Of a stretch of DNA of 64,000 nt, positions 1 through 64,000 are shown piece by piece. Positions within the stretch are counted from its first letter, which is position 1, and each line of letters starts with the position of its first letter. The notes under the pieces are model-generated. The model was not told where the DNA came from. It worked only from the letters and a program-made list of their open reading frames with translations, and ran no database searches. This stretch comes from Macrostomum lignano. Lineage: Eukaryota. The DNA lies in NCBI GenBank assembly GCA_002269645.1, contig NIVC01000144.1:1-64000 (forward strand). Reading direction: 5' to 3'. Both the position numbers and the translations under genes were made by a program.

Positions 1-97
1 GGGTGAAAAGTTCGACGGGCTTTTGGCATTCGCAGCTGGTGCAGAAGACGGTCAGAGCTGCCAGAACCGCCGCCAGGGCTGCCTTCATGTTTAGCAT
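1..97 (-). CDS. 5' end of a probable secreted-protein gene running off the left edge (MLNMKAALAAVLAALTVFCTSCECQKPVELFT...)
   Basis: ATG at 97 in CCGCCATG context; open to the window edge; hydrophobic signal-peptide-like stretch ending SCECQK, resembling SCNAQK in the copy at 19698-20699. Confidence 0.55.
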   Translation of the reverse strand, partial: MLNMKAALAAVLAALTVFCTSCECQKPVELFT

Positions 98-402
98 GGC
101 GGTTTGAAGGATTATTTCAGTAACTATTCAGTAACTAAGGACTATTGGGTAGTACGGTGAGGAACGGGTGCGGTTTTCGTTTTGGGAATCGTTTTTAAAG
201 GTGAAATTGGCTCGACTCTGATTCGCTCTTAGACTTGTAGCAAATCTTGCGATTATTTCCACAATTTCGTCAGGCTATAATTTTTTATCATAAAACTAAT
301 TGTAACAGTCTTTGTCCGTTAATTCGATAGTTCACCAGCATGCTGTCAATCTTCTATGCGAGATTAATGTCAGGGACTCAAATATAAACACTTGCGTCAC
401 AA

Positions 403-906
403 GTTTGTCCGCACACGGAGATATTTTGTCCGCACACGGAGAAGTTTTGTCCGCACACGGAGATATTTTGTCCACACACGGAGATATTTTGTCCGCACAC
501 GGAGATATTTTGTCCGCACACGGAGATATTTTGTCCGCACACGGAGAAGTTTTGTCCGCACACGGAGATATTTTGTTCGCACACGGAGATATTTTGTCCG
601 CACACGGAGATATTTTGTCCGCACACGGAGATATTTTGTTCGCACACGGAGATATTTTGTCCGCACACGGAGAAGTTTTGTCCGCACACGGAGATATTTT
701 GTCCACACACGGAGATATTTTGTCCGCACACGGAGATATTTTGTCCGCACACGGAGATATTTTGTCCGCACACGGGATATTTTGTCCGCACACGGAGATA
801 TTTTGTCCGCACACGGAGAAGTTTTGTCCGCACACGGAGATATTTTGTCCACACATGGAGATATTTTGTCCGCACACGAAGATATTTTGTCCGCACACGG
901 AGAAAG
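403..906. repeat. 21-bp minisatellite (TTTTGTCCGCACACGGAGATA), ~24 copies
   Basis: Direct tandem periodicity; explains the five overlapping ORFs at 312-967. Confidence 0.97.
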
Positions 907-2624
907 TTTGTATACTGACTTCAACCCAGTTTCCTCAGTAAACCGTGTAATGTCGAAATTTCTATAAAAATGCTGCTTGCTTTAAGGAAAAGAAAAAGAT
1001 AGTTTCGGTGACTGTTGAATTTGTTTTGTAGCTCAATGAGAGACTTTGAGAACATTGTCTGCTTTTGTTTCCTAATTCTTTAAAAACTTCAATTTTGATT
1101 ACGTGATTGTATTTTTTTCAATTTGATGAGCACTTCAAGAGCGAATTTTTATTGATAATTTCATTTTGCAATATTCCATTGTGTTTACTGGAAGTAGAGT
1201 GTAAGGAAAACGGTAGTATTGTTTTTTATTAGTAGAGACAGGAGGCTGTGTGCGCATCGTCGTCGCACAGCCGGCGAGAGCATTACTACGAGCAGAGGCA
1301 CACACTCACACAGGAGTGTACAGCGGCTCTAACTTTATTTATCGTCAGACATGTGCACTTCACTGTGCTTTGGAGTTGGCCCTCAAAGCCATTAATATCA
1401 CGAGCAGAGGCAATTAAGCCAAAGTTAATTTGACTGCACTTGGAATCACGCCCCCCCCCGAAATAAAATTGGTACGATAATTTTGTTTTGTCAGTCAGCT
1501 GAGCATTGATAGTTGAGTCTATTAACATAAAAACATTTTTTATTATTGTCGCTAAACCTATTATTTATATCGCTAGTATTTGTGAGTAGCGATCTCCTAC
1601 TCTTTACGTAGCCTTTGTCAGCAACCATATCAGAGATACGACACCCAACTCAGGTCAGTCTATCCTTGGAGCGATGTATATCATCGATTGCTGTTAGCCT
1701 GTACCACAATTCAAACAGGCATGCGGTATGATTTTCTCAACTCTCCTTTTGATACCAATATGATCGCAGAGTTTGACTTTGCTTTGCCTCTAATAAAATA
1801 ATATTAACTGGTTGCACCTGCCCTAATGGAGGCTGTTGCAACGACAGCTCAGCCGCCGCTGTTGCGCGACGCATCTGAAAGCTGCGTACGGCTTGACTTC
1901 GGGACTGATACAAGCCAGCCCTTCAGGGGCAGGCGTACAAAATCTTTAGCCTTGACAATTTCACAATGCGCTCTGAAACGTGTCTATCAATCTGCTGCGT
2001 GTAAACGATGAAAACTACATGAGCCTGAACATCTTCACCAAGTCAAGAGAGAAGCTATTCTAGCACAGGTGCCCTGTCAAGTGTTGACAACGAGATTCTT
2101 CTCTCAAGATTCCTGCTGCCTGGATTGACAGGCCTCCCCTTTATCCTCAATGTTTTCGAACCGAACCCAACACTTCAGAAGCAAAATACTTTGAGAGGGC
2201 TCGGTTTTCAGCACGTCAATCTGATAAACAGCAACGCTGTTTGCTTACCTTTAGATGAACCGTGAGCGATGGGCTGTTGACCTCGCGACAATGCGCTCGG
2301 TAAACTTGTTTTAAGATGAGGAGGAATCCGCTGCAGTGACAGCAGAAGCTCTAGGACGCTACAGCAATTTACAGCAAAACTTACAGCCATGCAGAATTTG
2401 TCGAGTTTTGCAGAGCAAACTGAAGCCACCCAGCATGGATACCTAGCTACCTACCTACCTACCTACCTACCGACAAACCATGTTTAGTATATGGATTCAA
2501 GACAAACTGAAAATAGTTCTTTTCGAGCTTGGGCCACTTTACGCGTAGGCTTTTTCCATCAGTGACTCTAAAGCTAATAAGGCAATGTCCCCGGATAGTT
2601 GATTCTGGAATTCAATATAAAGTT

Positions 2625-2810
2625 ATACTGGAAACAGACACCGCGTCTCTCCTGTTAATAAACTTAATTCACAAAAGTGGCTTCAGAATAAGCTGGACGC
2701 CTCCTAATGATCCGCAATGGTCCAGCCCAATGAAGCGCTGAGCTCTGGGAGTTCTCTTCAGGTGCAGGACCCAGGTGCAAGACGCCGTAAGTTCCAGACC
2801 TGTGGGGCTG
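2625..2810 (-). pseudogene. Inverted fragment of the secreted PAN-like/LamG-like gene family
   Basis: Reverse complement reads PTGLELTASCTWVLHLKRTPRAQRFIGLDHCGSLGG, then after a shift SLF*SHFCELSLLTGETRCLF. Clearly homologous to copies B and C; contains an indel and a stop. Confidence 0.85.
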
Positions 2811-2969
2811 TCCTCAAATGAACAAGAAAAAGGTCTGCATTGTGTTTAACATATCCCTCTTGCTGATTTTATGAACTCAAGTGATCGTTGCTTCAAAGTT
2901 AGGGCAACTCAAAAGAAATTGTAGCGTCAAGGTAAACAAGCCGTCAAAGTTAGCGACATGCTGCAAGAG

Positions 2970-2991
2970 CCAATGGGAAACCAAAACCAAT
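2970..2991 (+). promoter_or_regulatory. Paired CCAAT boxes ~130 bp upstream of the copy A ATG
   Basis: CCAAT at 2970 and 2987; the same pair is conserved at 8822/8838 (copy B) and 13082/13098 (copy C). Confidence 0.5.
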
Positions 2992-3116
2992 CAGAACACC
3001 TCCACTGATCAGCAGAAAGTTAAAAACTTTGATGCGATCTGATGCCGAGGCTCTCCATACTGGCAGACTCCTCTTCTACTGACTGACAGAAGCTTACAAT
3101 ACATGTACGTCACAAA

Positions 3117-4129
3117 ATGTCCAGCCTCCTACATCTCGCTGTTCTGTGCGCCCTGCTCTCGGTCTCTGACTGTTTGAACGGAGACAAAATTGCACAGCAC
3201 AAAGTAGCCAACAATGACTGCGTGAACTTGTCGCTCTCGGTGTGGCGGCAGCCGCGACCCTCCGCCTCCCTGCTCGACTGCTTCGTGTCGAGTCGGTCGT
3301 TCCGTCTCGGCAGCGTCGGCGTGGTGCAGCGGAGCAAGCGAGACGCCTCGTGCGCGTTGTTCCGCTTCGGTGAGGTGTGCCGCCTGCTCAACATGACCAG
3401 CTCGTCTACACAGACTGAGGGAGTAGCCGCTGAGAGCACCTGCGAGACCGTGGTGGACTCGGAGTACGACGCGATCGCTGCGAACGAGCACTTCAGCGCT
3501 GTGTGGGTCGGAGACAGGGGACCGGCGCTGGAGAACCTGGTGTGCGGCTCCGAGGGACAGAGGAACCCATGAAGTCGCTCAATGTGACCTGGACGAGTGA
3601 GGGCGCTCGCATGGACGGAGTCTCGTCTCGGCTGTGGGTGGACGACCCCACAGGTCTGGACTTCACGGCGTCCTACACCTGGGTGCTGCACCTGAAGAGG
3701 ACTCCTAAGGTTCAGTGCTACATTGAGCTGGACAATTGCGAATCACTAGGAAGCTCATTCTTAAGCCTCTTTTGGGAACTCAGCTTCATTACAAGCTATA
3801 TGCAATGTCTGTTTTTCTATACTGGCAGCCAAAACTGGCTCCTAAGCGGCTCTGTGCTGCCCGCTGACCCTGAGCGCTTCTTCATCACTGGCTTGACAAC
3901 CGATAAGCCGTCGGGTGAACGCCGATTTCTGCTTGGATCCGCGTTCTTGACCGAGCCGCTGGTCTCTGGCAACGGTTCCAAATTTAATTATAACGATACT
4001 GGCGCCTGCATCAAGATCGGCTGGCGGTCTCCAGGCCAGTTCATATTGAATGGCGTCATTCGCGCCGTCGCTGTGGCCAACTCGGCTGTGACTGAGCAGG
4101 CGGTGCGACAGCTGCTTCAGCAGCCCTGA
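3117..4129 (+). pseudogene. Secreted PAN-like + LamG-like protein, copy A, with a 1-bp frameshift (pseudogene or assembly indel)
   Basis: ORFs 3117-3572 and 3503-4129 join into a full 337-aa paralogue of copy B if one C is restored at 3566-3568 (CCC here, CCCC in the other copies). Confidence 0.85.
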
Positions 4130-5028
4130 AGCTTTGGCTTGGTTGTTGTGAGAAGTTGAAAAATTAATAATTTGTTGCAACAATATTTTATTTGAGCTTT
4201 TAAGTTCTTTACGATTGTCTGAACTGTTATCTGTGCTTCTTTATGCGGCTATTTTACCCACTATCGAAAATGTATTTTTAACGCTTTTAATTACGGATAG
4301 GGAGATAGCATAACAGATCTTTGTTTCTAACTTTCTTTTTTAAGCTCTGTCTAATTTCACCCTCCTTTATTTAGAAGATTAAGCATGTCTCTTGAGAGAG
4401 CTATTGGTATAAATCACTAGGGCTGATGGTGTTTTTGGTCATGAGAAGTCTCGTATTTCAGTCGCGTTGTGTTTTGAAGCAGTAACATTTTTGTAGTGGA
4501 AGATTTTCATTTGAATAACTATTTATTTACATATCATTATCAATGCCTTAGATTTTTAATAAAGGACAAAGCTTTATCATTGCTATTGACAGCTCTTGAC
4601 AAGCTGTAAACCCAATATCTGCATGCGCTTTAATACGTTTTGATTACGCTTTAATACGAAGTGGAGTTAAAAGTACTTCTGTAAGCTTAATCAGAGCGCA
4701 GGAAGCTCGGCCCATCCTTTTGTTCCACGTGGCTCCTGTGCTCGGGCTGGGGGGTTTTAGACGCTGGCGGATCTGGTCTGATCCGATCTTTATCTTTGTT
4801 GCGCAACAGATTTTTCTTTTGTTGTCCCTCTATTGTTATCAATGATTGCCCCTAGTTTTCTCGCTTTTTGCTTTAATTTGTTGTCCACTGACACTGTCTA
4901 TTAGACTCCCCGATTTGTGTTACTAGCAATTTGAATGCGCCAATCTAATATACGGCTCGTAAATCCTCATATTTCGTCTCTTTCACCGCGTGCCCCAGGT
5001 GACAATTGTACTTTTAGAAACAGGCCAG

Positions 5029-5200
5029 TGACGTCAGAAGATCAGAGGCCAATCAGAGAGAGGGAGTCATTGCAATGATCTTAGAGAGAGTCGCGTGACC
5101 GACTTCGGGATTCTATTTAAGCTGGGGATTTTGCGAATCAACCGTCTGCCCTACTGACCCTACTGAGGAGGAGGGCACCTGCATCAGCTTCTTCAAGCCC
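5029..5200. promoter_or_regulatory. Conserved non-coding module (TGACGTCA + CCAATCAG + CACGTG-like site + CCTGCATCAGCTTCTTCAAGCC), repeated at 10844-10980 and 14658-14840
   Basis: Same motif order in all three duplication units. Confidence 0.4.
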
Positions 5201-5506
5201 GCAGCATCAGCAGCCAGCTCTCCCTCTCTCTGTGGCGTCACCAGTGTGTCTGTAATCCTGTATTTAACATGTTCTCTTTGCTCACATTGGGCCCTAACTC
5301 GCTTAGCTCTTTGCCAGATACAAGAGTCGGCTCTGATCGTCTTTATTCATTTTGTTACTCTGTGACCAATAAATTAAAAGAGCACATAAAAAGAATTATT
5401 TTAATCAATAACGCCATCAACTCTGTTTCACTATTGTACTGGCAATTTATTTGTTAATGGCTTGCTAAACCGTTTCGTGATGAAGCATGTGAAACCTGTT
5501 GGAGGC

Positions 5507-5640
5507 TGTGATCCAGTGACCAGTGTGAACCAGTGACCAGTGTGAACCAGTGACCAGTGTGAACCAGTGACTAGTGTGAACCAGTGACCAGTGCGAACCA
5601 GTGACCAGTGTGAACCAGTGACCAGTGTGAACCAGTGACT
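5507..5640. repeat. 17-bp minisatellite (CCAGTGACCAGTGTGAA), ~8 copies
   Basis: Tandem periodicity; the same array recurs at 11322-11795. Confidence 0.95.
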
Positions 5641-8600
5641 GGCGGCGCAATTAGTGTGACAGTGAGCTCGCAGGTTATAGCATTGAAAGGCCAGAAGTGT
5701 CAAAAGCTCTGGACGTATGACTCTTTTTGCACTGAGCAGCTGGAAACGATGGAGTTCACGTTCCCCCGTACTACTCTTAGTAGTCTAGCAGCCACAAGGT
5801 ATAGGGCGTTCTCATCTCCACACAGTTCATCACACTCTCGTCGTGAATTGTTTATTATTTACTAATTCTTGATCTATCAGGCATCACTTCTGCTTACACC
5901 CTCTGCCTGTCTTGGCGGAGTCAATAAAATGCAAAGATCACTGCTGAAAGATATTCGCTGAAATCAGGAAGCACAGCGACACTTTATTGAAAGTTGCAGA
6001 TATGATTTGCTGTAGGCAAGGTGCACTTAGCTGTAGGTTCCCATTTAAGACTGTAGCTTAGGATGTAAACTACTAGAAATATTGAAACCCTGCTAGCTAG
6101 GCTGTCGACAGGATGGCGTTATATTTTTAATTTATCCTAGCAAACTCGAAAAGATAATTCTATTAGTGTTGAGGGTTTTTACTATTAAATGTCTGTCTTG
6201 AAGGTGACAAAATTGTCGAGAGCATGCACCGGTAGTGGAATAAACTGTAACCAGACATCTTTTCTTGATTATTAAAAGATACGAGTGTATTCGTTCGAAA
6301 AATGTCATATGGATCAACTACTTTCTTTTATTGTTATTCCAAAGCTCTGAGCAAATATATAATTCTTTGTTATGCGTTATGACTAACCATGAGCACAATA
6401 TAAAATTGTTGGCACGTATTTTTCTAAGGGCTGCGCATGGCCAGTCTTAAATGTAATCAATATTGTTTAATTGAAAAATTGGGGTTACTGGGAGATAATT
6501 AGCTGATGAGCTATTCCAAGAAATAAATATAAAAAATTCAATATTGTTAAAAGGATAAACCATTCGGTAATTCGTACATAAAAATAAGTAAGAAGGCTTA
6601 CCCGTATGAATAAAGGTTTGTTCTCCGACTTATTCAAAGAGTAAAAGACTGTATGTTCAGAAATCAATCTGGAAAAAGACAGCTTTTGAAAGCCAGTAAC
6701 TCAATATTATTGTCTAGTCACTACGTGGTTGCCTTAAGTGAAAAATCACTGAGGAAGAACCCTTATTACCCCCAGTACAGCTTAGGCACACACCGTGGGA
6801 TAGGTTAATAGTATACACGTATTCGAATACCACTGCAATGCACAAAGATAGATCGGATTTCGAGTTAAATTTGATATATATGCACCAAATTTGAGAACAC
6901 TTCCTTCTGTTACTACCTAGATGTAGTGTTCGACCAGCGGTCTTCCTCAAATTTTGGCAGCGCAGTCAGAGCATCACTGCAATTCGCTTATAGTGCCAGT
7001 TGATTTTCAATAAGTCTCAACAAGTGGCATATGAGAGAAAATGAACTCTGTGCAGCTTTTAGATTTGCTTGATTCAACCATCCTTAGGCCCTGATATTAT
7101 ATCTTGTATATAGTCGGATGCGAATTTCCCAAACTCATTGTAGTTCAGTGTATTTTATTGACACAGAAATACATGTAATTGCTTCTGACATTCTGAGAAT
7201 GTTTCTTCAGCAAATTCTGCTCAAACGAGATTCTATTGTCTGAGAATGTCTGAAAATTGTGATTAAATCAGACTTCAGTAAGGAAATGGTTTTTTAGTAT
7301 CGGCTACTAACAGTAGCATTCTAGACTACTAAGAGTAATTTAACGGAACCTGAACTCCAAGTTATCCAGATGTGAGCAGTGCTGAAGTACACAGTTTGGT
7401 CATTTGATCCAAGGCAATTCTCATCTTGCAGACTTGATATCAGGTAGTACCTGAAAAGTCGAAAAATTCCATCAAAGTTTCTTTCTTTAATTATTCCATT
7501 TTGATGCAAAAATGATACATGAGTTTCAGCGATTGTACGTCAAATATCAACGGTAAAATATGCGTTGGATCAAGCATGAGTAGGAGAGTGAAATAGGATA
7601 ATCCACGAGTCCAATAGGTCACGGGAGACACAGAAACCTTAAATGTGATTAATGGCCTGTCAAAAAATGAGAAAAATTACTTTAGTCACGTGATTTTCCC
7701 AGTGCGCACGGGTCCGAATGCGAGCTTGGTCGGCTGATACCTCAAAAATGTGTGGTTATTTGTGATCCGCAAATTAATAAGTGACACAAAAGGTAAGAAG
7801 AGAATATACATGTAGGAGAGAGGAAAGGATATGAGAAGACATGGCTGGAAAAAGAGAGTGCCATTCCTACTGAAGGTAGAAAGTAAAGTGCAAAGGAGCG
7901 ATCTCATGGAGGAAGAGAGCTTTAATGACGCTAAAGTGACGAAATGAAGCCCAGTTTCTAGCCTACTCAGAATGCTTGGTTATTTCAGACTACTAGCAAA
8001 AGTAGTGATTAATGAATATTAGGAGAAAATGTACCGAAAACGAATGCAAAATATTTGATGCTTGATTTTGATTTGACTTTGATTTGATTCAACTTTTTAA
8101 AGCTAAATATGCAAAGCTTCAGTTTGAAAGATTTCATTTTTGCAAGAGATTTATCTCACGTACTACTACGCGATCATATATAAAAATTCCTGATTAAACC
8201 TCTGGAAGCTCCGTCCTTCTGTCCGGCTTTGAGGATGTACCCATCGGAAGATATCAGTATGATAGCTGATATCTTAGACAAATTATTTGCAAGTATAGCA
8301 GCTTAGCAAGGTGCTGATTTAGGAAGTTGAAAAGTCGCCTGCTTGGTCCTGACAAGCTAGGAGCTATTCATAGCCGAAGAAGCAGGAATGAGTTTGCATC
8401 TCAGCAGAACTTCTTACGATGCAAAAAGCGTTCTCTTTCAAAAAAGTAAAATCCACCAACCCCGAAACTTTTTCTCCATCAAACCCGCAGCTTCGCGGAA
8501 GCCATCCTTTGTTGACTCGGCACACCACCACTGCGTGTGAGAGGAAGCGAGTTTGCCTTGCAAGACAAAGAAGATGGATTTCTAGAATTTGCGAACAGTC

Positions 8601-8960
8601 AGGAAACATCACTGCTTCCGCTAAATATGTTGCCTCGTTAGGAGGCTGTGAACATGAAAAAAAAGCCTGTGTATTGTTCAAGCTACAATGCATCTCGCTT
8701 GCTTTTCTTTGACTCTAATGGTGATCGATCGTTGCCTCAAAGTCAGAACTCTGGCAACCCGCCGCAGAAGTTGCAGCGTCAAGAAAAACAGGCCGTCAAA
8801 ATTATAGACAGGTTGCTGGAGCCAATGAGCAACAAAGCCAATCAGGATGCTTTCACTGATCTGATCAGTGAAGTATATCTGGGACAAAACAGATACCCAA
8901 ACTTTCAAGACACGTGGCTTTTCTTCTACTCACTCACAGAAGCTCGAGACACGCAACTAA

Positions 8961-9974
8961 ATGTCCAGCCTCCTACATCTCGCTGTTCTGTGCGCCCTGC
9001 TCTCGGACTCTAACATTGTGAACGGAGACGAATTTGCACAGCACAGAGTAGCCAACAATGACTGTCTGAACTTTTCGCTGTCGGTGTGGCAGATGCCGCG
9101 ACCCTCTGCCTCCCTACTCGACTGCTTCGTGTCGAGTCGGTCGTTCCGTCTCGGCAGCGTCGGCGTGGTGCAGCGGAACAAGCGAGACGCCTCGTGCGCG
9201 CTGTTCCGCTTCGGTGAGGTGTGCCGCCTGCTCAACTTGACCAGCTCGTCTACATCGACTGAGGCAGTGGCCACTGAGAGCACATGCGAGACCGTGGTGG
9301 ACTCGGAGTACGACGCGATCGCTGCGAACGAGCACTTCAGCGCTGTGTGGGTCGGAGACAGGGGACCGGCGCTGGAGAACCTGGTGTGCGGCTCCGAGGG
9401 ACAGAGGAACCCCATGAAGTCCAGCGGTGTCTTGTGGACGAACGAAGGCGCTCGCATGGACGGAGTCTCGTCTCGGCTGTGGGTGGACGACCCCACAGGT
9501 CTGGACTTCACGGCGTCCTACACCTGGGTGCTGCACCTGAAGAGAACTCCCAAGAAACAGTGCTTCATCGAGCTGGACAATTGCGGATCAATAGGAAGCT
9601 CAGTCTTAAGCCACCTTTGGGAATTCAGCTTGATTACAGGAAAGACGCGATGTCTGTTTTCCAATATTGGCCACCAATACTGGGTCCAAAGCGGCTCTGT
9701 GCTGCCCGCCGACCCTGAGCGCTTCTTCATCGCTGGCTTGACCACCGATAAGCCGTCAGATAAACGCCGATTTCTGCTCGGATCCGCGTTCTTGACTGAG
9801 CCGCTGCACTCTGGCGGCGGTTCCGCATTCAAATTTAACGATGCTGGCGCCTGCATCAAGATCGGCTGGCGGTATCCAACTGGCGGCCTGCTTAAGGGCG
9901 TCATCCGCGCCGTTGCCATGGCAAACTCGGCTGTGACTGAGCAGGCGGTGCGGCAGCTGCTTCAGCAGTCCTAA
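8961..9974 (+). CDS. Secreted PAN-like + LamG/ConA-like protein, copy B (337 aa, intronless)
   Basis: Intact ORF with signal peptide (MSSLLHLAVLCALLS) and Cys-rich N-half. MDGVSSRLWVDDPTGLDFTASYTWVLHLK and KGVIRAVAMANSAVTEQAVRQLL resemble the start and end motifs of LamG_3-type folds; the domain call is from motif recognition only. Confidence 0.88.
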   Translation: MSSLLHLAVLCALLSDSNIVNGDEFAQHRVANNDCLNFSLSVWQMPRPSASLLDCFVSSRSFRLGSVGVVQRNKRDASCALFRFGEVCRLLNLTSSSTSTEAVATESTCETVVDSEYDAIAANEHFSAVWVGDRGPALENLVCGSEGQRNPMKSSGVLWTNEGARMDGVSSRLWVDDPTGLDFTASYTWVLHLKRTPKKQCFIELDNCGSIGSSVLSHLWEFSLITGKTRCLFSNIGHQYWVQSGSVLPADPERFFIAGLTTDKPSDKRRFLLGSAFLTEPLHSGGGSAFKFNDAGACIKIGWRYPTGGLLKGVIRAVAMANSAVTEQAVRQLLQQS

Positions 9975-11321
9975 AGCTTTATTTTTGTTTTGAGAAGTTT
10001 AAAAAGGAATAATTGTAATTTACATCATACGAGAATAATTATCTGAACTGTTTTATGTGTCTTTTTCAATAGTTATTTTACCCAGATTGACATTACGCTA
10101 TATTTCTTTATAGTTCTTGCCTTATAGGTAGCTTGAAACTATTATTTCTTTCCAGCTCCGTCTTATTTCAGCATATTTTTAGCTGAGCAGTTTACTTGCT
10201 GGTTATCTGACTCGAACGTTGTCAAAGCTGTCGTAATTTATCACTGCATGTAGAACACAACAGACTGCTGCAATGTGGTTCCAAGAAGATGATGGCCCTC
10301 ACATATAACAATAACCTTTCTATTTTGTGGAAGCAGAACTTTATTTGTCGACTGTTTATTTACCTCAATACCTTTATTTTTATTTGAAAAGTGGCAGACA
10401 TTTTTGCTATTGTCCTTCTCGACTTGCTGTAGGCCCAACTTCTCAATATTTTTGACAATATAAACCATAATACAGTTTAAATTTTTTTTGCACCATTCAA
10501 TCTTTTGCTGGCAATTTTTGTTTTTATACTGGTAAATTTTTGTACAACTTATATAGCCTCGGTCTGGGGACAGGAAGCCCTTTTTGTTTGTGTGTGGCTT
10601 CTGTGCTTGGGGCTCGGACCCTCTTTTTTGTTGCGCAACCGATTTGTCCTTGTTTTCCCTATGTAATTCTCGATGATTGCACCGGTTTTTCTCCGTTTTG
10701 CTTCTGTTGTTCACTGACCCTATTTAACAGACTCCGGATTTGCGTCGTTGGCTGTCTGAATGCTTCAATCCAGTATAAATCCTCATTTTTCCTCACTTTC
10801 CCGGCGTGCGCCACGTGATAATTGTATCTTTAGAAACAGTCAGTGACGTCAGAATACCAGAGGCCAATCAGAGAGAGGGAGTCATTGCAATGACCTTTGA
10901 GAGAGTCACGTGAATTCGCCTTAACCGTCTACGAAACTGACCATACTGAGGACGGTACCTGCATCAGCTTCTTCAAGCCTGCAGCATCTGTTCTCTCTCT
11001 CTACCTCTCTCTTTCTCTCTGTCTCTCTGTTGCTGAGTCTATAATCCTGTCTGTACATGCTTGCTTGCCTCACATGGGGTCTTAACCCACTTAGCTCTTT
11101 GCTAGGAATAAGAGTATGCTCTGATTGTCTTAATTCATTAATTTATTTACTCTATACAGAAATAATTAAAAGATCAAATGCACCGAATTATTTATTTTCT
11201 GTTTATTTTCCTCCGTAATTACCGCCATCAACTGTCTCACCCTTTTACTCGTAATTTAATTATTATTGACTTGCTAAACCGTTTTGGTGATTAAGCATAG
11301 GGAATCTGTTGGAAGATGTTA

Positions 11322-11795
11322 ACCTGTGACCAGTGTGAACCAGTGACCAGTGTGAACCAGTGACCAGTGTAAACCAGTGACCAGTGTGAACCAGTGACTA
11401 GTGTAAACCAGTGACCAATGTGAACCAGTGACTAGTGTAAACCAGTGACTAGTGTGAACCAGTGACCAGTGTGAACCAGTGACCAGTGTGAACCAGTGAC
11501 CAGTGTGAACCAGTGACCAGTGTGAACCAGGGACCAGTGTGAACCAGTGACCAGTGTGAACCAGTGACCAGTGTGAACCAGTGACCAGTGTGAACCAGTG
11601 ACCAGTGTGAACCAGTGACCAGTGTGAACCAGTGACCAGTGTGAACCAGTGACCAGTGTGAACCAGTGACCAGTGTGAACCAGTGACCAGTGTGAACCAG
11701 TGACCAGTGTGAACCAGTGACCAGTGTGAACCAGTGACCAGTGTGAACCAGTGACCAGTGTGAACCAGTGACCAATGTGAATCAGTGACCAGTGT
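11322..11795. repeat. 17-bp minisatellite, ~28 copies
   Basis: Tandem CCAGTGACCAGTGTGAA; homologous position to 5507-5640. Confidence 0.97.
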
Positions 11796-12469
11796 CTCCT
11801 GTGCCTAAAAATCATTAAAATGGCACAGCTCGGCTCATTGGTTTTATGAATCCATTTTGTCATTCTTAGCTGACTGTATAACAATATGTGGTAACAGAGA
11901 TGATAAAATAGATTCACAAAACCAATAAATCATGCTGTGCCATGCAACGGAAATGTACGTAGAATAAAAAATTAGCATTGAATCCTAATTTTCTGAACAA
12001 GAAGCAAATATATTTTGCGATTATACATAGCAAAAGTAGTGATCAATGAGTATTAGGAGAAAATGCTAACCAGCAATTAATGGAAGTCAATTGAAATTGA
12101 CAAATTGCTGATAAAACCTCTGGGAACTCTGCCTTCTGTAGGGCTTTGAGGATGTACGTACATGTATCAGAAGATATCAGTATGGTAGCTGACCTCTTAG
12201 ACAAATTTATTGGCAAGTATAGCAGCTTAGCAAGATGCTGATTTAGGAAGCTGAAAAGTCGCCTGACTACTAGGAGCTAGGAGCTATTTATAGCCAAATA
12301 AGCAGGAATGAGTTGCATATCAGCATGACTTCTTTTGATGCAAAAAGTGGTTTCTTTAAAAAAAGTAATATGCTCGTAATACTAATGATAATCGATTACA
12401 ACTGCCTGAGCAGATGTGCAACCGACAGCTCAGCCGCAGCTATTGCGCAGCGCATCTGAAGGCTGCGTA

Positions 12470-12672
12470 CGGCTGTTCAGTCCATGGACTGGGGGGTCGC
12501 CACACACACCCTCAATTACCACAGCTAATGCTTGTACACATTCTACAGCTGGATAAACTGAAGCAATGCAGAGTTGAGTGTCTTGCTCAAGGACACAAAT
12601 TTTTCCGAGTGAGTCAAGAATCGATCCCCCGACCTTCATGTCGTGAATCCGACGCTCTGACCACTAGGCTAT
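12470..12672 (-). mobile_element. tRNA-derived CORE-type SINE
   Basis: Minus strand has a tRNA-like head with a B-box-like GGATCGATTC, then GTGTCCTTGAGCAAGACACTCAACTC...CAGTTTATCCAGCTGTAGAATG resembling the MIR/CORE domain; second copy at 43355-43567. Confidence 0.75.
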
Positions 12673-13219
12673 AACCATTCCTTTAAAAAACATGAAGCCA
12701 TCAACTCCGGGACTTTTTCTCCATCCAACCCGCAGCTCCGCAGTCAACTCCGCATAAACGCGGAAGCCATCCTTTGTTGGCTCGGCAAACTACCGTTGCG
12801 AGTGAGAGGAAGCGAGTTTGCCTTGCAAAACAAAGAAGATGGATTTCTAGAATTCACGACCAGTCAGGAAACATCACTGCTTCCGCTAAATATGTTGCCT
12901 CGTTAGGAGGCTGCGAACATGCACAAAAGCCTGTATTGTTCAAACTACAATGCATCTCGCTTGCTTTTCGTTGACTCTACGGGTGATCGATCATTGCCTC
13001 AAAGTCAGAATTCAGGCAACCCGCTGCAGAAGCTGTGCGTCAAGGTAAACAGGCCGTCAAATTATAGACCGATTGCTGGAGCCAATGAGCAACAAAGCCA
13101 ATCAGGACAATTTCACTGATCTGGTCAAGAATGCATAACTGCGACAAAACAGATGCTGAGGCTTTCAAGACAAGCGAATTCTCTTCTACTGACTGACAGA
13201 AGCTACATCACGCCACAAA

Positions 13220-14251
13220 ATGTCAAGGCTCCTACATCTCGCTGTTCTGTGCGCCCTGCTCTCGGTCTCTGACTGTGTAAACGGAGACAAAACTACACAG
13301 CACAGAGTAGCCAACAATGACTGCCTGAACTTGTCGCTCTCGGTGTGGCAAATGCCGCGAGCCTCCGCCTACCTGCTCGACTGCTTCTTGTCGAGTCGGT
13401 CGTTCCGTCTCGGCAGCGTCGGCGTGGTGCAGCGGAACAAGCGAGACGCCTCGTGCGCGCTGTTCCGCTTCGGTGAGGTGTGCCGCCTGCTTAACATGAC
13501 CAGCTCGTCTACACCGACTGAGGGAGTGGCCGCTGAGAGCACTTGCGAAACCCTGGTGGACTCGGAGTACGACGCGATCGCTGCGAACGAGCACTTCAGC
13601 GCTGTGTGGGTCGGAGACAGGGGACCGGCGCTGGAGAACCTGGTGTGCGGCTCCCATGGACAGAGGAACCCCATGAGGTCCAGTGGTGTCTCATGGACGA
13701 ACGAAGGCGCTCGCATGGACGGAGTCTCGTCTCGGCTGTGGGTGGACGACCCCACAGGTCTGGACTTCACGGCGTCCTACACCTGGGTGCTGCACCTCAA
13801 GAGAACTCCAAGGGTTCAGTGCTTCATCGAGCTGGACAATTGCGGATCATTAGGAGGCAGCTCATTCTTAAGCCACTTTTGGGAATATTGCCGTGGTTCA
13901 TTAGAGACGCGATGTCTTTTTTCCAATATTGGCGGCGATAAATGGGTGGTGCACACGGGCTCTGTGCTGCCCGCCGATCCTGAGCGCTTCTTCATCGCTG
14001 GCTTGTCAACAGATAAGCCGTCAGGTGAACGCCAATTCCTGCTCGGATCCGCGTTCTTGACTGAGCCCCTGAAATCTGGCAACGGGTCCACATTAAAATA
14101 TAACGACACTGGCGCCTGCGTCAAGATCGGCTGGCGGGATGCAAGCTCGTCAGCGTTCAACGGATTTTTCCAGGGCGTCATCCGCGCAGTCGCCATGACG
14201 AACTCGGCCGTGACTGAGCAGGCGGTGCGGCAGCTGCTTCAGCAGCCCTGA
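13220..14251 (+). CDS. Secreted PAN-like + LamG/ConA-like protein, copy C (343 aa, intronless)
   Basis: Intact ORF, paralogous to copy B over its full length; signal peptide. Confidence 0.88.
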   Translation: MSRLLHLAVLCALLSVSDCVNGDKTTQHRVANNDCLNLSLSVWQMPRASAYLLDCFLSSRSFRLGSVGVVQRNKRDASCALFRFGEVCRLLNMTSSSTPTEGVAAESTCETLVDSEYDAIAANEHFSAVWVGDRGPALENLVCGSHGQRNPMRSSGVSWTNEGARMDGVSSRLWVDDPTGLDFTASYTWVLHLKRTPRVQCFIELDNCGSLGGSSFLSHFWEYCRGSLETRCLFSNIGGDKWVVHTGSVLPADPERFFIAGLSTDKPSGERQFLLGSAFLTEPLKSGNGSTLKYNDTGACVKIGWRDASSSAFNGFFQGVIRAVAMTNSAVTEQAVRQLLQQP

Positions 14252-14680
14252 AGCTTTGACACCTTTCAATGTTGTTCGGGCACTTTTTGTATTTATATTC
14301 GTAAAAATTATTGTGCAACTATTACATAGCCTCGGTCTGGGCACAAGAAACCATTTTTGTTTGTGTGTGGCTCCTGTGCTCGGGCACTCGCTGGGAGAAC
14401 AGGTCGATTGCAGCTCCCTGCATCTCCGACATCTGCCCCCAATATTCCCTGCCAGCTGTCTTTTTGTTGAACAACCGATTTTTCTAGTTTTCTCTCTATT
14501 TTTCTCGCTCCTTGCTTCTGTTGTTCACTGACCCTAACTAACAGACTCCCGGATTTGCGTTACTGGCTATCTGAATGCGCCAATTCAATAAATCCTCATT
14601 TTTCCTCACTTTTTCTGCGTGCCCCAGGTGACAATTCTATTTTTAGAAACAGGTTAGTGACGTCAGAAGATTGGGTCCCA

Positions 14681-14682
<2 letters not shown>

Positions 14683-14747
<65 letters not shown>
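14683..14747. repeat. (GA)n microsatellite
   Basis: Direct; expanded from the short GAGAGAG present at the same place in units A and B. Confidence 0.95.
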
Positions 14748-15519
14748 TCATAGCAATAACCTTAAAGAGAGTCACGTGAGTCGCCTAAAACGGCTACGCC
14801 GATCCTACTGAAGACTTACCTGCATCAGCTTCTTCAAGCCTGCAGCATCAGCATCAGCAGCCAGTTCTCTCTCTCTGGCGCCCCCGGTGAGTGGCGCCCC
14901 CGGTGAGTCTTTAATCCTGGCTTCAGGCCGAATCGCACTTAGATTATTGCTACTTCCTAGACATTAGAGTCTGCTCTTACTGTCCTTACGTGTATTCATT
15001 TATTCACTCCAGAGCGAACTATCAATAATTATGACAACTATCAAGAATAAAAAATTAACTATTTCTATAGGGTTGCTTCTTTGCCCTTCTTAATTTCTTC
15101 TGGAGGTCTTAATGCCTTTATAATTTAGTTCTTAATAGCACACTAAACCTTATATTTTCATATGCTTATACATTCATATCATATTTTCGTATTTTCGTAC
15201 TGTATATACATTTCGATTTCCCTCATACTACTCTTAGTAGCAAAATGTGTAATCACGCATCATTTCAACCACACCCTATTGTCAAAACGACGTATAACGT
15301 TATCCGTCGATGTAATGTAAAAGAACATACTTATCAGCGATGTCGATAGACTGTAGGAACGTCGGCCAGAGAGAATCTAATTTGAAATAGCTGTAGTAAC
15401 TTCGACCAAAACAGAGTTGCTTCAGTTTCAATTTACAACAAAAAAATACTTCTCCGCTAGCTACACAGTGACCATAACAGGGGTGAGAAGTCAAAGAGAG
15501 CCTCTCTAGGCGATAGCCC

Positions 15520-16085
15520 TCAAAACGTCACAACCCCCTGCTTGGTCCGGGGCGCCAGCATCAGTCAAAAGCCTGTCACGGGTATCTCGCCGTTTGCCCT
15601 TGGCCTCGCCTACGCGGTCTCTGCAGCTTGAGCAGCAGCACTTCGTTTAGCGGCTCAGGGCAAGTGGGCCTCCGACTGGCTGTCGTGGCCAACCAGTCGA
15701 AGTCGTCTCCCGCGCAGCAGGTCAGAAGGCCGCATCAGGCCTCGCATCGCTGCCTGGGCCGCTGCGCACGCCGAACGCCTCACTCAGCTTGGCCGCATGC
15801 GCAGCGTCCAGCTGCCTCTTTTTCAGGTGTCCGTCAGGGTCCAGGTCTCGGCGTTGTACAACAAGACAGTCTCAACGACTGCCTGAAACAGCCGAGACCC
15901 GAGCCCATCATCCAGGGCCTCAGAATGGAGCACGGAGCTCACAGAACGAACGAAGCATGATTGCATCCCCAGACAGCGTCTCGGTAATTGATATCGGAGG
16001 TCGGAGGGAACCGTGAAGACTACCGTCTTCCGCTCATTCAGCATGAGGCCGACTTGCAATGTTGACGCCGTCAGGCCATCAAGCA
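15520..16085 (-). mobile_element. Degenerate 3' fragment of an RTE-clade non-LTR retrotransposon (RT C-terminus)
   Basis: Minus-strand peptides VGLMLNERKT, LFQAVVETVLLYNAETWTLT and RRLRLVGH...RRRGQG match RTE-type RT C-terminal motifs; frameshifted. Confidence 0.75.
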
Positions 16086-19000
16086 GCTAACAAAATTTTA
16101 AATTTAGTTACTACAATAAGGTTGAGCTGTTGTCAAGTTATATTGCTCAAAATTCTAATCTGGCTAGTACTTTCTAAATCGACCTACAATTAAAATCGCA
16201 TGATAGACAGAACAGAGGGTTTTCAGTTTTAAGCACCAATTCATCAAAACTTCGTCAATACGAGCTAAAATTTCTGAATTGTAACTTTAGAACGTATGAT
16301 TTGTTTACTGTAGCGTAAAGACATTGTTAATTTCGATAAAAGCATTTCTCTGCTTTTGTTATCGGTCGTCTAAAATGCGGGCTGAAAGCAAATAGTCTGG
16401 CCCTCAGAAAGCCGCCTGCAAAACCCCCATGCAGCATGCAGTCGGAATTACGGTCATGTTGGTGCTACGGTTATGCTGAGTCCTAAATTTAGGCTTACTT
16501 TGGATTTGCTGATGTGTTTATCCTAATATTGGCTTTGCTGGCTTTCTGACTTTGGTACATCGCTGTCTGAGGCCTGACGTTCCCCCTAACCCTATTAGTA
16601 TGTAAAAATTAAAGAACGAACCACGACAATCCAATTTTAACTTAAAAAGTAGACAATAACCAAAAGATGTTGAGAATAGATAAAAAATGTTTGGCAAGTC
16701 TCATAGCTGTATTAAGTAAATTAATCCCTAATTTCGCCCAGAATTGTCATGCAGAGTAAAAAAATTGCGAGAAACAAGGTGGGAGGGACGTCAAATATAT
16801 TGAGAGCATGAGACCATATGGTGCACAGTAGTAGGTCATAATTAGTCATTTATATTTTGCTTCACTCTTACCATGTATCTAGCAAAATATGGTACTCACT
16901 ATTTTTAGTGAGATCTATAACTCAACTTTGTGACGAACAGAAGCATTAGGGTCACAAAAGATTATCATGCTTATCAAGTAGGTTGATATTACAGCTAGGT
17001 AATACCCTATTTGAAATTAATGTTCAGTAAGTTCAGATCAAATGCATTACGATACTCCGCATTGCATACGGCTTCAAACTTCTGAAAAGCAGGTCGGTCC
17101 TTTGAAAGGTCGTTTTTTTGTTACAATATATGTTGGCAATGACAATTTTTGGTACAATATATTCCTATAAGATACTGGTGTGATGCTTTTTCTACTATTT
17201 CATTTACTGTAAATTACTGTCTAACAAACTATTACTCAACTTTGCTCAACTGGACACTGGCTGGGAAAAGAGACGATATTGTACGACTAACCAGTGTCTG
17301 GGCAGTGGTTCTTCTAGTTTATGAGAACCCAGGCACTGGATTCTGGGTCGAGCGCTGTTTCACCGGCCTCCCCAACATCTCTTTCACTAACGCCCTTCGC
17401 CCTCACAGAATTGCGAAGGTCTCACAGGCAGGATAATGCGAGGGAAAGACAACCATGATAGGAATGGCAACTTGTCACTCAAGCTTTCTCGCTTTCTCAA
17501 AGAAACAGGGGATGCTTTTCCTTGCAACTTACATGTACCATATTTATACTGCGCGGAGCAATCTCAGCTGTATGGTCTTGTTAAAAATTTTGTACATGTA
17601 TCTAATCCACTATTTGTGAGGTTCTTCAGCCATTCAGAAGGCACCGGTTCGAATTTGGTACTCACATTGTGGCTCTTTGATACTTCGAAAACTAACTTTA
17701 TTATGCTTGCAATGAATGGCTTGCATTCGACTGTTATAGGCAAAAATATTCAGGCTGCGGTCGATGAGATAAAGAGGCGGGCGACTTAGACACTTAAGGA
17801 TTTAAACACCCTTGCTAGTTAGCAATTGACTCAGCTAAAATGAATAGACGGGTTATTGGTATGAGTTCGTAAGTGAGTCACCTACTCAAAAGCTTTTAAA
17901 GCTTCAAGTCCATTATAATACATGCAGCATGCAGCCGACAACAGGCCAAGTGCCTGTCTGTCCTAGTCAGCAGAAGAGACGACAATTCGACAAAATATAA
18001 AAGTATGTATTGTACTTCCGTGCCGAAAAATGGAAAAGCACCTATCTCCATACAGTGGTGCCTTTTTTCGTAAAGCCAGCTTTGAAAGATTTTTTAGAAA
18101 CGAATTTGTGTCCTCCATGAGCAGTTGGCATCGCCATGAATTTTATGATGGGTGGACAAAGGCGAGAAGTCTGCATGATTAAATTCTTACATTATCTTAA
18201 GAATCGGCGTTGATAGCTGATTTTGGCGCCGAAGGTGCTCTATTTTGGGGCCCAGAAGCAAAATTATTGACTTACAAAACGGTACACAAAGTGGATGGGG
18301 CGGGGAGACAAAGCATTATGGGATGCCCCCCATAGCTTTCTGGTCGGGGCATGGACAGGCCGATGGGGCGATAGCTGTAAACATCTTCATGGCCAAGAGC
18401 TGTTTTTCATATCCTAATTATCATTTTTGAATATATTTAAGTCGGCCAATTTGCAAATTTGATGACATTATCGTTTTCAACGAGATGGACTTATTGCTTC
18501 CCGATCCCATTTGTTTATACGGCCTTTAAATGAATGCATACAAGCTTTCAGCAAAATTAGGTTCTTTCTGGCTTCACGAGAAGCAAGTCAACAATTAAAT
18601 TAGTGAATTAAAAAGGGCCCCACTTATTTGGGAACTTCGATTTAAATTTCGTTGCTCTTTAATTTGGAGCAGTGGTTACAAGCCTCTTAATAGATTTTTT
18701 GTTTATTCAGCAGTTGAATTACGTAGTTTGGACGAAGCAACTAAAGATAATAGTATAGGAATATTTTGTATTACTGTAGCTCAATGTTAGGTTGTGAAAT
18801 AATAACAATGGCACGTGTGAGTACTAAATTTAAGAATAGTTGAATTACATGCTTTTTGGGACTGTGCATCCGGTTATAGAGTATCCTGTACAGCAATCTG
18901 ATTTAAATCATGCGACAATCAGCCGACGGATGGCGTCGTTATACTTCGGCGTAAGATAGAAGTATCATTTTGCCAACAATGTCCATTGACGTCGGGTTGT

Positions 19001-19697
19001 AGGCGGACGTCCTGTTGCACGGGTATGCGAAAATTTGTGCTTGCTGTTCCAGCCTGCGGCGCCGTAATTCAAGTTCCTTTTCGACAGCTACCTGTTCTAT
19101 CGGTTTACTCTATTGTGGAATGAAAGCAATTTGAAACTCCTCCATTCAAGAACGGCTGATTTAGGCCCCAAATCACCCTGATAACAAGGTAATACTTGAC
19201 AATAAGGATGTATATTATAATTTTGACTCTGAAAAGCCTTTGTTAGAGCTTCCATCCTGAAATTTTAATTACAAATTATTGTTAAAGCCGAGAAAAAATA
19301 AACCGGGTCTACAATAAGCAATTAAATAATAAAGCTGATATTTAAAAGGTTATTTATAGCGTTCATATATTACAGCAAGTCTGTAGGTACACAAGACTAT
19401 TTAATTAACAGCATCACGGACGGGTAGCTATTTTTTGCAAGGAACGGTCTCGATCGTTTGATGTTAAAATGTTTACAAAATTCATATAGATACTCGTAAA
19501 AGAACAGATAAAAAGCGTTCCTGGGCTCATGAAAAATTCAAAAATAGATCGGGAAAACTTGAACAAAATTAACTATAGATCTTTCCAGAGGGAGTTGGTA
19601 TAACTGATTTTTCAAATATATCAAATATATAAATTCAAATATTTCAAAAAATAGTTGTTCAAAACCTTTTGTTAATTCCTGACGTTTTACAATCAAT

Positions 19698-20699
19698 TTA
19701 CACTCCGAAGAAAATTTTATTGATGGTTTCTTCCGGTAGATTCGTATTAGAAACCGCCACGGCTCTGACCACACCATTAAGCATGAAGGTGCCGTCATAC
19801 CGCCAGCCCACATGGATGCAGGCTCCGGCTTGGTTAAAGCTGTTCGTCCGAGCGAAGACGCCGGCAGTCGGTAGAAACTTTGATCCATAGAAGAAGCGAG
19901 TCAGGTTCTGCTGCCTCCTGAATGAGACGCCAGCGATGAAGAACTCGTTCGGGTCCGCAGGCAGCACCGAGCTGGTCTGGAATCTGGCGAAGTAACCCGG
20001 GTTCAGGAAGAGGGCGCGACTCACTCCGGACATTACTGAGTATTCTTGCAGGTGGTCGAGCATGCTGCCGGATCCGATGCAGCTGCTCAGTTCTAGAAAG
20101 CTAGCTAAACCTGGGGTTCTCTTCAGGTGCAGCACCCAGGTGTAGGATGCCGTGAAGTCCAGACCTGTGGGGTCGTCCACCCACAGCCGAGACGAGACTC
20201 CGTCCATGCGAGCGCCCTCACTCGTCCAGGTCACATTGAGCGACTTCACGGGGTTCCTCTGTCCCTCGGAGCCGCACACCAGGTTCTCCAGCGCCGGTCC
20301 CCTGTCTCCGACCCACACAGCGCTGAAGTGCTCGTTCGAAGCGATCGCGTCGTACTCCGAGTCCACCACGGTCTCGCAGCTGCTCTCAGCGGCCACTCCG
20401 GCAGTCGGTGTCGTCGAGGTCATGTTGAGCAGGCGGCACACCTCACCAAAGCGGAACAGCGCGCACGAGGCGTCTCGATTGTTCCGCTGCACAACGCCGA
20501 CGCTGCCGAGACGGAGAGAGCGACTGGACGAGAAACAGTTGATCATTGAGGCCGAGGGCTGAGGCCTCTGCCACACCGCCAACGACAAGTTCAGGCACTT
20601 ACGCTTTGACATTTTCAGCTTCGTGATTTGGAGGCTCTTTTGAGCATTGCAGCTGACTAGCAGGGCACTCAAAACTATTAAGAAGAAGACAGTATTCAT
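19698..20699 (-). CDS. Secreted PAN-like + LamG/ConA-like protein, copy D (333 aa from MNTVFFLIVL), inverted and divergent
   Basis: Intact ORF; the ATG at 20699 begins a signal peptide; core nearly identical to A-C while the N-terminus and C-half are strongly diverged. Confidence 0.88.
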   Translation of the reverse strand: MNTVFFLIVLSALLVSCNAQKSLQITKLKMSKRKCLNLSLAVWQRPQPSASMINCFSSSRSLRLGSVGVVQRNNRDASCALFRFGEVCRLLNMTSTTPTAGVAAESSCETVVDSEYDAIASNEHFSAVWVGDRGPALENLVCGSEGQRNPVKSLNVTWTSEGARMDGVSSRLWVDDPTGLDFTASYTWVLHLKRTPGLASFLELSSCIGSGSMLDHLQEYSVMSGVSRALFLNPGYFARFQTSSVLPADPNEFFIAGVSFRRQQNLTRFFYGSKFLPTAGVFARTNSFNQAGACIHVGWRYDGTFMLNGVVRAVAVSNTNLPEETINKIFFGV

Positions 20700-22249
20700 T
20701 TCGAGTGTCTTTACAAGTTTAAAATAGATCGTATATTTGGTTTGGTGTTTTACAGAAATGCATTCAGAATTTATCAATTTATTGGACGGAGCTCAGGACT
20801 TAGAGATGTTGAAAATGTTTTGATTGGCTGAGATAGTTTGCAACGAATTTCCACAGGACGGGATTGCTACACCATGAGCATCTGAAGTACACTGCACTTC
20901 AGTTGTCCCTGGTTGCATGGTTTAGAATACGCAACAACTTTTAGCAACAAGTTGTCTACAGGCAAGAAACTGCATAATCACTAATGCCAATTTGTGTCCT
21001 AAAGCCCCAAATTCAGGCCTTAATAGCGCCATGGTACTCTGAAGCCGGGATTGTCCACCAAAACTGCACTCCAACTTGTCCAAGCTTAACTACAACTAGT
21101 CCACACTTAACTCTAACGAGTTCACTCTCACCCAAGTGAAACGGGACCCGCCAATCTTGTGTGTCAACTTCGGAGACGCCCTGCGATCCCTGCTCTGGGC
21201 AGCCGATCACAGCTGTGACCGAGAGCAGCATCGTCCCAGGTCGATCGCTGGTAGACTCTGGTCAATTATGTCACGGTCGCCTTGGTCAGCCAGACACTCT
21301 GCATCGCTGTTGGCAGCGTCGATCAAATAAAGATTCAACAGTCCTACTGTACATGCAGGCTTCGTCACACGCAAGGTATTAATGGTGTTTTTAAAAAACA
21401 TAATTACTGAATCCCTGCCAGTTGTCATTTGGCCCAGTGACCATTTTCAATGCAAGGTAAAAATACACTAGCATTGATCTGCTGCGGTAAGGGTAAAACC
21501 AGCCTGTATCTGCCTTGGAACTGGGCTAATTCACCCACAATTCCATGAAAATCCATGAAGTTATACGTGTACATGTACCTACATGTACTGTGTCATGAGA
21601 TCAAAGTCGTGCCCCAACCCACCGTACGTGACTTAGAAGCTGCGACCAGCTCCGAGTGACTCAATTTTAGTGCTTGACGGTGCATGCATTACAAAGGCGT
21701 GTGAATTTGAAGATGTACATGTAAAAGGGTAAAATTGCTCAACTTTCAGACATAGCTCGAGCAGCAATACACGAAACACGAGCTTTATTGGGCGACTTTT
21801 GTGAAGCGACTATTGGGTGCTTATAACAATGCCCTCCTAGACTCCTGTCATGGAGAAATCATTCATGATCCATGATCCATGTCAATTCATGCAAGTCAAT
21901 GAAACTTTCATGGATGCATTCTTTTGCTCCATGCTTTTATCATGGATGGAAGCACGTTCGTATGTTTCTCTCAAAAAATATTTATGTGCCATTGTTTGCC
22001 ATTTTTTTTCTAAGCAAACAATGTAGAAAATAACAAAAAGTAGTACTTTACTCACTTTAAAAATTTTGTAGACTACATTTTTGTTTTTTGCAATACATCT
22101 ATTGTTCTAACCATTCTATAGCGTACGTCGAAGTTGTGTTTTTTTAATGTCACTTGCTCGATCGTTTATTTAGTATATTCCCCTTATGTTATTTTGGCTA
22201 GTAGAAAACCGACGAGACCGGTTCTATATCCACAGGATCCTTTGAAACT

Positions 22250-23030
22250 TCTATCTTCTCTTCTGTTTCCTCTCTTCTCTCTCCCCTTTTCTTTCTCCTC
22301 TCTTCTCTCTCATCTCTGCTCTCTCATTTCTCATTTCTCCTCTTATCTTTGCTCTCTTATCTCTTCTCAATTCTCTCTTCTCTAGCTCCTATCTCATTTC
22401 TATCATCTCATCTCTTCTCTCATCTTTCCTCTCTTCTCTCTTTTCTCCTCCCTTCTCTCTTCCCTCTTCTCTCGTCTCTCCCCTCTCCTCTCCTCTCTCC
22501 TTTCCTCTCTCGCCACTTCTCTCGTCTCTCGTCTCTCTTTTCTATGCTCTCTCATTTCTCCTTTCACATTTTTTATCTCTTCTCTTTCTCTCTTCCCTCT
22601 TCTCTCCTCCTTCCTCTCTTCTAACATCTCTCTACTCTCTTCTCTCTTGTCTTGATCATCTCTCCTATCAACTCTTTCCGGTCTGATATATTCTCTCTCA
22701 TCTATTATTTGTACTTTCCTATTTATCATTTCTCCTCTCTTCTCTTCTATGAACTCTTCTCATCTCATCTCTATTCTTTATTCTCTCTACTTTCTCTTCT
22801 TTACTCTCTCATCTCTCATGTTATATGTATCTCTCTGCCCTCTCATATCTTTCTTTCCTTCCCTCTCTCCCCTCTCCTCTTTTCTCCCTCTTTTCTCTCC
22901 CCTTTTCTCTCCTCCTTTTCTACTCTCTCCCTCCCGCTAATCCCCTGTCCTCTCCTCTCTGTTCTCTCCCCTCTGCTCTCTCCCATCTTTCCCCTCTTCT
23001 CTCTTCTCTCCCAGTCTACCTGAGCATGCC
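22250..23030. repeat. CT-rich low-complexity tract
   Basis: Polypyrimidine composition; overlapping ORFs are S/L/F or R/E low complexity. Confidence 0.9.
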
Positions 23031-24142
23031 TAGGCTATCTATTTCCCAGTCCCAGCAGGAGGGCATGCATGGTCGTCGCGGCAAGCAATTTACATGTACC
23101 TGGTACATGTACGCATCAGCTTAGATAGTTTAGGAGAAACTCGAAATTTGTTGTAGACGTAATTTTTGTTGCTCTTCAATAGCTAGGAACTAGTATAGGC
23201 TGCATGATGCACATTTATTAGGTAGCTAGCTATTTTGTAGATAAATTTAAGTTGCTTCTTGACCATCTCAAGGTTTGCTATTATAGGTTACGAATTTCAA
23301 AGTTGTCAATTAAAGAGGAATTCTTTTGTTTCACATTGGAGCTTGAGCTTGAGATTGAGCTGTTATATACAGTGTATATCCTTGGAGTGGCAATCACTAT
23401 ATAAACCGCGAGTGTCAATTTGGCGCAAAAATTGGTGTACATTTTTTTTCATTCTAGATATATACCTGCTTATTTTAAATTGGCATTTTTTTTATAAAAA
23501 AGCTTCAGCACTTCGTCCGCTACAATAATCCAAAATTAATGCCGAAACAAAAATGCGGGACATGCGCGCCCAGATGATGCAGCTACAATTTTTTGTTCTA
23601 AGCTTTTAAAAATGTGTTTGCACATTACATGTACATGTATGCGCCAAGTCGTACTGCCCTCAGAAGGTGCAGGAAGTGCTGCTGCTAACGCATACTTAGA
23701 GACACCTTGTACCATGAAGTGAGGACTGCTGGCTTAAGCAAGTTTTGTTATTGATATTTTTGTATTTGATGGGCCAGTCTCGTTATTGGAGCTATTACTG
23801 TTATTATGTTATTATTAAACCGGCTTTTGGTGATGGGTAAGCTCAGTAGCTCATTCCTAATTTTTTATTTATACATTTTTAATTATAATCGCGTTATTAA
23901 CATTCATCATATGCGTCGTGGAACCGCCTTGGCTACGAAATCCGTTGCTTTAGATTTGTTTAAAGTGTTAAAAAAGCCGCGAATTTATGATTCTTCTACA
24001 ATCTTCGAAATAAAATTTTTTTTTTGATTCAACACAGTGACACGGGTCTTACTCTTAAACTTAAGTCCTTAAGTTCAAGGAAACGCCTTGGCGAGTTTAA
24101 GTCTTCTATTTTAGAGCCTGCTACAGTATTTATATAGGTGAA

Positions 24143-27100
24143 ATGGCGCTATTAATTGGTCCCTCTAGCGTTGGGAAAAGTTTACTCCTTAAGCGACTTA
24201 CCACAGACGAAAAAGATAAAGATCTAGTTGCGACTGTACCATCGGTAAGTTTTTTTCAATGACAATTTTTTGTTTAGTCAAGCTTTTTACTGATAATACG
24301 CAGGAAACTTAGTAAAATTTCATGCTTTTGCCTTCAGAATGGTTAAAGTCTAACTTACCAAAACTAACTTGTAATTAAATAAGTATACTTTAAATTTGAT
24401 AGTGTAAGTGTAAGTGACACTATATCATTTTTGCATTGTAAAAATGCAAATAAAGCAATGTTAGAACATAGAAAATACAGAAATCTTGCACCTTTTTCCA
24501 AAAATAGTCTTCATAGGTGGTGTAGGCCTAGGCTAAATGCACTGCCTTTGCTTTTTTATCTTTTTATCAAAACACAAAAATCATACAAGCAGTTTATAAG
24601 ATAAAAAGTAATAAATAATAGTTGTAAAAACTTGTGTGTATATAATACCACTAAAATTAAGCATACAATAAAAAAGTAACTTTTTTATTTGAAACTTGAA
24701 GGCTAATTATAATTACTTAATTATAAAATATGAATAGGAAGTTTTTTAGGTAGCATTAGCAAGTGTAGCAAAAAGTTATGCATTGCATGATTCATTATGC
24801 AATGAATCAAAGCAATTGATGTTTTAATGCAAGCAATAAAGTTCACAATTTTAGCTCATTATTAAAGTTCATTAATGAGAAATTAGTACATTTGCTTAAT
24901 CATCTTTATAAAGAGAGAATGATTAGACATTCCATACTCTGAATCATGTAGTATATACCCAAAAATTTGGGTGTGCATTGGCCTTGCATGCCAAAAGTAG
25001 GCATCCACAGTTGGCATGCATCACTCCCAAGAAAAACACCTGGCATATACTTTATAGAATCACATAGAAGAGTTATTGTAAAGTGGAAAAAAGGTAAAAA
25101 AGTTCATTTTCAAGTGCAAATTTCTTGCTTTCTAGGTTTTAGGCTTGTGATAAAGCATTTAAATAAATCTTCGTATGTATCAATTTTTTACTATAAATAG
25201 TATTGCTAAAAAGTGGAAAAATTAACCAAACTATCTGTTAAAAAGGATCTAATATGCAATGAAAAAGGTCATTTATTGTCACAATGTAAAAAAGGTCATT
25301 TATTGTTGTAGCACTTGCAGAGTTTTAAGAATAGGCATGCATTCAATTTTTTGGCATGCATTTGTAATTATCAATTTTTGTTCAGGTATGCACCTAGCAT
25401 GATCTGGACTATGGTAGGCATTTAGGTAAATTCAAATATATTTGTAATGACAATGTTGTAACTTCTTGTCAGACTTATATTTTTGTTCTTTCTTTGCATC
25501 TTTGGTCATTGACATTGTCATTAATGTTAACAATGAACTTGATGTTATCTTACATAACTTATATATCTTATAGTAATAGAAATTTGTTAATCTGTTATTG
25601 CAAAAGAATCTTAACAGCAGTCCATTAATATTTATTAAAATATTGATATTTAATAATGCTTATTAATGGACTAGTGCCCAACACTGAAACTAAACATTTC
25701 ATTTTAATCTGATCAGGGATTAAATCCCAGGATCAGAATAGTACAGATTTTTATGCTTCTAGGTTGAAATTTTAAGGCAAAGTATATGCTAAACACTTTT
25801 GCTTACTTTTTTTATTGTTATAGAGATAATGATCTATTTGTAGATGATAAGCAGCATTATCTTGTGACCTATTGAAGTAAGTAGTATAAAGGTACTAATT
25901 AGTAGTAAGGAAGCAAATCATATAAAAATTTAAATTGGAATAAATTTTGTTTTTAAATCTGTGATGCGAGGTTTAAAAAGGTGCCACACAATGTGAGACA
26001 ATTAATAGAAATTAGCGCAGTATAATAAACTAGTTGTAGGCCTAATTATGTTTATATTATAGCACTTTTTGTAAAAATATTAACAAAAATTAGTCCTAGG
26101 ATTTAGGGTCCCAAATCCTAGGACTGGAAATCCTAGGATTTAGGCCCAATCCCGGGATCCCAGAATTGCAATCCCTACTGAAAAGTGAAACTTAAGTGTC
26201 CTTATCACAAGAAATAATCTATTCCTAGCAGGTTACAAATTGAATCCCAAACTTTTTTCATGAGTCAAATACTCTAATAACTTGGCTATGAGTCTGACCC
26301 TAGCTTTAGGCCTAGTATTGTATAATTTAATATATTTTAAAGAGTTTCCATAACTAAAACCAAATTTTATAACTTATTAAGGAACACTGAATTTCTCAGC
26401 CTTTATGAAAAAACAATGCATATAGAAAAATTAAAGTCACTTTTTTTAGTAATCTCCTTTGACCGTAGTTCACTTGTTGCATCTTGATCACAGCACTTCA
26501 ATGCCACTCTAAAAGAACTGCTTTGAGTATCCCCTGAACCAAGCAGTTGCAGCATCTTTAAGTTTATCAATCTATTGCCCATAGAGTGCCTACTTTAGAT
26601 ATTGAAATAGGTAAAGTCACCCAAAGCCAGATCTGGTAAATATGCAAGGTGAGGCAGCTCTTAGAATCTTGCAATTTCTATAGCAACCTTTATAATTCTG
26701 ATACTATGAGCTGGTCTATTGTCATGCAGTTGTATTATACTTTAGGTCAACATTTCCTGCCAATTTTATTTTAGTGCCTAGCATAGACTAATAATAGATC
26801 TTTATGACTATCTGCTTATGCAGTAGAAAGTCCAGCAGCAGCAGACCTTTTGAATCCCAAAAGACTATTAGTATTATCTTGCTAGCACTGTATGCAGTCC
26901 TTGCCTTTAGAGGTGCTGGTGATCCAACTGGCAGCCACTATTTGGATTCCTATTTGGATTCTAGATTGTGGTAGCTTAGATCCATGTCATGCCACCTGTC
27001 ATTATAAACCAGAGTCTTGATGTGGTAAGTCTTCATGTAGCTGCTTTTGTACTTGTCTGTCTAGGACTTAATAGTGGCATATAAGGGGGCAGTCCTACTT

Positions 27101-30038
27101 GTAGCATACACATTAGCCATATGGCAGTGAATTTCTATAGGCTTTGAGTCCTCTAGTGTTTGGAATTTGATAATAAAGCTAGTGCTTAGCTCTATGCTTA
27201 AGATGCAATTCTTGTATAGATGCCATGATATGCTAGAAATACAATGGTACTGTGACCTGTTGGCAATGGATTTGAGACTGAAATAATGAATGACTAATAT
27301 AGACTTTTTGAATACTTGTATGCTGGAGTTTTGGAGCTTTAATGTCTAGGGATCTTGGTCAGGCTCAACTATTGTATTTGTGACAGGCCTTTTGTCCCTG
27401 TCTTTTTAAACTCCTAACTATTGATGCTAGTATTTATTAATATCCTACAAGCTGCCACCAAAGCTGTTGTAGGGGTATTCCCATCTGCTAACTAAAGTTT
27501 ATCCTAATTGCACTTCTATTTTCACTCTAACTGTTTCTTAGGATTTCATTTGAATATACTGGTAGCATCTTATGTATTAGTCTGGTAGCGTCTTATGTAT
27601 TAGTCTGGTAGCGTCTTATGTATTAGTCTGGTAGCGTCTTATGTATGGCCTGAGTGGTCTAGTACTGGTTCATAAACTTATTAGATTGTCCTAGTCAGGC
27701 CTTCACTGGGATTAGAGGGTCATAGCACAACTCTCAGAATTTCCCTTGTATATCTCCCAATCCCTTCTCTTAGTAATTTTCTGAGCACTATTGCTCCCTC
27801 TTTCCTTAAAATAACTAACTCAATAAGATTTCAAAGTTTATCTGAGAATATAGAATGAACCAATGTTATAGCGCACAAATATTTCAAGAGCAAGAAAAGG
27901 TTACTTTTATTTGGGCAAAATTCACTCATATATATAGGATTCGGGAAGGCTAAGTTATAACAAAAAATTTTTTCCATTTATAATTCGCTATTTAAAACAA
28001 AGTAGAATAGTGTTTCTTAGTTTGCACGCTAATTCAGTTTTACTGTAGTTTAAGCAATTTTTGCGTGTATAATAGGATCAGCAAAGTTACAATGATCTAT
28101 TAAGGTATAATTATAGAACAAACATTCTATTATAGGCACTAGCAAATGACTTATTAAAGTATTATAGAGACATATTATAGGCACTGGTAAATATTGCTTC
28201 TCATATGCACCTAACATCTTTTTATGCAATATAATCCAATATACCTCTATTTAAATTGTTTGTTGGTAGGCATTAGTCTATATATATTTATGTATTTGTT
28301 TAAAATCATATTTAACAATTTGTTATCAAATCAAGCTTAGCCTTATACTATCTAGTCAGAACTTTTCCCATGACAAAACATGTGTTGTGACAAAGAAATT
28401 GCGTAATGCTAGGCTTTTTTAGGAATTGGAAATTCAGAATTAATGTGTTTTTTTTTAATATATGCATTGTATTTGTAAGAATGCTAGAGAAAAGAGATTA
28501 GTTTTATTTAGGCTTTTTTGACCTTATTTACTTAGGCTAGCAAATTATAGATATTAGGCCTTTTTTGTTAGAAACTTCTTTATATTATTATATTTTGCCA
28601 TTATAGGATCTTTTTATTAGCATAGTGGGCATAAAATGAATGAAACCATTATATTTCCTTAGTTATAACCACAAGAGCAGTTTTTTCATAAACATAATTG
28701 TAGCTATTGTTGTTACCTGTTGTATTACATTTGCCATAGGTATATTATTGTTAATTATTTATAATCAAAGCAATAAAATGGTATAAAAACTGAGTTTATT
28801 GTTCTTATTATTATCAGTCATATTTTTTTCACTTTTATTGATCTATGTTACCAAGAAAATAAATTTTGTTTTTGCAATTTATAATTCGAAACAATTTTTT
28901 GAAAAATTTAAACTTGACCATTGTCAGATCAAATTCAATGAAAAATATTCTAAATATTAAATTTTCTTGTAATGATTTAATTCAATTCTTATTTACCTAA
29001 AGATATCAGGTCGAAAAATTAGGGATCTGCTGTGCTTCTGACTTGAATCATATTCCAGTAGTATTCATCTGTTTACATGCACCTGTCATATTAACAGATT
29101 GGCACAAGCCTGGTTAAAGTGCAAGTCAGTCGAAAAAAGTCGGTCACAATTCGCGAACTTGGAGGCTCAATGGCACCTGTTTGGCCAGACTATTATAGCG
29201 ATGTGGCTGCCATCATTGTGAGTTTAGCAGCTTTGTAATTAGACTCTGTTAAAATGATAGCAAACTATATGGCCATATCTTCAGTCACTTGGCCAGCCTC
29301 CCAGATCCTCAGTTGCTGGGCCAGCCTCCCAGATCCTCAGTTGCTGGGCCAGCCTCCCAGATCCTCAGTTGCTGGGCCAGCTTCCCAGACCCTCAGTTGC
29401 TGGGCCAGCCTCCCAGATCCTCAGTTGCTTGGCCACCAGCCCCCCGATCCTCAGTTGCTTGGCCACCAGCCTCCCAGATCCTCAGTTGCTGAGCCACCAC
29501 CCTCCAATATCCTCAGTTGCTGCGCTAGCCTTGCAGATCCCCAGTTGCTGTGTTTCTGTCACCCTGTTAGATCCACAAGGCAAATAACACTTGTAATGCA
29601 TTTAAATTCAATATGAGTATAATATGCGTAATAAATAAATAAATATTGCCACCCACACTGCCAACTTATCCATGCAGTTTGTAGTTGACGCATCAAACCT
29701 GCAGCAGGTTGGTGCTGCCACCATCCAGTTCATTCACCTGTTGAACAGTCCGCAAACTCAGAGCTCCAAAATTTTGCTGTTGTTTAATAAACTGTGAGTG
29801 ACCTGACTGTCTCTTTGTTTCATTCATCATATCATTTGTTCACTAAATATGATTCATGTGTGCAATTCATTCCAGCGACCTTGTAACATCAGAAGCTGAC
29901 AAAGGCAAATTTATGCACCTATTCATGCTGGACGATATACTTCGTCACTCCAGACAAGAGGTGTCTGTTGCCGAAGTTTCCGCTCTTAATAGAACCGGCT
30001 TTGCCGCCATGAAAGAGTGGCTTGAACTTTGTGCTTGA
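24143..30038 (+). CDS. ARL16: ADP-ribosylation factor-like 16; exons 24143-24244, 29098-29217, 29678-29793, 29876-30038 (~166 aa)
   Basis: MALLIGPSSVGKSLLLKRL P-loop; TIRELGGSMAPVWPDYY (ARL16-typical RELGG); FVVDASN; LLLFNKLD; EVSALNRTG. All introns are GT-AG with consistent phases. Confidence 0.9.
25715..26180. mobile_element. Possible decayed MITE with ATCC(CG/TA)GGAT internal repeats and a GATTGCAATCCCTA-type end
   Basis: Related palindromic motifs at ~25715-25735 and 26090-26178. Confidence 0.35.
26440..27520 (-). mobile_element. Decayed mariner transposase relic in ARL16 intron 1
   Basis: Minus strand gives ESK*ESK*WLPVGSPAPLKAR...SASKIILIVFWDSKGLLLLDFL, LHDN, LPHLAYLPDLALGDF (from the YSPDLAPSD motif) and a C-terminal KGDY. 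Confidence 0.8.
29290..29545. repeat. ~29-bp minisatellite (CCAGCCTCCCAGATCCTCAGTTGCTGGG) in ARL16 intron 2
   Basis: Tandem periodicity. Confidence 0.9.
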
Positions 30039-30089
30039 CTCTATTCAGTTTATTGTGTACTACTTACATGTCGCTAGTGGACTGCTTAA

Positions 30090-30705
30090 CCTCGCCCAAG
30101 CCCCTATGGACTAGCCAACCAATCAGCGATTGCCCTCCTCACTCCCTGCCCAACCTCCATTGACTAGCCGACCAATCAGCGATCGCCCCGCCTCACTCCC
30201 TGCCCAACCCCGCCCAAGCCCCTATGGACTAGCCGACCAATCAGCGATCGCCCCGCCTCACTCCCTGCCCAACCTCCATTGACTAGCGCCAACCAATCAG
30301 CGATCGCCCCGCCTCACTCCCTGCCCAAGCCCCTATGGACTAGCCGACCAATCAGCGATTGGCCTCCTCACTCCCTGCCCAACCTCCATTGACTAGCGCC
30401 AACCAATCAGCGATCGCCCCGCCTCACTCCCTGCGCAAGCCCCTATGGACTAGCCGACCAATCAGCGATTGGCCTCCTCACTCCCTGCCCAACCTCCATT
30501 GACTAGCGCCAACCAATCAGCGATCGCCCCGCCTCACTCCCTGCGCAAGCCCCTATGGACTAGCCGACCAATCAGCGATTGGCCTCCTCACTCCCTGCCC
30601 AACCTCCATTGACTAGCCGACCAATCAGCGATCGCCCCGCCTCACTCCCCGCCCAACCCCGCCCAAACCACTATGTACTAGCCGACCAATCAGTGATCGC
30701 CCGTC
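30090..30705. repeat. ~55-bp tandem array, each unit carrying RRCCAATCAG and most a CCCCGCC-like box; upstream of the caspase
   Basis: 11 CCAATCAG copies counted; two unit variants alternate. Confidence 0.92.
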
Positions 30706-31054
30706 TCATCCCTGCACTAAAAGTTGATGTGATCAATGTTTCTATATCTTTTTTAATACTATTTGTTCTTTTTATCTGTAATCTTTGTCGCTTTTTTGTA
30801 TGCGACTTTGTTAAGCATTCTGTCTTATAACTTTTACGCATTATCAAAACGTGATAGAATATTTATTTGAAGATCAGAAATACTACTTAGTAGATTTTTA
30901 TTGTGCGAGCGTATTTGAACTGTAAATAAAAACTTACGATTTTTAATTTTAGCTCACTTTCCATTTTAAAACATTTAGTTTCTTTAAAGAGAACAATAAA
31001 AACTTTTGCGTCTGTTTAAACGCAATTGTATTTATTGATTGACTTTGCAGCCAA

Positions 31055-34000
31055 ATGGCGGACTCGAGCGATGCCGCGGTGAGGCCAAAAAACGAGAAAA
31101 AACGACGAACTGAACGCGGCAGATCTGGCGGCTTTTTGTCGCTTTTCGGTTGCGCCAGTTCAAAGAGTTCTTCGCCTCCTCCGATTGCTAAGTCGGAGCA
31201 GAGGACTGAGCAAGTTGCTGCTCCACCTGCTGTCAATCATAACAGCACCGCTGCTCCTGCTGCTGCAGCGGCTGCCCACTCTTCTGCTGGTGCTAAAGAG
31301 TATGCTTATTGTGCTTTGTTTTTTATAATTTTATGTACTTATTTTCAACCCCTTCTTTTCCACCACCCCACATATCTCTACCCCTCCTGTGCACCCACCC
31401 CACTTATCTCTCTACCCCTCCTGTGCACCCACCCCACTTATCTCTCTACCCCTCCTGTGCACCCACCCCACTTATCTCTCTACCCCTCCTGTGCACCCAC
31501 CCCAATTTTCTCTCTACCCCTCTTGTGAACCCACTCCAATTTTCTCTCTACCCCTCCTGTGCACCCACCCCAATTTTCTCTCTACCCCTCCTGTGCACCC
31601 ACCCCACTTATCTCTACCCCTCCTGTGCACCCACCCCAATTTTCTCTCTACCCCTCCTGTGCACCCACCCCAATTTTCTCTCTACCCCTCCTGTGCACCC
31701 ACCCCAATTTTCTCTCTACCCCTCCTGTGCACCCACCCCAATTTTCTCTCTACCCCTCTTGTGAACCCACTCCAATTTTCTCTCTACCCCTCCTGTGCAC
31801 CCACCGCAATTTTCTCTCTACCCCTCCTGTGCACCCACCCCAATTTTCTCTCTACCCCTCCTGTGCACCCACCCCACTTATCTCTACCCCTCCTGTGCAC
31901 CCACCCCACTTTTCTCTCTACCCCTCTTGTGAACCCACCCCAATTTTCTCTCTACCCCTCCTGTGCACCCACCCCAATTTTCTCTCTACCCCTCCTGTGC
32001 ACCCACCTCATATCTCTCTACCCCTCCTGTGCACCGACCCCACTTATCTCTCTACACCTCCTGTGCACCCACCCCAATTTTCTCTCTACCCCTCCTGTGC
32101 GCCCACCCCAATTTTCTCTCTACCTCTCCTGTGCACCCACCCAAATTTTCTCTCTACCCCTCCTGTGCACCCACCCAAATTTTCTCTCTACCCCTCCTGT
32201 GCACCCACCCAAATTTTCTCTCTACCCCTCCTGTGCACCCACCCAAATTTTCTCTCTACCCCTCCTGTGCACCCACCCAAATTTTCTCTCTAACCCTCCT
32301 GTGCACCCACCCAAATTTTCTCTCTACCCCTCCTGTGCACCCACCCCATTCTCTCTATATCTTCTATTGGCCACCGACTTTCCAGAGCTGCAACTGTCAG
32401 CGATCAATCATTTGACCCGAAGCACGTGTACAACATGAGACACCGGAGCAGAGGCCTGGCTTTGATATTCAACTTTCAACAGTTCCTACCCGAGACCAAC
32501 CTGTCCTATCGACACGGCTCGGATAAGGACCTTAACAATGTAGTGGCCTCGTTCAAGCGGCTGCAGTTTCAGGTGCACAAGTTCAGCAACCTGTATGCTG
32601 TTGAGTTTCTTAGCCAGCTGAAACAAGGTATGGTTTTTAATTTTCGGTTTAAGAAAGAATCTCCATTTTTTCATAAAATAATTTTTGTAGTTTATTACTC
32701 TGAAATCTCACCCTTAAATGCTGAGATCTCACGTTAAGATACTGGAATCTCACCCTAAATATTAAAATCTCACCCTAAGATACTGAAATCTCATCCTAAG
32801 CTACTGATATCTCACCCTAAGCTACTGATATCTCACCCTAAGCTACTGATATCTCACCTAAAGATACTGAAATCTCACTCTAAGGTACTGAAATCTCACC
32901 ATAAGGTACTGAAATCTCTCCCTAAGATACTGAAATCTCACCCTAAGCTACTGATATCTCACCCTAAGCTACTGATATCTCACCCTAAGATACTGAAATC
33001 TCACCCTAAGATACTGAAATCTCATCCTAACGTACTGAAATCTCATCCTAAGTTACTGAAATCTCACCCTAAGATACTGGAATCTCACCTAAGATACTGA
33101 AATCTCACCGTAGGATACTGAAATCTCACCGTAGGATACTGAAATCTCACCGTAGGATTCTGAAATCTCACCGTAGGATACTGAAATCTCACCGTAGGAT
33201 ACTGAAATCTCACCGTAGGATACTGAAATCTCACCCTAACGTCCTGAAATCTTACCCTAAGATACTGAAGTCTCACTCTAAATTTGAAGTTTTCATCCGC
33301 GAGTTTTCAATCTAGGAAAGAATGCACAAAAATGTTCACAAAGATGCTTGAACGACTCCCTCGCTACTCCTGCCCAGTGTCTGAGGTGAACCACAGCGAC
33401 CACGACGCCATTGCCATAGTGATCATGTCCCACGGCGAGGAGGGCGTCATCTTTGCCAGCGACGGAGGCATCCCCCTGGTTGAGGTGTTCGAGCCTATCA
33501 GACAATGTCCCTCTCTGGTTGGCAAGCCAAAACTCTTCTTTCTGCAGGCCTGCCGTGGCAGCAAGTTCGACCCCGGCAAAGAGCAGGTAAGGATTGCTTC
33601 AATTTTGAACCTGTCAATCACTTGTGTCATTGAACAACTGGCCACTAAAACTGTTAATCACTTGTCACTTGATCTGTCATTGAACCTATCAATCACTTGC
33701 TCTTTACCTGTCACTGAACCTGTCAATCACTTGTCACTTGTTCTGTTACTGAACCTGCCAATCACCTGTCACTTGACCTGTCAATCACTTGTCACTTGTC
33801 CTGTTACTGAACCTGTCAATCACTTGTCACTTGACCTGTCACAGGACCTGTCAATCACCTGTCACTGGACCTGCCAATCACCTGTCACTTGACCTGCCAA
33901 TCACCTGTCACTTGACCTGTCACTGAACCTGCCAATCACCTGTCACTGGACCTGCCAATCACCTGTCACTTGACCTGCCAATCACCTGTCACTTGACCTG

Positions 34001-34572
34001 TCACTGAACCTGCCAATCACCTGTCACTTGACCTGTCACTGAACCTGCCAATCACCTGTCACTTGACCTGTCACTGAACCTGTGAATCACTTAACTTTGA
34101 ACTCATTAAGTGACAGGTGAAGTGATAGGTAATGAACTCAAAGTCATTACTGTTTTCAAAGTTACATGTAACTCAAAGCTGAAATATTTGACCATAAACC
34201 TGTCAGACGGACTCCGGTGTGGAGGAGACTGAACCCGAGGCCTTCAGACGCGCTTTGGACGCCGCTGACGGCATCAAGACCATCCAGCGGCTGCCGACTG
34301 ACGCAGACTTTCTCATCTGCTATTCGGTGGTGCCTGGCTATTTCTCCTGGCGCAATGGCACCCACGGATCCTGGTTTGTGCAGAAACTGACCGAGGTCCT
34401 GGCTGAGACAGACTGCTCCAAGGTTGAGTTCATGCGAGTCATGACTCGGGTTAACCGGGCGGTGGCCTACGAGTTTGAGTCGCACACGAACAATCCTCAC
34501 CTGGATAGAAAGAAGCAGGTGCCATCTATTGTGTCCATGCTTACTAAGGAGCTGTACTTTCCATCGAAGTGA
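31055..34572 (+). CDS. Effector-type (caspase-3/7-like) caspase; exons 31055-31299, 32401(or 32386)-32627, 33378-33586, 34207-34572 (~348 aa)
   Basis: YNMRHRSRGLALIFN; catalytic MSHG and QACRG intact; DAAD linker; DADFLICYSVVPGYFSWRN..GSWF; SMLTKELYF. Splice phases are consistent and there is no CARD/DED. Confidence 0.92.
31370..32350. repeat. ~33-bp minisatellite filling caspase intron 1
   Basis: Units such as CTCTCTACCCCTCCTGTGCACCCACCCCAATTTT. Confidence 0.95.
32740..33280. repeat. ~21-23-bp minisatellite filling caspase intron 2
   Basis: Units such as ATACTGAAATCTCACCCTAAG. Confidence 0.95.
33605..34085. repeat. AATCACCTGTCACTTGACCTG-type minisatellite in caspase intron 3
   Basis: Tandem periodicity. 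Confidence 0.92.
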
Positions 34573-35394
34573 CTCGCGCTCGTAAAGGCGAAGTTTATGA
34601 ATAACTAAATATTTTACTTCAAATTTTAAAGAGAAAAATAAGTGATTTCCTTGATGCTGTTTTGGGACTGTTACGAGTATTAGTGTTGTATGAAATAAGG
34701 TTTGGTGTGTCTGTTTAATTAAATCAGTTTTCTTAACGAGTATTAAATGCTTGTTATTGATTTTAACAAAACCAAATAAAGTTGCTTTCAATTCATTTTA
34801 ATCGTCTTCTTCTGCATTCTAAAAAATTGTTTTGTTATTCGATTTTATAGGCTTACTCATCCGCGAAATATCCTACTTATGCTACTTACAGTAATTGCTT
34901 TACTGCTCAGTAAGTAGTGCAGCTCGATTGCGAATACAATTTTGTGCAATAGTAACTTAATTTTTGTACTTATAATTAGATAAGCTTGTTTTGCCATATA
35001 TTCACTCTATTTGAATATTTCAGTTTGACTGGTGACAATGCCTGTGCGGATTACTCGTATTTTACATACGCTGTGTTTCTATTTTTTACTTTGTGTCAAA
35101 ATATCAGTCTATTTAATTACTTTACGGGTAAAATTTTTATAAAATTATCATAAATCAACCATTTTTGCGCGATATGCTACTTAAAGTGCGTGTGTGTACA
35201 CCGTCTTTTATTTTTATCTTGGTCAACAATTACACGAAAATCAATTTTTTGTTAACCTAATTGTCGCAGGCTCGCGATCAACTAATTTAAATGCTTTTGC
35301 ACTTTATTTTTAAAAAATATTTAAAAAAAATTTTCTAATTATTTAAACGGACGTTGTGTACTTTTACCATACTGATAGGTGACGAAAATCACCT

Positions 35395-35690
35395 TTGGAA
35401 ACATGTTTTTCGATACATATCGGCAATTGTGTCACTAATAATAATCCGGTTTAGTTTTAATTAAGCAGAGACGGTGCTCAGCACGGTGAGAATCTGCTCT
35501 GACAAAGTGGAATGTTGCCATCCGCATCAGATTCGAGCAGCTGGACCAGCTCCTCCACTTTGCTTGGGTCTATTAACACCTCATCTAATGCTCATCTAAC
35601 ACCTGCGGGTGACGGTTATAGATGTTACATATGAGTGTCATATGGGTGTTAGATATGATTGTTAGTTATGGGTGTTAGATATGGACTAGC
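35395..35690 (-). pseudogene. Internally deleted duplicate of the last exon and flanks of the calmodulin-like gene
   Basis: Close match to 44215-44520, including the 3' flank, the ELVQLLE segment, the acceptor CCGTCACCCGCAG and the start of the TATGGGTGTTAG repeat. Confidence 0.8.
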
Positions 35691-35904
35691 AATCAGCGCC
35701 CCCCGTTGGGGAGCCAAAAAATGCAGCACAAGTTTTTTTAATAAACTACATGTAAGCGTCTGTTTGCATTGTACCTCAGCAACCCCTTGTAAGCCTTGAC
35801 ATGTCAGCAATTCCCCCCCCCCACAAGCCTTAGCATATCAACTCCCCCTTGACATCTCAGCAATGCCCCCATAAGCCTTGAAATCTTAAAAAAATCTGTC
35901 AACC

Positions 35905-35950
35905 TTCTAACCCTAACCCTAGCCTACCCTAACCCTAACCCTAACCTTAA
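35905..35950. repeat. Short interstitial telomere-like (CCCTAA)n
   Basis: CTAACCCTAACCCTAGCCTACCCTAACCCTAACCCTAACC. Confidence 0.7.
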
Positions 35951-36291
35951 AGCATTGAAATTTCAGTAATTCTCTCCGAGAGTCATTATAGCACTACAGG
36001 ATTATAGCGATTCCCTGCAAGCCTCGACATCGTAGGGATTCCCAAATGAATCTCTCAACTTCGACATGATGCCGATATTCTAGGCTATCACCTGTAAGCT
36101 TCATAGCTGCCCTGAGCAGCATATAGTCCCTATAAATTATTTAAATAAATGGCCAGAGGGGATCCATGAGCCCACCAGAGATTCAGAGGCTTAGTTTGGG
36201 GAAAAAAATGGCAAATTTATTTATAAGCCTGGCAGAGCAACTGCACAGGTCTCCATCTCCAAGCTCAGTTATTCCCAGCAGCCAGCTTCAA

Positions 36292-37165
36292 ATGGATTCT
36301 CCTAGCAACGGAGTTTTCCTGTGATTTTTCGCTGCCATTCTCATAGTAGATGTGGCGAGTCAGTCTTCGGTCAGCCAGCACAGGCAGACAGATTCAAAGT
36401 GTCTGAACGTGTCGTTGTCGGTGTGGCAGCTGCCGCAACCCTCCGCCTCCCTGCTCGACTGCTTCGTGTCGAGTCGGTCGTTCCGTCTCGGCAGCGTCGG
36501 CGTGGTGCAGCGGAACAAGCGAGACGCCTCGTGCGCGCTGTTCCGCTTCGGTGAGGTGTGCCGCCTGCTCAACTTGACCAGCTCGTCTACACCGACTGCG
36601 GGAGTGGCCGCTGAGAGCAGCTGCGACACCGTGGTGGACTCGGAGTACGACGCGATTTCTGCAAACGAGCACTTCAGCGCTGTGTGGGTCGGAGACAGGG
36701 GACCGGCGCTGGAGAACCTGGTGTGCGGCTCCCATGGACAGAGGAACCCCATGAAGTCCAGCGGTGTCTCGTGGACGAACGAAGGCGCTCGCATGGACGG
36801 AGTCTCGTCTCGGCTGTGGGTGGACGACCCCACAGGTCTGGACTTCACGGCGTCCTACACCTGGGTGCTGCTCCTGAAGAGAACACCGGGTGACCAATGT
36901 TTCATGGAGCTGTCTGCAGATGCCGCAGCGGGAGGTGGCCCAGCCGATCATTTCTGGGGGTACAGCAGCGTTCCTGGTTTGAAGCGCTGTTTGCACCTGT
37001 TTCCAGGTGCACCCATGGCTTACCAAACAGTTCGTCATTGTTGGATTGTCGTTTAACAGATCGGCGCCCAGGTGCAAGTTCTTCTTCGAGACTGCGTTTG
37101 TGCCGGAGACTTTCAACAAAACGCAAACCGTTGTGTTCAACCAAACCGATGCTGGCCGGTGCTAT
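36292..37165 (+). pseudogene. Secreted PAN-like + LamG-like protein, copy E (pseudogene)
   Basis: ATG at 36292 is in frame with ORF 36352, but TGA at 36322-36324 interrupts the signal peptide. A frameshift/deletion near 37005 leads into QFVIVGLSFNRSAPRCKFFFETAFVP (homologous to copy D); the C-terminus is lost. Confidence 0.85.
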
Positions 37166-37399
37166 AATTCAGAAAGATTTTTTTCGTTTCAAAAATTAAC
37201 AACTTGTTTCACAAGTGTTATTGTTTTGCGATTTTAATGAAAGTTGCTTAAGGAACATGTTAACAGTAAGCATTTTTGTACGAGTAGCTAAATAATGAAT
37301 ATCTAATTCGAAAAAAAAATCGTGACCTTACTTTGAGATGCTGGTCTTATCGTCAAACATTCAGTCTTCTGTTTCTGTTTCTGTCTCATGAACCGTTCG

Positions 37400-37870
37400 G
37401 CAAACTTTTGCCTTATCACAACCGTCTGCAAGATGGATCAGCGTGTCTACCAACAATTTTCAGCCGCTTTTCCTGAGCTCTTATGATAGTCAAAATCTGA
37501 TAACCAACTGGAACTGTTCCTTCAACTGCTGCTGCATTTTCTGCAACGTCAAAAGGGTTCGTCTCAATTGCAATAAAAAGTAGCAGTAAACCATCTTTTC
37601 TTTTACATTCAGCAACCTTGCAATGTCCTTTGGGTGCTCACCTCTGCCGAGTGCTTCGATCACAAGCCAATGGTATTCGTTCAAAAGCCTAGCATATGGT
37701 CTACTTTTCTTGGGCTGATCTTGCTCCTCCGCGGCAGTTGCAAAAATAAGCTACATGGACGAAATTGATGCTTGCTGGACCAAATTAGATGCCGCTGTGC
37801 CAGCCTTGCTACCATAGACAAAAGCTCTGTTACATTGGCAAACATATCTTGCATTGAATTCAATGCGCGT
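37400..37870 (-). mobile_element. Possible Tc1/IS630-like transposase N-terminal (HTH) relic
   Basis: VIEALGRGEHPKDIARLLNVKEKMVY resembles Tc1-family paired-like HTH N-termini; degenerate. Confidence 0.35.
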
Positions 37871-37894
37871 AAGCCTAAATGGACTGCATAAAGC

Positions 37895-38105
37895 TATACT
37901 GGTGGAATCGTTGAGATGTCAAGGCTAATGGGGAATTGCTGAGATGTCAAGGCTTATGGGGAATTGCTGGGATGTCCAGGCTTATGGGGAATGGCTGGGA
38001 TGTCAAGGCTTATATGGGGAATTTCTATGATGTCAAGGCTTATGGGGAATTGCTGGGATGCCAAGGCTTATGGTGGGATTGTTGAGATGTCAAGGCTTAC
38101 TGGAA
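37895..38105. repeat. ~28-bp tandem array (ATGGGGAATTGCTGGGATGTCAAGGCTT), inverted relative to the array at ~35775-35890
   Basis: Its reverse complement AAGCCTTGACATCTCAGCAATTCCCC matches the left array. Confidence 0.85.
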
Positions 38106-38504
38106 GCATGGGTGTATTCTTTAATATATTAGCTATATTTTCATTTTCCTTTTTGCACTCCCCGAACGGGCTGGATTTATAGTATTTACTAAGCTTCAGC
38201 CGCAAAAAGTCTGTATACATCGTTACATTCTGTCTTGGCCTTGAAATTTGGAAGAAGCATTTTTGAGTTTGAATTGAACTCAAAATTGTTCAAAATGGAA
38301 GATCAATTGGTGCACTAAAAATTTTAACTGTTAAAACAAATGATGCTTTAGTAAAATCCAGTGAAACTGAGTTTGTGTATTTTAATTGGCGACGGAGACA
38401 GCAACAGACTGGCTCGCAGCTGAAGGTACAACAAAGGTCAAACAAATTACGCACTTGTTTAAATGAAACATCTGGACCCCACATACAGGAGACCCAAAAG
38501 AGCG

Positions 38505-39225
38505 GAGCGCTGCAATAGCCTCAAGTAAATTACAGAGATTTATCACGCTGTGACAGTACATTACAGAGATTTATCACGCTGTGACAGTACATTACAGAGA
38601 TTTATCACGCTGTGACAGTACATTACAGAAGTTTATCATGCTGTTACAGTACATTACAGAAGTTTATCATGCTGTTACAGTACATTACAGAAGTTTATAA
38701 TGCTGTGACAGTACATTACAGAAGTCTATCATGCTGTTACAGTACATTACAGAAGTTTATCACGCTGTGACAGTACATTACAGAAGTTTATCATGCTGTT
38801 ACAGTACATTACAGAAGTTTATCATGCTGTTACAGTACATTACAGAAGTTTATCATGCTGTTACAGTACATTACAGAAGTTTATCATGCCTTGACAGTAC
38901 ATTTCAGAAGTTTATCACGCTGTTACTGTACATGATCATGCTGTTACAGTAAATTACAGGGATTTATCATGCCGTGACAATAATTTACAGAGATTTATCA
39001 TGCTGGGAGAGTACATTACAGAAATTTATCATGCTGGGACAGTAAATTACAGAGATTTATCAATCTGGGAGAGTACATTACAGAATATTTTATCATGCTG
39101 TTACAGTAAATTACAGAAATTTATCATGCTGTGACAATACATTACAGAAATTTATCATGCTGTTACAATACATTACAGAAATTTATCAAGCTGGGACAGT
39201 ACATTACTGAGATTTATCATGTCAA
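38505..39225. repeat. ~31-bp minisatellite (TTATCATGCTGTTACAGTACATTACAGAAGT)
   Basis: Tandem periodicity. Confidence 0.95.
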
Positions 39226-39452
39226 GCGTGAAGTATTGCTATAGAAACAGTCAACAGAGGGTTACCAATTGCTCACAGGCTGAGCAGCAAAGATGCGATG
39301 CTTCTGCAATTCCCTACTAATATACGCTGCTGAAAAAAAATCAAGGATGAGCTTCAAACATTGAGCTCAGAGGGCCATTTGCAATGAATTGAAACTGAAA
39401 CCAGTGACCGATCCAAACCGCTATGCAGAGAGCTGCCGATTCGAACTCATGA

Positions 39453-41819
39453 CTATTCTTCAGTGTCCGAGTCGTCATCATTTCTCCTGCACTTCTGCAC
39501 CAGAATATAGATGAACTCAAGCAGCTCAAATGTGCTCACGACGCTGATGCCGAGCCAGAGTCCCAGAGTTCCTCCAATCTGCGGGATATGGAGAAAGCAT
39601 GCAGTACTCAAATTTTTGAGCAGATGTCAAAACAGCTGCTGCCCTGTTGCTAGGGAAGAAACTGGGCAGAAGCTCAGTGCGGCCAAAGGAACCGTAGCGG
39701 GATGTCAGTGCGGCCAAAGGAACCGTAGCGGGATGTCAGTGCGGGATGTCTGAAATGCGGGAATATTGCAACCGGATGCAGCTCTCACCTCTGACAGGGC
39801 CTCAGTCCAGTGGTACTTGTACTTCTCTTCGTAAGCATCCGCCGCAGGACTCTGCAAGCTGATGCTGACTGCTGCCAGCTCTTTGGCCAGTTCGCTACGA
39901 GAAACGCAAGACGTTGCAGATTCAATAATTTTTTTTTTATAATCTTTACCCAAGAGTCGGTCAATAAAATTAAATTTTCTTAAAAAATTGAAACGGCAAT
40001 AGTCGCTCCCACGGGCTAGCAAATACAGCTGAATTTCCTGCCTGGTTTTGGTGCTGTTCCTAAATATGTGATGCTCTTTGCCATCCTCGGGCAGGAACTC
40101 GACTCCATGTCTGACTTGCGGCACCATCAGGTTCTCCCAGATCTCTTGAATGGCGCTGAACGGGGGCCACCTGCGGCTCTGCTGCCAAGGCCGTTGCTGA
40201 GTGAACTGGCACCACATCCGGTGCTGGAACTCCTTCGCCAGCTCCTCGCTTTGCCTCTGTGCGTGCTCAAACCAGTGATCATGGCAGTCAATTCTCTTGA
40301 GCACAGCATCCGATGGGGTGATCCACTCCTGTGGTGGAGCGAAGTAGCAAAGGTCGCTCGTATTTACCGAGAACGGGAGCAGGTGCGAATAGCAGCCGCA
40401 GTTGCTGTGCAGGATGCTCTGCTGTGCCTCGACTACGAAATCGGAGACGGACTTTGAGTAGGCCTTGGTGACCACGTTCAGCGAGGCGTTGGAGAAGTGC
40501 CTGACATAGTTGATGGTTTCGATTGGAGGCTCGGAGCATCTGCGGCTCGGCTTCGACATGAGTCGGTTGTGGACCGGCCTGAGTTTGATGGAGGTGCTGG
40601 TGGCTGAGGCCACGTCCACGAACTCGGTCTCTGCGGTTTTGCATGGGTTTGGCATGGGTTGTGAGACTGGTTTGGCATGGGTTGTGCGTGGGCTATGAGA
40701 CTGGTTTGCCATGGGCTGTGAGACTGGTTTGCCATGGGTTGTGCATGGGTTGTGAGACTGGTTTGGCATGGGTTGTGAGACTTTCGTGGAATGAAGCAGT
40801 TTAAACTAAAACATTAAAACTTATTAAAGGTTTATCTAAATATAAGAAAAAAGATTACTATATTGACACTAAATTAAGCAACTAATTTATTAAGTTTTGG
40901 GCTACTTTTTGCTGCAAAAAACTAATTCGCGGGTAGCGAAGCAAAATTACGCACCGCTCATCGGGAAGCTTTTCTCCTCGTGAATGAAAATGCGCAATCC
41001 AGCGGACTGCGGCTCGTTGTTCTGCAGCAACCGGTTGACGGCTTTGCTGCGTAAGAACTTGCGAGTGATGCAGCCGTCGGGCAGTGCTCCATTTGGGTAA
41101 ATTTCATACAAGTCGGGATACTTCTCGTTGCTATCGGTGAAGAGCACCATGTCCAGCTCGGCTCCCCTGCCCCCAGGACCGCTGGACGACTGCCGTGGGT
41201 CCGGGTGGAACGTGTAGCAGTTCCAGAACCGGCTGGTCTGGACAAGCGAGAAGTTCTTGTGACTGCACGGCTCGCTGTTGTAGCGGCAGCTCAGCAGCAT
41301 GGTCTCGTCGAGCTGGGAGATGTCTCTGGTGTCGCCCGATACCCACATCACGTCCAGGACCTTCTTGCACACCTTCTCAAGTCGGTTATCATAGCTTTCA
41401 TCCGATTCTTGCGGGCGCTTCTGGGTGTCCTCCTTGAACCAGTTGTCGAAGTTGCCCCAGAAGATTTCAAAGTAGTCAAACACCTCAAACTTAAACTCAT
41501 TCTTAGAGTGGAATTCAAGGAAATTTATAATAGACAGCAGAGATGCAGAAGCGGGCTTGAAGTTGCAAATTGTGACGTCGGGAAACTGGGCTCGTTCGCT
41601 CCTCAGCTTCAGCTGCGACTCAACGGAGCGCTCGGTGAATTTCTGCACCAACTTGGCCAAGTGGACGCTGCAGCCGATCAGGGCAGCTACGAACAGAAGC
41701 AGCCAGAAGAGCCGTCGAGCTGAGCCTCTGGACAGGAAGATGTGCAGCAAGCCGTGGGTTCTCGTGATGCCAGCCACCTCCTGGGCGGCACCGGTCACCG
41801 TGCGGAGTCGGTCTTGCAT
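39453..41819 (-). CDS. DEG/ENaC (amiloride-sensitive sodium channel family) subunit; exons 41819-40955, 40630-39789 (possibly split by a 147-nt GC-AG intron), 39578-39453
   Basis: N-terminal THG motif and TM1; FPDVTICN; AGLRIFIH; TM2 IGGTLGLWLGISVVSTFE containing the GxS filter; consistent splice phases. Confidence 0.9.
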
Positions 41820-43354
41820 TTTCCTCTTCAGCTAATTGTAACTTCAGCTTGTAGATTTCTCAAAGCAGTTGCTAACGAGTTTTTTGCTAGTGCCCAGAGA
41901 ATACCGAGCGCTCAAGCCGAGTATTCTTTCGCCCGGCAGTCCTGTTGCAACAGTGCGAGCTGCGTCCGATCGCTGCCCGAGACTAAATCCCTCCCGCGAC
42001 TTTCGTACTTTGCTACATTGGCAAGCTCAGAACGCAGATCAAACACATTGCAAAAACACAGAACATTTTTTATAATCTGTGGCTTTACACCCAGGGAATA
42101 CGCAGCTTAAATTGTTACTATAGTTTATTTACCATACTAACAACGCTTCAGTCAAAGATTGATTGTTTAACGATGATTGAAAATTTTGCCATAGACAATT
42201 TATTTTATATGTATTGTACTCTAAACGTTCAATGCATGAAAAACATTGGGAATAGAAAATCATAGAAAAGCTACGCATTTTAACACATGCGCTAACATGA
42301 ACAAAACAAAAAGCATAGATGAACTAAATACGCATTTTAACACAAACTGTGCGTTAACAAATTTAGCGTGGAAAAACGTAAAATACGCATTTTTACACAC
42401 ATTTAAACAAATTAAGAGCACAGAAAAAACATGGAAGACATTTTAAAATGTGTGTAGTGAAGCATTAAAAGCAATTAGCTAGTTGTTATGACACATCAGC
42501 TTTACCATGTTGGAACATCTGTTCTCGCGTAGTTTTAGGAAGCGAATAGATTTCAATGCGATCCAGGTCGCCAACCGTCAGAGGAGCGTCATCTGATATA
42601 TCCGGTAGGGGTGTATCCAGAACCGAACGGTCATCCATCGTGGGATCTTCTAAGAAACGGATGAACTCCGCTAGATCAGCGTCGCCAGCGTGGTCGGTTG
42701 CACTCAGCAGAGAAAGGAAATCCATTTCGCTTGAAGACTCTCCGTTAAGAGAATCAGTAGGCAGATTTTTCCAATTTATTAGATGCATTTTAGTGGTTGA
42801 TGTTAAAGCAAGCAAGCTTATATCAAGCCGCAGTCCCCTGCATTTCTCTACTCTATATTCACTCGATAGTCAATGGTACAGTTGGAATCGCTCCATCAGT
42901 AGGCAGATTTGCAGTGTCGATGTCGTTGTCGATGTCTATGGCCAAAACCTGCGCAGTCTAGGACGTTTCTGATTCGCTGAGACATTGTTAAACAATCGGC
43001 GTTAAACGACGCTTCAGCGTTAAACAATGCTTCTAGTCGAGTATGCTAAACGATAGTGACAATAAGTCTATACATACGGTACTATCGTTAAACAATAAGC
43101 AAAGATCACGAGTGGCGTATTTTGCTTATTGTTTACCTCTAGTACCGTATGTATAATCTCCCATTGTTACTTATGGTTTACCATACTAACAACGCTTCAG
43201 TCAAAGATTGATTGTTTAACGATTGTCTCACTCATATTGAATATTGTCGACAATTATGTCCAAAGCCACTAACTCGTCCCTTCGCCAATCCGGGCAATTT
43301 AATCATCAGAAACCATTAGACAACTCTCTAATCATAGTCTCGGTCGAAGATGCT

Positions 43355-43567
43355 TCTGAAGCTGTTCAGTCCAAGGACTGGGGGGTCGCCACACACACCC
43401 TCAATTACCCCAGTTAAACGCTGGTACCCATTTTACAGCTGGGTAAACTGAAGCAATGCAGAGTTAAGTGTCTTGCTCAAGGACACAAATTGTTCCAGGG
43501 GGGATCCGGAATCGAACCCCCGATCTTCCAGTCGTGAGTCCAACGCTCTGACCGCTGCAGGGCTGCA
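43355..43567 (-). mobile_element. tRNA-derived CORE-type SINE, second copy
   Basis: B box GGTTCGATTCC, then TGTGTCCTTGAGCAAGACACTTAACTC...CAGTTTACCCAGCTGTAAAATGGG, which aligns with the MIR CORE; homologous to 12470-12672. Confidence 0.8.
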
Positions 43568-44269
43568 ATCCCACTGTGGCCTTAAGAATTATCAAATAAT
43601 TCGATTATTTGATTTCCGTTGTTCTTTCCATCCAGGATGATAAAACGCCGTCGAATGACACATGTACCATTTTAACAAATGCCAGTTGGACAAACGTCAG
43701 CCATTTTTTAAACAACCTTTCTAAACTATCCTTATATTCTCGCTGGATATATGGGTTTAAAAAACTCACAATGTCTCTGTCTCTATCTATGGCATAAGCT
43801 GATGCTACAATGATCATTTTCTTCTAAGCTCGCACTACCATAGCTATAGCTGATGTTCTTAATCGCACACACAAATTATCTAGATTTAGACAGATTTGAT
43901 TGCCAAATGTCCAACGAGTGGAATAGTTATACAGGACAGTTTATTGATGAAAAATAATATAATCAAACTTTTGCATTAAGTTAATTTATACCGCAAAATA
44001 CTACTTAAAGTAAAGAGTCATTGTGTCTCTATTTATTCAAAAAAATCAATAAAATATTAATCGTTTTTCTACATGATTGTCGGCTTGAAAGCGACAAAAA
44101 ATATGAAAGTTGCATGTTCAGAATGATTTTTCAAATAGTAGCAGTAGAATAACTGGACTTTTGAATACGACCAGGTAATCATTGAATAATATTGAGGTAA
44201 AGGTTTCTAGAAAGTGCTTTTTCGATACATATCGGCAATTGTTTTCATTATATTCTGGTTTAGTTATAA

Positions 44270-46709
44270 CTAAGCAGAGACGGTGCTGCGGCTGCTGAGC
44301 ACGGTGACAATCTGCTCAAGTGGAATGTTGCCGTCCTCATCAGGTTCGAGCAGCTGGACCAGCTCCTCCACTTCGCTGGGGTCCATTCTGTCGCCCAGAC
44401 TCACCATGATGTAGCGGAGCTTGTCCACGTGTAGCTTGCCAGTGTCCTGCTCATCGAATACCTGCGGGTGACGGTTATGGGTGTTAGTTATAGACGTTAG
44501 ATATGGGTGTTAGATATGGATGTTAGATATGGGTGTTAGTTATAGATGTTAGATATGGGTGTTAGATATGGATGTTAGATATGTGTGTTAGATATGGCTT
44601 TTACATAAAAATGTTAGATATGGGTGCTAGATATGTGTTAGATGTAGGTTATGGATATATTCATGTATGTGTTAGATGTGGATGTTAAGTATGGGTGTTA
44701 CATACGAGTGTTAGAATGGGTGCTAGATATGTATGTTAGATATGAATTTTAGAAATATGGGTGTTAGATTCAAGTGTTAGATATGGGTATTTTATATGAG
44801 TGTCATATGTAGGTGTTACATATGGGTGTTAGATATAAACGTTAGATTTGTTTTTTAGATACATGTGTGTATGAGTGTTAGATATGGGTTTTGGATATGG
44901 GTGTTAGATATGGGTGTTAGATATGGGTGTTAGATACAGGTGTTGAATATGCATGCTAGATATGTGTTGTTAGAAATGCACATATTTGTGTTGATAATAT
45001 TCTCATAATTTGACTGTTAGACATGGAATGTTAAATTTGTTAACTAATTTACCTGGTATGCAGGGTTGTACCTAGTTATACTTTCTAATAATCCATAAAT
45101 CAATAAGCCATCAGCGTTAGTCCCTCTCAGCCTTGTCAATTTCTCAAGTTCCCGCTGTCACAGCAGTGCAGGGGTCCCAATGCAATTAAAAACAGTTGAC
45201 GGACCAATAATTCCTGGAGTAATAATGGACTTTCTGCACACACTTCTTTAACTACATGTATAGTTGATATTGTTATTGGTCCTTTTCTAGCAACCATTAG
45301 TTTTATAACTCCGTTCGAGTACCTCAATCAAAACTTACTGAGCAATTAGGAGTTAATTGAAGCTTAAAAGATAAGCCGGTTTCATTATTCTGAAGGCCTC
45401 AGCTCTTGCACTAAATTCGAAATTCAAGTCTTTCCTGCCTCTTAAAGTGAGTTTTAGAAATTCCTGAGCTACTTGAAAGAGTCCACTGCGGCAAATGATA
45501 CGAATTATCTAACAGGGAAATCTCCGTGTCTAAGACTCTAAGAGGTCTGCTTCGGTGTCTAACTCATTTTGAATTTCTAACAGGTGAATTGTAACTGCCT
45601 AACAGGTGAACTCTGTGAGCGTTTAACAGGTGAAGTCATCTTGAGTGTCTAACAGGTGACTCATCCTGAGTGTCTGACAAGTGACGCAACCTGGGTGTCT
45701 AACAGGTGACTCATCCTGAGTGTCTAACAGGTGACTCATCCTGAGTGTCTAACAGGTGACTCATTCTGAGTGTCTAACAGGTGACTCATCCTGAGTGTCT
45801 AACAGGTGACTCATCCTGAGTGTCTAACAAGTGACTCATTCTGAGTGTCTAACAGGTGACTCATCCTGAGTGTCTAACAGGTGACTCATTCTGAGTGTCT
45901 AACAGGTGACTCATCCTGAGTGTCTAACAGGTGACTCATCCTGAGTGTCTAACAGGTGACTCATTCTGAGTGTCTAACAAGTGACTCATTCTGAGTGTCT
46001 AACAAGTGACGCAACCTGGGTGTCTAACAGGTGACTCATCCTGAGTGTCTAACAGGTGACTCATTCTGAGTGTCTAACAGGTGACTCATCCTGAGTGTCT
46101 AACAGGTGACTCATCCTGAGTGTCTAACAGGTGACTCATTCTGAGTGTCTAACAGGTGACGCAACCTGAGTGTCTAACAGGTGACTCATCCTGAGTGTCT
46201 AACAGGTGACTCATCCTGAGTGTCTAACAGGTGACTCATCCTGAGTGTCTAACAGGTGACTCATCCTGAGTGTCTAACAGGTGACTCATTCTGAGTGTCT
46301 AACAGGTGACTTATCCTGAGTGTCTGACAGGTGACTCATTCTGAGTGTCTGACAGGTGACTCATCCTGAGTGTCTAACAAGTGACTCATTCTGAGTGTCT
46401 AGCGCGTCACTACCAGCCGCTCACCTTTAGAGCCTCCCGAATCTGTGTCCCAGACTCTCCTTCGTTCATCTTCTTCATCATGAGGATGGTGAACTCGGCA
46501 AAGTCCAACTCTCCGTTGCCGTCAACGTCCACCTGCCTGATGAGGCGCTGCACCTCGTCCTCCGAAGGATTCTGGCCCAGCGACCGCATCACGTCGCCGA
46601 GCTCGTTCGCCGAGATGGTGCCGCCCCCGTCGCGGTCGAACAGCAGGAAGGCCTCGCGCAGTTCTGCAATTTCATCTTCAGACAGATCGAATTCGGCCTC
46701 CGATTTCAT
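44270..46709 (-). CDS. Calmodulin-like EF-hand protein; exons 46709-46425 and 44461-44270 (~158 aa)
   Basis: [32 protein letters not shown]; [13 protein letters not shown]; exon 2 [26 protein letters not shown]. Phase-0 GT-AG intron; an upstream exon is possible. Confidence 0.88.
44475..44950. repeat. Degenerate ~13-14-bp repeat (ATATGGGTGTTAG) in the calmodulin-like intron
   Basis: Tandem periodicity. Confidence 0.9.
45590..46400. repeat. 25-bp minisatellite (AACAGGTGACTCATCCTGAGTGTCT), ~30 copies
   Basis: Tandem periodicity; most units contain TGACTCA. Confidence 0.97.
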
Positions 46710-47129
46710 GCCTGACTGGGGAAGGTCAATCTCTACAGGTGGATTATAGTTGGAGTCGCTAATCCCCAGCAACCGGAGGTTATATAACTGACTTACAGAG
46801 CCAATCAGCTTCTGGGCGAGAGAAATAAGGGAAGACAGCGAACAAAGAGGATATGGGTATGGAGTAGGAGGGGGGTGTTGATACAGATGTACTGCCAACT
46901 CAGACTCACGGATCCCAGTTTGCAAACAGACACCACCCACAGGCTTCAGGCCTTCTGCCAGTTCTTTCTCGATCGTGTGGAATTTCTCATGCTCCATTCA
47001 GCTACTGGTTTCGTGTGTCTCTCATTTCTGTGATGCACTCTGGCAGTCGTCGCCTGAGTTCACCTCTCCCAGATCCTTATTTATCTACTCTCACTCTGCT
47101 CGTGAGGCACGACAGACAGTCTCTCTGTC

Positions 47130-48110
47130 GACTACTATGTCTACCTCTCTATCTACCTGTCTTTCTACCTCTTTATCTACCTGTCTGTCTACCTCTCTAT
47201 CTACCTGTCTGTCTACCTCTCTATCTACCTGTCTGTCTACCTCTCTATCTACCTGTCTGTCTACCTCTCTATCTACCTGTCTGTCTACCTCTCTATCTAC
47301 CTGTCTGTCTACCTATCTATCTACCTGTCTGTCTACCTATCTATCTACCTGTCTGTCTACCTCTCTATCTACCTGTCCGTCTACCTCTCTATCTACCTGT
47401 CTGTCTACCTATCTATCTACCTGTCTGTCTACCTCTCTATCTACCTGTCTGTCTACCTCTCTATCTACCTGTCTGTCAACCTCTCTATCTACCTGTCTGT
47501 CTACCTCTCTATCTACCTGTCTGTCTACCTCTCTATCTACCTGTCTGTCTACCTCTCTATCTACCTGTCTGTCTACCTCTCTATCTACCTGTCTGTCTAC
47601 CTCTCTATCTACCTGTCTGTCTACCTCTTTATCTACCTGTCTGTCTACCTCTCTATCTACCTGTCTGTCTACCTATCTATCTACCTGTCTGTTTAATTTT
47701 CTATCCACCTGTCTGTCTACCTCTTTATCTACCTGTCTGTCTACCTCTTTATCTACCTTTCTGTCTACCTCTCTATCTACCTGTCTGTTTAATTTTCTAT
47801 CCACCTGTCTGTCTACCTCTCTATCAACCTGTCTGTCTACCTATCTATCTACCTGTCTGTCTACCTCTCTATCTACCTGTCTGTCTACCTCTCTATCTAC
47901 CTGTCTGTCTACCTCTCTATCTACCTGCCTTCTACCTCTCTATCTACCTGTCTGTCTACCTCTCTATCTACCTGTCTGTCTACCTCTCTATCTACCTGTC
48001 TGTCTACTTCTCTATCTACCTGTCTTTCGACCTCTCTATCTACCTGTCTTTCGACCTCTCCATCTATCCATCTCTATCTCTATCTATCTACCCGTCTGTC
48101 TATCTCTCTA
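47130..48110. repeat. 24-bp minisatellite (CTACCTCTCTATCTACCTGTCTGT)
   Basis: Tandem periodicity; explains ORFs 46975 and 47015. Confidence 0.97.
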
Positions 48111-48779
48111 TCTACCAATTTTTGACTGCTCTATCTACCTAACTGCCTGACTGTCTACCCTAAAAATTAAGGTGGAAGTCTGGCCGTGCACAGTGCGTGC
48201 AGTATCGAAGCAGCATGACAAGTATCAAAAAGTTGCAAAACGGAAGCACAGGAAACGAGAGTACACACGGGTAGATGAGGTGTCGAAAAGTCGAAGCTTT
48301 TAGCAGAATGACTGTTTTATTGTGTCGTTTTTATGATTCTTGGTCCTTCCCCCTCTTCTCCCAGAATTTGCATCGCAAGCATCCCCACCACTGCGCCAGT
48401 GGCTTCATCTGCAGTTTAATATCCCGATTTCATATACTTCAGCTCTCTCCCCAGCTTTCTTGTTCCTTCCTTCCTCCCATCCCAACCGGGAGATTTGGTT
48501 GGGAAAATTTCTGCTAAATGCAGATCCCAGCGCGAGGGGAACAATGAGAGAATTGAGGAGGCTTGCAGTTTCGTTGGGTCTGGGGGGGGGGGAGAATTCA
48601 GAGTTCGCCTCATCAGTCCGATAGGACGCAGGTTGTGACAAATGCTAAGCCTAGAGCAGACCGCACATAGTTCTCCCGCCTTTAATCTGGCTCGATCGAT
48701 TGAGTAGACTGACGCGTGACTTTGGAGCATGAATCTTTTATTTAAAGTAAAAAAATTGCTTAAATATAAAGACTGAGTA

Positions 48780-50060
48780 GGGTGAGTATCAGGTGAGGAT
48801 TAGGGTGAGGATTAAGTGAAGATTAGGTGAGGATTAAGGTGATGATTAGGTGAGGATTAGAGTGAGGATTAGGTAAAGATTAGTTGAGGATTAAAGTGAG
48901 AATTAGGTGAGGATTAAGTGAGGATTAGGTGAGGATTAAGGTGAGGATTAGGGTGAGGATTAAGTGAGGATTAGGTGAGGATTAAGGTGAGGATTAGGGT
49001 GAGGATTAAGTGAAGATTAGGTGAGGATTAAGGTGATGATTAGGTGAGGATTAGAGTGAGGATTAGGTAAAGATTAGGTGAGGATTAAAGTGAGGATTAG
49101 GTGAGGATTAAGTGAGGATTAGGTGAGGATTAAGGTGAGGATTAGGGTAAGGATTAATTGAGGATTAGGTGAGGATTAGGTGAGGATTAAGGTGAGGATT
49201 AGGTGAGGATTAGGTGAGGATTAGGTGAGGATTAAGATGAGGATTAGGTGAGGATTAGAGTGAGGATTATGTAAAGATTAGGTGAGGATTAGGTGAGGAT
49301 TAGGTAAGGATTAAGTGAGGATTAGGTAAAGATTAGGTGAGGATTAGGTGAGGATTAGGTGAGGATTAGAGTGAGGATTAGGTAAAGATTAGGTGAGGAT
49401 TAGGTAAAGATTAGGTGAGGATTAAGGTGAGGATTAGGTGAGGATTAGGTGAGGATTAGGTGAGGATTAAGGTGAGGATTAGGTGAGGATTAGGTGAGGA
49501 TTAGAGTGAGGATTATGTAAAGATTAGGTGAGGATTAGGTGAGGATTAGGTAAGGATTAAGTGAGGATTAGGTAAAGATTAGGTGAGGATTAGGTGAGGA
49601 TTAGGTGAGGATTAGAGTGAGGATTAGGTAAAGATTAGGTGAGGATTAAGGTGAGGATTAGGTGAGGATTAGGTGAGGATTAGGTGAGGATTAAGGTGAG
49701 GATTAGGTGAGGATTAGGTGAGGATTAATGTGAGGATTAGGGTAAGGATTAGGTGAGGATTAAGATGAGGATTAGGTGAGGATTAGAGTGAGGATTAGGT
49801 AAAGATTAGGTGAGGATTAGGTGAGGATTAGGTGAGGATTAGAGTGAGGATTAGGTAAAGATTAGGTGAGGATTAGGTGAGGATTAGGTGAGGATTAAGA
49901 TGAGGATTAGGTGAGGATTAGAGTGAGGATTAGGTAAAGATTAGGTGAGGATTAGGGTGAGGATTAGGGTGTGGATTAGGGTGAGGATTAGGGTGAGGAT
50001 TAGAGAGGGGATTAGGTGAGGATTAGGGTGAAGATTAGAGAGGGGATTAGGTGAAAACTA
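48780..50060. repeat. 11-12-bp G-rich satellite (TTAGGTGAGGA)
   Basis: Tandem periodicity. Confidence 0.97.
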
Positions 50061-50324
50061 GGTGAGCTTTAAATTGCTGATTGATTTTTAATGCTGCCAC
50101 TCGCACAATCAGCTCAGGACTTGAGTAAAGCTAAAAGCTTAGAGATAGTTCTCCCTCTTTATTAACAGTTTCAAAAGTTTTGTCTGTGGCACTAATTGAA
50201 CCCTAATGCGGTTAAAAAGCTGCTGCATAATTTGAGAGGAATGTTAGTTGCTCTGTCAGTCAACAGTTGCTAACCGCTGTCTCAATTGCTTGTAGGAATC
50301 TCAGGTCATCTCGAAGCGACACTA

Positions 50325-53300
50325 ATGGCGTCCTCTCATGTAAGCCGGTAGTTCTTTAGTATTAAAACTGTTATAGTTTCATTCTCATGCTATGACGATT
50401 CCCTCATAACCCCGTATCCTCTGCAGCCGAAATCCCTAATGACGGTGCAAGTTGGTCAAGCTGGGATACAAATTGGACATGCGGTGTGGGAGCTGTTCTG
50501 TCTGGAGCACAACATATCGGCAGATGGCACCCCGAAACTGCACTGTGGCGATCTCGGCAATGTGGAATCAGTGTTTGTGCCCACACCGAAGGGGCGCTAC
50601 TTTCCCAGGAGCCTGTTTGTGGACACAGACCCCGCTTGCGTTGGTGAGAGGAGATGGGGTCTCAGGGTGAGAGTAGATAGGGTCTGAGGGTGATGATAGT
50701 AGATAGGGTCTGAGGGTGAGAGTAGATAGGGTCTGAGGGTGAGAGTAGATAGGGTCTGAGGGTGAGAGTAGATAGGGTCTGAGGGTGAGAGTAGATAGGG
50801 TCTGAGGGTGAGAGTAGATAGGGTCTGAGCGTGAGAGTAGATAGGGTCTGAGGGTGAGAGTAGATAAGGTCTGAGGGTGAGAGTAGATAGGGTCTGAGGG
50901 TGAGAGTAGATAGGGTCTGAGGGTGAGAGTAGATAAGGTCTGAGCGTGAGAGTAGATAGGTCTGAGGGTGAGAGTAGATACTAGATAGGGTCTGAGGGTG
51001 AGTAGATAGGGTCTGAGGGTGAGAGTAGATAGGGTCTGAGGATGAGAGTAGATAGGGTCTGAGGGTGAGAGTACAATGGTTGAGTCCCTGGTAAGAGAAA
51101 TAGGCTAAACGGTTCTCCGTAAATCATGAAGCAGGTAAATCCCAGCCAGGAAGTTCATAGCAAACTTTAATCGCAAAAAGTTCACCCGCCCTGAAACCGC
51201 CACCAGACGAGATGCGCTCAGGACCCTACAAGCAGCTGTTCAGCTCCCGGCAGCTGCTCTCAGACCAGGTGGACGCGGCCAGCAACTACACAACTGGTCG
51301 CTATGGTTACGCCAAGCGGCTGGTGCCGGACACGCTCGAACGACTGCGCTGGATGACTGAGAAGGCGGACTCGAAGCCGACGCTCTGTCTGGTGCACAGC
51401 GCCTGCGGCGGCACCGGCAGCGGCTTCGCCGTGGCCTGCCTCGCCAGGATGGCCGACGAACTGGGCATCGAGCCGCAGAACATCATCGATCTGTGCGTTG
51501 TGCCCGGCGTCTCCGCTGGCCAGAGCTCCTGCGAGCTGCTCAACACCGCCCTGTACCTGGACGAGTCGCAGGATCTGACCAGGCAGACCGTCTGCGTCTC
51601 CAACTCGGCGATGTTCCGCCTGTGCAACTCGCAGCTGCAGTCGCAGGGGGCGGCCACCTTCGCACACGCCAACCGCGCCCTGGCAGCCGCCTTCAGCAAC
51701 CTCACCGCCACGGAGCGCCTGCCCGGCTCCAGCGTCGGCCTGTCCGGCATCCTGGACAGCCTGCTGCCGTTCCGTCACCTGCGCTACACCCTGCTGGCCT
51801 GCGCTCCTTTCCTCACCGCCGAGAGCGCCAGGACGGAGCGTCCAACCGCCAAGTCCGCCACCGCGGCCGTGTTGGAGCTGTCCAGCCAGTTCCTCGACGT
51901 TGACCTCCGTCAGGGTCGCCACGCTGCCGGCTTCCTGTTGTACCGCGGCGACGCCAGTCTGGGCGAGGCGCAGAAGCTGGCGGCGGAGCTGACTTCCCGA
52001 GGCCGAGTGCAGTTCCAGGACTGGGCGCCTACCGGCTTCCGCACCGGCGTTGTGACGCCTCCGCCAGTTGCTCCGCCTGGCAGCGGCTTCGCAGACGTCC
52101 CGATTTCCGCGACGCTGCTTGCCAGCCACTCTGGCATCTCCGACATCTTCGCCAAGCTGGCCGCGAGTTCTAGGAAGCTGCAAGACCGCGACATGTTCGT
52201 GCACAACTACGAGGGCGCGATTGTGTCTCTGCTGAACAAAACGGTGGAGGGGAGCAACGCGGGGATGAATTTAGGGGCAGGCGGACCGGGGACCAACACG
52301 GACTCGGACTCGCAGAAACCGACCAGCCTGGATTCGGCTTCGGCCGATAACAACAGCGTGCGAATGTGGATGAACCCGCCGGCGGCTCAGGCTGCGCTGG
52401 CTTCGGGCGGTGGTCGTGGTGAGCTGCAGAACTACCGGCGCAGGCGACTGACGTCCAGAGAGCCCGGAAGCCACGCCACCCAGAAGCCGCAGCAGCAGCA
52501 GCAAGAACAGCAGCAAGACGAGGAGGAGCCTCAGGTGTCGCGTACCTGCGCACTAAGCGACGTCTTCGGCGTTCGAGTCCGCCTATCATCGGCCATCGAC
52601 TACCTGCAGCGTGTGTCGATCAGCTACGCCGCCGACAGTCAAACCGACGCAGGTGACGCCGCCGATGTCGATGCTGCCGCAGTTGGCGACGACAATGACG
52701 TCATCGAGGCGACTAACGGCGAGGAGGACGGCAAGGAGGACGAGGAGGAGACGGAGGGCGCCGACGAGAAGGATGGAGAGGAGGGCGAGCAGCGAGTGGA
52801 TAACAAGCTGCACGTGACCATCAATGATGTCGGCGGGATCGGCAGAGATCTGGAAAATGTCGACTCCAATCGGTAAGAGGTCGTGGGCACCCCATGGCGC
52901 AATGCCTTTCGGCGAAATCGGTCCCGCAACCACCTCTGAGGCCAGATGCATTTACATGTAGCTTCTTACTCTGATACAAAAACACAGGTCCGTTAGCGGC
53001 CAGTCTGCCCAGTCTGACTCAAAGCAACAACAGCAACAAGCGGACGGGAACTCAGTCAGCGCAGAAGAGGAGCCGCAGGTTGAACCATCTCAGCAAAGCG
53101 AGCAGGCGGATCTCTCAGCCAGCAAAGACCCCAACGATCCTCCGGCGAACAACGCCAACCAGCAGGGCGAGTTGCCTGTCCCAAGCAGTCGTTGGTGTCT
53201 CCGACGTCGCAGCAAGTCTCGCCGACCAGGCGAAGCCGCCGCCACCGCCGCCGCTGCCGCCGCCGCTGCAGCAGCCGCAGGAAAACACCCCGCAATCGCT

Positions 53301-53351
53301 GAAGCCGAGAAAATTCTGATGAAGTACCAACGAAGTCTGGGCGGCCAATGA
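50325..53351 (+). CDS. Highly divergent alpha-tubulin-like protein; exons 50325-50339 (tentative), 50427-50643, 51207-52872, 52988-53351 (last exon tentative; unspliced stop at 52876)
   Basis: TVQVGQAGIQIGHAVWELFCLEH; DEMRSGPYKQLF; HSACGGTGSG; LLYRGD; VQFQDWAPTGF; MFVHNY. The TAA at 52874-52876 lies inside the donor CG|GTAAGA, and the downstream exon is open in phase. Confidence 0.85.
50670..51075. repeat. 23-bp minisatellite (GAGAGTAGATAGGGTCTGAGGGT) in the tubulin-like intron
   Basis: Tandem periodicity. Confidence 0.95.
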
Positions 53352-53629
53352 CGCGATCACGTCGTGTTGGCGTTTTAAACTAACGAATTGTTAATTTCTG
53401 GTCAAAAAAATTAATGCAAAAACTAATATGACTTTTGTCTAATGGTTTTTAGTTTCGCCCAGACTGACCGAACGCAGCTATATTGCGCTGCCAACAAAGA
53501 AAATATATGAACAGCTGATACATTTCTTTGAAAGCGTTTGAGAATTTGAAATAGTTTAAGTTTGTTGCTTTAGAAATTTGCCGCATTCTTCGCCGTTCAA
53601 GTTATCATCTCCACTGATCCCACTGCATC

Positions 53630-54330
53630 TCTGCCCACCTCACCCTATATCTGCTCACATCACTTGACCTCTGCTCACCTCATCTCACCTCTGCTCACCT
53701 CACCTCACCTCTGCCCACCTCACTTCATATCTGCTCACCTCACTTCACATCTGCTCACCTCACTTCACATCTGCTCACCTCACTTCACCTCTGCTCACCT
53801 CACTTCACATCTGCTCACCTCACTTCACATCTGCTCACCTCACTTCACATCTGCTCACCTCACTTCACATCTGCTCACCTCACCTCACCTCTGCCCACCT
53901 CACTTCATATCTGCTCACCTCACTTCATATCTGCTCACCTCACTTCACATCTGCTCACCTCACTTCACATCTGCTCACCTCACTTCACATCTGCTCACCT
54001 CACCTCACCTCTGCTCACCTCACCTCTGCTCACCTCATCTCACCTCTGCTCACCTCACCTCATATCTGCTCACCTCACTTCACATCTGCTCACCTCACCT
54101 CACCTCACCTCATCTCACTTCACATCTGCTCACCTCACTTCACAGCTGCTCACCTCACCTCACCTCACCTCATCTCACCTCTTCTCACCTCACTTCACCT
54201 CTGCTCACCTCACCTCACCTCTTCTCACCTCACCTCTTCTAACCTCACCTCACATCTTCCCACCTCACTTCAGACTTGCTCACCTTGCCTCTCTACTCGC
54301 ATCTACTAACCTCGCTTCACATCTTTACTC
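53630..54330. repeat. CTCAC-based low-complexity repeat
   Basis: Tandem CACCT/CACTT/CTGCT units. Confidence 0.92.
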
Positions 54331-54919
54331 ACATCTCTACTCTGTGCTCATCTCACATAGTCTCTATTTTATCTTACTATTTATCTCACTATTTATCTCC
54401 CTGACAGGGTTGCAGCTCATTAAACCAAGTTAACCATATCCAAGTTAGAAGTTTAACAATGCTCTTAATTAACGATAACTCATAAGAAACCAAATATATA
54501 AAGTTTATATTTATATTTTTATTCAGCTCTCGTCAATAAATAAAAACAACGAAAAAAGGAAACACGAAAAATCTACGTTAAAAAGTTAATTGAACAGGTA
54601 TTTAAGAGGGAACAAGTTTGAGGGCATACACAGTTTAAAATAGCTATATAATAAATTTGGAGGCCCTGAAAAGTTTAATTAGTTCAAAATGTACTTTAAT
54701 TTAGTTTTAAACATTTTATTATTTGAAGCATGCCGCATCAGGAGCTGCGTCGATCTCATTTCGAAAAGCAAACAGAGGCAAAGGAAAAAAGACAGTGAGC
54801 AAACGAAATGTGTCATCATTATTCAAACGGGAACCAACGATTGAATGCAGAGAAAACAAGCTGCATCTTGCATTTGTGACCGAATTGGGGCTGCTTAAGT
54901 TTAATCGAGCTTAACCGGG

Positions 54920-55250
54920 AGCCAATGTACACTGAGGGGTGGTGGGGCAGGGGTTGAGTGAGGGCCAGTGTACACTGAGTGGTGGTGGGGCAGGGGTCGA
55001 GAGAGACCCAGTGTACACTGAGGAGTGGATGGGCAGGGGTTGAGAGAGAGCCAGTGTACACTGAGGAGTGGATGGGCAGGGGTTGAGAGAGAGCCAGTGT
55101 ACACTGAGGAGTGGATGGACAGGGGTTGAGAGAGAGCCAGTGTACACTGAGGGGTGGATGGGCAGGGGTTGAGAGAGAGCCAGTGTGCACTGAGGGGTGG
55201 TAGGGCAGGGGTTGAGAGGGAAAGAGAGCCAGTGTAAACTTGAGGGATTG
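54920..55250. repeat. ~43-bp minisatellite (GCCAGTGTACACTGAGGAGTGGATGGGCAGGGGTTGAGAGAGA)
   Basis: Tandem periodicity, ~7 copies. Confidence 0.92.
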
Positions 55251-55744
55251 GTGGGACAAGGGCTGACGGAGAGCAAGATTGCATAAATTATTCGCTAAAC
55301 TTAACTGACTAAACCACAACAGAGAGAATTGATAAGTCAGAGCAATAAAGCCAAACGTCTCTCAATCAATAACTTGCAACACCTTTAAAGTGTCAGAAGG
55401 CGCAGAAAAGTTAAAGAACAAATAATAAAGTCATTGGTTATTTACTGTAATTAGCGCGCTTACAGAAAAATATTCAATAATAACTTTAGAGAAAAAAGAA
55501 CCTTGGAGAGAAATCGCAGATGTCAAGAGGATTAAGGTTAGGTTGATTTTTACTCGATTAATTCTATATTTTACAAGAAACAGTGCAATAACATGTTGAT
55601 ATTAGGGGCAACGCAGACAAAGCACAGAACATAGAGACGTCATAATAATAGCCCGCGGTTTCTCAGATTAGAATGAAAAATACAATTCTGTCATACGCTT
55701 TGCAGAAGGTATATTTGAATACAAGCTTCCAGTGAGGCTCTGGC

Positions 55745-58700
55745 TCAGTGCTTGTCCTCTCTGATTGTGTCCAGTTGTCTGGACGAGCCAGGAGCTGTAG
55801 GTGGCTGCTGATTGCTTTGCTCGGCAGCCGCATCAGAGGACTTCTCACCGTCTGCGGCTGCCGACTCAACTGCGGCTGCTCGTTCGGCTTCTTCTGGAGA
55901 GTGGCAAGCAGTAAGTAGTATTGAAAAGTAGTAAAAACGCTAATACCGGCAGAATGAGGTGTTGGAAATGAGGTCAAGAGCAATTAGGCAGTGATTTTTT
56001 TATTTAAACGGTATTTTTAAGCTTACTAATATTAAATATACCATAAAATTGGATCACGATTGTTATTATTAGGTAATTACCGACTTTCCGGAAAATCTAA
56101 CTCTCAGATATTACGGTATAATTAACAGAATTGATATTTAATAAAAATTGATATTTTAGTTGCATTATTGACTATATTGACTACTGTTATAATTTCGCAA
56201 AGGGTCACTAAAATAACAAATTAAAATATTCATCGAACCTGTCGGTATAGTAGTACGTAAACTAAACTAAAATTTTATTTAGGCAAAATTTTTTTTGTTT
56301 TGTAAAGTGAAGAATTTGCTGAGTAACTTGATAAAATTATATTAGCTGGGTAACTGAATTGATAATTATTAGCAATTCAATATTTATTTTATGCATAATT
56401 TAAATATCAACTAAATAAGCATTAACTCACCGATATCAGCTTTCTCTTTCCACAGGGCCCGATTCGTCTTCAGGTGCTCGTTCCAGGGCCTGTGCAGAAC
56501 AAAGGCTCCTTCGGCTGTGGGTTTTAAATTATCGGAAGGAAAATCTATTGTAGTCAAATAAAACAATTTTTTGATGCAAAACTTTCAGGTAATAAAACAC
56601 GTGCTTAAAAGTTTCAAACAACAAATCAATAACTTCTTTAGACCTCTTCACTTGCAACCATTACAACGAAAAAACATAAAGCGCCGTAAATTACTGGTGC
56701 AGAGTAAAACAAAAAATACTTCAATACTCCAACGCGTGTGCCAATTAACACTCCTCAGTCGTCTTTTCTTTGCATTTACCTTGCCACTTTCTAAGTGGTT
56801 TTGCTGCGTTAGCGGCTAAATTGTGAGGAGAGATGGGGCGAGTTTATATAGAAATTTTTATAAACTGATTAAGTCAATTAACTACAATATTTTTATACAA
56901 TTTCAGTTGAAATATTAAAAGAGAAATACCTAAATAAGTACGGAATATACACGTAGCTTTCTTTAGTTAAATCGAGTTAAAGTTCAAGTTAAATTAAGCA
57001 CAAAATAAGACTTAAGACAGCTTAGAGTAAAAAAAACAGGGCACTTGAGAGGGTAGACGCTTGAGACGACGAGCAAAATTGCGGCAGTGCGATGGCATGG
57101 GTAGTTCCACCGACCAATTAGATTCAAGCTAGGGTTAGGGAGTCCGATGGGTAGTTCCACCGACCAATTAGATTCAAGCTAGGGTTAGGGAGTCCGATGG
57201 GTAGTTCCACCGACCAAATTAGATTCAAGCTAGGGTTAGGGAGTCCGATGGGTAGTTCCACCGACCAATTAGATTCAAGCTAGGGTTAGGGAGTCCGATG
57301 GGTAGTTCCACCGACCAAATTAGATTCAAGCTAGGGTTAGGGAGTCCGATGGGTAGTTCCACCGACCAATTAGATTCAAGCTAGGGTTAGGGAGTCCGAT
57401 GGGTAGTTCCACCGACCAAATTAGATTCAAGCTAGGGTTAGGGAGTCCGATGGGTAGTTCCACCGACCAAATTAGATTCAAGCTAGGGTTAGGGAGTCCG
57501 ATGGGTAGTTCCACCGACCAAATTAGATTCAAGCTAGGGTTAGGGAGTCCGATGGGTAGTTCCACCGACCAATTAGATTCAAGCTAGGGTTAGGGAGCCC
57601 GATGGGTAGTTCCACCGACCAAAAGATTCAAGCTAGGGTTAGGGAGTCCGATGGGTAGTTCCACCGACCAAATTAGATTCAAGCTAGGGTTAGGGAGTCC
57701 GATGAGTAGTTCCACCGACCAATGAACTTCAAGCTACATGTAGGGTTAGGAACGGACATGAGTAGTTCCATTTTTCAAGCCATTAGAATTAGAGCTTGGA
57801 TAAATTAGATGGTTAGCATTGTCAACAAATTAGATTAACGGGCAAGATTTTTGTTGCATTTATAACACGCTGAATAACTCAGTCGAATCATCCTCATTAC
57901 CGGAACTCCACATGCCAACTGAAATCAAGTGGCAGAAAAATCCCCATTTGTCACAAGTCACAAAAATGGAAACTATTATGAATGGCAGCGTGGATCTCCA
58001 ATCTTACCTCCGCCCTCATCGACCGGGTTTCGATTCCCGTGCTGTCTCTGCTGTTCGAATAGCGGCATCAGAATCTTTTCGAGCATGTCGCCGAGAACTC
58101 CAAAGCTGGGCTCCATGATGAAGTCGATGAAACCTGAATCGGATTAGTTAACATGCCAGAGTATGCGCGCATGATCGGAGGGCGTGTTACGTGCCATAGG
58201 TAATAAATGTGTATTCCTGAAAACTTACCAACTTGTGACTGTGCCACCATGGTGGTGCTCCGGTCGCACAGCGGGGAGCACGGCAGGTCCAGCGCCTTCT
58301 CTCGGTCCCCCTGAGTTCATGGCATTGATGAATGAAATGATTATAAGATCATTGATAAATTTTCAAGATTGATGAATCGATAACATTGATGGATTAATAA
58401 GATTGATGAAATATTAATGGATTGATAATAAGATTGGTAAGATTGATATAGTGATAAGATTGATGAAATCGATAGATTGATAGATTGATAAGATTGATGA
58501 AATTGATGGATTAATAAGCTTGATAAAATTAATGGATTGATAAAATTGATAAATTGATAAGGCTGATAATATTAGCAAGATTGATAAGTGATTCATCGAT
58601 TAAAATTGCAGCTTATAAGACTCTTCGATCGATAAGATAGATTGATTGACAAGAGAATTGGTTAATCAGACGATCACAAACCTGTCTGAAAAACTCCTCC

Positions 58701-61700
58701 AGCAGCGACATGGTCCATCTTTGGTGCAGGTCGAACCGCTTTCCGGGATGACTAATGTCGGCGCAGTGCAGCATGAGGGCCAGCGCCTTCTCCTTGTCGA
58801 TGCTGACATTGTGTTAGTGAGAGGGAGGGATATATAGGGAGATTGAGATTCTGCCACACAATATTCATTCACTCATTTTGATTGAGCAACATAGAATCAA
58901 ACAAACTTTCCTTTCTATTTTAATTCACGAAAGTTTACACTACTAACTAGCTAGAAGAGTAGTATAGAGCATGATAGTGGCTATTCGTACGGTTAGTCTT
59001 TGAAACCAGAAATTCAGATTAAAACTATTTTTGAATGTTAAAAATATTTTGCAAAACTAGGAAAATTTTGGCGTGAAAAACTATAACTTTTAGACTTAAA
59101 AAATTTCGACAAAAGTTTGTTTTAACCCAACCGTTTTTAAACTAAAGCAATGAAGCTGGGACCACTTAAACGAATAACCGCTATGAGAAAGCATCTTTCA
59201 AAAAAGTTTTTGCGATGTTTTGATAAAACAAAAACTATTTTGCACTTATTGCAATTAATTTGATTAAAAAAATGAGATTTTATCATTGTTTTGCACTAAA
59301 TACTAATTGTTAGTCGAAGTAGTAGTAAATTACATTTCAAGTTGATTAGTACAAAAAAAGTATACACTCAAAATTCGGATGTAAAATGTAACGAGAAAAA
59401 AGTGAAAGAATGAGGCTAGACTAACTTTTCTACTATAATAAAATAGAAAAGACCCAGAGTGTGCTAGTAGGCCCTCAATAAATTAGTAGGATTGATCAGG
59501 CTGAGAAGACATAGAAAATAATTTACAAGAGTGCAACTAATTTACAGGCTATCTATTAGAGTTTTTATTCATTGAAATTCTAAAATTTAGTTTACTAATA
59601 TTTTTTTATTTAATGCATTACTTTGTATATCGATATAAAAAATTCATTTTTTTGTTATTTATGATTTCTAATTTGCAATTCTTTTTTTCAAACGAATTCT
59701 GTTTAACAGTATATTAAAGTGAAATTTTGTAAGTGCACAAACGAAAACAAATTAAAATCGAGCAGCCAATTGATTACTAATGATTAGTTGTACAATATTA
59801 GTTAGTGCCATGAGTGTGTAAATTATGATTAATCTATTATAACAAAGCTATAAAAAATTTCTCAGCTTGCCCGCAAGGGAAGGCGGTGAGAACTGTTCGC
59901 CTGGGTCTTGACTCATTGCTGCCATTGCCGAAAAACAGCCACTCTTGGTCTGGCGCCCTAAATTTGTTATAACGAAAAAACGTAGTAATCCGGAAAATTT
60001 ATTGGCATGCAAACCCCAATCCACGCAAAATTTAAAAACGTGCAAATCCAATGCATAACCGCCATTAGTTTAAGCAAAATCATTTCAGAGCGGTACTTTT
60101 AAAAATAAAACTTGCATTTCAAACAAGCTGTTAGCAATTTTTTTGGTTTAAATATACGTGTATAATACTGTATATATATAGTGTTTATACGTACAAACAA
60201 ATGTGCTAGAAATGTTCTGTTCATCTAACAGTGAAAAATGGAGTGCATTCGGCTAGCGTATATTGTCAGTCATAGTTAGTGGTTCCAATTGGAACAGTCC
60301 ATGCCGTCGACTAAAAATCAAGACTCTCTCGTAAAAACAACTGGTTAAAATGTAATTTTTGTCGATCGATTTAAAACCCGCGTAATTTTTTTCTGTATAA
60401 AATATTTATGAATTTAAATAACTGATTATATAAGCTCACATTATACTTCTTGCACAAAATGATACAATACGACTTAGGGGTCAGGAAAGTCACTAGAGAG
60501 GCAGATGAGTAACCTGAGAGTCTGATGAGTCACTGGAGGGTCAAATGACTAACAGATGAGTCAGCTGCATTTTAAGGGTCAGAAAAGTCATTTGAGGATG
60601 AGAATTAATTGACTTGAATGTTTTGCTCATTACTGCATAAAATAACAAAACTCTCTCCGATATGCGCTCGTATACTCGTTTCCAGAAAATGCGGATAAAA
60701 CCGTAACGGAAACATAAAAACCATGCATTTAGTCAGCAATAAACAACAAAACAGCTTGGAGCAATCTTATTCAGACCGTGTTGCGTTGCAGTTGAAGCCT
60801 GGCGCAGAGTGATCAGCTGGTGATGATTCTGGCTGCTGCTGATGAAGCCTTGAGTATTCAGTAATAATCTGACACTTTACAAACTTTACACTATGCACTT
60901 TATTATTGATAAAGTTATCGCTGAAAATACTATCAACAGTAATCAAGCAGGCTTAATTCAGTGGGAACAATCTAAACGGATATCTTTCTCATGCCAGAGG
61001 AAAATATCATTTTGAAAATAAACTTAATATCTTAAAAATAAAATATTACAATAAATTTAATTTACTCACTTTTCCGGCATGCTGAGCAGCTGTTTCATGT
61101 TCTTGATCTGCTGGAAGTGCAGGCTCATGTCAGTGTTCAGCACCATGTCAATGATGAGGGCGCGGAACTCCCTGCGTGCCAAGAGTGAAGACAAGATTTG
61201 TCTGAGATGTTCTGGGATGTTAGACAGAACCCTGATCTGTTAGACAGAACCCTGATCTGTAAGACAGAACCCTGATCTGTTAGACAGAACCCTGATCTGT
61301 TAGACAGAACCCTGATCTGTAAGACAGAACCCTGATCTGTTAGACAGAACCCTGATCTGTAAGACAGAACCCTGATCTGTTAGACAGAACCCTGATCTGT
61401 TAGACAGAACCCTGATCTGTTAGACAGAACCCTGATCTGTTAGACAGAACCCTGATCTGTTAGACAGAACCCTGATCTGTAAGACAGAACCCTGATCTGT
61501 TAGACAGAACCCTGATCTGTAAGACAGAACCCTGATCTGTTAGACAGAACCCTGATCTGTAAGACAGAACCCTGATCTGTTAGACAGAACCCTGATCTGT
61601 TAGACAGAACCCTGATCTGTTAGACAGAACCCTGATCTGTAAGACAGAACCCTGATCTGTTAGACAGAACCCTGATCTGTTAGACAGAACCCTGATCTGT

Positions 61701-62194
61701 TAGACAGAACCCTGATCTGTTAGACAGAACCCTGATCTGTTAGACAGAACCCTGATCTGTAAGACAGAACCCTGATCTGTTAGACAGAACCCTGATCTGT
61801 TAGACAGAACCCTGATCTGTTAGACAGAACCCTGATCTGTTAGACAGAACCCTGATCTGTTAGACAGAACCCTGATCTGTTAGACAGAACAGTATACTGT
61901 TAGACAAGATCCCTAATCCGTCAAACTGTAAGTAGATGAAGCTCAAGCCTTCCAAGCAGCCTCTCACTTGTACTCCTCTCTAGACAGGCCGCTGATGATG
62001 TTGAACTCGTCCAGCTTCATGAGCCTGAAGACGGCGCTGGCGTGGTGATTCTCCAGCACGCCTTTGTCATTGTACAGCAGGGCGAGCTCTGAGGCGGTGT
62101 TCACGTGAAAGTTATTGGTGGTTCCCGTGTGCTCGTAGTCGTGAATGATGGCGGCAAAAATGGTAGCGAAGATCTCCAGGTCTGTCAGCCAGTT
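55745..62194 (-). CDS. PDE1: Ca2+/calmodulin-dependent phosphodiesterase (PDE1-like), 3' part; exons 62194-61968, 61171-61070, 58802-58682, 58310-58229, 58133-58008, 56514-56431, 55893-55745; upstream exons lie beyond the window
   Basis: AAIIHDYEHTGTTNNFH; YNDKGVLENHH; TDMSLHF; LHCADISHP; EEFFRQGD; SPLCDR; QSQVGFIDFI. All introns are GT-AG with consistent phases. Confidence 0.9.
57095..57745. repeat. 50/51-bp minisatellite containing CTAGGGTTAGGG, ~12 copies, in a PDE1 intron
   Basis: Unit ATGGGTAGTTCCACCGACCAA(A)TTAGATTCAAGCTAGGGTTAGGGAGTCCG. Confidence 0.96.
61215..61895. repeat. 20-bp minisatellite (GTTAGACAGAACCCTGATCT), ~33 copies, in a PDE1 intron
   Basis: Tandem periodicity with GTT/GTA variants. 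Confidence 0.98.
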
Positions 62195-62559
62195 CTGTTG
62201 GATCAAAGTGAGTTATTTGGTATAGTTGATGTCAGATTTTCTGTTTACAACGCCTCAATAATATAAACCCCCTATGTTTATAGGTTTTTTAGCTCATAAA
62301 TAAATGTGACAAGCTGGTTATCAAACTGATCACAAGGACAAAAAGTTTTCTGCTAAAGATGTTAAACAATAGGTCAATCTGAATGATTTCTTTGTCAAAT
62401 GGATTTAAGACTGCTGTCCTGATGGTTGAACAAATTTTCAAATTTTAACAATCAATTATTGTTGGTATAGACTAACGAACGAGAATTTGACAAAAGAGAT
62501 GAAAGGGGATGACAAGAAATTAGAGTAGATGGCTGTAGATGAGAGGAAAGATCAGAAGG

Positions 62560-64000
62560 GATGAGATGAGATAAGATAAAAGTAGATGAGAGGAGATGGG
62601 GAAGGTGGGGGAGACGAGGGGAGATAAAAGGAGATGAGGGGAGATTAAAATAAGATGAAAGAAACTGAGAGGAAGAGAAGAGAGGAAGAGATGAGAGAAG
62701 AAGACATGAGATGAGATGAGATGACAGGAGATGACAGGAGATGACAGGAGATGAGTGGAGATGAGAGGAAATGAGGGGAGATAAGGGGAGATGAGAGGAG
62801 ATGAGAGGAGATGAGTGGAGATGAGTGGAGATGAGGGGAGATGAGTGGAGATGAGAGGAAATGAGGGGAGATAAGGGGAGATGAGAGGAGATGAGAGGAG
62901 ATGAGTGGAGATGAGTGGAGATGAGGGGAGATGAGTGGAGATGAGAGGAAATGAGGGGAGATAAGGGGAGATGAGAGGAGATGAGTGGAGATGAGAGGAG
63001 ATGAGTGGAGATGAGGGGAGATGAGTGGAGATGAGAGGAAATGAGGGGAGATAAGGGGAGATGAGAGGAGATGAGTGGAGATGAGTGGAGATGAGTGGAG
63101 ATGAGTGGAGATGAGTGGAGATGAGTGGAGATGAGAGGAGATGAGGGGAGATGAGAGGAAATGAGGGGAGATAAGGGGAGATGAGAGGAGATGAGAGGAG
63201 ATGAGTGGAGATGAGTGGAGATGAGGGGAGATGAGTGGAGATGAGAGGAAATGAGGGGAGATAAGGGGAGATGAGAGGAGATGAGTGGAGATGAGAGGAG
63301 ATGAGTGGAGATGAGGGGAGATGAGTGGAGATGAGAGGAAATGAGGGGAGATAAGGGGAGATGAGAGGAGATGAGTGGAGATGAGTGGAGATGAGTGGAG
63401 ATGAGTGGAGATGAGTGGAGATGAGTGGAGATGAGTGGAGATGAGTGGAGATGAGTGGAGATGAGTGGAGATGAGTGGAGATGAGTGGAGATGAGTGGAG
63501 ATGAGTGGAGATGAGTGGAGATGAGAGGAGATGAGTGGAGATGAGTGGAGATGAGTGGAGATGAGTGGAGATGAGTGGAGATGAGTGGAGATGAGTGGAG
63601 ATGAGTGGAGATGAGTGGAGATGAGGGGAGATGAGTGGAGATGAGAGGAAATGAGGGGAGATAAGGGGAGATGAGAGGAGATGAGTGGAGATGAGAGGAG
63701 ATGAGTGGAGATGAGGGGAGATGAGTGGAGATGAGAGGAAATGAGGGGAGATAAGGGGAGATGAGAGGAGATGAGTGGAGATGAGTGGAGATGAGTGGAG
63801 ATGAGTGGAGATGAGTGGAGATGAGGGGAGATGAGTGGAGATGAGAGGAAATGAGGGGAGATAAGGGGAAATGAGAGGAGATGAGTGGAGATGAGTGGAG
63901 ATGAGTGGAGATGAGTGGAGATGAGTGGAGATGAGTGGAGATGAGTGGAGATGAGTGGAGATGAGTGGAGATGAGTGGAGATGAGAGGAGATGAGTGGAG
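62560..64000. repeat. Purine-rich 10-bp satellite (ATGAGTGGAG and variants) with higher-order blocks
   Basis: Tandem periodicity to the window end. Confidence 0.97.

Follow-up and report, generated by a model that had tools for sequence, protein, structure and literature searches.

Why do neighbouring genes of one family keep a stretch of DNA that is almost the same even at silent sites, and lose their similarity abruptly right behind it? The question is raised by a 64-kb window of the Macrostomum lignano genome (the whole stretch of DNA analysed), in which five copies of one gene (A to E) and a fragment (F) made up our comparison set. The sequence-only reading of this DNA had described five intronless copies. 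All five were located where it had placed them, but two of them are not intact and the sixth piece had been missed. Copies B (8961-9974, plus strand), C (13220-14251, plus strand) and D (20699-19698, minus strand) have uninterrupted ORFs of 337, 343 and 333 aa, respectively, and D has a leader class and a C-terminal class of its own. For the other two copies we relied on the ORF list, the alignment and frame translations. Copy A (3117-4129, plus strand) is full-length and carries a frameshift in the block shared by all copies: the C-run at 3566-3568 is short by one base, which breaks the frame into the overlapping ORFs 3117-3572 and 3503-4129, so that A may be a pseudogene or may contain a homopolymer error of the assembly. 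Copy E (36292-37200, plus strand) is decayed. Its ATG at 36292 reaches a stop 10 codons on (36322-36324), which leaves no usable start; the shared block lies in the ORF 36352-37056, and the 3ʹ half has both a frameshift and a deletion, with the terminal motif GV.RAVA..N missing. Provided that the gene has no introns, E is a pseudogene. Fragment F (2625-2813, minus strand) is an inverted dead piece of the A/B/C type, which matched nt 525-707 of B with 79% identity in blastn and contained stops in tblastn. The neighbouring genes (a caspase, a DEG/ENaC channel and a divergent tubulin) offer no clue to function.

The genes of this family are small and intronless, and encode a protein of ~335 aa composed of a signal peptide, an N-domain of ~110 aa and a jelly roll of ~190 aa. 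In copy B the leader is followed by a six-cysteine N-domain at aa 35-145 and a ConA-like/LamG jelly roll at aa ~150-337. As had been supposed, the products are probably secreted, judging by the hydrophobic leader. An AF2 model obtained from a 15-sequence alignment had a mean pLDDT of 60.5, with about 13 strands and pLDDT of 70-92 for aa 150-337; aa 16-149 remained below 50 in both runs. The run from a 4-sequence alignment reached a pLDDT of 29.8, and the model became usable after distant homologues were added. Foldseek searches against the PDB returned 192 matches at E <= 0.001, and the top ones were all of the ConA-like/LamG type (best E = 4e-7, probability 1.00). The nearest solved folds were the lectin-like domains of trypanosome (trans-)sialidases, the sialic-acid-binding module CBM40 (target-normalised TM 0.54-0.60), the jelly roll found in the receptor-binding domain of botulinum toxin (BoNT) and the LamG domain of NEL. 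At the sequence level, the match to PF13385 is a weak, precomputed one that lies on the homologue P0014, and none is on record for P0001, P0004, P0025 and other homologues. Neither phmmer with copy B nor hmmsearch with a 19-sequence family profile detected a relevant PDB chain at E <= 10, and the NCBIfam search gave no match. The family ends with the motif G-x-[IV]-R-A-V-A-x-x-N-x-x-[LM]-[TS]-x-x-E-[IV], which we take to resemble the usual LamG_3 ending. The model, the Foldseek matches and the weak PF13385 match on P0014 thus support the proposed LamG-like fold of the C-terminal ~190 aa. The family may bind glycans or other proteins, and its variable half may then determine the specificity.

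The N-domain had been labelled PAN-like, and this label found no support. The domain has six invariant cysteines (C35, C55, C79, C88, C109 and C143 in copy B numbering), and its profile retrieved no PAN or Apple chain from the PDB at E <= 10. When we compared it by hhalign with a hand-compiled alignment of apple domains from plasminogen, HGF and factor XI, the probability was 0.13% and the aligned part was just a C-x-F-x-[FY]...C-x-L motif. For lack of support we rejected a PAN/Apple assignment. The ~110 aa of the N-domain have no detectable relatives.

The block common to A-E, called the core below, comprises 486 bp (codons 35-196), with 5-11% difference over its whole length. It was mapped to 3219-3705 in A, 9063-9548 in B, 13322-13807 in C and 36400-36887 in E (all on the plus strand), and to 20113-20597 in D (minus strand). 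In D it is the sole part similar at the DNA level to A/B/C/E, and in E it retains an open frame and 94% identity to B despite the decay elsewhere. The two-breakpoint max-chi-square test set the bounds at CDS nt 103 and ~588 (585-591) for every pair with D or E, and the observed value was reached in 0 of 200 permutations. In these pairs the divergence was 0.045-0.11 within the core and 0.51-0.62 outside it. The Nei-Gojobori method gave a core dS of 0.05-0.17 for all ten pairs, as compared with 0.58-1.4 in the N-terminal flank and values above 2 or saturated in the C-terminal flank for D or E versus the other copies. Thus dS is not uniform along the gene but has a trough in the core. Three sub-blocks of the core (nt 181-270, 331-420 and 487-585) differ by merely 0.7-3.9% across the ten pairs, and by 0.7-1.8% within the young tandem trio A/B/C, for which the non-coding DNA immediately upstream differs by 14-23%. 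The flanking non-coding DNA of D and E showed no similarity to that of A/B/C. Fragment F, which extends across the end of the core, matches at 59-60 of 65 core positions (about 91%), with indels present, over a stretch in which the five copies are only 0-2% apart, and in the variable part its identity to B/C is 83-85%. The near-identity at the DNA level, silent sites included, that had been noticed for a block of ~480 bp therefore holds, and so does the sharp loss of similarity after KRTP, for which the B and D peptides quoted earlier were correct. The proposed start of the block at RLGSVGVVQR corresponds to the start of the tightest identity in D; in E the tightest identity starts at CLNVS. 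The boundary between the core and the variable part lies inside the jelly roll, past its first strands, and not between domains.

Base composition and site patterns within the core point to exchange between the copies. The impression that the core is richer in GC was confirmed: GC is 0.64 versus 0.54 in the variable part, and GC3 is 0.79-0.83 versus 0.64-0.66 in the C-terminal half, with a significant difference in each copy (Fisher p = 3e-5 to 3e-3). A GC3 raised in this way (0.81 versus 0.65) is what GC-biased conversion would predict. The 21 informative sites of the core fall into seven different two-by-three partitions (AD at ten sites, DE at four, BE and CE at two each, AC, AE and CD at one each), and groupings that are incompatible with one another require exchange between paralogues. 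All ten AD sites lie within 25 bp (CDS nt 462-486). In A this patch (3577-3601, plus strand) reads LNVTWTSE, the D-type state, which includes an N-glycosylation sequon, and its divergence is 0.02 between A and D versus 0.15-0.22 between A and B or C. Judged by its sequence, the patch is a short conversion tract within an otherwise B/C-like gene. We consider it probable, at about 0.7, that the core is kept near-identical by repeated short-tract GC-biased conversion among the copies, while the flanks are separate old classes.

Paralogues outside the window extended this picture. The relatives that can be identified all come from Macrostomum lignano. One of them, P0002 (UniProt A0A1I8H0C0), is a recombinant: its leader is of the A/B/C type (82-94% identity versus 42% to D) and its C-terminal half is of the D type (72% identity versus 40-49% to A/B/C). 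This gene is damaged and lies within retroelement sequence. P0001 and P0002, which are independently produced protein models, have the same core with other flanks. Between B and D the proteins are 86% identical in the core and 45% in the C-terminal half. The outgroup paralogue P0003 is 49% identical to the group in the core protein and 25-35% in the C-terminal half, and the values for both P0004 and P0025 are 35% in the core and 25-31% in the C-terminal half; the core is thus not intrinsically invariant. A sister subfamily on environmental contigs (L001-L004), ~27% identical, repeats the pattern, with third-position differences of 0.20-0.33 in the core versus 0.58-0.67 past LKR.P and GC3 of 0.60-0.73 versus 0.48-0.60. 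A scan of metagenome DNA with the core of this subfamily revealed no contig beyond those already known. None of the public gene and protein collections searched contained the exact product of B, C or D, and exact-product look-ups for P0001, B, C and D yielded no contigs and no additional M. lignano DNA or transcripts. As the sequence-only reading had anticipated in recognising no named family, no characterised family matched, and neither this protein family nor gene conversion in Macrostomum turned up in the literature searched.

The core could also have stayed similar with no conversion at all, if purifying selection acted very strongly on the protein and an overlapping element imposed selection on silent sites as well. 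Such an element might be a structured RNA, an antisense gene, or a regulatory or small-RNA target. No other part of the protein is as well conserved across the subfamilies as the core (35-49% versus 25-35%), so that purifying selection certainly contributes, and long antisense ORFs run across it in A, B and E. However, C and D contain no antisense ORF of at least 150 aa, and antisense ORFs were therefore ruled out as the cause of the silent-site conservation; open antisense frames would not be unusual in GC3-rich coding sequence. No Rfam RNA family was found in the window, the decayed copy E still keeps the core, paralogues outside the group have diverged in it, and the mosaic patterns demand exchange between copies. 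Synonymous-site constraint is only partly separable from conversion with five copies in one window, and we regard constraint as the whole explanation as improbable. The mosaic sites, the GC3 excess, P0002, P0003 and the core of E together argue for repeated gene conversion and not for protein constraint alone, and they agree, with the dS trough, with the earlier view of a scaffold (the 5ʹ part) homogenised at the DNA level.

An artefact of assembly or polishing, in which the repeated core caused reads from different paralogues to be blended and the consensus sequences to converge, would be conceivable in a repeat-rich genome, and the indel in copy A is of the homopolymer-length kind typical of long-read assemblies. 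Every copy, however, has private substitutions in the core (22 in D, 8 in C, 7 in A, 6 in B and 5 in E), and the mosaic patches are discrete. Moreover, the independent models P0001 and P0002 share the core with other flanks, and independent metagenome contigs repeat the pattern in the sister subfamily. We consider such an artefact extremely unlikely.

The C-terminal half had been described as hypervariable, and this description stands only in part. Between D and A/B/C its dS is saturated, its dN/dS is about 0.3 and D keeps the conserved strand motifs, which indicates old divergence and not hypermutation. Among A/B/C themselves, dN/dS of this half is 0.55-0.96. It rises in two patches, aa 198-246 (0.85-3.2) and aa 286-322 (0.9-1.2), and is 0.12-0.4 at aa 247-285 and 323-343. 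In the strongest case, A versus B at aa 198-246, 24 nonsynonymous and 2 synonymous changes were counted, which is not significant (one-sided Fisher p = 0.08). Most of the variability thus reflects old divergence under purifying selection, and the contrast between the two parts arises mainly because divergence was erased in the core.

These data also bear on the possibility that all copies are young, with the core dS of ~0.1 giving their true age and the flanks having diverged fast through focal hypermutation or diversifying selection, as has reportedly been proposed for cone-snail toxin genes. The sharp boundary of similarity and the raised dN/dS in the two A/B/C patches would fit such a course. 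In the flanks of D and E, however, dS and not dN alone is saturated, dN/dS is low and strand motifs are kept. D and E also lack flanking non-coding similarity to A/B/C, the C-terminal half of D belongs to a stable lineage that recurs in P0002, and the best case of dN > dS falls short of significance. Recent origin of all copies therefore appears very unlikely.

It is somewhat more plausible, though still doubtful, that the C-terminal halves have no recognition role and that the genes form a birth-and-death family of redundant, partly decaying members under neutral or relaxed drift. Two or three of the six copies in the window are broken, P0002 is damaged within retroelement sequence, dN/dS over the C-terminal half is 0.55-0.96 among A/B/C, and the public gene collections that we searched hold no transcript evidence. 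On the other side, B, C and D are intact, the C-terminal half of D shows the low dN/dS given above, the two segments of A/B/C outside the patches are well below one, and the divergent sister subfamily retains the same organisation.

According to the conversion model, the copies would repeatedly convert one another over the 486 bp that code for the N-domain and the jelly roll's first strands, in short tracts and with a GC bias, and the decayed copy E would join in. For the leader and the other ~140 aa of the jelly roll there would be old classes that evolve separately: A/B/C, D (also in P0002), E and P0001. Conversion probably ends after LKRTP because the classes are too diverged beyond this point to pair, and tracts that overwrite a class-specific half are probably purged by selection as well; selection thus appears to help to hold the boundary. 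Since the core is common to the copies, it could serve as a crossover point able to recombine leaders with C-terminal halves. A bolder reading, which we find unlikely, takes the core as a built-in recombination hub that reassorts leaders and C-terminal binding halves, with E, A, F and P0002 as donor cassettes. The reassortment may then occur in the germ line, somatic cells being far less likely, and the two-state patch with or without the glycosylation site, which is kept in both subfamilies, may be a second switchable element. If true, this would be a cassette-type diversification of a secreted lectin-like receptor or effector.

With short-tract conversion as the preferred reading, the locus clearly illustrates, in a protein family that has not been studied, an evolutionary process that is already known. 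It brings together several internal controls: an escaped paralogue, a decayed but converted copy, an unconverted dead fragment, a recombinant and a replicate subfamily. With all of these in one place, the locus lends itself to measurements of tract length, of GC bias and of how conversion and selection interact in a flatworm kept in the laboratory. The analysis also defines an uncharacterised secreted family, with a six-cysteine domain and a LamG-like jelly roll, whose identifiable members are all from Macrostomum. M. lignano serves as a model in work on regeneration and sexual conflict, and the family would be a candidate recognition, adhesion or reproductive system if binding specificity depends on the divergent halves; the immune, allorecognition, adhesive and reproductive roles suggested by the sequence-only reading are putative.

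The predicted ~190-aa beta-sandwich (AF2, Foldseek) likens these proteins to Laminin_G_3 (PF13385) and the Concanavalin A-like lectin/glucanase superfamily; they differ in that HMMER detected no similarity to any solved member and in that the fold is fused here to an N-domain without relatives. Segmental (partial) concerted evolution by interlocus gene conversion is well known from MHC genes, globins, opsins and KIR. The genes described here share with them a dS trough with discrete breakpoints, mosaic sites, a GC-rich tract and the inclusion of pseudogenes, whereas the boundary here falls within one intronless exon and within a structural domain, and its position recurs in a subfamily of ~27% identity. 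Conotoxin superfamilies combine a signal/pro region conserved even at silent sites with a hypervariable mature toxin; there each part has an exon of its own, and dN clearly exceeds dS in the variable one. Similar are the 5ʹ part constant at synonymous sites, the abruptly divergent 3ʹ part and the secretion, but the Macrostomum genes consist of a single exon, purifying selection acts on most of the variable half, and it is the constant part that shows the traces of conversion. The SmPoMuc mucins of Schistosoma mansoni and the FREP lectins of Biomphalaria are recombining, polymorphic secreted families with an established recognition role. The domains are unrelated (mucin repeats in the former, IgSF and fibrinogen in the latter), while clustered genes for secreted proteins that owe their diversity to recombination or conversion among paralogues are common to all of them, and SmPoMuc is also from a flatworm; in the Macrostomum family the recognition role is putative.

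All five copies of the putatively secreted lectin-like family (A-E) were located where the sequence-only reading had placed them: on the plus strand at 3117-4129 (A), 8961-9974 (B) and 13220-14251 (C), on the minus strand at 20699-19698 (D), and again on the plus strand with an ATG at 36292 and a core ORF at 36352-37056 (E). Each of the copies B, C and D formed one uninterrupted ORF (337, 343 and 333 aa, respectively). In A, one C was missing from the C-run at 3566-3568 and the frame was split, which may represent a genuine frameshift or a homopolymer error. Copy E had a stop ten codons after its ATG and, 3' of the core, a frameshift, a segment deletion and no terminal motif. We also found a fragment absent from the earlier list, F (2625-2813, minus strand), a dead, inverted, A/B/C-type remnant some 300 bp 5' of copy A, lying across the core/variable boundary. 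According to the DNA comparison including the surroundings, the trio A-C consists of tandem duplicates, with upstream and downstream DNA also common to all three, whereas D and E resemble them in the core alone.

The boundaries of the core were examined by a two-breakpoint maximum chi-square scan, which for all pairs with D or E bounded the low-divergence block by CDS nt 103 and nt 585-591, with divergence of 0.045-0.11 within the block in comparison to 0.51-0.62 beyond it; the observed value was matched in 0 of 200 permutations. The dS values (Nei-Gojobori, strict core of codons 63-197) were 0.05-0.17 in all ten pairs, whereas for D or E against the other copies they reached 0.58-1.4 in the N-terminal flank and exceeded 2 or were saturated in the C-terminal half. 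The near-identical block with sharp bounds, noticed earlier in the sequence-only reading, was thus recovered by both approaches, and dS was not uniform along the gene. Three blocks of the core (nt 181-270, 331-420 and 487-585) differed by 0.7-3.9% across all pairs, and a Ser/Thr-rich linker together with a single 25-bp patch accounted for the other core differences. The core was also more GC-rich, as had been suspected, with GC3 of 0.79-0.83 versus 0.64-0.66 in the C-terminal half. In A, B and E, antisense ORFs of 162-248 aa lay over the GC-rich core (3110-3691, 8957-9511, 36360-36848 and 36394-37140, all on the minus strand), and none of at least 150 aa was found over the core of C or D; such ORFs most likely arise as a side effect of the high GC3.

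That the core identity stems from gene conversion between copies, and not from protein constraint alone, is suggested by several independent lines of evidence. The 21 informative core sites fell into seven different groupings of copies: A+D was supported by ten sites, all in nt 462-486, whereas elsewhere A was of the B/C type, and further sites grouped D+E (four), B+E (two) and C+E (two). Such incompatible groupings require exchange between paralogues. In the young tandem trio A/B/C the core blocks differed by 0.7-1.8% in comparison to 14-23% in the adjoining upstream DNA, being about ten times closer, and the GC3 excess of the core points the same way, since GC-biased conversion leaves such a mark. 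The core of the decayed copy E was still open and 94% identical to that of B, and the core part of fragment F, 65 bp long, had drifted to about 91% identity and contained indels, in comparison to differences of 0-2% among the five copies over that stretch. The homologue P0002 had an A/B/C-type leader (82-94% identity, versus 42% to D) and a D-type C-terminal half (72% identity, versus 40-49% to A/B/C), and its sequence marks it as a recombinant across the core. P0002 is the M. lignano entry UniProt A0A1I8H0C0; it shows internal damage, and its gene model is fused to reverse-transcriptase and integrase-like sequence, which indicates a paralogue amid retroelement remains.

Ordinary protein constraint would predict merely a modest contrast between the core and the C-terminal half, because the core was only 49% identical to that of P0003 (a paralogue outside the window group, known from a MetaClust record only; C-terminal half 25-35%) and 35% identical to those of P0004 and P0025 (C-terminal half 25-31%). 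Between B and D, protein identity was 86% in the core and 45% in the C-terminal half. Judged from these alignments, the core is not invariant by nature.

The sequence-only reading had described the C-terminal half as hypervariable, but most of its variation turned out to be old. Between D and A/B/C, dS of this half was saturated and dN/dS was about 0.3, and the strand motifs SVLPADP..FFI.G, GACI..GWR and GV.RAVA..N were conserved; the D-type half, also present in P0002, forms a separate lineage of its own. Taken together, this indicates that the contrast between core and C-terminal half is mostly ancient divergence that was not erased. Within the trio, dN/dS was 0.85-3.2 right after the boundary (aa 198-246; 24 nonsynonymous versus 2 synonymous changes for A-B, one-sided p = 0.08) and 0.9-1.2 at aa 286-322, in comparison to 0.12-0.4 at aa 247-285 and 323-343. 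The fast segments fit diversifying selection or relaxed constraint and prove neither. Neutral birth-and-death of copies is a less likely, but plausible, source of the C-terminal diversity.

The intact products had a hydrophobic leader (helix over residues 2-16 in the AF2 model), an approximately 110-aa region whose six cysteines are invariant throughout the family, and the C-terminal region. The size of the alignment mattered for AF2: four sequences gave no usable model, whereas 15, including distant homologues, gave an all-beta sandwich for aa 150-337 with pLDDT of 70-92. A Foldseek search of PDB with this model returned 192 matches at E <= 0.001, with the trypanosome (trans-)sialidase lectin-like domain, CBM40 sialic-acid-binding modules, the botulinum toxin receptor-binding jelly roll and the NEL LamG domain at the top. 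Sequence searches reached no solved structure, and PF13385 (Laminin_G_3) was a weak precomputed match on the homologue P0014. The model thus supports the proposed LamG-like character of the C-terminal region at the fold level only, and not at the sequence level. The PAN-like label for the N-domain found no support, and this domain stays unassigned: the profile search found no PAN or Apple chain, and hhalign against a hand-assembled set of PAN/Apple sequences gave 0.13% probability. AF2 was unconfident over this domain. The homogenised block did not stop at a domain border but ran into the jelly roll and ended past its first strands.

Where the jelly roll begins, a patch (9422-9446 in B, with counterparts in the other four copies) occurred in two states: [LIV]NVT[WF]TSE, which contains an N-glycosylation sequon, in A, D, P0001, P0002, P0025, P0007 and P0008, and [SI]GV.WT[NK]E in B, C, E, P0004, P0012, P0014 and others. 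Both states were present not only in the window family but also in a subfamily that shares about 27% identity with it (L002 versus L001, L003 and L004), which may indicate a retained ancient dimorphism or convergence.

Among 5.8 billion sequences the sole close protein relative was P0001, the M. lignano model UniProt A0A1I8IQ62, and just 23 matches came from a profile search against 1.84 billion cluster representatives. Those with a named source were all from M. lignano (P0002, P0005, P0006, P0010, i.e. PAA88331.1, P0013, P0015, P0016 and P0023), which assigns the window to M. lignano or a very close relative; P0003 came from the MetaClust record and the rest were on JGI or ENA contigs of about 1 kb, with P0022 on a 1.1-Mb ENA contig. 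The ~27%-identical subfamily, encoded by the environmental contigs L001-L004 from three JGI samples, had the same organisation. Its 5' part was near-identical in DNA as far as the homologous ...LRLKR.P, with third-position differences of 0.20-0.33 before and 0.58-0.67 after this motif, and GC3 of 0.60-0.73 and 0.48-0.60, respectively. L001, the P0014-bearing contig, ended (~1560-1680) in a piece of a second family member (IMTSDPNEFVKIGIAASPVSS...), so the contigs appear to be genomic with clustered copies, and not transcripts. L002 and L003, from different JGI samples, shared identical upstream sequence and leader (MHHALILHCLISGHALLALVCLVQLANC), then differed over about 40 codons and became identical again, which gives this subfamily a second variable island, close to the N-terminus. 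TTTCAG/G just within the called ORF at their 5' ends hinted at a 3' splice site.

The window was eukaryotic and minisatellite-rich, with ordinary metazoan genes as neighbours, and no Rfam families were found in it. A caspase exon (33284-33892, plus strand; caspase-3/6/7 large-subunit match including QACRG, E = 9e-18) continued as an ORF into a tandem array (58/81 bp, 33706-34090). At 40947-41819 (minus strand) there was a DEG/ENaC (FaNaC/ASIC-like) channel exon (E = 2e-15), adjoined by a 354-aa ORF (39705-40769, minus strand). A 554-aa ORF (51212-52876, plus strand) matched alpha-tubulin over its residues 2-336 (E = 1e-48); the match began near tubulin residue 79, so this ORF lacks the ~78 N-terminal residues of the fold. 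It has a long acidic low-complexity tail and may represent a divergent gene or exon of the tubulin family. The ORF at 46410-46997 (minus strand) was judged by eye to have an EF-hand, calmodulin-like C-terminal part. Minisatellite arrays (period 10-220 bp, up to 129 copies) occupied 404-911, 11317-11795, 30094-30660, 31375-32356, 32700-33281, 38524-39221, 45599-46401, 47138-48116, 48781-50066, 53630-54285, 57097-57736, 61218-61918 and 62708-64000, and account for most long spurious ORFs and extreme GC-skew segments.

The most likely mechanism, with a probability of about 0.7, would be recurrent GC-biased conversion in short tracts of the 486-bp core. Its extent is presumably limited in two ways, in that homology for pairing is lost past LKRTP and that selection acts against overwriting of the class-specific half. 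The outcome would be proteins that share a constant N-terminal module but carry a class-specific remainder of the lectin-like jelly roll. The variable half may plausibly determine which ligands are bound, be it in recognition, adhesion or reproduction. A literature search found no paper on this protein family. Segmental concerted evolution in a clustered secreted-protein family is a well-known phenomenon, of which these copies provide a new, tidy case in a protein family without prior description.

What the first reader, a model, noticed from the sequence alone, without database searches (positions are those of the whole stretch)
3560..3610. Patchwork variants across paralogues indicate gene-conversion tracts
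Seen: A, B and C are sisters in their flanks and C-halves. Yet A shares AAGTCGCTCAATGTGACCTGGACGAGTGAGGGC (KSLNVTWTSEG) exactly with the distant inverted copy D, while B, C and E carry the (K/R)SSGV(S/L)WTNEG type. Other splits conflict: GSEGQ (A,B,D) vs GSHGQ (C,E); LLNMT (A,C,D) vs LLNLT (B,E); PTAGVAAESSC (D,E) vs TE(G/A)VA(A/T)ESTC (A,B,C). No single tree fits these neighbouring sites. Inference: ongoing ectopic gene conversion among cluster members, including inverted and pseudogenised copies, shuffles short cassettes, analogous to conversion-based diversification of receptor families.
Basis: partly seen in the sequence, partly recalled or inferred. Interest (0 to 1): 0.75.

Follow-up and report, generated by a model that had tools for sequence, protein, structure and literature searches.

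The report
Mosaic gene conversion among flatworm paralogues
Five neighbouring copies of a secreted lectin-like gene, probably from the flatworm Macrostomum, have kept one 490-base stretch nearly identical by copying it between copies while the rest of each gene diverged beyond recognition; one old two-state 25-base patch inside that stretch is swapped among copies. This is a clean but ordinary case of a known evolutionary process.

Summary
All four motif splits are present as described. The 33-mer at 3572-3604 recurs exactly only in inverted copy D (20214-20246).

No single tree fits the shared segment: Rmin is 7, PHI p=0.002-0.004, and a 3SEQ-like test gives P down to 5e-5. With the patch removed, 44 site pairs are incompatible against 4-7 in tree-only simulations (P<=0.003).

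D and E share only a sharply bounded ~490-nt core with A/B/C. The core is 89-95% identical with dS 0.07-0.25, while the flanking coding sequence is saturated (dS>=2). Core GC3 is 0.80-0.85 against about 0.63 elsewhere in the genes, a footprint of GC-biased conversion.

The A/D patch is an island of old divergence (pS 0.68 against 0.08 around it). It adds or removes an N-glycosylation sequon on the first strands of a ConA-like domain. The same two states recur, equally mosaic, in a distant metagenomic clade.

Best reading: interlocus gene conversion that mainly homogenises, with an old dimorphism surviving inside it, possibly through selection. "Ongoing" exchange, receptor-like diversification and somatic shuffling have no support. 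Assembly or polishing artefacts cannot be excluded here. This is a new member of a known kind.

The parts
3117..4129 (+). Copy A: single-exon gene of the family (signal peptide, Cys-rich N-domain, ConA-like C-domain). The frame is broken by a 1-nt deletion in a C-run at 3562-3565.
   Evidence: (col 450)
3219..3707 (+). Homogenised core of A, about 490 nt (protein residues 35-197). This is the only segment that A shares with D and E at the DNA level.
3572..3604 (+). Type-1 patch in A (KSLNVTWTSEG, with an NVT glycosylation sequon). The diagnostic differences lie at 3577-3601. It is identical to the patch in D.
8961..9974 (+). Copy B, intact, 337 aa. Core 9063-9551. Type-2 patch at 9417-9449 (KSSGVLWTNEG).
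13220..14251 (+). Copy C, intact, 343 aa. Core 13322-13810. Type-2 patch at 13676-13708 (RSSGVSWTNEG). The GSHGQ codon CAT at 13655-13657 is shared with E.
19698..20699 (-). Copy D, inverted, intact, 333 aa from the ATG at 20699. Core 20112-20597. Type-1 patch at 20214-20246. Its N- and C-terminal parts cannot be aligned with A/B/C at the DNA level.
36349..37170 (+). Copy E, a pseudogene: no in-frame ATG, a frameshift near 37000, and truncated at the 3' end. Core 36400-36887. Type-2 patch at 36754-36786.
2632..2813 (-). Decayed inverted fragment of an A/B/C-type copy, covering the end of the core and the start of the C-terminal part. It is 76-84% identical to A/B/C and contains stop codons.

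Best explanation
The five copies are old paralogues of a secreted protein family known so far only from Macrostomum lignano database proteins and unassigned metagenomic contigs. Each protein has a signal peptide, a Cys-rich N-terminal domain and a ConA-like/LamG-like beta-sandwich.

Repeated interlocus (ectopic) gene conversion has homogenised one ~490-nt segment (residues 35-197) in all copies. The tracts run from tens to a few hundred bases. They act between direct, inverted and pseudogenised copies, and probably with copies outside the window. The signal-peptide region and the remaining two thirds of the lectin-like domain have diverged to saturation, so they no longer offer the homology that conversion needs. 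Overlapping tracts with different end points leave the patchwork of shared variants.

Inside the core, a 25-nt patch on the first strands of the lectin-like domain persists in two old states: type 1 (L-N-V-T-W-T-S, with an N-glycosylation sequon) and type 2 (S-G-V-x-W-T-N, without one). It has been moved between copies independently of their flanks.

Shown: the mosaic, the dS contrast, the sharp boundaries, the raised GC3, the saturated divergence of the patch, and its recurrence in a second clade.

Inferred: that the mechanism is conversion rather than double crossover, that GC-biased repair raised GC3, and that selection keeps both patch states (about 50% likely).
For: 1. An island of homology. 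D and E match A/B/C and each other only over about 490-513 nt at 89-95% identity. Identity falls from 100% to about 50% within 20-30 nt at both ends.
2. Synonymous divergence. Core dS is 0.07-0.25, while the N- and C-terminal parts are saturated (dS 2 to infinity) for A/B/C against D. Among the sisters A/B/C, core dS (0.11-0.13) is below C-terminal dS (0.18-0.34). B-E core dS (0.07) is the lowest of all pairs.
3. Core omega is about 0.4, so protein constraint cannot explain the low dS.
4. GC3 is 0.80-0.85 in the core and 0.56-0.66 in the rest of the same genes (Fisher p=8e-6 to 8e-4). Intergenic GC is 0.40-0.42. This pattern is used as a conversion footprint in PMC2720389.
5. Incompatibility and mosaic tests are significant, with and without the patch. 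The windowed nearest neighbour of A switches to D in cols 405-544, and that of C switches to E in cols 385-524.
6. Patch pS is 0.68 against 0.08 in the rest of the core. Differences are clustered there (Fisher p about 1e-9). A 'peak of divergence' inside a converting region marks a selected site according to PMC3924837.
7. Replication in nine JGI metagenome contigs of a distant clade (about 26% aa identity). They show the same 3' boundary at LKRxP, core dS 0.34 against C-terminal dS 1.65, and core GC3 above C-terminal GC3 in six of six contigs. They carry the same two patch states. L002 and L010 are nearly identical over about 200 nt but carry opposite patches. PHI p=0.001-0.006.
8. The M. lignano gene model P0002 joins an A/B/C-type N-terminus to a D-type C-terminus through the core. 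P0003 is a family member whose core is not homogenised.
Against: - No orthologues from a sister species are available. The classic hallmark of concerted evolution, paralogues within a species being more alike than orthologues between species, is therefore untested.
- If the patch counts as one event, the A-D run test is not significant on its own.
- Private changes in the core are biased from GC to AT (27 against 11), and the longest identical tracts are no more than 138 nt. Conversion may therefore have slowed or stopped.
- The metagenomic replicate rests on short-read contigs that can themselves be chimeric.
- P0002 is a draft gene model with internal frame problems.
- Recurrence of the two patch states in two clades could be convergence driven by structural coupling rather than shared ancestry.
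- Raised GC3 could in principle reflect codon-usage selection.
Confidence: 0.75

Rival explanations
1. Assembly or polishing artefact. The mosaic variants were written into the consensus when short reads from one paralogue were mapped onto another during polishing, or when paralogues or homeologues of a neopolyploid genome were partly collapsed.
For: If the window comes from a M. lignano assembly such as Mlig_3_7, that assembly was built from PacBio CLR reads with Canu and polished with Pilon using Illumina DNA and RNA reads. It carries large redundancy (PMC5730564; neopolyploidy in PMC10733133 and PMC10468722). The patch is flanked by 68-69-nt stretches that are invariant in all copies, which is where short reads mis-map. 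A's frameshift is a C4-to-C3 homopolymer difference, a typical long-read error.
Against: - The main signal, a 490-nt island of homology in genes that are otherwise unalignable, cannot be produced by polishing.
- The patch states are clean, with 11-12 linked differences and no intermediates.
- Independent database proteins P0001 and P0002 carry type 1 in yet other flank contexts.
- Copies lie 4-16 kb apart with unique spacers, so long reads should resolve them.
Confidence: 0.08
2. No exchange at all. The core is simply under very strong constraint, on the protein or on the nucleotide sequence (for example an overlapping antisense gene or an RNA element). The shared variants are then parallel mutations.
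For: Long antisense ORFs of 133-248 aa cross the core in every copy. The core is the more conserved part of the protein in the non-homogenised relative P0003 too.
Against: - Core omega is about 0.4, which is not strong protein constraint, yet dS is about ten times lower than in the flanks.
- pN/pS is lowest in the sense frame (0.40). Two different antisense frames are open at once, as expected from GC3-rich sequence.
- Rfam finds nothing in the window.
- Tree-only simulations give 4-7 incompatible pairs against 44 observed.
- An identical 11-12-nt complex state cannot arise in parallel.
Confidence: 0.03
3. Reciprocal recombination or unequal crossing-over within the core, or duplication between divergent alleles, produced the mosaic by shuffling whole N- and C-terminal modules. 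Short non-reciprocal tracts were not involved.
For: P0002 combines an A/B/C-type N-terminus with a D-type C-terminus. A/B/C are a tandem triplication whose spacers share a 17-mer minisatellite.
Against: - In the window the patch and the CE codon are internal islands with A/B/C-type or unique sequence on both sides. Each would need a double crossover within 100 nt or less, which amounts to a conversion tract.
- D is inverted, so a single crossover with A would invert the intervening 16 kb rather than transfer a patch.
- Crossing-over does not explain homogenisation of the core alone.
Confidence: 0.1
4. A programmed, possibly somatic, conversion-based diversification system like those of immune receptor or antigen families, in which silent copies donate cassettes to expressed copies.
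For: A pseudogene (E) and a fragment take part in the exchange. The family has a constant part and a hypervariable part. The patch behaves like a two-state cassette in two clades.
Against: - The hypervariable region lies outside the exchanged segment.
- Exchange homogenises rather than diversifies.
- Only two cassette states exist.
- There is no donor array or dedicated expression site in 64 kb.
- The divergence between copies shows that events are rare on an evolutionary time scale.
- No somatic data exist.
Confidence: 0.03

Closest known systems
Primate long- and middle-wave opsin genes (OPN1LW/OPN1MW): gene conversion with a selection-protected peak of divergence (Teshima & Innan 2008, as reviewed in PMC3924837)
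   Same: Neighbouring paralogues are kept nearly identical by conversion, while a short stretch holding functionally different residues stays highly divergent. Here patch pS is 0.68 against 0.08 around it.
   Different: Here the divergent island is not fixed per locus but distributed mosaically among at least five copies. It toggles a glycosylation sequon rather than spectral tuning sites. Selection on it is inferred, not shown. The function of the family is unknown.
Mosaic (partial-gene) concerted evolution with raised GC3, for example BMP8A/B, DDX19A/B and TUBG1/2 (PMC2720389)
   Same: Only part of each gene evolves in concert. The boundaries are conserved, GC3 is raised in the concerted part, and the concerted region does not coincide with a domain. 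Here the boundary falls inside the beta-sandwich.
   Different: The cross-species test used to define those cases could not be run here. This is a multi-copy cluster that includes inverted and dead copies, and the non-concerted part is far more divergent (saturated).
Conversion-based repertoire diversification, such as chicken Ig V pseudogene conversion (named from my own knowledge, not checked here)
   Same: Short templated tracts are copied from paralogous, partly pseudogenised copies into other copies.
   Different: There is no acceptor/donor organisation and no somatic evidence. The exchanged part is the constant part. Only two states of the one variable patch exist.
Concanavalin A-like lectin/glucanase superfamily, Pfam Laminin_G_3 (PF13385)
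   Same: The C-terminal ~190 residues are predicted as an all-beta sandwich (pLDDT mostly 73-91 by 10-residue block). Foldseek probability is 1.00 to ConA-like lectin jelly-roll domains, including the sialidase lectin domain, CBM40, domain 4 of a GH43 arabinanase and the lectin-like subdomain of clostridial toxin binding regions. Nine of 20 family members hit PF13385 (best E=1.2e-5).
   Different: The window's own proteins do not reach any Pfam threshold. No PDB relative is found by sequence. The N-terminal Cys-rich domain has no detectable family. No ligand is known.

Membership tests
Interlocus gene conversion / concerted evolution | A segment is much more similar between paralogues than the adjacent coding sequence, at synonymous sites | tested here: met
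   Core dS is 0.07-0.25 against 2 or more in the flanking coding sequence. Only the core is alignable by BLAST.
Interlocus gene conversion / concerted evolution | Phylogenetic incongruence or mosaicism beyond what homoplasy explains | tested here: met
   PHI p=0.002-0.004 and Rmin 7. 44 incompatible pairs against 4-7 simulated. 3SEQ-like P down to 5e-5.
Interlocus gene conversion / concerted evolution | Raised GC / GC3 in the converted segment (GC-biased conversion) | tested here: met
   GC3 is 0.80-0.85 against 0.56-0.66, Fisher p<=8e-4 in all four full-length copies. The same direction is seen in six of six contigs of the distant clade.
Interlocus gene conversion / concerted evolution | Paralogues within a species are more alike than orthologues between species | not testable with these tools
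   No Macrostomum genomes are searchable here. Exact look-ups of P0001, B and D found nothing, and DNA scans of the metagenome and genome collections found nothing.
Selection-maintained divergence peak within a converting region | A local peak of divergence, including synonymous sites, flanked by homogenised sequence | tested here: met
   11-12 differences in 25 nt against 20-26 in 462 nt, Fisher p about 1e-9. pS is 0.68 against 0.08.
Selection-maintained divergence peak within a converting region | The difference is functionally relevant and maintained by selection | tested here: inconclusive
   The two states differ by an N-x-T sequon and recur in a distant clade. Same-type pN across clades is 0.19 against 0.35-0.43 for cross-type comparisons. 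There are no functional or population data, and convergence is not excluded.
Programmed conversion-based diversification (Ig-pseudogene or antigenic-variation type) | Donor cassette array plus a dedicated acceptor or expression site | tested here: not met
   The window holds only five copies and one fragment, with no isolated cassettes.
Programmed conversion-based diversification (Ig-pseudogene or antigenic-variation type) | Exchange targets the variable, ligand-facing part and increases diversity | tested here: not met
   The exchanged segment is the most conserved part. The hypervariable C-terminal part lies outside it.
Programmed conversion-based diversification (Ig-pseudogene or antigenic-variation type) | Somatic or high-frequency events | not testable with these tools
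   This needs germline against somatic amplicons. Divergence between copies argues for rare events.
ConA-like lectin / Laminin_G_3 (PF13385) | Profile match above the curated threshold | tested here: inconclusive
   The window proteins give no hit. Nine of 20 relatives match at E<=1, best 1.2e-5. P0013 has a precomputed weak hit.
ConA-like lectin / Laminin_G_3 (PF13385) | Beta-sandwich jelly-roll fold | tested here: met
In the AF2 model, residues ~150-337 are all-beta with 10-residue block means of pLDDT mostly 73-91. 252 PDB matches have E<=0.001, and the top ones are ConA-like lectin domains.

The most novel reading that the evidence does not exclude
The family has a constant/variable architecture: a homogenised N-terminal module and a hypervariable two thirds of a lectin-like domain. 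On this reading, an ancient two-state mini-cassette that adds or removes one N-glycan next to the variable face is kept by balancing selection. Short-tract conversion, together with crossover in the core, re-assorts it among paralogues. The result would be combinatorial diversity in a lineage-restricted recognition family with an immune, reproductive or adhesive role. The dimorphism would predate the split of two clades that are now only about 26% identical.
Probability: 0.2. Interest if true: 0.6.

Novelty: new member of a known kind. Interest (0 to 1): 0.4.

Why it matters
This is a clear example of partial-gene concerted evolution in a flatworm. It shows every classical footprint within 64 kb: a sharp island of homology, a tenfold dS contrast, raised GC3, and a divergence peak.

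It has practical consequences for work on Macrostomum:
- Trees, orthology calls and duplication dates based on this family will be wrong unless the core is excluded.
- RNAi, in situ probes or short reads that target the core will hit all paralogues.
- Polishing and variant calling in this region need long reads.

It also flags an uncharacterised, lineage-restricted family of secreted lectin-like proteins. The family has a fast-evolving C-terminal part (omega 0.7-2.4 just after the boundary) and a recurrent glycosylation dimorphism. That makes it a reasonable candidate for a recognition function worth an expression and knock-down test.

Tried and rejected
- Pfam on the window proteins gave no hit. 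Pfam on the N-terminal Cys-rich domain alone at E<=10 gave nothing meaningful. My impression of a PAN/apple-like cysteine spacing is therefore unsupported.
- PDB profile searches with the whole-family alignment and with the C-terminal-domain alignment gave no real hits.
- The first AlphaFold run, with a 5-sequence alignment, was unusable (pLDDT 28).
- Exact-protein look-ups of P0001, B and D found nothing on record.
- A word-indexed protein search with the core alone gave 0 hits.
- Scans of metagenome and prokaryotic genome contigs for the invariant 30-mer gave 0 hits. A scan for the distant clade's patch context returned only a contig already held.
- Rfam found nothing in the window.
- Antisense coding as a cause of nucleotide conservation is rejected.
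- Extra diverged copies or isolated cassettes in the window: none.
- Quasi-palindrome templating of the patch: a 9-nt inverted repeat, GAAGTCCAG/CTGGACTTC, is perfect only in type 2. It could explain at most 2-3 of the 11-12 differences.
- The bacterial promoter/terminator scan is irrelevant for a eukaryotic locus.
- Literature searches found no description of this family in Macrostomum.

Full report
WHAT IS THERE

The window is eukaryotic. It is rich in minisatellites (47 TRF rows). It also carries animal genes: a tubulin-like ORF, a DEG/ENaC channel exon, an EF-hand exon and a caspase fragment.

The closest protein relatives of the genes in question are M. lignano proteins in UniRef, NCBI and MetaClust. 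The window is therefore most likely from Macrostomum lignano or a close relative. That is an inference, and the published M. lignano genome is likewise repeat-rich (PMC5730564).

The finding sits in copy A of a five-copy family of single-exon genes of about 337-343 codons:
- A, 3117-4129 (+). Its frame is broken by a one-base deletion in a C-run at 3562-3565.
- B, 8961-9974 (+), intact.
- C, 13220-14251 (+), intact.
- D, 19698-20699 (-), intact and inverted.
- E, about 36349-37170 (+). It has no ATG, a frameshift and a 3' truncation.
- A decayed inverted fragment at 2632-2813.

No further copies or isolated cassettes exist in the window.

One point of logic needs correcting. AD|BCE is compatible with both ABD|CE and ACD|BE. 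The true four-gamete conflicts are CE against BE, and DE|ABC against all the others.

The shared segment has 77 variable and 23 informative sites, which define seven different splits:
- 130 of 253 informative-site pairs are incompatible, Rmin is 7, and PHI p=0.002-0.004.
- A GENECONV-like run test gives A-D p=1.5e-4.
- A 3SEQ-like test makes A a mosaic of B/C/E-like and D-like sequence (P=5e-5 to 2.5e-4) and makes D a mosaic of A and E (P=8.5e-4).
- These tests lean on the clustered patch, so I removed it and simulated evolution on the best tree. The observed count is 44 incompatible pairs against 3.6-7.1 expected, P<=0.003 for gamma shapes from 0.3 to effectively uniform rates.
- Windowed nearest neighbours switch as expected: A to D in cols 405-544, C to E in cols 385-524, and E to D in cols 265-364.

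THE BIGGER PATTERN

D and E share with A/B/C, and with each other, only a ~490-513-nt core (A 3219-3707) at 89-95% identity. Everything else in these genes is 35-50% identical at the DNA level, which means unalignable. Identity drops from 100% to about 50% within 20-30 nt at both edges.

Core dS is 0.07-0.25, whereas the N- and C-terminal parts are saturated (dS 2 to infinity) for A/B/C against D. Among the sisters A/B/C, core dS (0.11-0.13) is lower than C-terminal dS (0.18-0.34). The lowest core dS of all pairs is between B and the pseudogene E (0.07).

Core omega is about 0.4, so protein constraint cannot explain the low dS. The sense frame has the lowest pN/pS of all six frames, which removes the overlapping antisense ORFs as an explanation.

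GC3 is 0.80-0.85 in the core against 0.56-0.66 in the rest of the same genes (Fisher p=8e-6 to 8e-4), and intergenic GC is 0.40-0.42. Raised GC3 confined to the concerted part is the usual footprint of GC-biased gene conversion (PMC2720389).

Together these results establish partial-gene concerted evolution by interlocus conversion. D's extra divergence in cols 105-200, with 15 private differences against very few further on, fits tracts with different 5' end points.

THE PATCH

The A/D against B/C/E difference is 11-12 substitutions in 25 nt, against 20-26 in the other 462 nt of the core (Fisher p about 1e-9). It includes synonymous changes: pS is 0.68 in the patch and 0.08 around it. It is therefore an island of old divergence that escaped homogenisation, or was imported from a divergent donor. 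It is not a new variant.

Type 1 (L-N-V-T-W-T-S) carries an N-x-T sequon and type 2 (S-G-V-x-W-T-N) does not.

An exhaustive profile search found 24 relatives. Some are M. lignano proteins (P0001, P0002, P0003, P0005, P0008). The rest form a clade of short JGI metagenome contigs of unknown, presumably meiofaunal, origin.

In that clade, which is about 26% identical to B, the same two states recur: N-V-T-F-T-S and G-V-E-W-T-K. Each state is nearly identical at the nucleotide level within its type. The states are re-assorted against the immediately flanking variants. L002 and L010 are nearly identical over about 200 nt but carry opposite patches. Upstream variant and patch type show all four combinations. 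PHI p=0.001-0.006.

That clade also has the same 3' boundary (LKRxP), the same dS contrast (0.34 against 1.65) and core GC3 above C-terminal GC3 in six of six contigs.

Same-type patches across the two clades are closer (pN 0.19) than different types within a clade (0.23-0.37) or across clades (0.35-0.43). This points to an old dimorphism, although convergence through structural coupling is not excluded.

A peak of divergence inside a converting region is the published signature of a site held apart by selection. The standard example is the opsin genes (PMC3924837).

WHAT THE PROTEIN IS

The window proteins hit no Pfam family. Nine of 20 relatives match Laminin_G_3, the ConA-like lectin family (best E=1.2e-5).

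An AlphaFold model built from a 13-sequence alignment gives an all-beta C-terminal domain (residues ~150-337, 10-residue block means of pLDDT mostly 73-91). Foldseek places it with probability 1.00 among ConA-like lectin jelly-rolls.

The N-terminal region (residues 35-150) has six cysteines, is modelled poorly and has no detectable family. An N-terminal hydrophobic leader and conserved N-x-S/T sequons (my reading of the sequences) suggest secreted glycoproteins.

The patch lies on the first predicted strands of the beta-sandwich (residues 152-162). The constant/variable boundary at residue 197 cuts through the domain rather than between domains. That fits a limit set by recombination and loss of homology, possibly reinforced by selection for C-terminal diversity. 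Omega is 0.74-2.4 for residues 198-262 among A/B/C.

P0002 joins an A/B/C-type N-terminus to a D-type C-terminus through the core. This suggests that the core also serves as a crossover site that shuffles modules, although P0002 is only a draft gene model. P0003 shows what a non-homogenised core looks like.

WHAT IS NOT SUPPORTED

'Ongoing' exchange is not supported. The longest identical tracts between copies are 69-138 nt, and private core changes are biased from GC to AT (27 against 11). Both fit conversion that is infrequent or has slowed.

'Diversification like receptor families' is not supported either. The exchanged part is the constant part, only two patch states exist, and there is no donor array. 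Nothing bears on somatic events.

CAVEATS

I could not inspect reads. If the window derives from a Canu assembly polished with Pilon from a neopolyploid genome (PMC5730564, PMC10733133), then small-scale variant swaps and A's homopolymer frameshift could be artefacts. The island of homology itself could not.

The metagenomic contigs may contain assembly chimeras. The cross-species test of concerted evolution could not be run.

VERDICT

The feature is real and statistically supported. It is best explained by interlocus gene conversion that homogenises a 490-nt core and leaves an old dimorphic patch that may be held by selection. It is a well-documented new member of a known kind, in an uncharacterised flatworm lectin-like family.

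Noticed in passing
window 3562-3571: A's only frame-breaking lesion is a C4-to-C3 difference 7 nt upstream of the patch. The downstream ORF restarts exactly at Met152 (ATG at 3569) and encodes the whole lectin-like domain without a signal peptide. It could be a homopolymer sequencing error rather than a true pseudogene.
   Followed up: partly
window 2632-2813 (-): A decayed inverted fragment of an A/B/C-type copy (end of the core plus the start of the C-terminal part, most similar to C) lies about 830 nt upstream of the matching part of A. It is a relic of an inverted duplication.
   Followed up: partly
P0002 (UniRef100_A0A1I8H0C0, M. lignano), residues ~395-665: This gene model combines an A/B/C-type N-terminus, the core with a type-1 patch, and a D-type C-terminus. 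It is merged with reverse-transcriptase-like sequence and has internal frame problems. It is either a true recombinant paralogue or a draft-model artefact.
   Followed up: partly
P0026 / L004 (JGI sample 3300040801): A member of the distant clade is deposited in NCBI as a protein of a 'Kangiellaceae bacterium' MAG (MEE4248860.1). The closest identifiable relatives of the family are M. lignano proteins, so this looks like eukaryotic contamination of a bacterial bin.
   Followed up: no
window 5507-5639 and 11317-11795: The same 17-mer minisatellite (TGTGAACCAGTGACCAG) lies downstream of A (7.8 copies) and of B (28 copies). This marks the tandem duplication unit and shows array length change since the duplication.
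   Followed up: no
window 51212-52876 (+): A 554-aa single-exon ORF has divergent Tubulin and Tubulin_C domains (E=1e-13 to 1e-15) and a long acidic Gln/Glu-rich tail.
   Followed up: no
window 33284-33892 (+), 40947-41819 (-), 46410-46997 (-): A caspase-domain fragment whose ORF runs into a minisatellite, a DEG/ENaC (ASC) channel exon, and an EF-hand exon.
   Followed up: no
core of every copy, e.g. window 3110-3691 (-), 8957-9511 (-), 20152-20562 (+), 36394-37140 (-): Long antisense ORFs of 133-248 aa, in two different antisense frames, cross the GC3-rich core. Substitution patterns show they are a compositional by-product and not coding.
   Followed up: yes
window 9414-9422 and 9501-9509 (B); the equivalent positions in A are weaker: A perfect 9-nt inverted repeat, GAAGTCCAG / CTGGACTTC, exists only with the type-2 patch. 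Type 1 keeps only 6 nt of it. It could reflect a small templated change or chance.
   Followed up: partly
alignment A1, cols 105-592: Differences between copies in the core include more transversions than transitions (176 against 124 summed over pairs). That is unusual for point mutation and fits clustered, templated differences.
   Followed up: no
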